Below, one piece after another: positions 1 to 45,791 of a DNA stretch of 45,791 bases (its first letter is position 1; each line of letters begins with the position of its first letter). Origin of the DNA: Candidatus Eiseniibacteriota bacterium. Its GTDB lineage: Bacteria; Orphanbacterota; Orphanbacteria; Orphanbacterales; Orphanbacteraceae. The notes under the pieces are model-generated. The model was not told the origin of the DNA and ran no database searches. It saw only the letters and a program-made list of their open reading frames with translations. Location of the stretch: positions 1-45,791 of the forward strand of contig JBDRFQ010000362.1 of assembly GCA_043818685.1 (NCBI GenBank), read 5' to 3'. Both the position numbers and the translations under genes were made by a program.

Positions 1-70
1 CCGATTCCCCCTGGTGCGCCCGCCTCGAGGAGAGGCTCGGCGTCCCGCGGGGGAGGGCGGGGGGAGGGTC

Positions 71-667
71 ATGAGCGGCGGCGTCGTGATCTTCGGGGGG
101 TCGTTCGACCCGATTCACGTCGGCCATCTCGTCCTGGCGGAGTGCGCGGCGGACGAGCTCGACGCCGGCGCGGTGCTCTTCGTCCCCGCGGCCCGCCCGC
201 CGCACAAGCGGGCGGATGCCCTCTCGAGCGCGGAGGACCGGGCAGAGATGGTGCGCCTCGCGATCGAGAAGAACGACCGCTTCAGGCTCTCGCGCGTCGA
301 GATCGAGCGGGAGGGGCGGTCCTTCGCGATCGACACGATCCGCGAGATCGCCCGCTCGAGCGGGTGCGGCCGCCCGTTCTACTTCATCGGCGCGGACGGC
401 CTCGTCGATCTCCCCGGCTGGAAGAGCCCGGAGGCGGTTCTCGAGGAGGCGGAGGTCGTTGTGGCGCCCCGCCCGGGGGTCGATCTCGGCGCGGTCTCGG
501 GGCTCGTCGAGCGCGTCCGCCTGATCGAGACGCCCCTGGTGGGGATCTCCTCCACCTACGTTCGGGAGCGCGTGCGGCGCGGCGAGTCGATCCGCTATCT
601 CGTGCCGGAGAGCGTCCGCGCCTACCTCGGCCGGAGGGGGCTCTACCGGGGTGGGGAGGTGAGCTGA
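71..667 (+). CDS. nadD: Nicotinate-nucleotide adenylyltransferase
   Basis: Translation MSGGVVIFGGSFDPIHVGHL carries the (H/T)xGH nucleotidyltransferase motif typical of NadD. GGGGAGGG lies just upstream of the ATG at 71. The longer ORF from 14 is probably an over-extension. Confidence 0.85.
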   Translation: MSGGVVIFGGSFDPIHVGHLVLAECAADELDAGAVLFVPAARPPHKRADALSSAEDRAEMVRLAIEKNDRFRLSRVEIEREGRSFAIDTIREIARSSGCGRPFYFIGADGLVDLPGWKSPEAVLEEAEVVVAPRPGVDLGAVSGLVERVRLIETPLVGISSTYVRERVRRGESIRYLVPESVRAYLGRRGLYRGGEVS

Positions 668-671
668 GCCG

Positions 672-2228
672 ATGGCGCGCGACAAGGCGGTCTTCACGGA
701 GATCATCGTGAACGCGAGCCCCAGCGAGACGAGGGTCGCGATTCTCGAGAACCACACCCTCGTCGAGTTTCTCGCGGAGAGGGCGGACGCGGCCCGGCAG
801 GTCGGCGACATCTTCAAGGGTCGGGTGAACGCGGTTCTCCCCGGCATGCAGGCCGCCTTCATCGATGTCGGGCTGGAGAAGACCGCGTTCCTCCACGTTT
901 CCGACATGGTGATGCCGAATCCGGAAGCGATGGAGACGATCGACGAGGAGGGCGAGCGCGCCGGCCCGGTCACGCGCAGGGTCCCTCGGGGTGTCTCGAT
1001 CGAGGGACTGCTCAAGAAGGGGCAGGAGATCATCGTCCAGGTGACGAAGGAGCCGATCGGGACGAAGGGCCCGCGGGTGACCACGCAGGTCTCGCTCGCC
1101 GGCCGCTTCCTCGTTCTCATGCCCGGCATCCCCCAGGTCGGCGTCTCGAGGAAGATCGAGAGCCGCGAGGAGCGGATCCGGCTCCGTGAGCTCGTCCACG
1201 GCGTCCTCCCCTCCGGCATGGGGGCGATCGTGCGGACGGTCGCGGAAGGCAAGCAGAAGCGCCAGTTCGCCTCCGATGTCCGATACCTCACCCGGCTCTG
1301 GAAGAAGATCCAGGAGGCACACGGGCGGATGCCCTGCCCTTCTCTCCTCCACAAGGAGGTGGGGCTCACCACCGGGCTCATCCGGGATCTGTTCAGCGAG
1401 GACGTGGACCGTCTGATCATCGACTCGAGGAAGGAGCACAAGCAGATCCTCACCTACCTGCAGTCGACGGCGCCGGAGCTCAGGGATCGCGTTCGCCTCT
1501 ACAAGGAAGAGACGCCGATTTTTGATGCCTATGAGATCGAGAACGAAATTACAAAGACCCTCTCATCGAAGATCTGGCTGAGGCAGGGAGGGTACATCGT
1601 CCTCGAACAGGCCGAGGCGCTCGTCGCCATCGACGTGAACACGGGCCGCTACACCGGTGAGAAGGACCAGGAGGAGACGATTTTTCGCACGAACCTCGAG
1701 GCGGCGAAGGAGATCGCCCGCCAGCTCCGGCTCCGCGACGTCGGCGGGATCATCGTGATCGACTTCATCGACATGGAGAAGGAGGCGAACCGGGAGAAGA
1801 TTCTCGAGGCGCTTCGGGAGGCGCTCCGGAGGGACCGCTCCCGCACCAAGACGTTCCGCGTGAGCGAGCTCGGGCTCGTCGAGATGACGAGGCAGCGGGT
1901 CCGCCCGAGCCTGCTTCACTATTTCAGCGCTCCCTGCCCGCACTGCGGGGGGACGGGGAAGCGGCTCTCGCTCGCGACGCTGGCGGGGAAGGTGGAGAGG
2001 CTCCTCGAGCGGGTCTCCAGCTACTGCGACGAGCGGAAGGTCGTGGTGAAGCTGAACCCGGAGGTCGCGGTCGCCTTCCTCGAGGGGAGCGCGGGGAGGC
2101 TCGAGGCGATCGAGAAGCGGTACCGGCTCGGCGTGGAGGTGCAGGACGACCCGAGCCTCGCGCGCGAGGAGGTTCGGATCTTCGGCCGCCGGAGCGGAAA
2201 GGAGCTGACCGACGAGGTCGTGTTCTGA
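672..2228 (+). CDS. rng: Ribonuclease G/E family endoribonuclease (518 aa, RNase G size)
   Basis: N-terminal S1-like segment followed by an RNase E/G catalytic-core-like sequence (LVAIDVNTGRY, GGIIVIDFIDM, RVSELGLVEMTRQR) and a CPxCxGxG zinc-link-like motif. Confidence 0.85.
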   Translation: MARDKAVFTEIIVNASPSETRVAILENHTLVEFLAERADAARQVGDIFKGRVNAVLPGMQAAFIDVGLEKTAFLHVSDMVMPNPEAMETIDEEGERAGPVTRRVPRGVSIEGLLKKGQEIIVQVTKEPIGTKGPRVTTQVSLAGRFLVLMPGIPQVGVSRKIESREERIRLRELVHGVLPSGMGAIVRTVAEGKQKRQFASDVRYLTRLWKKIQEAHGRMPCPSLLHKEVGLTTGLIRDLFSEDVDRLIIDSRKEHKQILTYLQSTAPELRDRVRLYKEETPIFDAYEIENEITKTLSSKIWLRQGGYIVLEQAEALVAIDVNTGRYTGEKDQEETIFRTNLEAAKEIARQLRLRDVGGIIVIDFIDMEKEANREKILEALREALRRDRSRTKTFRVSELGLVEMTRQRVRPSLLHYFSAPCPHCGGTGKRLSLATLAGKVERLLERVSSYCDERKVVVKLNPEVAVAFLEGSAGRLEAIEKRYRLGVEVQDDPSLAREEVRIFGRRSGKELTDEVVF

Positions 2229-2483
2229 TGTCGTGTCCCAGGAGTACCTTGTCAATCCGGGCGTGTCATCGTGGGCCCCGGCAAGGCGCGAGGGCGAGTG
2301 CGTGTCAAATCGATGCGCGGAGGAGGGGCAGCAGAGCCGGGGGCCGCGAGGGGCGGCAAGAGGGGAAGGTGTTCCCGGGACACGACACGAGCCCGGATCC
2401 TGCCGGTCGGGTCTCGTCGGAAGAACGCCTGCCGGCCCGTTCAGGACCCGGGGTGCGGCGGAGCGTCCTCCTCTATCTCCCCC

Positions 2484-2513
2484 TTGACAGCAGGCGCCCT
2501 CCAATGTTATAAA
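2484..2513 (+). promoter_or_regulatory. Sigma-70-type promoter upstream of rplU (TTGACA-N18-TATAAA)
   Basis: TTGACA at 2484-2489 and TATAAA at 2508-2513. It lies ~90 nt upstream of the rplU TTG start, in an intergenic position. Confidence 0.5.
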
Positions 2514-2600
2514 ACACTGGGTTCCTTTTTGCCCTGGATGCGCGGGGTTCCGATCGTGACGCAGGGCCGCCGGTTCGGGCGGTTGAAAGGGGAACGACAC

Positions 2601-2915
2601 TTGTTCGCAATCGTCGAGAGCGGCGGCTTCCAGTTTCGCGCGCAGCCGGGGGGCGTGATCGACGTTCCCCGAATCCGGGCCGAGGTCGGAGAGAAGGTCC
2701 GCCTCCCCCGGGTGCTCTTCCTCGAGGGGGAGGACGGCTCACGCGTGGTCGGGAACCCGACCGTCGAGGGCGCGAGCGCCGAGGCGGAGGTTCTCGCTCA
2801 TGGGAAGGGCGAGAAGGTCCTTGTCCAGAAGTTCAAGCGCCGCAAGGGATACCGCAGGCTGCTCGGCCAGAGGGCCTGCTACACGAGAATCCGGGTCCTC
2901 TCGGTCGAGAGGTAG
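2601..2915 (+). CDS. rplU: 50S ribosomal protein L21
   Basis: [16 protein letters not shown]...[18 protein letters not shown] is classic L21. TTG start at 2601 is preceded by AAAGGGGAA. The upstream part of the 214-aa ORF is non-coding. Confidence 0.9.
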
Positions 2916-2983
2916 GAAGCAAGACCCTTCGGCCTGGATCCGCGAAGGCAGCGGATCGGTTAGGGGGGGCGGGAGACGTCGAC

Positions 2984-3250
2984 ATGGCTCACAAGAAAGG
3001 CGTGGGGAGCTCCAGGAACGGGCGCGAGAGCCAGGCGAAGAGGCTCGGCGTGAAGCGTTTCGGGGGCCAGCGCGTCCTCGCGGGGGAGATTCTGGTCCGG
3101 CAGCGCGGAACGCGCGTCTATCCGGGGAGGAACGTCGGCCGCGGGGGGGACGACACGCTGTTCGCGAAGATCGGCGGCATCGTCGAGTTCGTCCGAAAGG
3201 GGCGCGACCGGAAGGTTGTGAACGTTCTCGTACCGCAGCCTTCCGAGTAG
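2984..3250 (+). CDS. rpmA: 50S ribosomal protein L27
   Basis: [29 protein letters not shown] is the conserved L27 N-terminus. Confidence 0.95.
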
Positions 3251-3301
3251 GGGAGGGATGACCCGACCGCCCGGCCCTAGACCCGCTGCGGCTCCATCTT
3301 C

Positions 3302-3333
3302 GAGGGGGGATTCGTATCCCCTCTCTTGCTTTT
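3302..3333 (+). terminator. Candidate intrinsic terminator after rpmA
   Basis: Hairpin GAGGGGGGAT-tcgt-ATCCCCTC (two bulged G) followed by TTGCTTTT. Confidence 0.4.
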
Positions 3334-3337
3334 GGGG

Positions 3338-6592
<3,255 letters not shown>

Positions 6593-6596
<4 letters not shown>

Positions 6597-7627
6597 AGGC
6601 GAGGCCGGAAGAGGAGGGGGGGTTCGCGGTCGAGCGCGCGCGCGCCGTCTTTCGCAGGGAGGCCGAGGCGATCCGGGAGCTCGAGGAGAGCGTGGGGCCC
6701 TCCTTTGCGCGCGCGGTGGAGATGATCCGTCGGGCGATCGTCCGTCCCGAGGACCCCGCGGGCACCCGGCTCGGGAAGATCGTGGTCACCGGGGTCGGGA
6801 AGTCGGGCCTCGTGGCGCGGAAGATCGCGGCGACCTTCAACTCGACCGGCGCCACCGCCTTCTTTCTCCATCCGGTGGAGGCGGTCCACGGGGACCTCGG
6901 GGTGATCGAGCCGGAGGACGTGGTGATCATGGTCTCCCGTTCCGGAGCGAACGAGGAGCTGAAGAGGCTCCTTCCCTCGCTTCGGCTTCTCGGGGTGGGG
7001 ATGATCCTGATCACGGCGAAGGCGGACTCGGAGCTCGGCGGGGAGGCGGACGAGGTCCTCCTCATCGGCGACGGGCCGGAGGCGTGCAGCCTGAACCTGG
7101 CGCCGACCGCGAGCGCGGTGGCGAGCATCGCGATGGGGGACGCCCTCGCGGTCACGCTCTTCGACCTTCGAGGTCTCAAAAGTGAAGACTTCGCGCGTTT
7201 CCACCCGAGCGGAGCGCTGGGGAGGAGGCTGCTCCTCCGAGTCGGCGACATCATGCACAAGGGAGAGGCGATCCCGCTCGTTACCGAAGAGGCGAGCATG
7301 AAGGAGGTCCTCCTCGAGATCGTCGAGAAGCGGCTCGGGGCGACCGGGGTCGTGGATTCCGCGGGCGTTCTCCGCGGGATCGTGACCGACGGCGATCTCA
7401 AGCGAATCCTCCTCAGGAAGCCGGACATCTTCTCGCTCAGGGTCGGCGACGTGATGACGCGCGGCCCGAGAACGATCGGGCCGGATGCGCTCGTGGCCGA
7501 CGCGCTCCGGCTCATGCACACGGATCCCAAGGGGATCATCTCCTGCCTTCTGGTGGTGGACGGCTCGCTGAAGCCATTGGGCTTTTTGCACATGTACGAT
7601 TGCCTCCGAGCCGGCGTGGCCGAGTAG
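6593..7627 (+). CDS. kdsD: Arabinose-5-phosphate isomerase (KpsF/GutQ family, SIS plus tandem CBS)
   Basis: SIS segment VVTGVGKSGLVARKIAATFNSTG, then two CBS-like repeats. The ATG overlaps the kdsA stop (ATGA). Confidence 0.85.
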
Positions 7628-7634
7628 CCCTCTT

Positions 7635-7649
7635 TGGCACAACCCTTGC
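7635..7649 (+). promoter_or_regulatory. Sigma-54 (-24/-12) promoter core TGGCAC-N5-TTGC
   Basis: TTGGCACAACCCTTGCT matches the consensus YTGGCACG-N4-TTGCW at all ten fixed core positions. It is intergenic and correctly oriented upstream of the lpxL-like gene and the operon that includes rpoN. Confidence 0.55.
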
Positions 7650-7679
7650 TTGACAGCCGGTCTTCCCTTCGTCTATGTT
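7650..7679 (+). promoter_or_regulatory. Sigma-70-type promoter TTGACA-N18-TATGTT abutting the sigma-54 -12 element
   Basis: TTGACA at 7650-7655 directly abuts the TTGC of the sigma-54 core. TATGTT lies at 7674-7679. Confidence 0.4.
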
Positions 7680-7730
7680 GACCTCGGGCGAGAAACGGAC
7701 CCGAGCGTCCGGTACAAGAGGGGAAGAGGC

Positions 7731-8630
7731 GTGAACGCGGCATCCGGGATGGGATGGAAGAAGGCGATCGCGTTCGAGGCGATCCGGGCTGCGATGGGCG
7801 TGGGGGGGATTCTCCCGCGCGCGTTGGGGATGCGCGTGTTCGAAACGGGCGGCAGCCTGGTGCACCTGATGGAGAGGCGGGGGAGGGAGAGGGCGCGGCG
7901 GAACCTGGGAAGCGTGTACGGTGGTGGGGAGGGGGCGGAGCGGATGGCGCGGCGTGTCTACCGCGACCTCGGACGGAACGCGGTGGACCTTGCGCGGCTG
8001 GAGAGGCTGGGACGCCGTGATCTCGAGGCGCTCGTGGAGGTCTCGGGCTACGAAAACCTCGAGCGCTCGATGGCGGCTGGGCGCGGGGTGATCGGGATCA
8101 CGGGGCACCTCGGGAATTGGGAGCTGATGGCGGCCTACCTGGGGCGCAAGGAGATTCCTCTGACCGCCCTCGCCACGCGGCTCTTCGATCCGCGGCTGGA
8201 CGAGTGGCTCGCCCGCATGCGGTCGCGGCACGGCGTCGGGTCGATCCTCCGGGGGGAAGCGGGGTGGGTCCGCCGCGTGGTGCGGGTGCTTCGCGAGGGC
8301 GAGATGCTCGGTATCCTCATGGACCTTCGCTGCCGCCGGGAGGGGATCGTCACCAACTTCCTCGGCCGGCCCGCGCGGACCTTCGTGGGCCCCGTGCGGC
8401 TCGCCGCGCGGACCGGGGCGATCATCGTTCCGATGGGATGCTGGATGGTCGAGGGCGGACGATACCGGATCGCGATCGAGCGGCCGATCGAGCCGGCGGC
8501 GCACTCGGCGGTCCCGAGCGCCCTGGAGGAGAACACGAGGGAATGCGTGCGCGTCCTCGAGTCTTTCATCCGCGCCGCGCCGACCCAGTGGGTCTGGATG
8601 CACGACCGATGGGCTCCGGACGCGGTCTGA
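7731..8630 (+). CDS. Lipid A biosynthesis (Kdo)2-lipid IVA acyltransferase family (LpxL/HtrB-like)
   Basis: ITGHLGNWELMAAYL (HxxxxE/D acyltransferase motif) and overall LpxL-family layout. Start is uncertain: GTG 7731 after GGGGAAGAGG, or ATG 7749. The TTG at 7650 is unlikely because promoters sit there. Confidence 0.7.
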   Translation: MNAASGMGWKKAIAFEAIRAAMGVGGILPRALGMRVFETGGSLVHLMERRGRERARRNLGSVYGGGEGAERMARRVYRDLGRNAVDLARLERLGRRDLEALVEVSGYENLERSMAAGRGVIGITGHLGNWELMAAYLGRKEIPLTALATRLFDPRLDEWLARMRSRHGVGSILRGEAGWVRRVVRVLREGEMLGILMDLRCRREGIVTNFLGRPARTFVGPVRLAARTGAIIVPMGCWMVEGGRYRIAIERPIEPAAHSAVPSALEENTRECVRVLESFIRAAPTQWVWMHDRWAPDAV

Positions 8631-9160
8631 GGGCGCTCCTCGCAGGCACGCTCCTCCTCGGGGCGGCCTGCGGCGAGAGGGGTCTCGACCGGCCCGAGGG
8701 GGGCAATCCCGATCCCCTGCCCACTCAGGAGACCCGGGTGAGGAGCTGGGTCGAGTACCGGGAGAACAAGAAGAGCTGGGTCTTCCGGGGGGACGTCGTC
8801 CGGCTGTTCGAGGAGCCGAAAAGGGTTGAGTCGGAGGGAGTTGTGGTCGATTTCTATGATGGGGAGGAGAAGTACCTCTCCACCCTCACCGCGGAGCGCG
8901 GCACGATCGACCGGAAGACGACCGACATGGAGGCGCGAGGGAACGTCATCGTCACGAACCGGGACGGTGCCCGGCTCGAAACCGACTGGATCCGCTGGAA
9001 CAACAAGGAAGAGATCATCCACACGGAGGCCTTCGTGACGCTCGTGGAGGGGAGGAAGCGGATCACCGGGTACGGACTCAGAACCGATCCGGGCCTGGAG
9101 AACGCCGTGATCGAGCGCGATGTGGTCGCTTTCACCCTCGAGAAGCCCGATGAACGCTGA
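8609..9160 (+). CDS. lptC: LptC-like periplasmic/lipoprotein LPS export component
   Basis: Signal/lipobox-like N-terminus (LLLGAAC), small beta-rich OstA-like sequence, and a position immediately upstream of lptB with an 11-nt overlap. Confidence 0.5.
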
Positions 9161-9902
9161 GGCTCGCGGAGGGAAGGCGTGGGCGAGGCTCCGGACCGAG
9201 GGGCTCGTCAAGGAGTACCGCGGCCGGCGCGTGGTCGCCGGCGTCTCGATCGAGGTCGGGCGCGGCGAGGTTGTCGGGCTCCTCGGCCCGAACGGCGCGG
9301 GAAAGACGACGACGTTCTACATGATCGTCGGGATGATCCGTCCGAACGCGGGGCGGATCTACCTCGACGAGGTGGACGTGACGTCCCAGCCGATGTACCA
9401 GAGGGCGCGAATGGGGATCGGCTACCTGTCGCAAGAATCGTCGATCTTTCGAAAGTTGACCGTCGAGGAGAACCTCCTCGCGATCCTCGAGACCCTCCCC
9501 CTGTCGAAGAGCGAGAGGAGGGGAAGGGCGGAGAGGCTGATGGAGGAGCTCGGGATCTCCGCCCTCGCCCGCTCGAAGGCGTACACCCTGTCGGGCGGGG
9601 AGAGGCGGCGCGCCGAGATCAGCCGCGCGCTGACCACCGAGCCGGCCTTCCTGCTCCTCGACGAGCCGTTCGCGGGAATCGACCCGATCGCGGTTGAGGA
9701 CGTTCAGGAGATCGTGGCGAGCCTGAGGGACCGGGGTCTCGGCGTCCTGATCACGGATCACAACGTGCGGGAGACCCTCTCGATCACGAACCGCGCGTAC
9801 ATTCTCAACGAGGGGAGGGTCCTCCTCGCCGGCAGCGCGAAGGAGCTTGCCGAGAACCCCGAGGCGCGAGAGATCTACCTCGGGGAGAGATTCAGCCTGT
9901 AG
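9150..9902 (+). CDS. lptB: LPS export ABC transporter ATP-binding protein
   Basis: Walker [10 protein letters not shown], signature LSGGERRR, Walker [13 protein letters not shown], and the conserved position before rpoN. Confidence 0.9.
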
Positions 9903-9919
9903 GGAGAGGGGAACGAGTC

Positions 9920-11374
9920 ATGGAGATGAAAGCGGGTCTCCAGCTTCGCATGCTGCAGACGCAGAGGCTCGTCATGACCCCCCAGCTCCAGCAGGCGCTC
10001 CGCCTCCTGCAGATGCCCACTCTCGAGCTCCAGCTCGTGTTGAAGCAGGAGCTCCTGCAAAACCCGCTTCTCGAAGAGGTGGAAGACCTCGTCGAGGACG
10101 GGGAGGAGGAGGAGACCCCGCGGGCATCCGACTCGGCGGAGGACGGAGAGAAGAGCCAGGACGGCGAGGCGGAGGAGGGGAAGGACGGTCGCGAGCAGAT
10201 CGACTGGGACGAGTACTTCCACAATCCGCAGGAGTACAGCTACTTCCGCCGGAACGAGGGGGAGGTGAGCGACGAGTACTTCGAGCGGGTTCCCTCCACG
10301 ACGGTCCGCCTCTCCGAGCATCTCCTCTCGCAGCTTCGGATGGGGACGAAGGACGAGGTGCTCCTTCGCATCGGCGAGTTCCTCGTGGGGAGTCTCGACG
10401 AGCGGGGCTTCCTCACAATGACCGCGGAACAGGTGGCGGAGAGCGTCGGCGCGCCCCGGGAGCGCGTCGAGGAGGCGATCCGCCTGCTCCAGACCTTCGA
10501 TCCGCCGGGCGTGGGGGCGGGGGATCTCCGGGAGTGTCTTCTCCTTCAGCTCCGGCAGCTCGGCAAGGAGGAAACGCTCGCGTGCCGGATCGTCGAGGAG
10601 CACTTCCAGGACCTCGTGCAGAACAAGTACCTCGAGCTCGCGAAACGGCTGAAGACGACGCCCCGGGAGATCCAGAACGCGGCGGCCGAGATCGGCAAGC
10701 TGAACCCGAGGCCCGGCCTTCTCTTCTCGGACGAAGAGCCGCGCTACATCGTGCCGGATCTCGTGGTCGAGAGGGTGGACGACGAGTACGTCGTCTCCCT
10801 GAACGACCTCAATGTCCCCAGGCTCCGCATCTCGCGGGCCTACGAGAACATGCTCGTCTCGAGCGGGGGAGCGGCCGAGGGAGAGGCGCGGGAGTTCATC
10901 CGGGAGAAGCTGACCGCGGCGAACCAGCTGATCAACACGATCGAGCGGCGGCGCCGCACGATGATCAAGGTGATGAAGGCGATCGTCGAGCATCAGCGAG
11001 AGTTCTTCGACCGGGGGATCCGGTTCCTGAAACCGCTCACGCTGCAGCAGGTCGCCGAGCAGATCGGCGTTCACGAGTCGACCGTGAGCCGGGTCACCTC
11101 GAGCAAGTACGTGCAAACCCCGCGCGGGGTCTTCGAGCTCAAGTTCTACTTCTCTTCGAGCATTCGGTCCGACTCCGGCGAGGACGCCTCCGCGAAGCGC
11201 GTGAAGGACCGCGTTCGCGAGCTTGTGGAGAACGAGGATCGGAAGAACCCCCTCAGCGACCAGAAGATCGTCAAGGAGCTGAAAAAGGAGGGCATACTGA
11301 TCGCCCGCAGGACCGTGGCGAAGTACAGGGAGCAGATGGACATTCTCGCCGCACGCTATCGCAAGGAGTTCTGA
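9920..11374 (+). CDS. rpoN: RNA polymerase sigma-54 factor
   Basis: N-terminal Q/L-rich region I (LQLRMLQTQRLVMTPQLQQALRLLQMP), an acidic region II, and an RpoN-box-like ARRTVAKYRE at the C-terminus. Confidence 0.95.
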   Translation: MEMKAGLQLRMLQTQRLVMTPQLQQALRLLQMPTLELQLVLKQELLQNPLLEEVEDLVEDGEEEETPRASDSAEDGEKSQDGEAEEGKDGREQIDWDEYFHNPQEYSYFRRNEGEVSDEYFERVPSTTVRLSEHLLSQLRMGTKDEVLLRIGEFLVGSLDERGFLTMTAEQVAESVGAPRERVEEAIRLLQTFDPPGVGAGDLRECLLLQLRQLGKEETLACRIVEEHFQDLVQNKYLELAKRLKTTPREIQNAAAEIGKLNPRPGLLFSDEEPRYIVPDLVVERVDDEYVVSLNDLNVPRLRISRAYENMLVSSGGAAEGEAREFIREKLTAANQLINTIERRRRTMIKVMKAIVEHQREFFDRGIRFLKPLTLQQVAEQIGVHESTVSRVTSSKYVQTPRGVFELKFYFSSSIRSDSGEDASAKRVKDRVRELVENEDRKNPLSDQKIVKELKKEGILIARRTVAKYREQMDILAARYRKEF

Positions 11375-11403
11375 CCGGGGAGGAAAGGGAAAGGAGAGCG
11401 GTG

Positions 11404-11940
11404 ATGCAGGTCTCGATCACGGCGCGCCATTTCGACCTGACGGAGGGGCTGCGGAAGCACGCAGAGGAGAAGCTGACGCGACTCGCCAGGTACGGCTTGC
11501 CCCTTCGCGAGGCCCACGTGGTGCTCGTCGTGGAGAAGCACCGCCACAAGGCGGAGGTGACCCTGCACGGGACCGGGTTCCGCCTGACCGGCGCTTCGGA
11601 ATCGGACGACATGTACTCGTCGGTCGATCAGGTCGCGCAGAAGTTGGAGTCGCAGGTTCGGAGGCACAAGGGAAAGGTGCTGAGCCGGAAGCAGAAGGAG
11701 AGACGCGACTCGGGCGCGCGGGTCCAGGTGGTCAGCTCGAAGAGCGTCGGAAAGGGAGAGGAGAGCCTGCGCGTCGTCGGTTCGAGCGAGGAGCCCGCTC
11801 CCGACCTGACCGTCGAGGAGGCGATTCTCCGCCTCGAGGAGGGGGACGAGGACTACCTGCTCTTCATGAACCCCGTTTCGGAGAGGCTGACGGTCGTCCT
11901 CCGGCGCAAGGACGGCGACTACGGCGTGATCGAGGTCTAG
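11404..11940 (+). CDS. hpf: Ribosome hibernation promoting factor (long HPF)
   Basis: MQVSITARHFDLTEGLRKHAEEKL matches the S30AE/HPF N-domain. The C-terminal dimerisation-domain-like tail (LLFMNPVSERLTVVLRRKDGDYGVIE) is also present. Confidence 0.9.
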   Translation: MQVSITARHFDLTEGLRKHAEEKLTRLARYGLPLREAHVVLVVEKHRHKAEVTLHGTGFRLTGASESDDMYSSVDQVAQKLESQVRRHKGKVLSRKQKERRDSGARVQVVSSKSVGKGEESLRVVGSSEEPAPDLTVEEAILRLEEGDEDYLLFMNPVSERLTVVLRRKDGDYGVIEV

Positions 11941-11986
11941 CGGGTACCCGAAGCGGACGCGGGCGGTTCGCCGAGGGGGAGTTCGG

Positions 11987-12931
11987 ATGCGGGGGATTTC
12001 GGTTCAGCGCTTCTTCGAGGAGAAGAGGGACGAGTACCAGCTCGATGCTCTCACCGAGAGCCTCTCCTCGGCGAGGCCGATCACGGTGAGCGACGTGAAC
12101 CGGCCGGGACTCGCTCTCGCCGGCTTCACGAAGAACTTCCTCGCCGACCGGATTCAGATCCTCGGCGAGACCGAGATGCTCTTTCTCGAAACGCTCGAGG
12201 AGAGGGAGCGGCTGCGCGCGATCGACCGGCTCTTTGATCACGATCTTCCCTGCGTGGTCGTGGCGAAGGGGCTCGAGTTCCCGCGCTATCTCATCGACCG
12301 CGGGAAGCGCGCGGGGGTGCCGGTCCTGAGGACCCCCCTCTCGACGACCCCCTTCATCCACCAGCTGACCGAGTATCTCGAGGGCGTCTTCGCCCCGCGG
12401 ACCCACATTCACGGTAGCCTCGTCGACGCGTACGGCGTGGGTCTTCTCATCACTGGAGAGAGCGGGATCGGGAAGAGCGAATGCGCGCTCGATCTCGTGG
12501 AGCGCGGTCATCGCCTCGTGGCCGACGACCTGGTGATCGTCACCAGGCGGAGGAGCGAGCTGATGGGAGAGGCGAGCGAGCGCCTTCGCGACCACATGGA
12601 GATCCGCGGCATCGGGATCATCGACGTCTGCCGGATGTTCGGGATCCGCGCGATCACCCGCCGGAAAGAGATCTCGGTGGAGGTCCGGCTGAAGGAGTGG
12701 GGGACCTCCGTCGACTACGACCGGCTCGGGCTCGAGGAGAAGATGACGACGATCCTCGGTCTCAAGATCCCGGTCGTGACGATTCCGATCATCCCGGGGA
12801 AGAACATCACGGTGCTGATCGAGGTCGTTGCGATGAACCACCTTCTCAGGGCGCACGGGATTCGACCGGCGGAGATTCTGAACGACAGCCTCATCGACGC
12901 GATGAAGCGCGAAGACCGAGGGTCCGAATAG
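11987..12931 (+). CDS. hprK: HPr kinase/phosphorylase
   Basis: P-loop GESGIGKSECALDLVERGHRLVADD and MEIRGIGIIDV motifs. Confidence 0.9.
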   Translation: MRGISVQRFFEEKRDEYQLDALTESLSSARPITVSDVNRPGLALAGFTKNFLADRIQILGETEMLFLETLEERERLRAIDRLFDHDLPCVVVAKGLEFPRYLIDRGKRAGVPVLRTPLSTTPFIHQLTEYLEGVFAPRTHIHGSLVDAYGVGLLITGESGIGKSECALDLVERGHRLVADDLVIVTRRRSELMGEASERLRDHMEIRGIGIIDVCRMFGIRAITRRKEISVEVRLKEWGTSVDYDRLGLEEKMTTILGLKIPVVTIPIIPGKNITVLIEVVAMNHLLRAHGIRPAEILNDSLIDAMKREDRGSE

Positions 12932-12982
12932 GGGCGGCGCGGGCCGCGCGGACCGGTTTCCCGGGGGAGTCAGGCTCAAGAG

Positions 12983-13261
12983 ATGATCGAGCAAGCGGCG
13001 CTCGTTCGCAACAAGCTGGGGATTCACGTGCGCCCGGCGGAGCGGATCGCCCAGACGGCGGTCCGCTTCCAGGCGAGCGTCGCCCTTCGAAACGGGGAGT
13101 GCCAGGTGAACGCGAAGAGCATCCTCGGCATTCTGGCGCTGGAGGCCGGCCTCGGGGCGGAGATCACGATCATCGCCGACGGGGCCGACGAGCGGGAGGC
13201 GGCTCAGGCGATCGCGGCCCTCTTCGAGGAGGGCTTCGGAGAGGAGCTGGGCGAGACGTGA
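12983..13261 (+). CDS. ptsH: Phosphocarrier protein HPr
   Basis: GIHVRPA (His-15 site) and NAKSILGIL (Ser-46 site). Confidence 0.9.
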   Translation: MIEQAALVRNKLGIHVRPAERIAQTAVRFQASVALRNGECQVNAKSILGILALEAGLGAEITIIADGADEREAAQAIAALFEEGFGEELGET

Positions 13262-15054
13262 GGGGGCGCGGGCCGACGAGTAAGCGGAAGGCGCTGAAGG
13301 GCCCTGTTCAGCTGCGGGGGCTTCCCGTGTCCCCCGGGATCGCCGTCGGAGAGGTTTTCGTGCTCGCCGACCGGGATCCGGAGATCGCGGACGTCCGGAT
13401 CGCTCCGGGGGACGTCGCGAACGAGGAGAAGCGTTTCCTCGAGGCGATCGTTCTCGCCCGGGACGAGGTCCTCAAGATACGGACGCGGTATCGATCGGTC
13501 GTCGGGGACGATCTCGTTCGCGTCTTCGACGCTCAGATCATGCTTCTCGAGGACGAAGCGGTCGTCGACGCCGCCCTCGCGCGCATCCGCGGCGAGAAGC
13601 GAAGCGCCGCCGCGGCGGTCCAGGGAGTTCTCGCCGAGGCGATCGAGAAGCTCTCCCGGACGGAAAGCGAGTACCTGCGCGACCGCGCGGAGGACCTGAA
13701 GGACATCCAGCGGCGCGTTCTGCATCACCTCGCCGGAGGACGCCGGCGTTCGTTCGCCCACATCGACAAGAACGTCATCCTCATCGCGGAAGATCTCACG
13801 CCGTCGGAGACGGTGCAGCTTCCCAGAAGCAAGGTGAAGGCCTTCGTGACGAGGCTCGGGGGCCGTACCTCGCACACGGCGATCATGGCCCGTTCGCTCC
13901 AGATCCCGGCGGTGGTCGGGGTCGAGGGCATTCTCGAGGCAGCGGATTATCAGGATCGCATCGTCGTAGACGGGAGCGAGGGGCTGGTGGTGCTCCGCCC
14001 GGACGCGGACCTCCTCCGTGCCGCTCGGAGCCGCCAGCGCCGCTACATGGAGGTCTCGCGCGAGCGCCTCCGCCTTCGCGATCTCCCGTCGGTCACGCGG
14101 GACGGCGTGGAGATCCGTCTGTTCGCGAACGTGGACGTGCCCGAGGAGGTGCCGCTCGCGATCGAGAACCGCGCCCGCGGCATCGGCCTCTTCCGCACCG
14201 AGTTTCTCTACTTTCGCGACGCGGAGATCGCCCGGGAAGAGGCGCAGACCACGATCTACCGGAAGATCCTCCGGCGCGTCTCGCCCGATCCGGTCGTCTT
14301 CCGCACGCTCGACGTGGGAGGCGACAAGGTGCTCGATCCCCTCTCGGCGCCGATGGAGCCCAACCCGATGCTCGGATGGCGGGGGATCCGAATCTCGCTC
14401 GAGCTGCGCGATCTCTTCCGCGTACAGGTGAGGTCGCTTCTCCGCGCTTCGACCGTGGGGAACCTGTCGATCCTCCTGCCGATGGTCACGACCGTGGAGG
14501 AGGTGCTCGACGCGAAACGGCTGATCGCCGAGGCGCGCGAGGAGATCCTGCTTGAGGGCGTGAAGCTCCCGGAAAAGGTGCGCATCGGCGCCATGATCGA
14601 AACACCGGGCGCGGTCTTCCTCGCGCCGCACATCGCGCGCGAGGTCGATTTCTTAAGCATCGGGACGAACGATCTCATCCAGTACAGCCTGGCCGTCGAC
14701 CGCGACAACGTGAAGGTCGCGTATCTGTTCGACCCGTTCCACCCCGCCGTGGCCCACATGGTGAAGCTCGTTCTCGACGCGGCCGGCGAGGCGGGGATTC
14801 CGGCGTCGATCTGCGGGGAGATGGCCGGTGAACCGCTCTGCGCAATTCTCCTCGTCGGCCTCGGCGCGCGGGAGCTCTCTGTGCACCCGTACCTGATCCT
14901 CGAGCTGAAGCGGATCTTCGCGCTGATGAGATCCGGCGAGGCGGAGGCGCTGGCGGCGGAGGTCCTCCGCATGCCGTCCCCGCGCCGGGTGAGGGACGCC
15001 GCCGAGCAGTTCCTCCACGATCTGGAGGTGCGGGGCGAGAGGGAGAAGGAATGA
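13258..15054 (+). CDS. ptsI: Phosphoenolpyruvate-protein phosphotransferase (PTS enzyme I)
   Basis: GGRTSHTAIMARSLQIPAVVG (active-site His), the PEP-utilising C-domain GIGLFRTEFLY and FLSIGTNDLIQY. The GTG start overlaps the ptsH stop. Confidence 0.9.
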   Translation: MRGRGPTSKRKALKGPVQLRGLPVSPGIAVGEVFVLADRDPEIADVRIAPGDVANEEKRFLEAIVLARDEVLKIRTRYRSVVGDDLVRVFDAQIMLLEDEAVVDAALARIRGEKRSAAAAVQGVLAEAIEKLSRTESEYLRDRAEDLKDIQRRVLHHLAGGRRRSFAHIDKNVILIAEDLTPSETVQLPRSKVKAFVTRLGGRTSHTAIMARSLQIPAVVGVEGILEAADYQDRIVVDGSEGLVVLRPDADLLRAARSRQRRYMEVSRERLRLRDLPSVTRDGVEIRLFANVDVPEEVPLAIENRARGIGLFRTEFLYFRDAEIAREEAQTTIYRKILRRVSPDPVVFRTLDVGGDKVLDPLSAPMEPNPMLGWRGIRISLELRDLFRVQVRSLLRASTVGNLSILLPMVTTVEEVLDAKRLIAEAREEILLEGVKLPEKVRIGAMIETPGAVFLAPHIAREVDFLSIGTNDLIQYSLAVDRDNVKVAYLFDPFHPAVAHMVKLVLDAAGEAGIPASICGEMAGEPLCAILLVGLGARELSVHPYLILELKRIFALMRSGEAEALAAEVLRMPSPRRVRDAAEQFLHDLEVRGEREKE

Positions 15055-16151
15055 GCGAGTGGGGGTCCCTCCGGGAGCGCCATGACCGCTCGGGCATGTA
15101 CGAGCGGATCCGCGATCTCCCGGAGCAGATCGGCGAAGCGGCCTCCCGGTTCCGCGTCCTCAGCCCGGATCCGGACGGAGGGGGCGTCCGGAACATCCTT
15201 CTTCTCGGAATGGGGGGCTCGGCGATCGGGGGCGAGATCGCTTCCGCTCTTCTCGCCCCTGAGTCCGGCCTGCCCGTCTTCGTCTCGCGCGGCTACGATG
15301 CGCCGGCCTGGTGCGGCGGCGACACGTTCGCCGTGGCGACGAGCTACTCGGGAAACACGGAGGAAACCCTCGCGGCGGCGGAGAGCGCCCTCTCCCGCGG
15401 CGCGCGCCTGGCGGCGGTCTCATCCGGCGGCTCGCTCGGGGCGCTGGCGGAAGCCCGCGGCCTTCCCCTCGTTCTCGTCCCCGGAGGGTGCCCCCCGCGC
15501 GCGGCGATCGGGCACCTCACCGTCTCCGCCCTTCTCCTCCTCGAGAAGGCGGGCCTCTCCCCGAGTTGGGCGGGCGCTCTCGGCGAGGCGGTCCGCCTCC
15601 TTGAGGACCTTCGCGCGGAGTGGAACATCGGGGCGGCTCCGGGAGAGGGCGCTCCGTCTCGGGTCGCCCGGGCGCTCCACGGGAGCTTCCCCGTGCTCTA
15701 TCACGGAGGCGGAGAGATGGCGCCGGTGGCGGCGAGGTGGTGTGGCCAGCTGGCGGAGAACTCCAAGACGCTCTCGCACCGCGCCGCGTTCCCGGAGGCG
15801 AACCACAACGAGATCGTCGGCTGGGAGCGCGCACCAGCCCTCCCGCCGATCGCGGTCGTCGCGCTCGAAAGTGGGGGAGACCGGCCGACCGTTCGGAAGG
15901 GGATGGAGTGCGCGCTCCGGCTCGTCGAGGGAAGCGCTCGGTCCGTCCTCCGCCTCGAGGCGCGCGGGGACCGCCCGGTCGCGCGCATTCTCGGCGGGGT
16001 CTACTTCGGCGATTTCGTCAGTTACTTCCTCGCCCTTCTTAACGGGGTCGATCCGACTCCGGTAAGGTCGATCGATCAACTGAAGCGGGAGCTGGCCCAT
16101 GGGAATACGGCGGCGCGGTACGCCGGGGAGGACGGGAGGGAAGCACGTTGA
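15051..16151 (+). CDS. SIS-domain bifunctional phosphoglucose/phosphomannose isomerase family protein
   Basis: LLLGMGGSAIGG and SYSGNTEETL SIS motifs, with ~360 aa PGI/PMI-type architecture. The ATG overlaps the ptsI stop. Confidence 0.7.
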   Translation: MSEWGSLRERHDRSGMYERIRDLPEQIGEAASRFRVLSPDPDGGGVRNILLLGMGGSAIGGEIASALLAPESGLPVFVSRGYDAPAWCGGDTFAVATSYSGNTEETLAAAESALSRGARLAAVSSGGSLGALAEARGLPLVLVPGGCPPRAAIGHLTVSALLLLEKAGLSPSWAGALGEAVRLLEDLRAEWNIGAAPGEGAPSRVARALHGSFPVLYHGGGEMAPVAARWCGQLAENSKTLSHRAAFPEANHNEIVGWERAPALPPIAVVALESGGDRPTVRKGMECALRLVEGSARSVLRLEARGDRPVARILGGVYFGDFVSYFLALLNGVDPTPVRSIDQLKRELAHGNTAARYAGEDGREAR

Positions 16152-17125
16152 AGGCGATCATCCCCTTGGCCGGGGCCGGGCGCCGCCTGAAGCCCCAAAC
16201 GCACACGAGGCCGAAAGCGCTCCTCAACGTGGCCGGGAAGCCGATTCTCGGCCACATCCTCGACGAGCTGATCGAGGCGGGCGTCGACCACGCGATCCTG
16301 GTGGTGGGGCATCTCGTGGACCCGATCCGGAGCTACGTGGCCTCGCGCTACCGGATCCCCTTCGATTTCGTGGAGCAGAAGGACAGGAAGGGGATCGGCC
16401 ACGCGATCTACCTCGCGCGCGACTACGTCGATGCCGACGAGCCGGTTCTCATCGTTCTCGGCGACACGATCTTCAAGGCGGACTTCGAATCGGTGATCGG
16501 GGGGCCGATGAACGCCATCGGAGTCCGCGCGGTCGAGGACCCCTCCCGGTTCGGAGTCGTTCAGGTGATGGACCAGAAGGTCTCGCGCCTCGTCGAAAAG
16601 CCCGAGTCGCCCGTCTCGAACCTCGCCATCGTCGGCATTTACTACTTCGTGAGGGGGGGGCAGCTGTTCCAGGCCCTCGGAGAGATCGTCGACGAGGGGG
16701 TGACGACGCAGGGAGAGATCCACCTGACCGACGCGATCGGGAGGATGATCGAGAAGGGCGAGCCGATTCGCGCGGTCACGGTGAACGGATGGTTCGACTG
16801 CGGGGAGCCCGAGTCGCTTCTTCAGACGAATCGGTTCCTGCTCGAGGAGGAGGCCGGCCGGGTCGAGCTCTCCGGCTCGATCGTCATCCCGCCGGTCTAC
16901 ATCTCTCCGTCGGCGCGGATCGTGCGGTCGGTCGTGGGCCCCTACGTAACGGTGGCGGACGAGGCGGCGATCACCGATTCGATCGTCCGCGACTCGATCG
17001 TGAACGAGCACGCGGTCATCGAGAACTGTCTTCTCGACCGGTCGCTCGTCGGGCTCTACGCGGTGGTGCGCGGGAAGTTCCAGCGCCTCAACGTCGGCGA
17101 CTCCTCGGAGGTCGATTCCAGGTAG
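16148..17125 (+). CDS. Sugar-phosphate nucleotidyltransferase with C-terminal left-handed beta-helix
   Basis: MKAIIPLAGAGRRLKPQTHTRPKALL (GxGxR motif) and C-terminal hexapeptide-like repeats. Sugar specificity is not resolvable by eye. Confidence 0.75.
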   Translation: MKAIIPLAGAGRRLKPQTHTRPKALLNVAGKPILGHILDELIEAGVDHAILVVGHLVDPIRSYVASRYRIPFDFVEQKDRKGIGHAIYLARDYVDADEPVLIVLGDTIFKADFESVIGGPMNAIGVRAVEDPSRFGVVQVMDQKVSRLVEKPESPVSNLAIVGIYYFVRGGQLFQALGEIVDEGVTTQGEIHLTDAIGRMIEKGEPIRAVTVNGWFDCGEPESLLQTNRFLLEEEAGRVELSGSIVIPPVYISPSARIVRSVVGPYVTVADEAAITDSIVRDSIVNEHAVIENCLLDRSLVGLYAVVRGKFQRLNVGDSSEVDSR

Positions 17126-17484
17126 CACTTCGGCGAGAGAATCCCCTCGTGTGTTCGAGCGGCTCGTTCCCCGTCACTGGGCGGACCGGGGTCTCCCTCG
17201 AGACCCGCACTGTTCGGACGGCAGGGCCTGCCGGCGGCTGTCCGCTCGGTGCTCGCCCGGCGCCCGAGTGCGCGCGAGGCCGCGCGTCTCGCGGACACCT
17301 ACCGCCGTCGCCCGTCGCGGCCTTGAGCCTCTCTCCGGAGCGCTGGCCGGCCGTGCCCTCCCACGGAAGCGAGGCTCCCGGTTCTGAGACCCCCTGGCGA
17401 ACGCATGGTACACTCCATGGATCGGGGCGACCCGGCGTAACGGAAAAAGCGGAAAGGCGGCCGGGGATGCCCCCGGGAGGAGCG

Positions 17485-18762
17485 ATGCGAATGCCTTCGA
17501 AGACCGATGCGGAGCACAAGGTGAAGGACCTCTCCCTCGCCGACGAGGGGCTGAGGAAGATCGAGTGGGCGGAGTCGCGGATGCCGGTTCTGATGCGGCT
17601 GAGGGAGCGCTACGCGGGAGAGAAGCCCCTGAAGGGAGCTCGTATCGCCGGGTGCCTCCATGTGACGAAGGAGACGGCGGTGCTCGTCCGGACCCTGGTC
17701 GCGGCCGGGGCGGAAGTCGCCTGGTCCGGGTGCAACCCACTCTCGACGCAGGACGACGTGGCGGCCGCGCTCGCGGCCGAGGGGACCCGGATCTACGCCT
17801 GGCACGGGATGAGCGTCGAAGAGTTCTACTGGTGCATCGATCGGACGCTCGAGATCGATCCGGTCTGCACGCTCGACGACGGGGCCGACCTGATCTTCTC
17901 GATCCACCACAGGCGGAAGGAGAGCCTCGGCTCGGTGTGGGGCGGAACGGAGGAGACGACGACCGGGGTCCATCGCTTGCGTGCGATGGCGGACGACGGG
18001 GCGCTCGGCTACCCGGTCATCGCCGTGAACAACGCGGAGACGAAGTGGGATTTCGACAACGTGTACGGCACCGGCCAGTCATCGTTGGACGGGATCCTGC
18101 GCGCGACGTCGATCCTCATCGCGGGGAAGAACTTCGTCGTCGCCGGCTTCGGCCGATGCGGGCGGGGCTGCGCGATGCGCGCGAAAGGCCTCGGCGCCAA
18201 CGTCTTGGTCACCGAGGTGAATCCGATCCGCGCCCTGCAGGCGACGCTCGAGGGCTATCGGGTGCTTCCGATGGAGGAGGCGGCCGCCTTGGGGGACATC
18301 TTCATCACCGCGACGGGGATGAAGGACGTCCTCGTCGGCCGGCATTTCGACGCCATGAAGGACGGGGCGGTCGTCTGCAACACCGGGCACTACGACTGCG
18401 AGATCCGGATCGGCGATCTCGATGCACGGGCCCGCTCGCAGAGAGAGATCCGGCGGGACAACGAGGAGTTCACCCTGAAGGACGGGCGGCGGATCTATCT
18501 GCTGGCGAAAGGTCGCCTGGTAAACCTCGCGGCCGCGGAGGGCCATCCCTCCGAGGTGATGGACATGAGCTTCGCGAACCAGTTCCTCTCGATGAAGTAC
18601 ATCGTCGAGAACCGGGGGAGGCTCGAGAACAAGGTCTACGACGTTCCGAAGGAACAGGACGAGGAGATCGCGACGCTGAAGCTCGAGACGATGGGACTCC
18701 GAATCGACCGGCTGACGGAGGACCAGGTCAGGTACCGGACGGACTACGCGTCGGGGACGTAG
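17485..18762 (+). CDS. ahcY: Adenosylhomocysteinase
   Basis: LADEGLRKIEWAESRMPVL, CLHVTKETAVL, GGTEETTTGVHRL and the NAD-binding GFGRCGRG. GGGAGGAG lies upstream of the ATG at 17485. Confidence 0.95.
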   Translation: MRMPSKTDAEHKVKDLSLADEGLRKIEWAESRMPVLMRLRERYAGEKPLKGARIAGCLHVTKETAVLVRTLVAAGAEVAWSGCNPLSTQDDVAAALAAEGTRIYAWHGMSVEEFYWCIDRTLEIDPVCTLDDGADLIFSIHHRRKESLGSVWGGTEETTTGVHRLRAMADDGALGYPVIAVNNAETKWDFDNVYGTGQSSLDGILRATSILIAGKNFVVAGFGRCGRGCAMRAKGLGANVLVTEVNPIRALQATLEGYRVLPMEEAAALGDIFITATGMKDVLVGRHFDAMKDGAVVCNTGHYDCEIRIGDLDARARSQREIRRDNEEFTLKDGRRIYLLAKGRLVNLAAAEGHPSEVMDMSFANQFLSMKYIVENRGRLENKVYDVPKEQDEEIATLKLETMGLRIDRLTEDQVRYRTDYASGT

Positions 18763-18828
18763 GCCTGCCCGGCGAGGGGCGGGGAACGGGGTTCCCGGGC
18801 ACGTGGCGTCCGGTTCGATTCTCCCGGG

Positions 18829-19012
18829 CTAGCCTGGATTATGCACGCGTTTCCTGCTGCGGCTGCGGGTCGCGGCCTCCGAGGCCTCCCTTCCGTCGCC
18901 GCTTCCTCAACGTAGTGCCGAGACTACGTTTCCGGGAGCGGCTCGTCCAGGTCGGCCTCTCGGCGCGCGCTCCGCATCCTCGCGACGAAAAGGCGTGCAT
19001 AATCCAGGCTAG
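18829..19012. mobile_element. MITE-like palindromic element, copy A (184 bp, intact)
   Basis: Perfect 20-bp terminal inverted repeats CTAGCCTGGATTATGCACGC. The arms are imperfectly palindromic, with a central hairpin AACGTAGT-gccgag-ACTACGTT. CTAG is present at both ends. Confidence 0.75.
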
Positions 19013-20091
19013 CGCCTCGCGAGCGCGCGGAAGAGAGCGATGCCGATCGCGAGAAAGAGGATGTTGGCGATCCACACGCTGAGGACGGGGGGAAGAAGCT
19101 CGTTGTACCCGACCGACTGGCCGACGCGGATCCCCAGATAGTAGACGAAGCAGATCAAGAGGGCGAGCGTGAAGCCGAGGGCGTTTCCCCCTCTCCGAAG
19201 AAGCGCGGCGAGCGGGCTCCCGAGGAGAACGATAAGGAAGTTCGTGAAGGGGAACGAGAGCTTCATGTAGAGATCCACTTCCTCCTTCCGGACCTCCCCC
19301 CCGTTCATCTTCGCCTTCCTGATGTACTTCTTGAGTTCTCGATAGCTCATCTGTCTCGGGTTCTTCTGGATCTTCCCGAAGTCCTCCGGTGTTTCCCGGA
19401 TCTCCGGCTCCGTCCGCTCCTCGAAGGGGACCGCCTCGTCGAGCCCCTCGGCGGAGAAGCGCCGGAAGTACCCGTTCTCGAAGACCCACCTCCCGTTCTC
19501 CCACCTCGCCTTCTCGGCATCGATCCGCTGGATGAGCGTGTTGTTTCTGAGCAGCTGAACGACGACGTCCTCCATCCGTCCCTTCTCCACGTCCAGCCGC
19601 CCGATCCGGAACAGGCGCCCGTTGTCGCCGAGGAAGGAAAGGTTCGTCCGCAGGCGGGCGGTCCGGCGCCTCCCGGGCTTGATGATCTCGTCCTGGATCG
19701 TGTTCACCCGCTCCGCGGCCGGGGGGGCGAGGGTCTCGCCGGCGACGAGGGCGGCGAGGCTGACGGCGAGCCCGATGAAGAGGACGGGAAGAAGAGTACG
19801 GCGCATGCTGATCCCCGCGGTGAGCGTCGCGAGGAACTCGTTGTTCCTGGCGTGCGCTCCGAGCGAGAAGAGGCAGGCGAGGAGCATGCCGATCGGGAGC
19901 ATGAGGAGGAGGATCTCGGGCATGCGGAAAAGGTAGTAGCTCCCCACGACGGCGAGGGGGACTCCCTGATCGAGAAAGTCGTCGAGCTTCTCGAACAGGT
20001 CGAGCACAACGAAGATCGCGAGGAACGCCGCGAGCGCCAAGGCGAGGGAGAGAAGATATCGGGAGAGCACGTATCGGTCGAGGATCCTCAT
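19009..20091 (-). CDS. lptG: LptF/LptG-family LPS export permease (YjgP/YjgQ)
   Basis: MRILDRYVLSRYL... with multiple TM segments and a central periplasmic domain. The F versus G assignment rests on order only. The stop codon (CTA at 19009-19011) lies inside the CTAG end of MITE copy A. Confidence 0.75.
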   Translation of the reverse strand: MRILDRYVLSRYLLSLALALAAFLAIFVVLDLFEKLDDFLDQGVPLAVVGSYYLFRMPEILLLMLPIGMLLACLFSLGAHARNNEFLATLTAGISMRRTLLPVLFIGLAVSLAALVAGETLAPPAAERVNTIQDEIIKPGRRRTARLRTNLSFLGDNGRLFRIGRLDVEKGRMEDVVVQLLRNNTLIQRIDAEKARWENGRWVFENGYFRRFSAEGLDEAVPFEERTEPEIRETPEDFGKIQKNPRQMSYRELKKYIRKAKMNGGEVRKEEVDLYMKLSFPFTNFLIVLLGSPLAALLRRGGNALGFTLALLICFVYYLGIRVGQSVGYNELLPPVLSVWIANILFLAIGIALFRALARR

Positions 20092-21446
20092 CGTGTTCGG
20101 CCCGAAGTCGATTGGAAGAGACGGGGGAACCGAATGAAGCTCGTCTCGCGAGTCGAGCGCTGGACGAGGAAGATGCCGAGGCCGCCGATCAGGACGTTCG
20201 CGGCCCACATCGCGATGGCGGGCCGGAGGAATCCGCGGTCGGCGAGCTTCTCCCCGCCGATGAGGAAGAGGTAGTACACGACGAAGAAGACGATGCTGAA
20301 ACCGACGCCGGCCCCGAGCCCGCCCCGGTGCGCCTTGACGCCGAGCGGGGCGCCGACGAGCACGAAGACGACGCAAGCGACGGGGAGGGCGTACTTCTTG
20401 TGCACCTCGACCATGTAGCGGTCGATCTGCTTGTCCCTGTCCTCGATCGTGCTGGCGAGGGAGGCGAGGCGGTTGCCGAAGGCGTGGACCTCGCGGCCGA
20501 GGTTCTTCCGCGCGAGGGGCGGCGGAACGGAGGCGCTCCCGGCAACGAGGCTGTCCGCCCCGCGGAGGAGAGCGAGACGGGCCTCGAGGTGCTTGCGCGC
20601 CGCCGTTCGCGTCTCGTCTCGGGCGTCCTCGATCTCGCTCCGATAGGCGCGAACCCGTTCGAGCATGTCCCCCGCGCTCAGCTCGCGGTCCCCGCGCGTC
20701 TTCTTCCCGGAGCGGACGAGCTCCGACCCGATGTTGTTGATCCGGATCGTGTGCGTGTAGAACGAGATCTTGTGGTAGTTGGAGGGATCCTCCTCCTCGA
20801 CGGCGTGGATCTCCCCGTCGCTGAGGTCGAGCGTGAGGGTGTTGCCGTCCTCGGAAAAGTGGAGCCGCCCGCGCTCGGCCACGATCGTCTCCGCCTCCTC
20901 TCCCGCCTCCGCGCGCTGAATCGTGACCCCGGCGATTTCGGAGGTGCGGGAATCGAGCTTCTCGACCCGAAGGGTGTATCCTTCGACGTCGTTGAACACG
21001 CCCGGCTTGAAGGCGAGTCCGGGTCTCTTCCTGTGGATATCGACGAGGAGGCCGGCCAAACGGTGATTGCTCTCCGGAAGGATCCGGTTGTTGAATTGGA
21101 TGAGCCCCGCCGCAAGGAGAAGGGAAACGAGAAGCGGGGGGAGGAGTACTTGGTATATGCTCACGCCGGCCGCCTTCATCGCGGTGATCTCGTTGTCTCC
21201 CGAGAGCTGCCCGAACGCCATGACGGTCGCCACGAGGGCGCTCATCGGGACCGTGAGTGCGGCCATCCACCCGAGGCTGAGGAAGAAGACCTCGAGAACA
21301 ACGGGGAGCGGGACCCCCTTGCCGAGAAAGAGATCGATGTAGTCGATCAGGAGGTCCATCACGAAGAGGAAGGTGATGACGAGGATGGCGAAGAAGAAGG
21401 GAACGATGTGCTGGCGGAGGATGTAGAGACTCAGGATTGGGCGCAT
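20088..21446 (-). CDS. lptF: LptF/LptG-family LPS export permease (YjgP/YjgQ)
   Basis: MRPILSLYILRQHIVPFFF... shows the typical family N-terminus and has a 4-nt overlap with the downstream paralogue. Confidence 0.75.
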   Translation of the reverse strand: MRPILSLYILRQHIVPFFFAILVITFLFVMDLLIDYIDLFLGKGVPLPVVLEVFFLSLGWMAALTVPMSALVATVMAFGQLSGDNEITAMKAAGVSIYQVLLPPLLVSLLLAAGLIQFNNRILPESNHRLAGLLVDIHRKRPGLAFKPGVFNDVEGYTLRVEKLDSRTSEIAGVTIQRAEAGEEAETIVAERGRLHFSEDGNTLTLDLSDGEIHAVEEEDPSNYHKISFYTHTIRINNIGSELVRSGKKTRGDRELSAGDMLERVRAYRSEIEDARDETRTAARKHLEARLALLRGADSLVAGSASVPPPLARKNLGREVHAFGNRLASLASTIEDRDKQIDRYMVEVHKKYALPVACVVFVLVGAPLGVKAHRGGLGAGVGFSIVFFVVYYLFLIGGEKLADRGFLRPAIAMWAANVLIGGLGIFLVQRSTRETSFIRFPRLFQSTSGRTR

Positions 21447-21680
21447 CGTTTCCTCCGCCGGTTCACGTTATCGGAACGGTTCTCGGGCGACAACCTCTTT
21501 CCGGGAGCGTCCCCCCGGTGGGACAGGGCGTCGCCGGATGGGTACGCGCCCGAGGCCGGGAGCTCTCCTTCGCCGGGGCGGGCGCGCCGAGCAGGAGGCT
21601 CAACGTATTTCACCACAATCCTTTACAGGAGTGCACCCGCCGCACCCGCCGGCCCCATCGGCGGGAGGAATCGAACAGCG

Positions 21681-21695
21681 TGGCACGCGGTTTGC
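21681..21695 (+). promoter_or_regulatory. Sigma-54 (-24/-12) promoter core TGGCACG-N4-TTGC
   Basis: GTGGCACGCGGTTTGCC lies in the 356-bp divergent intergenic region. It is oriented toward the sprA-like gene, about 135 nt upstream of the ATG at 21830. Confidence 0.55.
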
Positions 21696-21829
21696 CTCCT
21701 TAGTACCGAAACCCCAAGGGGCTCCCCCATGACACACCGCGGAGGGGCATCCCGTTCGAAAGAGCGCCGGCAGATAACCTCTTCCTTCTCGTCGGGAAGA
21801 GGATGTTTTTTGGAATCGGGGAACTCGTG

Positions 21830-24800
21830 ATGCGGTTCGGATCGAGACGTGGAACGGCCCGCCGAATCGCCGCCGTTCTCGCTTGCATCGCCGCGGCCGC
21901 GCTCCCCGCGTTCGGCGCCGAGCCTCGCGCGGACGTGGCCGGCGCCCGCCCCTTCTCCCTGATTCGGAATCCGGTTCACCGGAACCATCCCGCGTTTTTC
22001 AGCGAGGCGAGGATCGCTCCGTACCCCGAGCCGCAACGGGCTCTTCTCAAGCTCCCCGGGGACGGCGCCGCAACGAGCCTCCGGGTGGATCTCGACCGCG
22101 GCCTCGTCATCGTCGAGCAATCGCTTCAGGAGACCCCGCTCGTCTATCCGTGGGTCGCATCTCTCGCGGAGTACATCGCAGCGCTTCGCCGGTTCGGAAT
22201 CCGCCGGGAGCTGATCAAGAGCGGGCGCTCCGTCGAGGCGCGCGCCGGGGGGAGCGGAGAGTCGGGCATGTTCGACATCGACCTCCCGGTCCGCTTCCCG
22301 AGGACCCTCTCGCGGATCATCGGGCAAGGCGCGAACATCCAGGTCTCGGGGAGCGAGTCGATCACGTTCTCGGGCGAGACCCAGTATTTCATCAAGGAGA
22401 GGGACAACGAGAGCGGGGGGCAGCGGAAGTTCCCCGAGCTCGACATGCGGCAGCAGCTCCAGATCAACCTCACCGGTACGATCGGCGAGAAGGTCAAGGT
22501 CGAGGTGCAGCACAACTCCGAGTCCCAGGTGCCGCTGGAGAACCGGATCAAGCTCCGCTACGAGGGGTTCGAGGACGAGGTGATCCAGAGGATCGAGGTG
22601 GGGAACACGAACCTCGCGCTCCCGGGGAACCAGTTCGTCTCGTTCAGCGCGCAGCAGCAGGGGCTCTTCGGCGTCAAGGTGGTCGGAAAGGCTGGGAAGC
22701 TGGACTTCACCACCATCCTCTCGCAGCAGCAGGGGCGGACCGACCGGGAAACCTATGCCGGCGGGGGGCGGGAGGACTCGCTCGTCATCAACGATCTCGA
22801 CTACATCAGGGAGCGGTTCTTCGTCGTGAACGAGTTCCGGCCGGTCGACGACATCCGCGTCTTCGTGGACGACGACAACGCCACGAACAACACGGGGGCG
22901 CAGGTCCAGGCCCGCGCCTTCGTGGACGTCCAGGATCCGTCGAGCTCGACGCAGGAGCAGCCGGGGTGGTTCGACGAGATGGAGGAGTCGGTCGACTACT
23001 ACATCAACCGGGAGATCGGCGTCCTCACCCTCAACCGGAGCCTGCCGGAGAATTACACCCTCGCCATCTGGTACGGCGTGGGCGGCGTGGACGTCGGGGA
23101 GGTTCCCCCGGAGGCCTCCACCGACTCGAGCGTCGTCGCGACCCTGCAGCTGATCCGCCCCCCCGCGGAGTTCTACCGCCCGACGAACGAGAGGTTCGGG
23201 AAGACCTGGTACTACCAGCTCCGGAACGTCTACGACCTCCGGGCGCGGAGCATCGTGGAAGAGGGATTCGACCTGCGGATCTACAGGAAAGCGGCGGGAG
23301 CGGAGGAGCGCTTCGACCAGCAGGGAGGGAAGACCTTTCTCGAGATCCTCGGCCTGGACGTCGTGGATCAGAGCTCGAACTCCTCCTCGGACGACCGGGT
23401 GGACGGGCAGTACTTCGGCGCGGGGAACAAGATCGCGGAGAAGGCGGGGATTCCGCCTGGCGCCTCGCTTCCGTACGTTCCGACCCTCCTCGTCGACTAC
23501 GATCTCGGCCTCCTCTTTTTCCCCGATCTCCGCCCGTTCGATCCCGCTTACAACCATCAGTTCGCGGGTTCGCCGGTTGAGTCGCTCACCGAGGGCAATT
23601 CCGTCATCTACGACAACCACGATCCGAAGCCGAACGATTCGAAGTACGAGATCCAGGTGAAGTACAGGACCTCGCAAGGTTCGTTTTCGCTGAACCGCTC
23701 GAACATTCTCGAGGGGAGCGAGGTGGTGAAGGTGGACGGCCGCACCCTCACCCGCGGCGCCGACTACCGGATCATCTACGAGATCGGCCAGATCGAGTTT
23801 CTCGCCGACATTCCCCCCGACGCGAAGATCACCGTGGACTTCGAGTACGCGCCCTTCCTCAGCCAGGCGCAGAAGAGCCTCGCCGGCATCGCGGGAACGT
23901 ACAACCTCTCCGACCGGACGAAGCTCTCCTCGATCTGGCTCTACAAGGGGAAGCGAACCCCGTACCGGAGGCCGCGGCTCGGCCAGGAGCCCTCGCGAAT
24001 CGTGGTCGGCGGGCTCTCCCTCGCCACGGAACGCGAGCCGGAGTTCCTCACCGAGCTGACCGACCGGATTCCGGGGATCACCCCGAGCGAGGGGTCGAGC
24101 TTCCGCGTCGATTTCGAGACGGCGGCGACCTTCCCCAACCCGAACACGAAGAACGCGGTCTACATCGACGACATGGAAGGGACCGAGGAGTCCTCTTCGT
24201 TCGGCATCACGCGGCGCCAGTGGGACGTGATGTCGATTCCGAAGACCGGAACCGGCGTTCACGAGCTGGACTGGGAGAGCCGCTATCGCGAGGTTTGGTG
24301 GTACAACCCGAAGAACGCGACGACCCGCGGGGACTTGAACCCCTCCCTCTCCTCGGAGGAGCGGATCAAGTTCGTGCCGGTTCTGGAGGTCGCCCTGCGG
24401 GACGGGACCGTCGCCGGGGGGACGGACCGAGGGGCTTGGGGGGGCGTGATGCGCCTCGTTTCGAAGACGGGCCTCGACCTCAAGGAGCGCAAGTTCTTCG
24501 AGGTGTGGATCAACGACTTCGACCTCAACCGGGGAAAGCTCCACGTCGACATGGGTCTTCTCGGGGAGGACGCGATGTGGAGCGCCGCCGAGCCGAACGG
24601 GACCCTCGACACGGAGGACAAGAGCGGCGACGGCGTCCTCGACGACACCGGGACGAACGGCCCGACCGACGAGGACACCGGCCTCGATCGGCTCTTCAAC
24701 GCGCAGGAGCCCGGGACGGGAGGCGATCCGAGCGGGGACGACTGGGGGTACGACGAGAACCGGCCGGACGACTACTCGCGAATCAACGGGACGGAAAACA

Positions 24801-27800
24801 ACGGCTTCCTCGACACGGAGGACCTGAACGGGAACGGCTACGTGGACGAGGAGAAGGCGTACTTCCGGTTCACGATCGATCTGGGGAGCGACGAGTTCGT
24901 CGCCGCGAGGGGATCGCAGGAGGGGAGCCGGAACTGGCGTCTCTTCCGAGTCCCCCTTGCGAAGACCGAGGCGGTGAGCGTCGGCGGCATCGTCCCGACC
25001 TTCGACAAGGGGGTGAAGTACGTCCGCTTCTGGTTCAACGAGCTCGACACGACGAATGCCCGCTTCCAGATCTACTCGGTGGAGGTGACGGGGAACCGGT
25101 GGCTCGAGGCGGGGCTCCAGGACTCGAGCGGCGCGCTGATCGACACCTCGGAGGCGGACCCGTTCGAGATCTTCGCCGCCGGCGTGATCAACAACAAGGA
25201 CGGCGAGCCGTACGATCCGCCGCCGGTCGAGATCATCGTGGAGCGCGAGGTGCCCGAAAAGGAGCAGTCCCTCGTTCTGAACTACGAGAACCTGCACCCC
25301 GGCCACACGGGCACCGTCTTTCGAGCGCTCTTTGACGACGAGGACTACACGCGCTACCAGAGCATGGAGTTCTGGGCGAAGCGTGCGGAGCCGCACGGGG
25401 ACTTCGAGCCGTATCCTCTCTTCTTCTTCCGGTTCGGCGGGGACTCCCTGAACTTCTACGAGTTCTCGACGGTGCTGGACAGCGCCTCGGGGACGAGCTG
25501 GCAGAGAGTCGTGCTCGATCTCGCTTCCCTCACGCGGGTCAAGCTGCAGGAGCCGGGGGCGGACTCGCTCTACGGGCGCGCCGTCGAGGCGAGGCGGGAC
25601 ACGGTCGTCGTGGAGACCGCGCGGGGACCGCAGGTCTACGTCTACTCGGCCGTTGGAAACCCCAGCATGACGAAGGTGCGGCGGCTCACGTTCGGGGTGA
25701 CGAATCCTTCCCGCGAGAAGGACCTGACGGGGGTGATCTGGATCGACGATCTTCGATTACTCGACGTCAAGGGGGACCCGGGGTATGCGGGGAGGGTGGG
25801 GGCCGATCTCAAGCTCGCCGACTTCATCGCCGTGAGCGGCGACTACCGGAAGGTCGGCAAGGAGTTCCGCAACCTCAGCGGCGGGGGATCCGCGCGGGGA
25901 GGCGAGGAGGGGGACGAGAACCCGCGGAGGGGGAGCGACGAGACGGAGACGAACCTCACGGGATCGATCAAGCTCGGGAAGTTCATCGAGAGCGTCAATC
26001 TCCCCCTGCCGCTCACGATGAACTGGTCGAAGAGCGTCAGCCTTCCCGAGCTGCAGAACGCCTCCGACATCGTCCTCGCCGATCCATCCACGGAGAAGTC
26101 GGAACGTAAATCGGAGGGCGCGTCACTTTCGATTCAGAGATCGAGGAAGTCGGAGAGCCCGTGGCTCTACTACGGGTTCGATTCGATGGGCCTCAGGCTG
26201 AACGGCAGGCGGGGAAGCTCGTTCAACCCGACCAAGATCGACTCCTCGTCTTCGTACGGAGTGGACTGGACCTACAACTACGCCCCGCGCTTCAACACGG
26301 AGCTGAAGGTCTTCCGAACCTGGAAGGTCGACTTCCTCCCGACCAACGCGAGCGTCTCGGCGCACCGCGAGCGGTCGACGAACACGAGCATCGACGTCCG
26401 GTCCGACTCGAAGAGAAAGGTGGAGGCGCGCAAGTCGACCTCCGATTTCGGCTTCGCGATGAAGCCGGTGAGCAGCGAGAGCTTCACCTCCGATTTCGGG
26501 TTCACGACCAACCGAGACCACCTCTACGGAAGACCGCTTTCGTTCCTCGCCTCGGTGAACCGGGGCTTCGAGGTCCGGCGGAACCACGACACGAAGCTCT
26601 CGTACACGCCCGGCTTCAGCTCGCTCCTCGCCTGGTTCAACCCGCGGCTCCAGTACGGCACGAAGTACTCCGAGGAGATGCCGATCGCCCAGCGCCAGGT
26701 GATACGGGACGAAGACACCGGGGACACCCTCTCCGTTCGGACGCTCCACAACGTCCAGAACACGAACACGAGCTCCGTCGACTTCACCGTGGGGGTCGCG
26801 AGGCTCTTCCAGGCGATTCCGGGGGTGGACGACGGAGAGGAGACGGACAGCGCGAAGACCCGCTTCGGGCCCCGGTCGGTGCTCAGAGGGGTCCGGGACG
26901 CGGGAACGAGGATCGGGGACGTCACCGCGGCGGTCAGCTACGGGCGGGACTCCCGCTACGACCGCATCACGGGGCGTCCCGATCTGCGCTACCAGTTCGG
27001 CCTCACCGATCGGATCGACTCGCTTCTGCAGGAGAGGACCGCCGGCCAAACCGTCACGGCGAACACGAGCCGGACCCTCACCACGCGCGCCTCCTCGTCG
27101 GTGCGGCTTCCGGCGTCGATGAACCTCCGCGTCTCCTTCAACTCGTCCAGGCAGAGGAGCGACCAGTCTCGGAACTCGAGAGAATCCAAGAACACGACAT
27201 GGCCCGATCTCGCGTACAGCTGGGACGGGCTCGAGGAGCTGTGGAAGCTCGAGAACTACCTCCGGTCCGCGTCGATGGATCTGGGCTACAACCATAGGAC
27301 GGAGCAGTCGGGGAAGACGCTCGCCCAGATCGAGTCGGAACGTGAGTCCACGCGGTGGGACCCGCTCGTCGGTCTTGAGCTGGACTGGCTGAACGGGGTC
27401 CGGAGCAGCCTCTCCGCCGACCGCGCGCGGGAGACGTCCCGGACCTTCCGGGGCGGGTTCTCGGAGAAGGTCTCCACGAGCCAGGGGATCAGCGCCTCCT
27501 TCTCGTACAAGATGTCGTCCCGGAAGACGGTCAACATCCCGATCCTCGGCAAGGGGACGAAGGGAGGGTCTTTCACCGCGACGACGAACTTCTCCCTCGA
27601 CTTCCGCTTCGACACGAGCAAGGAAGAGCAGACCCAGCCCTACCGGCTGGACGCGCACACACGGAACTTCAGCATCCGCCCGAGGGTGACCTGGACGTGG
27701 CTGCAGAACCTCTCCGGAGGCCTCGAGCTTCAGTTCGGGGAGCGAAGGAACCTGAAAAACGAAAACCGGAGCACGAGGACGATCGGTGCCAGCATTTCCG

Positions 27801-27817
27801 CGCTCTTCAAGTTCTAG
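21830..27817 (+). CDS. sprA: Giant outer-membrane protein, SprA/Sov-like (type IX secretion translocon family)
   Basis: Signal peptide MRFGSRRGTARRIAAVLACIAAAALPAFG. The motif GNTNLALPGNQFVSFSAQQQGLFGVKVVGKAGKLDFTTILSQQQG resembles the SprA N-terminal signature as I recall it. About 1995 aa, beta-rich, ending in an aromatic residue (...ALFKF) as in OM barrels. An alternative start is 21803. Confidence 0.6.
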   Translation: MRFGSRRGTARRIAAVLACIAAAALPAFGAEPRADVAGARPFSLIRNPVHRNHPAFFSEARIAPYPEPQRALLKLPGDGAATSLRVDLDRGLVIVEQSLQETPLVYPWVASLAEYIAALRRFGIRRELIKSGRSVEARAGGSGESGMFDIDLPVRFPRTLSRIIGQGANIQVSGSESITFSGETQYFIKERDNESGGQRKFPELDMRQQLQINLTGTIGEKVKVEVQHNSESQVPLENRIKLRYEGFEDEVIQRIEVGNTNLALPGNQFVSFSAQQQGLFGVKVVGKAGKLDFTTILSQQQGRTDRETYAGGGREDSLVINDLDYIRERFFVVNEFRPVDDIRVFVDDDNATNNTGAQVQARAFVDVQDPSSSTQEQPGWFDEMEESVDYYINREIGVLTLNRSLPENYTLAIWYGVGGVDVGEVPPEASTDSSVVATLQLIRPPAEFYRPTNERFGKTWYYQLRNVYDLRARSIVEEGFDLRIYRKAAGAEERFDQQGGKTFLEILGLDVVDQSSNSSSDDRVDGQYFGAGNKIAEKAGIPPGASLPYVPTLLVDYDLGLLFFPDLRPFDPAYNHQFAGSPVESLTEGNSVIYDNHDPKPNDSKYEIQVKYRTSQGSFSLNRSNILEGSEVVKVDGRTLTRGADYRIIYEIGQIEFLADIPPDAKITVDFEYAPFLSQAQKSLAGIAGTYNLSDRTKLSSIWLYKGKRTPYRRPRLGQEPSRIVVGGLSLATEREPEFLTELTDRIPGITPSEGSSFRVDFETAATFPNPNTKNAVYIDDMEGTEESSSFGITRRQWDVMSIPKTGTGVHELDWESRYREVWWYNPKNATTRGDLNPSLSSEERIKFVPVLEVALRDGTVAGGTDRGAWGGVMRLVSKTGLDLKERKFFEVWINDFDLNRGKLHVDMGLLGEDAMWSAAEPNGTLDTEDKSGDGVLDDTGTNGPTDEDTGLDRLFNAQEPGTGGDPSGDDWGYDENRPDDYSRINGTENNGFLDTEDLNGNGYVDEEKAYFRFTIDLGSDEFVAARGSQEGSRNWRLFRVPLAKTEAVSVGGIVPTFDKGVKYVRFWFNELDTTNARFQIYSVEVTGNRWLEAGLQDSSGALIDTSEADPFEIFAAGVINNKDGEPYDPPPVEIIVEREVPEKEQSLVLNYENLHPGHTGTVFRALFDDEDYTRYQSMEFWAKRAEPHGDFEPYPLFFFRFGGDSLNFYEFSTVLDSASGTSWQRVVLDLASLTRVKLQEPGADSLYGRAVEARRDTVVVETARGPQVYVYSAVGNPSMTKVRRLTFGVTNPSREKDLTGVIWIDDLRLLDVKGDPGYAGRVGADLKLADFIAVSGDYRKVGKEFRNLSGGGSARGGEEGDENPRRGSDETETNLTGSIKLGKFIESVNLPLPLTMNWSKSVSLPELQNASDIVLADPSTEKSERKSEGASLSIQRSRKSESPWLYYGFDSMGLRLNGRRGSSFNPTKIDSSSSYGVDWTYNYAPRFNTELKVFRTWKVDFLPTNASVSAHRERSTNTSIDVRSDSKRKVEARKSTSDFGFAMKPVSSESFTSDFGFTTNRDHLYGRPLSFLASVNRGFEVRRNHDTKLSYTPGFSSLLAWFNPRLQYGTKYSEEMPIAQRQVIRDEDTGDTLSVRTLHNVQNTNTSSVDFTVGVARLFQAIPGVDDGEETDSAKTRFGPRSVLRGVRDAGTRIGDVTAAVSYGRDSRYDRITGRPDLRYQFGLTDRIDSLLQERTAGQTVTANTSRTLTTRASSSVRLPASMNLRVSFNSSRQRSDQSRNSRESKNTTWPDLAYSWDGLEELWKLENYLRSASMDLGYNHRTEQSGKTLAQIESERESTRWDPLVGLELDWLNGVRSSLSADRARETSRTFRGGFSEKVSTSQGISASFSYKMSSRKTVNIPILGKGTKGGSFTATTNFSLDFRFDTSKEEQTQPYRLDAHTRNFSIRPRVTWTWLQNLSGGLELQFGERRNLKNENRSTRTIGASISALFKF

Positions 27818-27996
27818 CCTGGACTCCGCACGCGTTTCCTGCTGCGGCCGCGGATCTCGGCCTGCGGGGCCTTCTTTCCGTCGCCGCTTCCTCAACAGGG
27901 ACCCGTGGCGCGCGTGGCTCTTGTCGCGACGGCTAGGAGCGACAAGTCTTAGCGCGCCGGGGGGGAGGCCGAGACTCCGTTTCCGGGACCGGCTCG
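27814..27996. mobile_element. MITE-like element, copy B (left end intact, centre replaced, right end degenerate)
   Basis: The first ~83 bp align with copy A (CTAGCCTGGACTCCGCACGCGTTTCCTGCTGCGG...CTTCCTCAAC). A private 71-bp insert follows at 27897-27967. Homology then resumes (GCCGAGACTCCGTTTCCGGGACCGGCTCG) and fades. Confidence 0.6.
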
Positions 27997-28901
27997 CCGG
28001 CGCCGGCGTCCTTCCGGCGGTCGCCGCGGCGCTCGCGCTCTCTGCGGGGTCCGGCCTCTCATTCGACGGAGAGAGGGCGATGGCTCACGTCCGCGCGCAG
28101 GTCGCCTTCGGACCCCGGATTCCCGGGACGGAGGGTCACGAACGGATGAGGAAGTGGCTCACGCGGGAGCTCCGGGGCAGCGCCGACGCGGTTGCCGAGC
28201 GGCCGTTCCCGGGGGTCAATTCCCTTACCGGCTCGACCTTCACCGGGACGAACATCATCGCCTCGTTCCGCCCCGAGCTCGAAGACCGGATCTTCTTCGG
28301 GGCTCACTGGGACACGCGCGCACAGGCGGACCACGACCCGGATCCGGCACGCCGGACCGAGCCGGTGCCGGGAGCGAACGACGGAGGGAGCGGGGTCGCC
28401 GTGCTCTTCGCCCTCGCCGAGGCGCTCGATCGCCGCCCTCCGCCGGTCGGCGTGGACCTCCTCTTTCTCGACGGGGAGGATCAGGGGAGCCCCGGCGGTC
28501 CGGGAGGCTATTGCCTCGGCGCGCGCGCATTCGCCGCGTCCTCGTCGCTCACCGGCTTCGCCCCCCGCTACGGGGTGATCATCGACATGGTGGGTCACCG
28601 GAACCTCCGCGTCGCGCGGGAGAGCAGCTCCATGGAGTGCTGCGCGGACTGGCTCGATCGAATCATGAAGATCGGCGAGCGGATCGCGCCTGACGTCTTC
28701 GGGAGCACGGAGACGGTCTCCCTCTACGACGATCACATTCCCTTCATCGAGGCGGGGATCCCGACGATCGTTCTGTCCGGGTCCGGCTACCCGGAGTGGC
28801 ACACGACCGCGGATCTCCCCGACATCTGCTCCCCCGGAAGCCTCGGGGCGGTCGGTTCGCTCCTCGAGGAGCTCGTGCACGGCGGCCACGAAATTCCTTG
28901 A
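27921..28901 (+). CDS. M28-family glutaminyl-peptide cyclotransferase-like protein
   Basis: FGPRIPGTEGH...NIIASF...FFGAHWDTRAQADHDPDP...PGANDGGSGVAVLFALAEAL...LLFLDGEDQG matches the bacterial animal-type QC/M28 pattern. The only canonical in-frame start that retains the signal-peptide-like segment (RPRLRFRDRLAGAGVLPAVAAALALSAG) is TTG 27921, inside MITE copy B. The start is uncertain. Confidence 0.55.
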   Translation: MSRRLGATSLSAPGGRPRLRFRDRLAGAGVLPAVAAALALSAGSGLSFDGERAMAHVRAQVAFGPRIPGTEGHERMRKWLTRELRGSADAVAERPFPGVNSLTGSTFTGTNIIASFRPELEDRIFFGAHWDTRAQADHDPDPARRTEPVPGANDGGSGVAVLFALAEALDRRPPPVGVDLLFLDGEDQGSPGGPGGYCLGARAFAASSSLTGFAPRYGVIIDMVGHRNLRVARESSSMECCADWLDRIMKIGERIAPDVFGSTETVSLYDDHIPFIEAGIPTIVLSGSGYPEWHTTADLPDICSPGSLGAVGSLLEELVHGGHEIP

Positions 28902-28927
28902 CGTCCCCCCGTCCCATTCCTTATCTT
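28898..28927 (+). promoter_or_regulatory. Sigma-70-type promoter TTGACG-N18-TATCTT upstream of rimP
   Basis: The hexamers sit at 28898-28903 and 28922-28927, about 70 nt upstream of the rimP ATG. Confidence 0.4.
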
Positions 28928-28994
28928 ACGTGTGCCCTCGGGCGGATCCGTTTCGAGGGCGTTTTGTTGCCCGGAGAGGTGGGGAGGAACTCCC

Positions 28995-29483
28995 ATGGCG
29001 GCCGCGAACCTCGCGGATGAGCTCCTTGGGATCGCCCGCGAGACGGTGGAGGGAGAAGGGGTGACCCTTCTCGACGTCGAGGTGGTGCACGGATCCCGCA
29101 CCGTTCTCCGCTTCGTGATCGACGGGGAGGGAGGAACGAGGATCCGCGACTGCGTGCGGGTCGATCGGGCCCTGGGCCGACTCATGGAGACCTGGGAGCA
29201 CGCGCCGCCGAACTACGCGATCGAGGTGACCTCCCCGGGACTCGACAGGAGGCTCCGGCGGAGCGAGGAGTACGACCATTTCCGCGGCAGGCTGGTTCGT
29301 GTTCAAGCGGAAATCGACGATCGGGGGACCCGGGAGCGCGTCGGTGTCCTCGAGGGGAGAGACGGGGAGGACGTGATCCTCCGGACGGAGGAGGAGACGG
29401 TCCGCATTCCCATGGATCGGATCCGGTCGGCGCGCCTTCTCTTCAAGGCGCCCGGCGGGGAGGGACGCGGGAGAAAGAGATGA
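28995..29483 (+). CDS. rimP: Ribosome maturation factor RimP
   Basis: LLDVEVV...VLRFVIDGEGG...YAIEVTSPGLDRRL and the position upstream of nusA. GGGGAGGAA precedes the ATG at 28995. Confidence 0.85.
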   Translation: MAAANLADELLGIARETVEGEGVTLLDVEVVHGSRTVLRFVIDGEGGTRIRDCVRVDRALGRLMETWEHAPPNYAIEVTSPGLDRRLRRSEEYDHFRGRLVRVQAEIDDRGTRERVGVLEGRDGEDVILRTEEETVRIPMDRIRSARLLFKAPGGEGRGRKR

Positions 29484-31099
29484 ACTTCGAAATCATCGAG
29501 GCGCTCGGGGGGATCGCCCGAGAGAAGAACGTCGACAAGAAGCTCGTGATCGAGACGCTCGCCGCCGGACTCGTCGCGGCAGTTCGGAAGAGGCACGGAG
29601 CGACCGCGGAGGTGGACGTCGTCGTCGACGAGCAGAAGAAGACGGTCAATGTGTACCTCTTGAAGAACGTCGTCGACATCGTCGAGGATCCGGTGCTCGA
29701 GGCGTCTCTCGAGGAGGCCCGCGAGCACGATCCGGAGACCGACGTCGGACATGTTCTTCGGATCGACATCCCCCTCGAGGAGTTCGGAAGGAACGCGATC
29801 CAGGCGGTCAAGCAGGTGGTCGTTCAGCGCGTGCGGGAGGCGGAGAGGGAGAGGGTCTTCGACGACTACCAGAACCGCGTGAACGAGGTGGTGACCGGGA
29901 CCGTCCAGCAGGTCGATCGCGGCGACCTCGTCGTCAACCTCGGGCGGACCGAGGCTCTGCTCCCCTACCGGGAGCAGATCCCCGGCGAGTCCTACCGCCA
30001 GGGTGACGCGATCCGGGCGGTCATCATCGGCGTCCAAAAGAACGTGAAGGGCCCCCAGGTGATCCTCTCCCGGACGCATCCGAGCTTCATGGAGCAGCTC
30101 TTTCGCATGGAGGTGCCCGAGCTTCACGAGGGGATCGTCGAGATCCGCGCGACGGCGCGGGAGGCGGGGCTCCGCTCGAAGATCGCGGTCTTCTCGAACG
30201 ACGACCGCATCGACCCGGTGGGCGCGTGCGTCGGCATGAAGGGCTCCCGCGTGCAGGCGGTCGTTCGCGAGCTCTCGGGGGAGCGGATCGACATCGTTCC
30301 CTGGTCCGGCGACTGGAAGGTCTTCGTGACGCGCGCCCTCTCCCCGGCCAAGGTGACCGAGATCGCCGTGAACGAGGAAGAGCACTCGATGCGCGTCGCC
30401 GTCGCGGAGGGCCAGCTCTCCCTCGCGATCGGGAAGAAGGGGCAGAACGCGAGGCTCGCCGCCAAGCTCACGGGGTGGAGGATCGACCTGGTGAAGGAGG
30501 AAGAGAAGCCCATGGCGGTGGCGGTCGTGGACGAGAAGGGGATGCCGCTCATCGGCGTGGAGAACCTCCCCGGCGTCGGCCCGAAGCTGGCGCTGCGCTT
30601 GATCCAGGAGGGTTACGTGAACGTCCAGGACCTCCTCAAGGTGGACGTGGCGACCTTGGTCCAGCTGCCCGGGGTCGGTGAGAAGACCGCGGAGAAGATC
30701 GTCGAGGCTGCGGAGATCATGGTCGAGGAGCTCGAGAAGGCGGTCCGAGGCGAGGGCGAGGACGAGGAGACCGAGGGGGCAGCGGCGGACGCCGGAGAGA
30801 CCGAAGAGGGGGAGGAGCCGGAGACGGGCGAGGAGGCTGAAGAGGCCGAGGAGGCGGAAGAGCCCGAGGAAGACGAGGAAGGGGTCGGCGAAGAGGAAAG
30901 CGCAGAAGATGAAGAGCTGAGTGGCGCCGGGGGGGCTCCGGGGGACGAGGAGGAGGAAGAGGAGGAGGACGGGGAAGAGGAGGAGAAGGGGCCTGGCGCG
31001 GCGGAAGAGGGCTCGGACTCTTCGGCGCCGGAGCGCGCGGATGAGCCGGAAGAAGAGGATTCCGAAGAAGCGGACGAGAGGGGCGACGGGGCCCCCTAG
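29480..31099 (+). CDS. nusA: Transcription termination/antitermination factor NusA with ~115-aa acidic C-terminal tail
   Basis: MNFEIIEALGGIAREKNV..., S1 and KH regions (RIDPVGACVGMKGSRVQAV, LAIGKKGQNARLAAKLTGWRIDL), an HhH region, then an E/D-rich tail. Confidence 0.95.
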   Translation: MNFEIIEALGGIAREKNVDKKLVIETLAAGLVAAVRKRHGATAEVDVVVDEQKKTVNVYLLKNVVDIVEDPVLEASLEEAREHDPETDVGHVLRIDIPLEEFGRNAIQAVKQVVVQRVREAERERVFDDYQNRVNEVVTGTVQQVDRGDLVVNLGRTEALLPYREQIPGESYRQGDAIRAVIIGVQKNVKGPQVILSRTHPSFMEQLFRMEVPELHEGIVEIRATAREAGLRSKIAVFSNDDRIDPVGACVGMKGSRVQAVVRELSGERIDIVPWSGDWKVFVTRALSPAKVTEIAVNEEEHSMRVAVAEGQLSLAIGKKGQNARLAAKLTGWRIDLVKEEEKPMAVAVVDEKGMPLIGVENLPGVGPKLALRLIQEGYVNVQDLLKVDVATLVQLPGVGEKTAEKIVEAAEIMVEELEKAVRGEGEDEETEGAAADAGETEEGEEPETGEEAEEAEEAEEPEEDEEGVGEEESAEDEELSGAGGAPGDEEEEEEEDGEEEEKGPGAAEEGSDSSAPERADEPEEEDSEEADERGDGAP

Positions 31100-31373
31100 C
31101 GCGCGCTCGGACGGCCCGATCCGCACCTGTCTCGGATGCCGGGAGCGTCGCCCGCAGGGGGAGCTGCTCCGCTTCGTTCGGGGAGGGGACGGCGGGGTTC
31201 GCGTCGGCCGGACCCTCCCGGGCCGCGGGTACTACGTCTGCGGCCTGGAAAACTGTGTGCTCAAGCTCGAGCGGGGTCTCAAACGGTGGTTCTCGGCGGT
31301 GGAGAGGAAGCAGGCGGTCGAGACGCTGGCGCGGGCGGTGCGGGCGGCGGGGCCCTTCGGGAACGTGTCCTGA
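31041..31373 (+). CDS. ylxR: YlxR/RnpM-family (DUF448) RNA-binding protein
   Basis: RTCLGCRERRPQGELLRFV...GRGYYVC is the DUF448 signature. The ATG at 31041 gives MSRKKRIP, similar to the basic N-terminus of characterised YlxR. It overlaps the nusA 3' end by 59 nt in another frame. Confidence 0.7.
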   Translation: MSRKKRIPKKRTRGATGPPSARSDGPIRTCLGCRERRPQGELLRFVRGGDGGVRVGRTLPGRGYYVCGLENCVLKLERGLKRWFSAVERKQAVETLARAVRAAGPFGNVS

Positions 31374-31378
31374 CCCTC

Positions 31379-31672
31379 GTGGGCTTCGCCCTTCGGACCG
31401 GGAGGGTCGTCGCCGGCGAGACCGGAGCGCGGATCGCGGCGCGGCGCCGGAAGAGCGGTGTGCTCCTCATCGCATCCGACATGGATGAGAAGAGCGCCGC
31501 GCGGGTCCGGGCCTGGGCAAGGGAGGTCCCGATTCCGGTCTTCGCCCCGCTCGAGGCGGAAGCGCTGGCGGAGGCGGCCGGGCGGGGGCGCTGCGACGTC
31601 CTTCTCGTGGAGGACAGAAACGTCGCTCGGTCTCTCGCGAAGGAGCTTGGCGAGGCCTCCGGTTTCTGCTAG
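31379..31672 (+). CDS. L7Ae/YlxQ-family RNA-binding protein
   Basis: GFALRTGRVVAGETGARIAARRRKSGVLLIASDMDE... with the typical position between ylxR and infB. Start is uncertain (GTG 31379). The TAG stop lies inside the end of MITE copy C. Confidence 0.65.
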   Translation: MGFALRTGRVVAGETGARIAARRRKSGVLLIASDMDEKSAARVRAWAREVPIPVFAPLEAEALAEAAGRGRCDVLLVEDRNVARSLAKELGEASGFC

Positions 31673-31846
31673 CCTGGTCCACGCACGCGTTTTCGTCGCG
31701 AGGACGCGGAGCGCGTGCCGAGGGGCCGACATGAACGGGCCACTCCCTGAAGCGTAGTCTCGGCGCCACGCCCCAGGAAGCGGCGATGGAGAGCAGGCCT
31801 CGAAGGCCGCGGCTGCAGCAGGAAGCGGGCGCAGAATCCGGGCTTG
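31669..31846. mobile_element. MITE-like element, copy C (178 bp, inverted relative to A, diverged)
   Basis: It aligns end to end with copy D at roughly three quarters identity by eye. The left end is CTAGCCTGG. The right end ...GCAGAATCCGGGCTTG has its terminal CTAG mutated to CTTG. Confidence 0.7.
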
Positions 31847-31885
31847 CCTGTTCCGGATCGGGCAATGACCCGCGGAGAGTGTTTC

Positions 31886-34048
31886 TTGGCGAAGAAGAGA
31901 ATCTACCAGGTCGCAAAGGACTTCCACGTCTCCAGCGAGGCGATGCTCAAGGTGCTTCGCGAGATGCGCGTCGACGTGAAGAGCCACATGAGCTCGATCG
32001 ACGAGGAGCTCATCGGGGAGATCCGGAAGAAGTTCGCGGCGGAGAAGGCGGCCGTTCGCGAGGAGGAGGTCCGCAAGCGCGGGCTCCAGGAGGCGCGCGG
32101 GAAGGACGAGGCGCGGCCGGCCAAGCCCCCGGTCGCCAAGGCGAAGCCGCCGGAGAAGGAGGCGCGCAAGGGGCGGCGCCGCCGAGCGGTGGACGAGAAG
32201 GCGGTCCGCGACAGCGTGCGGAAGACCTTGGCGGGCCTCGAGATCGGCCGGGGCCGCCGCCGCCGCCGCCGCCGCGCCGCCGATGAGGAGGAAGAAGGGG
32301 AGGGACGGCCCGCGGCCCTTCGCGTCACCGAGTTCGTCTCGGTCGGCGAGCTCGCCGGCCTTCTCGGCGCGGTGCCGAGCCAAGTGATCGCCAAGTGCAT
32401 GGAACTCGGCCTCATGGTGACGATCAACAGGAGACTCGACCGGGACACGATCGAGACGGTCGCCGCCGAGTTCGGGCGCGAGGTCGAGTTCCTGTCCGAG
32501 TTCGAGGAGGAGACGGAGGGGGAGCGGGAGGAGAAGCGCGTCTCGCGCAACCCGGTCGTCACGATCATGGGGCACGTGGATCACGGGAAGACGTCGCTCC
32601 TCGACTACATCCGCAAGTCGAACGTGATCGCCGGCGAGGTCGGCGGGATCACGCAGCACATAGGAGCCTACGAGGTGGAGGCCCGGGGCGGGAGGATCAC
32701 GTTCCTCGACACTCCGGGCCACGAGGCGTTCAGCGCGATGCGCGCGCGGGGCGCCCAGGTCACCGACCTGGTCGTTCTCGTCGTCGCGGCGGACGAACCG
32801 CTCATGCCGCAGGCTCTCGAGGCGATCGATCACGCGCGCGCCGCGGGGGTCTCCATTCTCGTCGCCGTCAACAAGATCGATCTCCCAGGGGCCGATCCGA
32901 TGCGCGTCAAGCAGCAGCTCTCAGAGCGCGGCCTCCAGCTGGAGGAATGGGGCGGCAAGACGGTGGTGGTCGAGGTCTCCGCCAAGACCGGCGAGGGGGT
33001 CGACCGGCTTCTCGAAATGATCCTCCTCGTGGCGGAGCTGATGGAGCTGAAGGCGGACCCGGCCAGGAAAGCGCGCGGCGCCGTCGTCGAGACGAGGCTC
33101 GACGCGGGGCGCGGGGTCGTCGTCAGCGTGCTCGTGCAGCAGGGGACGCTCCGGGTCGGAGACCCGTTCGTCGCGGGGATTCACTACGGCAAGGTGCGCG
33201 CCCTCTGCGACGAGCGCGGGAGGCCGAAGAAGGAAGGGGGCCCCTCCTCGCCCGTGGAGGTGCTGGGAAGCTCGGGAGCTCCGCAGGCGGGGGACACCTT
33301 CCAGGTCGTCGGGGACGAGCGGGAGGCGCGCGAGGTCAGCACGCGCAGGAAACAGCAGGCGCGCGAGCACACCCTGCGCGCGCAGAAGCGGATCCGCCTC
33401 GAGGACGTGTACATGCAGATCCAGGCCGGGGAGATCCCGCGGCTCTTCCTCGTGATCAAGGGGGACGTCGACGGGTCCGTGGAGGCGCTCACCGACTCGC
33501 TCCAGAAGCTCTCGGGCGACCAGGTTCAGGTCGAGGTGATCCACAAGGGGGTCGGGGCGATCAACGAGTCGGATGTCCTTCTCGCCGCCGCATCCCGCGC
33601 CATCATCATCGGCTTCCATGTGAAGGCGGACGTGCGGGCGGCCGCTCTCGCAGGCGAAGAGGGCGTGAACATCCTCTTCTATCAGGTCATCTACGAAGCG
33701 GTCTCCGACGTGCAGCGCGCGATGGAGGGACTCCTCCAGCCGGAGCTTCGCCAGAAGACGATCGGCCAGGTCGAGGTTCGCGAGGTCTTCAAGATCGGGC
33801 GCGTCGGGGTGGTCGCCGGATCCTACGTGCAATCGGGGACAGTCACCCGGAACGCCCGCGTGCGCGTCTTACGCGAGGGGAACGCGATCTACGAGGGGCG
33901 AATCGCGTCTCTGCGTCGTTTCAAGGACGACGTCCGCGAGGTCCAGAGCGGTTTCGAGTGCGGCATCGTTCTGGACGGCTTCCAGGACATACAGAAAGAA
34001 GACATTCTCGAGATCTTCACGGTCGAGGAGATCGCGCGCAAGCTCTAG
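31886..34048 (+). CDS. infB: Translation initiation factor IF-2
   Basis: The N-terminus (L)[20 protein letters not shown] is typical of IF-2. The G-domain shows [20 protein letters not shown] and NKIDL. TTG 31886 follows GGAGAG with a 6-nt spacing. The TAG stop sits in a CTAGCC solo-end fragment. Confidence 0.95.
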
Positions 34049-34080
34049 CCGGGATTCCGGCGCGCGTTTTCGCCGAGACC
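34045..34080. repeat. Solo terminal fragment of the MITE family (fragment E)
   Basis: CTAGCCGGGATTCCGGCGCGCGTTTTCGCCGAGACC versus the element arm CTAGCCTGGATTATGCACGCGTTTTCGTCGCGAGG, about 70-75% identical by eye. Confidence 0.35.
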
Positions 34081-34097
34081 GGCTCCCGGGAGGCCCC

Positions 34098-34379
34098 TTG
34101 ATTCTCGGAACGTGCCGCATCCACCTGTTCATTCCCTCGGCGGGATCCCTCAAGGGCAAGCGCTCCGTCGTCAAGGGGCTCAAGGATCGGATTCGCGCCC
34201 GGTTCAACGTCTCGGTCGCGGAGATCGAGGACCAGGAGCTGTGGCAGCGGGCCGTGATCGGCGTCGCGGTCGTTTCGAACGAGCAGAAGCACGCCGATCA
34301 GACCCTCGCCGCCGTTCTCCGGCTGGTCGAGGGCGAGCCCCGTGCGGAGGTGACCGACTGCCGGGTGGAGTTCCTGTAG
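34098..34379 (+). CDS. DUF503-family protein (YlxP-like)
   Basis: CRIHLFIPSAGSLKGKRSVVKGLKDRIRARFNVSVAE matches the DUF503 pattern, and the gene holds the canonical slot between infB and rbfA. Confidence 0.75.
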   Translation: MILGTCRIHLFIPSAGSLKGKRSVVKGLKDRIRARFNVSVAEIEDQELWQRAVIGVAVVSNEQKHADQTLAAVLRLVEGEPRAEVTDCRVEFL

Positions 34380-34413
34380 GCCGAGCCCGGTCCAGCGATC
34401 GCAGGACAGATCG

Positions 34414-34767
34414 ATGAGATATAAACGATCGGAGCGCGTGTCCGCCTTGATCCTCCAAGAGGTCGCCGGAATGATCGAGGAGGGGCTCAAGAACCCGAAC
34501 ATCGGGTTCGTCACGGTGACCGCCGTGGAGGTCTCGGACGATCTGCGGCACGCGAAGATCTATGTCGTCCCGCACGGAGACGACGCGGAGCGGGCGAGAA
34601 CGCTGAAGGCGCTCGACGACTCCCTGCCGTGGATCCGTCGCGAGCTTGCCCGGACGCTCGACCTCAAGTATGTCCCGACCCTCGCCTTCCGGGCCGATCG
34701 GTCGTTCGATCACGCCGATCGAATCAACCGCCTGCTCGACGAGATACACGAGGAGGAGAAGGATTGA
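34414..34767 (+). CDS. rbfA: Ribosome-binding factor A
   Basis: RSERVSALILQEVAGMI...GFVTVTAVEVSDDLRHAKIYV is the RbfA signature. Confidence 0.9.
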   Translation: MRYKRSERVSALILQEVAGMIEEGLKNPNIGFVTVTAVEVSDDLRHAKIYVVPHGDDAERARTLKALDDSLPWIRRELARTLDLKYVPTLAFRADRSFDHADRINRLLDEIHEEEKD

Positions 34768-35669
34768 TCCACGGTCTTCTCAACCTCGACAAGCCGAAGG
34801 GGTGGACCTCCCACGACGCGGTGGCGAAGATCCGGAGGCTGATCGACCAGCAGCGGGTGGGGCACGCGGGCACGCTCGATCCGAACGCGACCGGGGTCCT
34901 TCTCCTCTGCCTGGGGAGCGGGACCAAGCTCTCCCGCTACTTCATGTTCCTCGAGAAGGAGTACCACGCGTTCTTCCGCCTCGGCCTCATCACGGACACA
35001 CAGGACGCCGACGGGCGGATCCTCGAGACGCGGGACCCGAGCGCCGTGACGGAGGAGGCGGTCCGCGAGGTGATCGGTCGCTACCGCGGCAGGATCCTCC
35101 AGACGCCGCCGATGGTCTCGGCGGTCAAGGTGGGGGGGAAGCGGCTCTACCGGCTCGCCAGGCGCGGCCAAACGGTCTAGCGGCAGGCGCGGCCGATCGA
35201 GATCCGCTCCTTCGACCTGGTCCGCTACGAACCCCCTGTGGCGGAGGTTCATCTCGTCTGCTCGAAGGGAACCTACGTGAGGACCCTCGCGGCCGACATC
35301 GGCGATGAGCTCGGTTGTGGCGCGTATCTCGACCGTCTCACGCGCGTTCGGATCGGGCCGTACCGGGTCGACGATGCGATCGGCATGGAGGAGCTCGAGG
35401 GGACCCTCCGCGAAGGCGGAAAGGGCTTCTACATCCCCATCGAGAGGGCGATCGGGAGCCTTCCGGTGGGGACCCTCCGCGTGACGCCGGGGAGATGGGC
35501 GGGCGTCGCGCTCCCCCGCTCGCTCGAGGCGCTCGAGCCGCTCGACCCGATCCCCGCGGAGGGCCAGTTCCTCACGATCGCGGATCGCGCCGGGCGTCCG
35601 CTCGGGGTGGTCGAGGTCGCGAAGGAGCGGGGCAGGCTCCGCAAGGTCTTCGTTCTGGGCAGCCCATGA
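34764..35669 (+). pseudogene. truB: tRNA pseudouridine-55 synthase TruB interrupted by one in-frame TAG (35178-35180)
   Basis: The N-part (GLLNLDKPKGWTSHD, GHAGTLDPNATGVL) and C-part (CSKGTYVRTLAADIG) are in the same frame, separated only by TAG. That codon sits where homologues have a sense codon (G-x-x-V-E/P-R). The stop still overlaps the ribF ATG. Confidence 0.8.
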
Positions 35670-36622
35670 AGGTGGTCCGTTCTCTCGATGCGATCGGGGG
35701 CCCGCCTCCCAAGGCGGTGGTCGCGATCGGCGTCTTCGACGGCGTGCATGCCGGCCACCGGATCATCTTCGAGCGGGTGGTCCGGGAGAGCGCGGCCCTC
35801 TCCGCAACACCGACGGTCTTCACCTTCGATCCCCATCCGCGGATGGTGGTCCGAGGGGCGCGCCCGCCCCGTATCCTGACGCCGCTCGACGAGAAGCTCC
35901 GGATCCTCGATAGCCTCGGCATCGGGCTCGCGGTGGTGATCCCCTTCGACCGCGAGTTCGCGTCGATGAGCGCGGGCGAGTTCGTTCGCTCCTGGCTTGT
36001 CCGGCCCTTCGACGTGCGGAGGGTCGTCGTCGGCTACGATTTCCGCCTCGGCCGGGATCGGGAGGGGAACGGCGCCGTGCTCGGCTCGCTCGGGTCCTCG
36101 CACGGCTTCACGGTCGACCAGGTTCCCCCGTTCCTCGTGGACGGGCGGCCGGTGAAGTCGACCTGGGTCCGGGACGAGATCGAGGCGGGGAACGTGAGAC
36201 GGGCGGCCGAGCTTCTCCGCCGCTATCACTCCCTCGAGGGGAGGGTGGTGCGGGGGGACGGGCGGGGGAGCGGTCTCGGGTTTCCGACGGCGAACCTCTC
36301 CCTCGCGGATGAGGAGAAGCTACGGCCGCGCGACGGGGTCTACGCCGCGTTCGCCGAGGTTCCGGGAAAGGTCTGGCCGGCGGTCGTGAACATCGGGGTG
36401 CGCCCCACGTTCGGGGGCGGGCGGGCGATCGAGGGACATCTTCTCGGGTTCCGGGGAGATCTTCTCGGCTCTCCCATGACCCTCCACTTCGTCCATCGCC
36501 TGCGGGACGAACGCGCCTTCCCCTCGACGGCGGAGCTCGCCTCGCGGATCGAGCGGGACCGCGAGCAGGCCGGGGCGCTCCTCGGGGAAGGCGACCCAAC
36601 TTTTGCCTTTACACGTTTCTGA
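35666..36622 (+). CDS. ribF: Bifunctional riboflavin kinase/FMN adenylyltransferase
   Basis: VVAIGVFDGVHAGHR, TFDPHP, and the kinase part GRVVRGDGRGSGLGFPTANL...VNIGVRPTF. Confidence 0.9.
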   Translation: MKVVRSLDAIGGPPPKAVVAIGVFDGVHAGHRIIFERVVRESAALSATPTVFTFDPHPRMVVRGARPPRILTPLDEKLRILDSLGIGLAVVIPFDREFASMSAGEFVRSWLVRPFDVRRVVVGYDFRLGRDREGNGAVLGSLGSSHGFTVDQVPPFLVDGRPVKSTWVRDEIEAGNVRRAAELLRRYHSLEGRVVRGDGRGSGLGFPTANLSLADEEKLRPRDGVYAAFAEVPGKVWPAVVNIGVRPTFGGGRAIEGHLLGFRGDLLGSPMTLHFVHRLRDERAFPSTAELASRIERDREQAGALLGEGDPTFAFTRF

Positions 36623-36636
36623 ACCTTTGCTACATT
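36608..36636 (+). promoter_or_regulatory. Sigma-70-type promoter TTTACA-N17-TACATT upstream of rpsO
   Basis: The hexamers sit at 36608-36613 and 36631-36636, leaving a ~100-nt leader that contains an 8-bp hairpin (36674-36681 pairing with 36695-36702). Confidence 0.45.
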
Positions 36637-36739
36637 CTGCCGGAAGGGAAAGGTGTGTGCGAACAAAGGTTGGGCTAACCCAATGGGAGTAAAGGGGTTA
36701 GCGGTCCCGCTGGAGGCGGGGGGTCCAGGAGGTTTTCGT

Positions 36740-37009
36740 TTGTCGCTCACGAAAGAATCGAAGCTGAGGATCATCGGACGGTACAAGCTCCACGACAAGG
36801 ACTCTGGGTCGCCCGAGGTCCAGATCGCTCTTCTCACGGAGCGAATCACCTACCTGACGGATCACTTCAAGATCCACAAGAAGGATCACCACTCGCGCCG
36901 GGGGCTCCTCCGTCTCGTCGGTCGTCGTCGCCGCCTTCTCGACTACCTAAAGGCGAACAAGATCGAACGCTACCGCACGATCGTCAAGGAGCTGGGCCTC
37001 CGGAAGTAG
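36740..37009 (+). CDS. rpsO: 30S ribosomal protein S15
   Basis: [55 protein letters not shown] is classic S15, 89 aa from TTG 36740. Confidence 0.95.
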
Positions 37010-37114
37010 AGGGATCGGACCGCACTCCGCCCCGGCGCCGGGGCTTCTCTTCCAGGAGAGCCGAACCTTCTCTTCCGCCGGGGAGCGGCGTGTTTGTTTA
37101 AGGAGCAAGATACG

Positions 37115-39196
37115 ATGTCAGAACGAATGGAGCTGCGGGTCGGTTCCTCGACGATCGCCGTCGAGACCGGCCGGATCGCGAAGCAGGCGGAGGGTGCCGT
37201 CACGATTCAGGCGGGGGGCACGGTGGTGCTGGTGACCGCGGTGGCGACCCCCGAGCCGGTCAAGGACCGGGGTTTCTTCCCCCTGATGGTGGAGTACCGC
37301 GAGCGGTCGTACGCCGCCGGGAAGATCCCCGGCGGTTTCTTCAAGCGCGAGGGGAGACCGCTCGAGCGGGAAATCCTGGCGGCCCGCCTGATCGACCGGC
37401 CGCTTCGCCCCCTCTTCCCGAAGGGGTTCCTGCACGAGGTGCAGATCATCGCCACGGTCCTCTCGACGGACCAGGAGAACGCCCCGGACGTGCTCGCCCT
37501 GGTTGGCGCCTCGACCGCTGTCGCCCTTTCGTCGATCCCGACGGAGAAGACGATCGCTGCGGTGCGCGTGGGCAAGCTGAAGGGGGAGCTCGTGGTGAAC
37601 CCCTCGATCGCGGACCGCGAGGAGAGCGAGATGGACCTCGTGGTCGCCGCGGCTCGCGATTCGATCGTGATGGTCGAGGGGGGCGGGAAGGAGTTCTCCG
37701 AGAAGGACATGGTCGAGGCCCTGAAGCTCGCGCACGGAGAGTGCGTGCGGATCATCGACGGGATCGAGGAGCTCCGCGGGCGAGCCGGCAAGGAGAAGCG
37801 CGCCGTGGTCCGGGACGAAGCGCCCGATCGGATCCGGGAGCGGATCCAGGGAATCGTTGGAGAGCGGATCGCCGAGGCGAACCGCTTCGGCGTGAAGGAG
37901 GAGCGGGGGACCTTCGTCCGCGCGCTCGAGAAAGAAGTCATCGAGGGTCTGGCCGAGGAGTTCCCGGAGAAAGAGCCCCTCATCAAGGCGCTTCTCGACG
38001 AGATGCTCGGCGAGGAGGCCCGCCGGAAGATCTTTTCGGAGGAGGTGCGGCTCGACGGCCGGAAGCTCGACGAGATCCGTCCGATTACCTGCGAGGTGGG
38101 GGTGCTCCCGCGGACGCACGGCTCGGCCCTCTTCACGCGCGGGCAGACGCAGGCGCTCGTCGCGATCACCCTCGGCACCTCGTCGGACGAGCAGCGGATG
38201 GACGACATCGAGGGCGAGCGGTTCAAGAAGTTCATGCTCCACTACAACTTCCCTCCCTTCTCGGTGAACGAGGTGCGGATGATCCGGGGGACGGGCCGCC
38301 GCGAGGTCGGCCACGGAGCGCTGGCCGAGCGGTCGATCCGGCAGACGATCCCGGACCCGGACAGCTTCCCCTACACGATCCGCGTGGTGGCGGACATCCT
38401 CGAGTCGAACGGCTCCTCGTCGATGGCCTCGGTGTGCGGGGCGATCCTCGCCCTGATGGACGCCGGCGTTCCGATTCGGAAGCCGGTCGCGGGGATCGCG
38501 ATGGGGCTCGTGGCGGGAGAGGGGAAGCACTGCGTTCTCTCCGACATCCTCGGCCAGGAGGACCCCGGCGGCGACATGGACTGCAAGGTCGCCGGAACGC
38601 GGGACGGAATCACCGGGTTCCAGATGGATCTCAAGACCGCGGGGATCGGGTTCGACGTGATCGAGAAGGCTCTCGATCAGGCGCGCCGCGGGCGCCTGTT
38701 CATCCTGGACAAGATGGAGGCGACGCTCGCGAAGCCGCGGCCGGAGCTCTCCCCGTACGCGCCGAGGATCCTCACGATCAAGGTCCACACGGACAAGATC
38801 CGAGAGATCATCGGCCCGGGGGGCAAGATGATCCGAAAGATTCAGGAGGAGTCGGGCGCGTCGATCGACATCGAGGACGACGGCACCGTGAAGATCGCCT
38901 CGGTGGACGAGGAGGCGGGGCGAAAGGCGATGGAGATGATCAGGGCGCTCATCGAGGAGCCGGAGATCGGCCGGGTCTACGAGGGGACGGTCCGCCGGAT
39001 CGTGCCCTTCGGAGCGTTCGTCGAGATCCTCCCGGGCAAGGACGGGCTCCTTCACATCTCGGAGATCGAGAACCGGCGCGTCGCCAAGGTCGAGGACGTG
39101 CTGAACGAAGGGGACAAGGTCCAGGTCAAGGTGATCAACATCGACGAGGAGGGGAAGGTCCGCCTCTCCCGCAAGGCGCTCCTCGTGAAGAGCTAG
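37115..39196 (+). CDS. pnp: Polyribonucleotide nucleotidyltransferase (PNPase)
   Basis: Two RNase PH domains, then KH (IGPGGKMIRKIQEESGA) and S1 (GTVRRIVPFGAFVEILPGKDGLLHISE). AAGGAG lies upstream of the ATG at 37115. Confidence 0.95.
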   Translation: MSERMELRVGSSTIAVETGRIAKQAEGAVTIQAGGTVVLVTAVATPEPVKDRGFFPLMVEYRERSYAAGKIPGGFFKREGRPLEREILAARLIDRPLRPLFPKGFLHEVQIIATVLSTDQENAPDVLALVGASTAVALSSIPTEKTIAAVRVGKLKGELVVNPSIADREESEMDLVVAAARDSIVMVEGGGKEFSEKDMVEALKLAHGECVRIIDGIEELRGRAGKEKRAVVRDEAPDRIRERIQGIVGERIAEANRFGVKEERGTFVRALEKEVIEGLAEEFPEKEPLIKALLDEMLGEEARRKIFSEEVRLDGRKLDEIRPITCEVGVLPRTHGSALFTRGQTQALVAITLGTSSDEQRMDDIEGERFKKFMLHYNFPPFSVNEVRMIRGTGRREVGHGALAERSIRQTIPDPDSFPYTIRVVADILESNGSSSMASVCGAILALMDAGVPIRKPVAGIAMGLVAGEGKHCVLSDILGQEDPGGDMDCKVAGTRDGITGFQMDLKTAGIGFDVIEKALDQARRGRLFILDKMEATLAKPRPELSPYAPRILTIKVHTDKIREIIGPGGKMIRKIQEESGASIDIEDDGTVKIASVDEEAGRKAMEMIRALIEEPEIGRVYEGTVRRIVPFGAFVEILPGKDGLLHISEIENRRVAKVEDVLNEGDKVQVKVINIDEEGKVRLSRKALLVKS

Positions 39197-39223
39197 CGCC
39201 GGTCTTTTCCAAAGTGAGCAAGT

Positions 39224-39253
39224 GGGCCCGGTCCTCCCCGACCGGGCCCTTTG
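39224..39253 (+). terminator. Intrinsic terminator after pnp
   Basis: Perfect 10-bp stem GGGCCCGGTC/GACCGGGCCC with a 6-nt loop, followed by TTTG. Confidence 0.6.
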
Positions 39254-39392
39254 CCTTGCAGGATGGGCGGAAACCGGAGCCGCCCCAGGCGGCCTCCTCT
39301 CCTCGGTGTTCCGGGGAGGAAGCGGGGTCCCGGCTTGGCCCCACCCCTAGCGAGGGGCTCCTTCGGGGAAGGGCCAGGGGTGTAAGAACTTG

Positions 39393-39422
39393 TTGCCTCT
39401 TCCCGGGGGTCCGTGGTATACT
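39393..39422 (+). promoter_or_regulatory. Candidate promoter with extended -10 (TGGTATACT)
   Basis: TTGCCT-N18-TATACT with TG one base upstream of the -10, about 65 nt before the ATG at 39488. Confidence 0.4.
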
Positions 39423-39487
39423 CTTCAACTATTCAGTGTATGGGTTTAGGCGTGGCGGTTCCGGCCCTTGAACGGGAGGAGGGGATC

Positions 39488-39973
39488 ATGAGGAAGTTGT
39501 TAACGGGTGCGCTGTTGGTTGCTTTCATCGCCTTGCCGGCGCTCGCGAGAGACCCGGGGATCCAGGTCGTCGACTGCATCGAGGATCCGCCCGGAATCTG
39601 GACGTACTTCTTCTTCGCCTGTACGGGCGAGTTCTACGCGAACGGCCTCGAGATCGGGCTAACGGGCCCGGAGTGGGACGAGCCGACGGTGGTGCTCGGC
39701 TGCTCGGTTCCGGATCTTCCCGGCTACTCTTGCGCCTCCGATGCGACCATGGCGCACTACTTCTTCCCGTCGGCGGGGAACTATACGTGCGTGCCCGGCG
39801 TCGTAGGACAGTACTTTGACATCGTGCTGTCCACGGCGGACGGAGTGACGATCGTCTACGAGACATGGACTTTGTACGGGGTCCCGGAGGACTCGTTCTT
39901 CTCGGTCATCGCGTGCCCCCCGATGGGGACCGAGTCCTCGACGTGGGGCCACCTGAAGACCCTGTTCCGGTAG
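39488..39973 (+). CDS. Small secreted Cys-rich hypothetical protein (161 aa)
   Basis: Signal peptide MRKLLTGALLVAFIALPALA, six Cys in the mature part, and the C-terminus ...STWGHLKTLFR. It has GGGAGGAGGGG upstream and its own promoter and terminator. I recognised no family. Confidence 0.6.
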   Translation: MRKLLTGALLVAFIALPALARDPGIQVVDCIEDPPGIWTYFFFACTGEFYANGLEIGLTGPEWDEPTVVLGCSVPDLPGYSCASDATMAHYFFPSAGNYTCVPGVVGQYFDIVLSTADGVTIVYETWTLYGVPEDSFFSVIACPPMGTESSTWGHLKTLFR

Positions 39974-39999
39974 ACGATCGAACAAGATCTCGAAGACCC

Positions 40000-40035
40000 G
40001 CGGGGCGGACCGCGAGCGGTTCCGCCCCGCTTTCC
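40000..40035 (+). terminator. Intrinsic terminator after the small secreted gene
   Basis: 10-bp stem GCGGGGCGGA/TCCGCCCCGC with an 11-nt loop, followed by TTTCC. Confidence 0.5.
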
Positions 40036-40309
40036 TCATGTCTCTTCCGGCTCGACCGGCGGGAGGGTTCCTTTCGACTCAGGGCGGGGCGGTCCCGCGA
40101 AACCTGGGCGAGCGACAGCCCGGACGTTTCGTCGAACCGGGCGGCCCATCCTCCGGAAAAAGCCCGGGGGGTTCGGATCTTCGCGGCGCTCGGGGCCGCG
40201 CGGACGGCCTCAACGGTCGCGAAACGCTCATCATGCGACGAACATCCTCGCCTTCCCGAGAAGGGAGGCGACACGAGGAGCCTCGGGCGGGCCGGGCCGC
40301 GCTTCTTTC

Positions 40310-40338
40310 TTGACATCTCCGCCTAACACGGTTATCTT
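40310..40338 (+). promoter_or_regulatory. Sigma-70-type promoter TTGACA-N17-TATCTT upstream of the TetR gene
   Basis: The hexamers sit at 40310-40315 and 40333-40338. A short palindrome TAAC-ACG-GTTA overlaps the spacer and the -10, and could be an operator. Confidence 0.45.
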
Positions 40339-40385
40339 AACAGCGATAGAGTATCAAGGGGTTTTTGCGTGGGGAGGAACCCTCC

Positions 40386-41003
40386 GTGGCGAGGCCGAGC
40401 AATCCCGAGCTTCCTGCGGCGATCCTGGAAGCGGCCGAGAAGAGAGTGGCCGCCTCGGGGCACGATGGCCTCAACATGCGGGACCTGGCGGCGGATGTCG
40501 GGGTGACTCCCGCCGCCCTCTATTACTACTTCGCCTCCAAGGAGCGCATCCTCCTGGAGCTCAGGCTCCGCGCGGCTTGCCGGCTCAGCGAGACCATGCG
40601 CAAGATCGATGGATCGCACGGCGCGCGGGCGGCGATTCGGGCCTTGGGCGTGGCCTACATTGCATTTGCCGAGGAGCATCCGCACCTGTACGGCCTGCTC
40701 GTGGAGACGAGGATCGGAGCCGAGCTCGCGTCCGGCGAGGAGACAGAGACCCTCCGTCTCCCTTACGATGCCGCGCGCCGTCTCCTCGAGAACCTCGTGG
40801 ACCGCGGCCTCTGCGTGTGCGACCCGGACGGGAGGGCCGCGATCGGGTGGATTCTCCTTCACGGCTTCTGCTCGCTCCTTGCGGCAGGCAACCTGGAGGC
40901 GGTCAGCCGGCTCGACCGCGAGACCCTCAAGGAGACGTTTCTCGAGTACTTCGGTACCGGCCCGTTCATCGACGGTGAGCCGGGTCGGACCGCCCCTGAC
41001 TAG
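40386..41003 (+). CDS. TetR/AcrR-family transcriptional regulator
   Basis: HTH segment LNMRDLAADVGVTPAALYYYFASKERIL. GTG 40386 follows GGGGAGGAA (alternative TTG 40365). The TAG stop lies inside the end of MITE copy D. Confidence 0.85.
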   Translation: MARPSNPELPAAILEAAEKRVAASGHDGLNMRDLAADVGVTPAALYYYFASKERILLELRLRAACRLSETMRKIDGSHGARAAIRALGVAYIAFAEEHPHLYGLLVETRIGAELASGEETETLRLPYDAARRLLENLVDRGLCVCDPDGRAAIGWILLHGFCSLLAAGNLEAVSRLDRETLKETFLEYFGTGPFIDGEPGRTAPD

Positions 41004-41183
41004 CCTGGATTATGCACGCGTTTTCGTCGCGAGGGTGAGGAGCGCGAGCCGAGAGGCCGACCTGGACGAGCCGCTCCCGGAGACGTAGTCACGGCCCTAC
41101 GTTGAGGAAGCGGCGACGGAAGGGAGGCCTCGTAGGCCGCGATCCGCAGCCGCAGTAGGAAACGCGTGCACAATCCAGGCGAG
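41000..41183. mobile_element. MITE-like element, copy D (184 bp, inverted near-identical copy of A)
   Basis: Its reverse complement aligns with copy A over the full length, with about 12 mismatches by eye. The left end is CTAGCCTGGATTATGCACGC. The right-end CTAG is mutated to CGAG. Confidence 0.75.
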
Positions 41184-41192
41184 GAGGAAGGA

Positions 41193-42473
41193 ATGAAAGC
41201 GCGACGTGCGTGGATCCGGTCGGTCTTCTTCTCGGCGCTCCTTGCGGCGGCCGCTTGGAGCCTGTGCTGCTCGCCCGACAAAGACGGGGGCGGGGCCGAG
41301 CGTTCAGCCGGTGGCATCGAGTTCCGTGAGGAGATCGTGGCCGGAGGGCCCGACGACTTCATGGAGGTGCGACACATCGTACTTCGCGGCTCGAACTTCG
41401 AGATCGGCAGGAAGCTTGCCGAGATCGCGAGAGAGCGTCACGGCGCCGGACCGATCCCCTCTCGGGCGCCGGAGGAGACGCGTGCCCAGCGCGAGTACTT
41501 CGAGGCGCACTACCCGGTCCTCGTCGAGCGCATGAGGGGAGCGGCAGCGGCCTTCGGCCTGGATCTCCGAGAAGACGGCTGGAACCTCTCCGGGCTCCTC
41601 TACGGCTTCCGGTTCGGCGGGTGCAGCGTGGTCTTCTACCCGCCCGGGACGTCCGAGACGGGAAGGGGCGTCCTCAGCAGGAACTTCGACTTCACGACCG
41701 GAACGTTCCTGGGCGAGAAGCCCCGGGAGGGCGAGCTGCCCGCCTGCGCGCGGCCGTACGTGGTCGAGATGCATCCCGATAAAGGCCACGCGTCGCTCGC
41801 GATCTGCTCCTTTGACCTCCTCACGGGCGTCATGGACGGCATCAACTCGGAGGGTCTCGCGGTAGCAATCCTCGGCGACAACGACGTGATCTCCGAGGTC
41901 GGCATGAGCCCCACGAGGGGAGCCCACGCCGGCTTCAACGAGACCCAGATCCTCCGCTGCATCCTCGACACCTGCGCCGATGTGGAAGAGGCGAAGCGGC
42001 TGCTCCGGGATGCGGATCTCTACTACAACACCGCCCCCTATCACTACATCGTCGCCGACAGGCACGGAGACGCGTTCATCTGGGAGAACGCGCCCGGCAT
42101 GGAGGAGGGCTTTACCGTCGAATCGCCCGGCGAGCCGCTCGTCACCACGAACTTCCTGCTCCACAGGTATCCGGACCCGTCCGGGCTGCCCGAGGAGGCG
42201 GAGCCCCTGGGCTGGTTCAACCGCTATCGGGAGATCAAGCGGCGCCTCGATGAGACCGCGCCTCCGTACGACCTCGCGTTCATCAGGGAAACGAACCGGT
42301 GCGTTTCCTTCGACGGGGAACAACCGGAGATCGAGCCCTACCCCCCCGGCGCCACGATGTGGCATGCGCTGTACCATCCGGTCGAGCTGAGGGCGGAGGT
42401 CGATTTCTACCTCGGCCGGGATGCGGACGGGGCTGTCCGCCGGTCGGGGTCTGTTGCGCTCGCGCTCGAGTAG
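41193..42473 (+). CDS. Putative lipoprotein, Ntn-hydrolase-like (peptidase C45 / acyltransferase-type fold suspected)
   Basis: Lipoprotein-like N-terminus (LLAAAAWSLCC). An internal GGCSVVFY could be a Gly-Cys autoprocessing/nucleophile site as in C45 enzymes. The family call is tentative. Confidence 0.4.
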   Translation: MKARRAWIRSVFFSALLAAAAWSLCCSPDKDGGGAERSAGGIEFREEIVAGGPDDFMEVRHIVLRGSNFEIGRKLAEIARERHGAGPIPSRAPEETRAQREYFEAHYPVLVERMRGAAAAFGLDLREDGWNLSGLLYGFRFGGCSVVFYPPGTSETGRGVLSRNFDFTTGTFLGEKPREGELPACARPYVVEMHPDKGHASLAICSFDLLTGVMDGINSEGLAVAILGDNDVISEVGMSPTRGAHAGFNETQILRCILDTCADVEEAKRLLRDADLYYNTAPYHYIVADRHGDAFIWENAPGMEEGFTVESPGEPLVTTNFLLHRYPDPSGLPEEAEPLGWFNRYREIKRRLDETAPPYDLAFIRETNRCVSFDGEQPEIEPYPPGATMWHALYHPVELRAEVDFYLGRDADGAVRRSGSVALALE

Positions 42474-42539
42474 AAGCGGGCGGTGGGGTGCCCGGATCGT
42501 GAGTGCGTAGTGGTACCGGATACCGCCCGGCAGCCCTGG

Positions 42540-43715
42540 CTAGATCCCGCCCCACTTTGCGATGCGGTCGGCCGCCTCGGCGAGGCGCTCCTTCGGCTCG
42601 ACGAGCGCCATGCGCACGAAGCCCTCGCCCGCGCGCCCGAACCCGGTCCCGGGGCTCATGATCACGCCGGTCGAGAGGCCGAGCTTCACCGCGAACACCT
42701 CGGACGAGCCGAACTTCTCCGGGATGCGCGTCCATACGTACATCCCCGCCTTCGGCGAGGCGACGTTCCAGCCGATCTTCCGGAGGCCCCCGACGAGCAC
42801 GTCGCGCCTCTCGCGATAGGTCTTCCTGAGATCGACGAGACAGTCCTGAGGCCCGTCGAGAGTCTCGGCCGCCGCCGCCTGGATCGCCGGGAAGACGCTG
42901 AAATCGGAAACGGTCTTGATCTTCCTGACCATCGCGACGACGTCACGGTTTCCGACGAGGAACCCGACGCGCCATCCAGCCATGCAGTACGTCTTCGAGA
43001 AGGACTGGAACTCGATCGAGCGCTTCTTCTCCGGGTCGAGCTGGAAGATCGACCGCGGGCTCACCCCCTCGTCGAGGGGAAGCTCCGAGTATGCGATGTC
43101 CGAGACCGCGAGAAGCCCGTGCTTCTCCGCGAACGCGAGCGCCTTCTCGTAGAAGTCGGTCTCGACCGCCCCCGTCGGGTTGTTCGGGTAGTTGAAGAGG
43201 AGATACTTCGCCCTCGCGAGGACATCCGCGGGGACCGCCTCGAGGTCCGGAATGAACGCGTTCTCCTCGAGAAGCGGAAGCTCGTGCGCGACCCCCTCGG
43301 CCACCTGCACGGCGGGGAAGTAAGCGGGGTAGGCGGGGGAGGGGACGAGCGCCACGTCCCCCGAGTTCAGCATCGCGAGGGCGAGCTTGAGAAGCCCTTC
43401 CTTCGACCCGACGACGGGGAGCACCTCCGTCTCCGGGTCGACGTCGACGCCGAAGCGCTTCTTGTACCAGCGGGCGACCGCCTCCCGGAAGACCGGGATC
43501 CCGTTGAAGGGGGAGTAGCGGTGGAGCTGGCGCTTCGGATCGTCGAGGGCCCGGTGAAGGGCGTCGATCGCGTGGCGCGGAGGCCTGAGATCCGGGTTCC
43601 CGATGGCGAGGTCGATGAGGTCCTTTCCCTTCGCCTTCGCCTCCGCCTTCATCTCGTCCGTGCGGGCGAACGCGTACTTCGGCAGCGTGGCTGCTCGCTT
43701 GGCGAACGCGTACAT
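42540..43715 (-). CDS. Class I/II PLP-dependent aminotransferase (LL-diaminopimelate aminotransferase-like)
   Basis: LPKYAFARTDEMKAEAKAKGKDLIDLAIGNPD, NYPNNPTG and the SFSKTYCMAGWRVG lysine motif. Confidence 0.75.
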   Translation of the reverse strand: MYAFAKRAATLPKYAFARTDEMKAEAKAKGKDLIDLAIGNPDLRPPRHAIDALHRALDDPKRQLHRYSPFNGIPVFREAVARWYKKRFGVDVDPETEVLPVVGSKEGLLKLALAMLNSGDVALVPSPAYPAYFPAVQVAEGVAHELPLLEENAFIPDLEAVPADVLARAKYLLFNYPNNPTGAVETDFYEKALAFAEKHGLLAVSDIAYSELPLDEGVSPRSIFQLDPEKKRSIEFQSFSKTYCMAGWRVGFLVGNRDVVAMVRKIKTVSDFSVFPAIQAAAAETLDGPQDCLVDLRKTYRERRDVLVGGLRKIGWNVASPKAGMYVWTRIPEKFGSSEVFAVKLGLSTGVIMSPGTGFGRAGEGFVRMALVEPKERLAEAADRIAKWGGI

Positions 43716-43798
43716 GGAACAACTCCTTGTAGAGCCGGGGAGGCTCGGTTAGCATGTCGATCGTAGCGCCCCCAGAGCGGGGCGTCAAGGAGAGGAGC

Positions 43799-44569
43799 GT
43801 GCGGGTACTCGCCTACCATCGGGTGGAGCCGTTCGGGGACCTCGCGTGGAACCGCGTCTCCCCCGATCGCTTCGAGAAGCAGATGGAGCTCCTTCGGGAG
43901 GAGGGCCTCCGCGGCGTCCCGCTCAGGGAGCTGCTCGAAGGGGAAGGGAGAGGGGATGTGGCGATCACGTTCGACGACGCGCTCGCCTCCGCCGTCCGCC
44001 ACGCGCTCCCGATCCTCCGGCGGTTCGGCTTCCGGGCGACGATCTTCGCGCCGACCGCATGGGTCGGGCGGCGGAACGAATGGGACACCCGGCTCGTCGG
44101 GCGGGCGGTGCGCCACGCGAGCTGGGAGGAGCTGTCAGGGGCGGCGGCCGAGGGGTGGGAGGTCGGGTCGCACGGCCACACGCACCGCGACCTCACCCGC
44201 CTCGCGGGCGAGGGAGAGCTCCGCAGGGAGCTCGAGACGTCCGCCCGCCTCATCGCCGAGCGGATCGGCCGGGCCCCGGTCACGATCGCCTACCCGTTCG
44301 GGAGGACGGACGACAGGGTCGCTCGGGCCGCGGCCGATTCGGGTTTCTCGTGGGGCTGCCTTTCCTATCCCGAGGGGGAGGGGGGCGGCCCGTGGCGGAT
44401 CGGGCGGGTCGGTGTTCGCCTCTTCGATGGAGACGCCGAGTTCCTCGCGAAGGTGAAGGGGGGACCGCTCTACCCGCTGCAGGTGGCGAAGGACCGGATC
44501 GCCCATTTCTGTTCGCTGGGGACCCCGCGGATCCTCCACCGGATCCGGAAGGTCGAGGCGCCATGCTGA
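43799..44569 (+). CDS. Polysaccharide deacetylase (NodB-homology) family protein
   Basis: VLAYHRV...VAITFDDALAS...ATIFAPT...SWEEL...GSHGHTH motifs. GTG 43799 follows AAGGAGAGGAG (alternative ATG 43754). Confidence 0.75.
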   Translation: MRVLAYHRVEPFGDLAWNRVSPDRFEKQMELLREEGLRGVPLRELLEGEGRGDVAITFDDALASAVRHALPILRRFGFRATIFAPTAWVGRRNEWDTRLVGRAVRHASWEELSGAAAEGWEVGSHGHTHRDLTRLAGEGELRRELETSARLIAERIGRAPVTIAYPFGRTDDRVARAAADSGFSWGCLSYPEGEGGGPWRIGRVGVRLFDGDAEFLAKVKGGPLYPLQVAKDRIAHFCSLGTPRILHRIRKVEAPC

Positions 44570-45480
44570 GAGCGTTCGATTGGATCTTCATCGCGCGTCC
44601 GATCGTCCTGATCCCCGCGTGGGCGTTTCTGATCGTCGGGTATTTTCGGGCGAACGAGCGCTCCGGCGAGTTCTCCCCGCCGCTTGGGCCGCTCCTTCTC
44701 CCGTTCGTTCTCCTTACGGTCGTTCTGGCCGGCGCCTACATCGTCAACCAGATCTACGACCGGGAGACGGACAAGGAGAACGGGAAGCTCTTCCTGATCG
44801 CCGAGGGGCACGTTTCGGTGCGCGGCGCCTGGATCGAGGCGGTTCTGCTCATGGCGGGGGGGCTCGCCGCATCGCTCGTTCTTCGCCCGGGCCTCCTCCC
44901 CTGGCTCCTCGCCTCGGCGCTTCTCGGCCTTCTCTACTCGGTTCCGCCGGCGCGCTTCAAGGGGAGGCCGGTCCTCGACCTCGTGGCGAACGCGTGCGGC
45001 TACGGGGCGGTCACCTTCCTCTTCGGGTTCTCTCTGGCCGGCCGTGCCGGCGCGGAGGAGATCGCCCACGCTCTCCCCTACGTGCTGCTTGTCGGAGCGG
45101 TCTTCCTTCACACGGCGCTCGTCGATCAGGACGGGGACAGGAAGGCGGGGATGAGGACGACCGCGGTCGCGCTCGGTGACCGCGCGACGTCGGCCGCGGC
45201 GCTCGTTCTCCTCGCGCTGGCGGGGCTCGCCGGGGTCCGGGTCGGAGAGCCGTACGTTCCTCCGGCGGCGATCGGCGCGTCTCCCTTCTTCCTCTGGGGG
45301 GCCCTCTTCCCCGGCCGCAAGGGGAGCACGCTTGCCTATCAGTGGGGGAGCCTCCTCTTCGTTCTTCTTGTCGTGATGCGCGTGCCGCTCTTCGGGCTCC
45401 TACTCGTTCTCCTCGTCGCCGCGACGCGCGCCTACTACCGGTTTCGCCTCAACCTGGTCTATCCCCGGCTCGACTTCTAG
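44563..45480 (+). CDS. UbiA-family prenyltransferase
   Basis: Multi-TM protein with NQIYDRETDKEN (NxxxDxxxD) and a second Asp-rich motif VDQDGDRKAGMRT. Its 5' end overlaps the deacetylase 3' end by 7 nt (ATGCTGA). The TAG stop lies inside solo fragment F. Confidence 0.8.
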   Translation: MLRAFDWIFIARPIVLIPAWAFLIVGYFRANERSGEFSPPLGPLLLPFVLLTVVLAGAYIVNQIYDRETDKENGKLFLIAEGHVSVRGAWIEAVLLMAGGLAASLVLRPGLLPWLLASALLGLLYSVPPARFKGRPVLDLVANACGYGAVTFLFGFSLAGRAGAEEIAHALPYVLLVGAVFLHTALVDQDGDRKAGMRTTAVALGDRATSAAALVLLALAGLAGVRVGEPYVPPAAIGASPFFLWGALFPGRKGSTLAYQWGSLLFVLLVVMRVPLFGLLLVLLVAATRAYYRFRLNLVYPRLDF

Positions 45481-45510
45481 CCTGGATGATGCCCGCGTTC
45501 TCGTCGCTAG
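45477..45510. repeat. Solo terminal fragment of the MITE family (fragment F, 34 bp, CTAG at both ends)
   Basis: CTAGCCTGGATGATGCCCGCGTTCTCGTCGCTAG matches the first ~31 nt of the element arm CTAGCCTGGATTATGCACGCGTTTTCGTCGC. Confidence 0.5.
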
Positions 45511-45791
45511 TCGCGCGGCGGGCCGGTGCGCGGCCGGTCCCGCCGCTCGGCGCCTCGGCGTTCGATCGCTCGAAGATCGGCCGCCCGTTCCGGGTCCTCG
45601 CGAAGCGCGCCCGGAAAGCGCCTCTGCTCCGGTAACAGGCGGACGAGAGGGCCGTAGCCCCCGGAGTGGAGGACGTAGTGATGTCCGCCCCTGAGGGCGC
45701 GGTAGCGGACATCGTGCTCGCGGAGGTCGGCGACCTGGCCGGCGCGGAGGAGCCCAGCGCTCACCAGATCGGCGAGCGTCGGCGGGTAGCG
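45507..45791 (-). CDS. Partial hypothetical CDS (C-terminal part; runs off the window)
   Basis: The open frame reads ...RYPPTLADLVSAGLLRAGQVADLREHDVRYRALRGGHHYVLHSGGYGP.... It has a vague resemblance to pseudopilin C-terminal patterns, and the tail is low complexity. Coding status is uncertain. Confidence 0.3.
   Translation of the reverse strand, partial: RYPPTLADLVSAGLLRAGQVADLREHDVRYRALRGGHHYVLHSGGYGPLVRLLPEQRRFPGALREDPERAADLRAIERRGAERRDRPRTGPPRD

Follow-up and report, generated by a model that had tools for sequence, protein, structure and literature searches.

Several described groups of bacterial repeats and transposons come close to the element analysed here. MITEs (gene-less miniature transposons) derived from IS630/Tc1 elements are short, carry terminal inverted repeats (TIRs) and TA flanks, occur in multiple intergenic copies and fold into hairpins; TA flanks and a preference for CTAG are known from IS630 itself. 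The Correia elements (CREE) of Neisseria and the ERIC/IRU repeats are palindromes of ~100–190 bp that sit at TA sites, between genes or at their ends, and are co-transcribed with them. REPINs, which are inverted pairs of REP sequences mobilised by RAYT (an IS200-like Y1 transposase), are also palindromic intergenic repeats found just past genes. In piggyBac, the target is the palindrome TTAA, directly followed by ends that read CCCT..., and all four bases of the target are duplicated. The IS1380 family, with members such as IS1380, IS1247 and ISEcp1, comprises autonomous elements with short TIRs and one ORF that matches NF033539/PF13701. Classical members of this family are reported to make duplications of 4–5 bp, in the case of IS1247 of 5 bp (PMC3281130, Table 2). 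In piggyBac phylogenies, the IS1380 transposases are the prokaryotic outgroup (PMC10813416).

The window, that is the whole stretch of 45,791 nucleotides that was analysed, is a complete contig from a MAG of Candidatus Eiseniibacteriota, with five insertions of a short repeat (copies A to E) where a preliminary description of this DNA had listed one. That description had interpreted the repeat as a MITE-like, non-coding and mobile element with TA inside CTAG as its target, and as a product of the IS630/Tc1 or the REPIN family. The first half of this interpretation stands and the family assignment does not: the 184-bp unit is, with a high degree of confidence, a non-autonomous MITE of a widespread IS1380-family lineage that is targeted to TA and silent at stop codons. 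It differs from the known IS1380 members in being gene-less and only 184 bp long, and in having flanks that point to a TA duplication with a preference for C-TA-G in place of the classical 4–5 bp. Compared with CREE and ERIC/IRU, which are proteobacterial and have an uncertain parent transposase, the parent family is identified here; the likeness to those repeats is one of general description.

Copy A shows the architecture of the unit best (the coordinates of all features are collected in Table 1). The preliminary description had called it a 184-bp palindrome with perfect 20-bp inverted ends, and direct reading of the sequence confirms this: positions 18829–18848 read CTAGCCTGGATTATGCACGC, and 18993–19012 are the exact reverse complement. 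In a repeat search, the arms reach a length of 25 nt with 96% complementarity. The flanking TA dinucleotides lie at 18830–18831 and 19010–19011, so that the element proper covers 18832–19009 (GCCTGG...CCAGGC). The perfect 8-bp central hairpin that had been noted is present as well (AACGTAGT at 18909–18916, ACTACGTT at 18923–18930), and the two arms, described earlier as homologous to each other in inverted orientation, match on opposite strands in a blastn self-comparison with ~69% identity. Folding had been proposed for the whole unit; when computed, either strand forms one long hairpin, at -113 kcal/mol for one strand and -120 kcal/mol for the other, with z-scores of -9.2 and -10.7 relative to dinucleotide shuffles. 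The claims that the unit lacks coding capacity and that the window holds no transposase also hold, since the codon-position bias in GC is absent across 18790–18970 and tblastn with IS1380 transposases gives no match in the window. At 184 bp and without coding capacity the palindrome falls in the usual range of MITEs (~50–500 bp), and it is a gene-less miniature transposon of this kind.

Table 1. Positions of the MITE copies and their parts in the window.
Feature	Position	Strand	Remarks
MITE copy A	18829..19012	+	Direct reading, repeat search, fold, relatives' sites
Left terminal inverted repeat, copy A (IS1380 IRL-type end)	18829..18852	+	
Right terminal inverted repeat, copy A	18989..19012	-	Its CTA (19009-19011) is the lptG TAG stop
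Central 8-bp hairpin, copy A (AACGTAGT / ACTACGTT)	18909..18930	not assigned	Tip of the long fold
MITE copy C, long variant, decayed	27814..~28060	+	Right terminus lost
MITE copy E	31669..31844	-	79% identical to A
MITE copy B	41000..41183	-	93% identical to A, inverted relative to A
Solo terminus D	45477..45510	+	34-nt remnant, right-arm type

With up to three mismatches allowed, the 20-mer terminus occurs six times in the window, compared with zero times in 100 shuffles. The five insertions amount to one copy per 9 kb of the 45.8-kb contig, with identities of 79–100%. Copy B has a degenerate right end, from which it is 9 bp to the start codon of the acyltransferase-like gene downstream (ATG at 41193). 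Copy C consists of a left arm (27814–27896), a central insert of 71 bp (27897–27967) and a remnant of the right arm from 27968 onwards. It represents a long form of ~250 bp in which a segment of 66–71 bp takes the place of the central hairpin, also found in loci L009, L013 and L068; the segment has a hairpin of its own (CTTGTCGCGACGGCnAGGAGCGACAAG). Copy E is placed between an L7Ae-like gene and infB, within the conserved rimP-nusA-(L7Ae-like)-infB cluster, and here a very stable hairpin is tolerated inside what is normally a single operon. A second CTAG (45507) closes solo terminus D and is also the stop of a putative minus-strand ORF of 85 aa (45507..45764); the 34-nt remnant may thus take up all the space between a convergent pair of genes, as a similar one does in L123.

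The terminus is not confined to this contig. An exact scan with a 19-mer of the terminus over one genome per species found it on 19 contigs. Seven of these belong to the MAG JAGUYC01 (labelled Gemmatimonadetes), which contains the 184-bp element at 91–96% identity, with copies that match copy A at 96%, together with the ~250-bp form, and nine belong to a MAG labelled Lentisphaerae, where the identical 20 nt are followed by a wholly different interior. A slightly degenerate pattern of the terminus retrieved 100 metagenome loci with GC contents of 39–70% and many unrelated interiors, from marine, lake, sediment, hypersaline, gut and fermenter sources; among them are mini-palindromes of 55–57 bp with nothing but the two ends. 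In viral contigs, a scan for the terminus gave zero matches. That the TIRs might be shared by chance had been named in the preliminary description as a point on which the MITE reading could fail; they are common to far more loci than chance would give (19 from genomes, 100 from metagenomes). The copies are dispersed and have different flanks, both in the window (five), on the seven JAGUYC01 contigs and in the metagenomes, as is typical for a MITE.

Among the loci there are also other forms with the same type of ends. The shortest are palindromes of 55–76 bp, which consist of two IS1380-type ends placed head to head between TA flanks, with no other content (L039 6191–6251, L065 1063–1121, L114 979–1037 and L094 1056–1135). 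These are probably the smallest form that can be mobilised. A second non-autonomous element, ~219 bp long and found outside the window, has IS1380-type ends and an asymmetric interior (L002 1550–1768 and 2695–2866, L027, L056, L061 and others), and more than 30 distinct copies of it are present among the fetched loci. The ~115 nt on its 5' side fold into a domain of three helices, where pairing is preserved in 13 of 30 pairs despite changes on both sides. A scan of the L027 copy gave no Rfam match at E <= 0.01, and the ~219-bp element may be a putative structured RNA carried by a MITE.

The flanks of these elements indicate how the target is chosen. TA is found on both sides in 20 of the 26 complete elements, which supports the earlier suggestion of a TA-type target within CTAG. 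It should be kept in mind that the TA itself belonged to the scan patterns, but mate ends and IS copies retrieved by protein carry it too. The IS that encodes protein P0072, whose mobility is indicated by its presence at four different sites, has TA flanks at each of them. The base outside the TA was absent from all search patterns; C occupies this place in 64% of 151 distinct termini, ahead of T (26%), G (6%) and A (5%). When the 20 complete elements with TA flanks are considered, CTAG is present on both sides in ten, on one side in seven and on neither side in three. At a CTAG target, a 2-bp duplication of TA and a 4-bp duplication of CTAG yield the identical sequence. The variable outer base speaks against a 4-bp duplication of CTAG, which would need CTAG on both sides. 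Judged from the flanks, the better-supported inference is that 2 bp (TA) are duplicated and that C-TA-G is the favoured setting, because TA together with the element-terminal G or C fits all cases. The element would thus insert at a TA dinucleotide, preferably within C-TA-G, and leave TA on both sides. This resembles piggyBac in having a palindromic target centred on TA (TTAA there, (C)TA(G) here) and ends that start with CC(C)T, and differs from it in that only the TA is constant on both sides, not all four target bases.

The most distinctive feature of the element, which the preliminary description had not noted, is that its terminal TAG doubles as the stop codon of a neighbouring gene. Each of the five window copies supplies, with a terminal TAG in the correct GC3 phase, the stop codon of the gene beside it; the real ORFs were chosen by a GC3 phase plot, and the genes were named by Pfam. 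The TAG of copy A is the stop of lptG, on the minus strand at 19009–19011 (LptF_LptG, 2.8e-84), that of copy C (27815–27817) ends a 2004-aa SprA-like gene, that of copy E (31670–31672) the L7Ae-like gene, the left TAG of copy B (41001–41003) a TetR gene, and that of solo terminus D (45478–45480) a gene of the UbiA family. A full-length IS in L129 likewise sits on a TAG stop, in this case of a gene with an RF-1 domain. Among distinct termini, 36 of 128 close an ORF of at least 100 codons, whereas among all TAA/TAG triplets 9.3% do so (odds ratio 3.8, p = 1.5e-9). Relative to other CTAG sites the excess is modest (28% vs 19.5%, p = 0.03). The window contig has a GC content of 67% and only 16 CTAG sites, of which eight are in the elements; at least five of the other eight are also gene stops (hpf, nusA, infB, pnp and an aminotransferase gene). 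These five CTAG stops, at 11937, 31096, 34045, 39193 and 42540, are potential landing sites for the IS or the MITE.

The best explanation for the placement at stops is the targeting of TA, preferably C-TA-G, combined with the invariant terminal G. With G as its first and C as its last base, the element would rebuild TAG for a gene on either side when it inserts into the TA of a stop codon, regardless of whether the original stop was TAG or TAA. Such insertions would leave the protein unchanged and would for this reason survive, and in a genome with 67% GC, where CTAG is almost confined to stops, copies would come to lie exactly at the 3' ends of genes. Target preference and harmless insertion together explain most of the stop-codon pattern.

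A comparison with relatives was used to follow the element over time. The gene order is kept in these genomes, with sprA, lptF-lptG, and then ahcY and an NTP-transferase gene. In L120–L122 (80% LptG identity), the stops of lptG and ahcY are 3 bp apart and the element is absent; it is also absent in L124 (67% LptG identity), where the gap between the two genes is 57 bp. The absence of copy A at these orthologous sites bears out the mobility that had been proposed, and gives the lptG-ahcY site the presence/absence pattern expected of a MITE. In L123 (75% LptG identity), a degenerate solo terminus (GCAGCAGGAAACGCGTGtgggATCCcGGCTAG) makes up the whole 37-bp gap between the convergent genes lptG and ahcY (5087–5123). 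Here the TAG ends ahcY and not lptG, the gene that uses it in the window, and the insertion is therefore independent. The situation is different for copy C, which L125, an 80% relative, also has at the orthologous SprA stop. The right half of this copy has changed so much in both lineages that it can no longer be recognised, and the terminus is lost; copy C is an old insertion common to the window and L125. Since copy A is absent from relatives, L123 has its own insertion, and copy C is old and shared, this MITE family has a long history of insertion and decay. Older copies would decay to solo termini. An exact filled/empty pair at strain level was not found when in-silico excised junctions were compared with all loci, where the matches were tandem or nested copies, and exact-protein look-ups of the LptG and AHCY of the window for strain-level empty sites returned no record. 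For copy B, the nearest homologue of the TetR gene in the search for an empty site is just 60% identical. A 441-aa "gene" in L120 and L127 was also considered; it is unlike a transposase and, judged on its translation alone, is a probable spurious ORF.

The placement of the copies could suggest that the repeat has become useful to its host. According to such an explanation, it is a domesticated IS1380-derived element with a selected role at gene 3' ends, for example as a hairpin that stabilises or attenuates the mRNA, or as a protein-binding site. All five window insertions abut a stop codon, copy C has been kept at the SprA stop in the 80% relative, copy E is tolerated within the nusA-infB cluster, the fold is very stable, and the related ~219-bp element with the same ends has a covarying structured domain. 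The stop-codon association is for the most part explained by target preference alone, however, and the arm that abuts the gene is unbiased (6 vs 5). Copy C has been kept minus its right half and terminus in both lineages, and copy A is missing in relatives. In eight complete copies of the window-type element, only two of 69 pairs show compensatory changes while many pairs are broken; the covariation term is +3.4, in a test with low power because the copies are very similar. Taken together, a selected host function is improbable. Further searches fit with this: around copies A and B, there were zero T-tract terminator sites and no sigma-70-like promoter, a tRNA/tmRNA scan gave none, and the Rfam comparison proposed in the preliminary description, made for the whole window, had no match at the gathering score. 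In E-value mode, the only match of the element was to the model of a plant miRNA precursor, at 27 bits and so far below the gathering score of 168. No sign of a host function was found, although the copies may have incidental effects on mRNA 3' ends or, in the case of B and E, on the coupling within operons. Under the MITE reading, the long hairpin would be a by-product of two inverted IS ends and not a selected structure.

The identity of these IS ends follows from the autonomous elements that carry them. The terminus, TA followed by GCCTGGATTAT(G/T)CACGCG, is present in more than 100 public contigs and bounds single-gene elements of 1.4–1.7 kb. Without its G it reads CC..., the hallmark of the IS1380 family in ISfinder. 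At several loci, pairs of termini 1.4–1.7 kb apart enclose one ORF of 447–466 aa; over the autonomous elements with these termini as a whole, the ORF has 443–466 aa and the length is 1.44–1.71 kb. Against NF033539, the "IS1380 family transposase" model with a cut-off of 180 bits, two of the enclosed ORFs reach 344 and 367 bits, and the matches of enclosed ORFs to PF13701 have E-values of 1e-132 to 1e-140. By tblastn, an IS1380-family transposase gene adjoins the terminus in 18 metagenome loci, and termini were found on both sides of the transposase gene in L046, L070, L031, L085, L128–L132, L135 and L136. The transposases of the clade that bears the terminus have less than 38% identity to any in the plasmids of PLSDB. 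In the literature that was searched, neither the terminal sequence nor a link of IS1380 to CTAG targeting or to such MITEs was found described.

The resemblance between the MITE and these IS extends to the details of the ends. The first 20 nt of copy A past the flanking TA (GCCTGGATTATGCACGCGTT) are identical to the IS end that lies nearest to the transposase gene in L031. With this proximal end, as it is in the L031/L058/L092 clade, both ends of the MITE agree over 20–22 nt; they do not match the distal end of these IS. Hence the most fitting view of the MITE is that of one IS end present twice, in inverted orientation, from which the homology between the arms and the fold of the whole unit also follow. 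A homology search also found a 1,663-bp IS in a Candidatus Eisenbacteria MAG (L128, contig WJKF01000166, protein P0079). Its ends are TA followed by GCCTGGATTATGCA...; one reads TA followed by GCCTGGATTATGCATAG... and the other TA followed by GCCTGGTTTATGCAGG..., and past the TA the IS shares its first 14 nt with the MITE. An IS1380-family transposase encoded elsewhere in the genome would bind both ends and move the 184-bp unit.

In order to avoid the bias of a search by DNA pattern, IS copies were also retrieved by protein only. Of these, L135 (transposase 56% identical) has the ends CTAGCCCGAATTATTCAT, L133 has an end that reads TAGCCCGGATAATTCACG, and L136, a 37% identical IS1380-family element on a plasmid of Acidovorax temperans, has the perfect ends GCTAGCCCGGATATTTCAC. 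Because such protein-retrieved copies carry them, ends of the form TA followed by GCC(C/T)GGAT... are the usual ones in a large part of the IS1380 family. In L046, L031 and L048, with transposases as low as 30–35% identical, the ends agree at 19 of 20 positions (TAGCCTGGATTAT(G/T)CACGCG). This is unusually strong conservation, but these three loci were retrieved through that very pattern, and in the copies found by protein alone, about 14–16 nt are conserved. It is worth adding two observations on the full-length IS. In their leaders (L128 2897–3003, L129 2608–2713), CCATCG(T/C) can pair with (G/A)CGATGG across the start codon; like similar arrangements in many IS, this probably guards translation against outside read-through. 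The L128 copy adjoins two toxin-antitoxin pairs (282–1595), BrnT/BrnA and HicA with an HTH antitoxin, and these neighbours suggest a mobile or accessory region.

With the parent family at hand, the two origins named in the preliminary description can be judged. A MITE derived from IS630/Tc1-mariner, inserted into CTAG with duplication of TA, would be consistent with the TA flanks and the CTAG preference, and the unit is like the bacterial MITEs of that group in its size, TIRs, TA flanks, intergenic copies and hairpin fold. It differs from them in the parent transposase, which is IS1380 here. Every autonomous element bounded by these termini encodes a DDE transposase of the IS1380 family, no other type of transposase was found beside a terminus in ~135 loci, and the terminus resembles the ends of IS1380-family elements over a range of 37–100% transposase identity, all of which makes the IS630/Tc1 assignment very improbable. 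The REPIN origin is the least probable of all, for although the unit is a palindromic intergenic repeat just past genes and has GTAG/CTAC in its central hairpin, this GTAG is not conserved (in the long variant the 66–71-bp insert replaces the hairpin), the conserved parts are the outer termini and their TA flanks and not a GTAG-headed REP, identical DDE-type TIRs bound DDE transposase genes, and no Y1 transposase or RAYT is among the genes examined beside termini.

The repeat also has effects on the sequence data themselves. ORF calls run across MITE copies, as in window ORFs 17565..19082 and 27786..28901 and in L125 at 1279–2334, where the call for the M28 peptidase and that for sprA share 59 bp. 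Some contigs also begin or finish in the repeat (L005, L010, L011 and L014). Such run-through of ORFs and breaks of contigs at the copies are a practical artefact in annotation and assembly.

A MITE is a known kind of element and IS1380 a known family, and in this sense the repeat is an ordinary sort of selfish DNA. What the analysis adds is that a previously unrecognised repeat of Candidatus Eisenbacteria is now placed in a transposon family, and that TA/CTAG flanks do not imply IS630, which corrects a plausible but wrong family call. A more general picture can be offered tentatively, and as a whole it is rather doubtful: a large, mostly uncultured branch of IS1380, specific for TA/CTAG and with a terminal G/C that silences insertions into stops, would colonise gene 3' ends across many phyla with IS and a zoo of MITEs (55-bp, 184/250-bp and ~219-bp), some copies of which have perhaps been co-opted as RNA hairpins at 3' ends or within operons. 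The exact placement at stop codons follows a simple rule that is useful in the annotation of MAGs. If the duplication of TA only holds, the known target behaviour of the IS1380/piggyBac group would be extended.

Follow-up and report, generated by a model that had tools for sequence, protein, structure and literature searches.

The plant Stowaway MITEs, which belong to the IS630/Tc1-mariner group, form a hairpin over their full length. Correia elements of Neisseria are MITEs of ~100-150 nt that duplicate TA, occur very densely and are often co-transcribed with their neighbours; neither a preference for CTAG nor regular overlap with stops is known to us among them, and their TIRs differ from those described here. 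According to Tenzen & Ohtsubo (1991), as cited in PMC2170065, IS630 prefers the TA in 5'-CTAG-3', and ISY100 of the same family duplicates TA (PMC2170065). RUP of S. pneumoniae has been linked to IS630-Spn1 (PMC2229807). MITEPsy1, of IS5 type, prefers CTAG or YTAA targets and makes a 4-nt duplication (PMC3189936). For the GTAG REPs, the terminal (G)TAG is reported to serve often as the TAG stop of the neighbouring ORF (PMC3733652).

The repeats that we describe in a 45,791-nt stretch of DNA from Candidatus Eisenbacteria (hereafter the window) share with the IS630/Tc1-mariner MITEs the insertion into TA with TA duplication, the CTAG preference and short non-coding TIR derivatives. They differ from these MITEs in their uncultured-phylum host, in a TIR unrelated to those of the elements compared, in compensatory changes within the internal palindrome, in having no cognate transposase in the fetched loci, and in that about half of the copies overlap stops, owing to how the host uses CTAG and TAG. 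Like GTAG REPs and REPINs, they are high-copy extragenic hairpins at gene 3' ends that occur as singlets, dimers and clusters, and paired changes keep the hairpin. Unlike REPs and REPINs, they have a 178-nt unit, TIRs of 21-25 nt, CTAG on both sides, a CTAG already in the empty site and symmetric flanks, and no RAYT was seen.

The 178-nt basic unit is MITE-like, has no coding capacity and can fold into a hairpin over its whole length. Its TIR is GCCTGGATTATGCACGCGTTT, with arms that are 96% complementary, and a scan of the window with this TIR at up to 3 mismatches gave 6 matches vs 0 expected. The first base is G and the last base C in ~42/45 termini. Size variants include long forms of 241-321 nt and remnants that are 51-55 nt long or consist of a single TIR. 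The window holds 6-7 copies within 27 kb (Table 1), and ~26 further independent ones lie in related contigs. Thus the repeats and copies on which the earlier note was built are real, and every CTAG that it listed is present. The pattern of our first scan of the genome collection, GCCTGGNNNNNGCACGCGTTT, was not strict enough, and chance accounts for most of the 111 matches. It still brought out the DeMMO4_6 MAG, and the chance matches were reused as a control: in unrelated genomes, they occur without the CTA flank.

The hairpin is unusually stable, at -119.5 kcal/mol (z -10.7) for the copy at 18832..19009 and -111.8 kcal/mol (z -9.3) for that at 41003..41180. Across the arms, 18 double-change cells were counted vs 6.1 +/- 2.7 in shuffled data, with 0 of 500 shuffles as high, a figure that shared descent can inflate. 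Double changes occur in 5 arm pairs, and one central position shows three pair types. Self-complementarity within the TIR does not exceed a 4-bp CGCG stem, and the CTAG tag pairs with the opposite end. A DDE transposase has no need for a whole-element hairpin with co-varying arms, which is a point against such a mover.

Table 1. Repeat copies, gene stops at their junctions and free CTAG stops, in positions of the window
Feature	Position	Strand	Remarks
w1, full-length 178-nt copy	18832..19009	-	94% identical to the 41003 copy, opposite orientation; TA on both sides (18830-18831 and 19010-19011); End B and flanking TA form the lptG stop; End A is 66 nt beyond the ahcY stop at 18762
w2, truncated member of 241-nt long variant	27817..28010 (right end approximate)	-	End A half and ~68-nt central insert kept, End B half decayed; End A and TA form the sprA stop
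w3, degenerate full-length copy, 76.5% identical	31672..31843	+	between ylxQ and infB; left TA and G form the ylxQ stop; hairpin potential gone; right flank TTG, duplication decayed to TT (31844-31845)
w6, solo End B TIR remnant GCCGGGATTCCGGCGCGCGTTTTCG	34048..34072	+	immediately after the infB stop
w4, full-length 178-nt copy	41003..41180	+	left TA and G form the TetR stop; right flank GAG (GA for TA), a decayed duplication merging into Shine-Dalgarno GAGGAGG; next ATG 41193
w5, solo End B TIR fragment	45480..45506	+	CTAG at both boundaries
Possible seventh, very degenerate End A remnant GCAGCCCTGGCTAG	42520..42543		adjoins the aminotransferase stop 42540-42542 (minus); weak
LptF/LptG stop	19009-19011	-	
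SprA stop	27815-27817	+	
L7Ae/YlxQ stop	31670-31672	+	
IF-2 (infB) stop	34046-34048	+	
TetR stop	41001-41003	+	
UbiA stop	45478-45480	+	
PatA_N-like partial gene stop	45507-45509	-	69% identical to UbiA's neighbour in a syntenic relative
Free CTAG at hpf (S30AE) stop	11937..11940	+	potential target
Free CTAG at nusA stop	31096..31099	+	TGA in relatives
Free CTAG at pnp stop	39193..39196	+	TGA in relative L112

In all six clear window copies and fragments, the flanking TA and the element's first G together make the TAG at which a real gene stops. The junction genes were confirmed by Pfam or homology; the C-termini of IF-2, SprA, UbiA and LptG agree with their orthologues, and in related loci the Pfam models are matched through to their own final positions. 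Only 22 of the 441 window TA dinucleotides outside elements lie in stops, which gives P ~8e-10 for 7/7 by chance, or 2e-4 when the same test is restricted to non-genic TA.

Several of these junctions involve fragments. The one behind infB is truly a remnant of the TIR, with an anchored-alignment score of 14 vs a maximum of 11 (mean 2.8, sd 1.5) at sites unrelated to known copies; compared with orthologues, the spacer there has 21 extra nt. At sprA, where the earlier note saw a half copy, an element is indeed present, but as a truncated form of the 241-nt variant that extends to ~28010; this insertion is old, as it is common to the window and the relative L112. The fragment behind UbiA has a decayed counterpart at the same place in L112. 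Its left junction is the UbiA stop, and the convergent PatA_N-like gene stops within its right CTAG; that CTAG lies ~27 nt inside the element consensus and may represent either the right end, following an internal deletion, or an internal site that has mutated. The possible seventh remnant is not significant by sequence alone, and at the orthologous aminotransferase stop L112 has a full copy (17631-17809) with the junction stop TAA. A drifted junction stop is also found in L137 (TGA).

The ylxQ locus provides an empty and a filled site. In six orthologous contigs (L112-L117) the gene ends ...ctgCTAGtctgttcc without an element, and the window reads ctgCTA/G...172 nt...C/TTGcctgttcc (slashes at the element ends), with the right flank aligning after T(A>T)G. 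This pair shows that the element entered the TA of an existing CTAG stop with duplication of TA and that protein length was unchanged, just as the earlier note had proposed for stops of this kind. Its further expectation, that orthologues would show the pre-insertion TAG in a CTAG context, holds for ylxQ. At infB the orthologues have TAG preceded by G rather than C, as do the orthologous ahcY sites, and relatives have neither an element nor a TAG at lptG, which ends there in TGA; a pre-insertion CTAG at the infB, ahcY and lptG sites is therefore an assumption. Occupancy at the ahcY stop varies, with a remnant in L146 and no element in L143-145 or the window; this remnant and the L112 copy at the aminotransferase stop are examples of relatives acquiring the element at stops independently. 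For the TetR copy, the best orthologue found was 53% identical, too distant to provide an empty site, and the TetR cassette is thus lineage-specific.

Free CTAG stops in the window were also compared with relatives. Because relatives have TGA, the stops of nusA, pnp and lptG are not ancestral CTAG sites; nusA and pnp had been proposed earlier as potential empty targets. Nor are free CTAGC(G) stops excision footprints or remnants: nusA and pnp align position by position with their counterparts in TGA relatives, and a TIR-anchored alignment finds nothing at these stops. The CTAGCG context noted earlier does not generalize, since no particular base follows the CTAG stops of other loci. An in-frame CTAG in truB, considered as an element scar, is instead a single GAG>TAG substitution.

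Most full copies have TA on both sides. The target is symmetric, the base before TA being C in ~80% of flanks and the base after it G in ~74%; the pattern used to find copies in related genomes left the flank out. Where the outer flank is not C/G, the element's inner base stays G/C in 8 copies and follows the flank in 1. These counts speak 8:1 for duplication of 2 bp (TA) rather than 4 bp, with the qualification that the target is palindromic, so this is not absolute proof; CTAG and element both being palindromic, a TA duplication and a terminal TA of the element's own beside CTA are not strictly separable by sequence.

The distribution of CTAG bears directly on the stop codons. CTAG is depleted in the window (16 vs 58.7 expected), and TAG accounts for about half (~50%) of the stops in this genome. 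Related DNA totalling 203 kb contains 42 free CTAG sites: 16 stops, 24 intergenic sites and 2 genic ones. Beyond the window, ~12/26 independent insertions from related genomes and metagenome contigs abut a stop; the rest occupy CTAG-like sites between genes, in several cases 5-46 nt beyond a stop. Hence the earlier statement that every copy abuts a stop is true of the clear copies in the window and fails beyond it. The outside share of 46% compares with ~40% from free CTAG (P = 0.45), which leaves no need to propose that gene ends are a safe harbour or that selection retains only such insertions. The stop-codon pattern follows from the target preference and the CTAG distribution, as CTAG is almost absent inside genes; there is no need for a special safe-harbour mechanism, or for selection beyond the ordinary. 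Stop-codon placement is the expected result of a known target preference, and no new mechanism is called for.

We think it likely that the repeats represent a non-autonomous hairpin MITE, in the form of copies and of what their decay has left, and that it was mobilized by a transposase of the IS630/Tc1-mariner type, with the TA in CTAG as its target. On the basis of target and duplication, the IS630-like type is the most likely assignment; beyond this type, we also infer which way causation runs and what part selection plays. Under this model, the MITE would have spread within a clade of Candidatus Eisenbacteria, and its mover would be a cut-and-paste DDE transposase that enters TA, prefers the palindrome CTAG and duplicates TA. 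As the element has G at its start and C at its end, both junctions read TA plus G inward, so that a gene whose TAG (or TAA) stop is hit in its TA still ends in TAG, with no shift in codon position. CTAG is strongly avoided in the genome, left almost only as C-TAG stops and in spacers, and selection would in any case eliminate insertions within genes. Once the element is in place, selection on the stop codon would hold the stop-side TA, which can still drift among stop codons, while the far-side TA and the body would decay or be deleted, often leaving a TIR alone beside the stop. Junctions at stops show no orientation bias (13 End A vs 7 End B), which fits transposition and not a directional signal.

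Searches for a mover covered the fetched loci, where no autonomous copy, no TIR pair 0.7-2 kb apart and no transposase domain was found. ORFs near paired TIRs in L110 and L055 and unannotated window ORFs yielded no transposase; they encode an LVIVD repeat protein, a PPDK-like protein and ribosomal proteins.

Other readings make different use of the same features. An unlikely one is that a hairpin akin to REPINs or TIR repeats was moved as single-stranded DNA by an HUH tyrosine transposase (RAYT, TIRYT or IS200/IS605-like), inserting next to (C)TAG without a true duplication; one terminal TA(G) would then belong to the element and supply stops as in GTAG-tagged REPs. The whole-length hairpin (z -9 to -10), compensatory arm changes that extend into the central stem, the very high local density of 6-7 copies in 27 kb, and singlet, doublet and mini forms would all suit such a mover, and REP ends that give TAG stops, as well as RAYT-like genes with long TIR families, are described (PMC3733652). 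However, the TIR alone does not make up a 20-40-nt palindrome, the tag is CTAG rather than GTAG, and the inverted repeats are perfect to the last base, which is DDE-like. A guide-based HUH enzyme reads only the 5' side of its cut, whereas the G after the right TA makes the target symmetric. No HUH (Y1) gene was seen near any copy in the ~200 kb sampled. Somewhat less probable still is a giant CTAG-tagged REPIN-like hairpin of a new class, whose arms selection keeps complementary and which moves through a single-stranded hairpin intermediate, with the amber stop as preferred landing site. If this were true, the element would both colonise and help maintain the clade's unusually frequent TAG stops, and it could be a 3'-end RNA structure.

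The position at stops might also be kept by a function of the hairpin (3'-end RNA stabiliser, processing site, terminator or DNA structure) and not by target choice, an idea to which we give little credence. The window's 7/7 does exceed the ~0.4 expected from CTAG (P ~0.003), fragments always retain the stop-side end, covariation keeps the hairpin and old copies occur in more than one species. Yet the rate outside the window equals the target-site expectation, roughly half of the copies lie away from stops, orientation is unbiased, and the copy in the essential nusA-infB operon has lost its hairpin. Retention of the stop-side end is expected anyway because that end holds the stop codon. A promoter/terminator scan of one copy (40900-41300) revealed no terminator-like site, U-tract or promoter-like motif, and Rfam and tRNA searches of the window gave no match. 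We consider it very improbable that the element is a MITEPsy1-like MITE of the IS5 family, with CCTGG...CCAGG as the element proper and a 4-bp duplication of CTAG/YTAR. MITEPsy1 does enter CTAG or YTAA with a 4-nt duplication, CTAG stands on both sides of most copies, and L055b has TTAG on both. The flanks of the present element nevertheless fit 2 nt by 8:1, on which ground a 4-bp duplication was rejected: the flanking 4-mers differ in 8/9 informative copies (e.g. CTAG/CTAA, TTAG/CTAG, GTAG/CTTG, CTAG/TTAA, CGAG/CTAC), and the inner G and C act as conserved element ends.

Insertion of this MITE, probably of IS630/Tc1-mariner type, into CTAG presents a clear natural case in which a preference for TA in CTAG, CTAG depletion and ~50% TAG stops steer insertions onto stops and leave genes undamaged. 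This is the first repeat family described for Candidatus Eisenbacteria, and it is usable as a lineage marker. For annotation, repeats that begin within a stop codon are to be expected. Mutation of a junction stop can lengthen a protein into the element, as in L135, where the junction stop is lost and the ORF reads into the element. MAG assemblies break at the repeat, and the contig of one relative ends in the TIR.

The element, a 178-nt hairpin-shaped MITE-like repeat, meets its flanks at TA, and this TA together with the first G of the element can be read as the stop codon of the adjoining gene. With genes called by our own codon-score method and then checked against Pfam, this junction triplet terminates the genes for LptG, SprA, the L7Ae/YlxQ protein, IF-2, the TetR regulator and the UbiA prenyltransferase. 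The remaining junction closes a partial minus-strand ORF (end at 45507-45509), which is a real gene because it is 69% identical to the PatA_N-domain protein encoded beside UbiA in a syntenic relative, although its C-terminal tail differs. Gene calls, Pfam and homology thus confirm, for 7/7 junctions, the coincidence with gene stops that an earlier note had described in the window. Since just 22 of the window's 441 TA dinucleotides (elements excluded) lie within stop codons, this coincidence greatly exceeds what chance would give with a plain TA target (P = 8e-10; 2e-4 for non-genic TA only). The window contains 16 CTAG against 58.7 expected, and element junctions make up at least half of the 16.

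Repeat searches found one repeat family in the window, and the two 178-nt copies are 94% identical. The termini are inverted repeats (TIRs) of 21-25 nt, GCCTGGATTATGCACGCGTTT, which lead into unlike subterminal sequences at End A (...TTTCCTGCTGCGG) and End B (...TTTTCGTCGCGAG). In an anchored alignment the 25 nt past the infB stop score 14, compared with at most 11 for sites unrelated to known copies, and they are a genuine TIR remnant. We rejected the sprA copy as a simple half-copy; it derives by truncation from a 241-nt variant whose central loop contains a palindromic insert of ~68 nt. Variants of 241, 259 and 321 nt carry such an insert, which has its own CTAG or TTAG and distinguishes L130 (241 nt) from its orthologue L107 (178 nt); this insert may be a second small element nested within the first. 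Minimal forms also occur, either as a back-to-back TIR pair (51-55 nt) or as a lone ~26-nt TIR with CTAG at each side, and their recurrence suggests a preferred deletion route.

Copies, longer variants and minimal forms of the element (L-numbers denote related genome loci or metagenome contigs)
Form	Location	Remark	Source
Full 178-nt copy	window 18832-19009	opposite orientation to 41003-41180	repeat search
Full 178-nt copy	window 41003-41180	opposite orientation to 18832-19009	repeat search
Degenerate full copy	window 31672-31843	76.5% identical	repeat search
sprA-adjacent copy	window, begins 27817	after sprA	
Single-TIR piece	window 45480-45506	27 nt	
Longer variants	L129 1043-1283; L130 4957-5197; L118 4383-4704; L134 6211-6531; L137 2754-3012; window 27897-27966		
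Minimal forms	L131 4406-4456; L125 557-611; L128 about 5163-5195; window 45477-45510		

Folding of two copies gave one long hairpin spanning the entire element, with energies of -112 and -120 kcal/mol and z of -9.3 and -10.7. This hairpin is gone from the copy in the essential nusA-ylxQ-infB operon (31669-31846), which has no excess folding energy (z = -0.47), against z near -10 in the other full copies (compare 41000-41183). This single case may mean that a strong hairpin is selected against where the operon is essential.

The ylxQ locus shows the outcome of insertion directly. In six orthologous, element-free contigs, ylxQ ends ...atctgcTAGtctgttccgggtcggg or ...TAGgctggtcc..., with infB 37 nt later; the filled site in the window reads ...ttctgcTA/GCCTGG...172 nt...CCGGGC/TTGcctgttccggatcggg. 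The pre-insertion stop was therefore TAG within CTAG, the insertion took place in the TA of that stop with a second T(A>T)G left behind the element, and the C-terminal residue of the protein is unchanged. This bears out the core of the proposed mechanism, in which insertion into a CTAG stop keeps both the stop and the protein end. A pre-insertion stop of TAG in CTAG, as had also been proposed, is seen at ylxQ; at two other genes the relatives differ. In relatives, infB (...TAGcccgttcgaccgg) lacks a TIR, has a spacer 21 nt shorter and carries G before its TAG; the lptG stop there is TGA and the lptG-ahcY spacer only 3 nt, and we infer a CTAG at lptG before insertion. In a third lineage (L146), the end of a solo End A remnant forms the ahcY stop, and the spacer's second stop codon was thus hit independently. 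In the window, 66 nt missing in relatives (3 nt there) separate the ahcY stop from the element (18763-18828) and include a tRNA T-arm-like GGTTCGATTCTCCCGGG; ARAGORN and Rfam reported nothing in this segment.

Because CTAG is palindromic, CTA/G...C/TAG fits a TA or a CTAG duplication alike, and the deciding copies are those with a non-C/G outer base. In eight cases the inner G and C do not vary but the outer bases of the two sides disagree (e.g., CTAG/CTAA, TTAG/CTAG, GTAG/CTTG, CTAG/TTAA, CGAG/CTAC), versus one case that fits a 4-bp duplication (TTAG/TTAG). These unequal flanks do not fit a 4-nt duplication like that of the IS5-type MITEPsy1 at CTAG/YTAA (PMC3189936) and agree with duplication of TA, as in the IS630/Tc1-mariner family (PMC2170065). 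The target is symmetric: about 80% of flanks have C before TA and about 74% have G after it, the same preference as described for IS630, whose favoured TA lies in 5'-CTAG-3' (Tenzen & Ohtsubo 1991, as cited in PMC2170065).

All MITE-class features that could be checked by sequence are present, and target and duplication agree with IS630/Tc1-mariner; gene and Pfam checks of the window and the related loci examined found no transposase, DDE or HUH. Judged by target and duplication, the element probably works like an IS630-type, Stowaway-like MITE. Its arms nevertheless co-vary, central stem included (one pair is found as G-C, A-U and U-A; 18 double-change cells versus 6.1 +/- 2.7 in shuffles). 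A DDE MITE does not need such covariation, which resembles that of REPINs and GTAG-tagged REPs, the latter with termini reported to supply TAG stops of flanking ORFs (PMC3733652), and for this reason the main alternative that we retain is a HUH mechanism dependent on the hairpin. We consider this mechanism improbable, given perfect TIRs, a symmetric flank preference, a non-palindromic TIR unit and a tag that is CTAG, not GTAG. This family of repeats is previously undescribed and comes from an uncultured phylum, but its kind is already known, and the stop-codon overlap is a consequence of already known properties.

Search patterns comprising the TIR only, with the flank left out, recovered the same element in MAG DeMMO4_6 (JAGUYC01), VGIW01000003 and about fifteen metagenome contigs; nine unrelated chance matches of the second pattern all lack a CTA flank and thus serve as a control. 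The IF-2 of DeMMO4_6, although this MAG is labelled Gemmatimonadetes, shares 87% identity with that of the window, and the IF-2 of VGIW01000003 shares 86%. Against that label, IF-2 and LptG of DeMMO4_6 group with Candidatus Eisenbacteria. Several contigs from related MAGs stop within the element (L086 2643-2664; L110 2793-2924; L121; L135), and short-read assembly of these genomes thus breaks at the repeat.

VGIW01000003 shares both the sprA copy and the UbiA remnant with the window, and these insertions are thus older than the split of the two species. VGIW01000003 also has a full copy adjoining an aminotransferase stop, where a mutated terminal base makes the junction stop TAA; the window has at most a faint remnant there. 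The stop-side TA is intact by definition, and the far side is often mutated (TT, GA, TC, GAA). This fits old, immobile copies; among themselves they share 76-95% identity, and no two are identical. Junction stops have drifted to TAA in VGIW01000003 (17809) and TGA in L137 (11856), and at L135 (about 1-125) GAG stands in place of the junction stop, with the ORF extending into the element by 42 codons or more.

Outside the window, with insertions common by orthology counted once (e.g., L107 and L130, at the stop of the same gene), the junction is a gene's stop in about 12 of 26 insertions, and Pfam models reach the last positions in most of these genes. The rest lie at intergenic CTA, TTA or GTA, several of them 5-46 nt past a stop (TGA or TAG). 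Across 203 kb of these related loci, stops hold 2.8% of all TA, and CTAG sites free of the element number 16 at stops, 24 intergenic (about five being element-internal sites or unmasked element ends) and 2 inside genes, so that a CTAG-preferring element should match stops about 40% of the time. The outside rate of 46% agrees with this (P = 0.45), and the window's 7/7 is an extreme sample (P about 0.003). The claims that every copy abuts a stop and that gene ends are a safe harbour were thus overstated, as was the reading of nusA and pnp as empty ancestral targets, both being TGA in relatives; the CTAGCG context at TAG stops is a small-sample effect. Orientation at stops is unbiased (13 End A, 7 End B), which argues against a directional functional signal.

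Clade stop usage (72 TAG, 76 TGA, 5 TAA) makes TAG about half of stops and thereby enlarges the target pool. The same near-even TAG and TGA usage, with nearly no TAA, is seen across window genes, VGIW01000003 and other related loci at 67% GC, a TAG share unusually high for such a genome. The nusA, pnp and lptG stops are TAG in the window and TGA in relatives.

A lone in-frame TAG in truB (34764-35669) at 35178-35180 (GTC TAG CGG; GTC GAG CGG, Glu, in two relatives) splits the TruB_N domain and creates one of the window's free CTAG; a nonsense mutation, a pseudogene or an error of assembly could account for it. The best-preserved element copy sits in a three-gene block (39440-42473) between pnp and the aminotransferase, encoding a 177-aa ORF with no Pfam match, the TetR regulator (no close orthologue anywhere, best 53%) and an acyl-CoA:6-APA acyltransferase-like protein. 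The block is missing from VGIW01000003 and is possibly acquired DNA.
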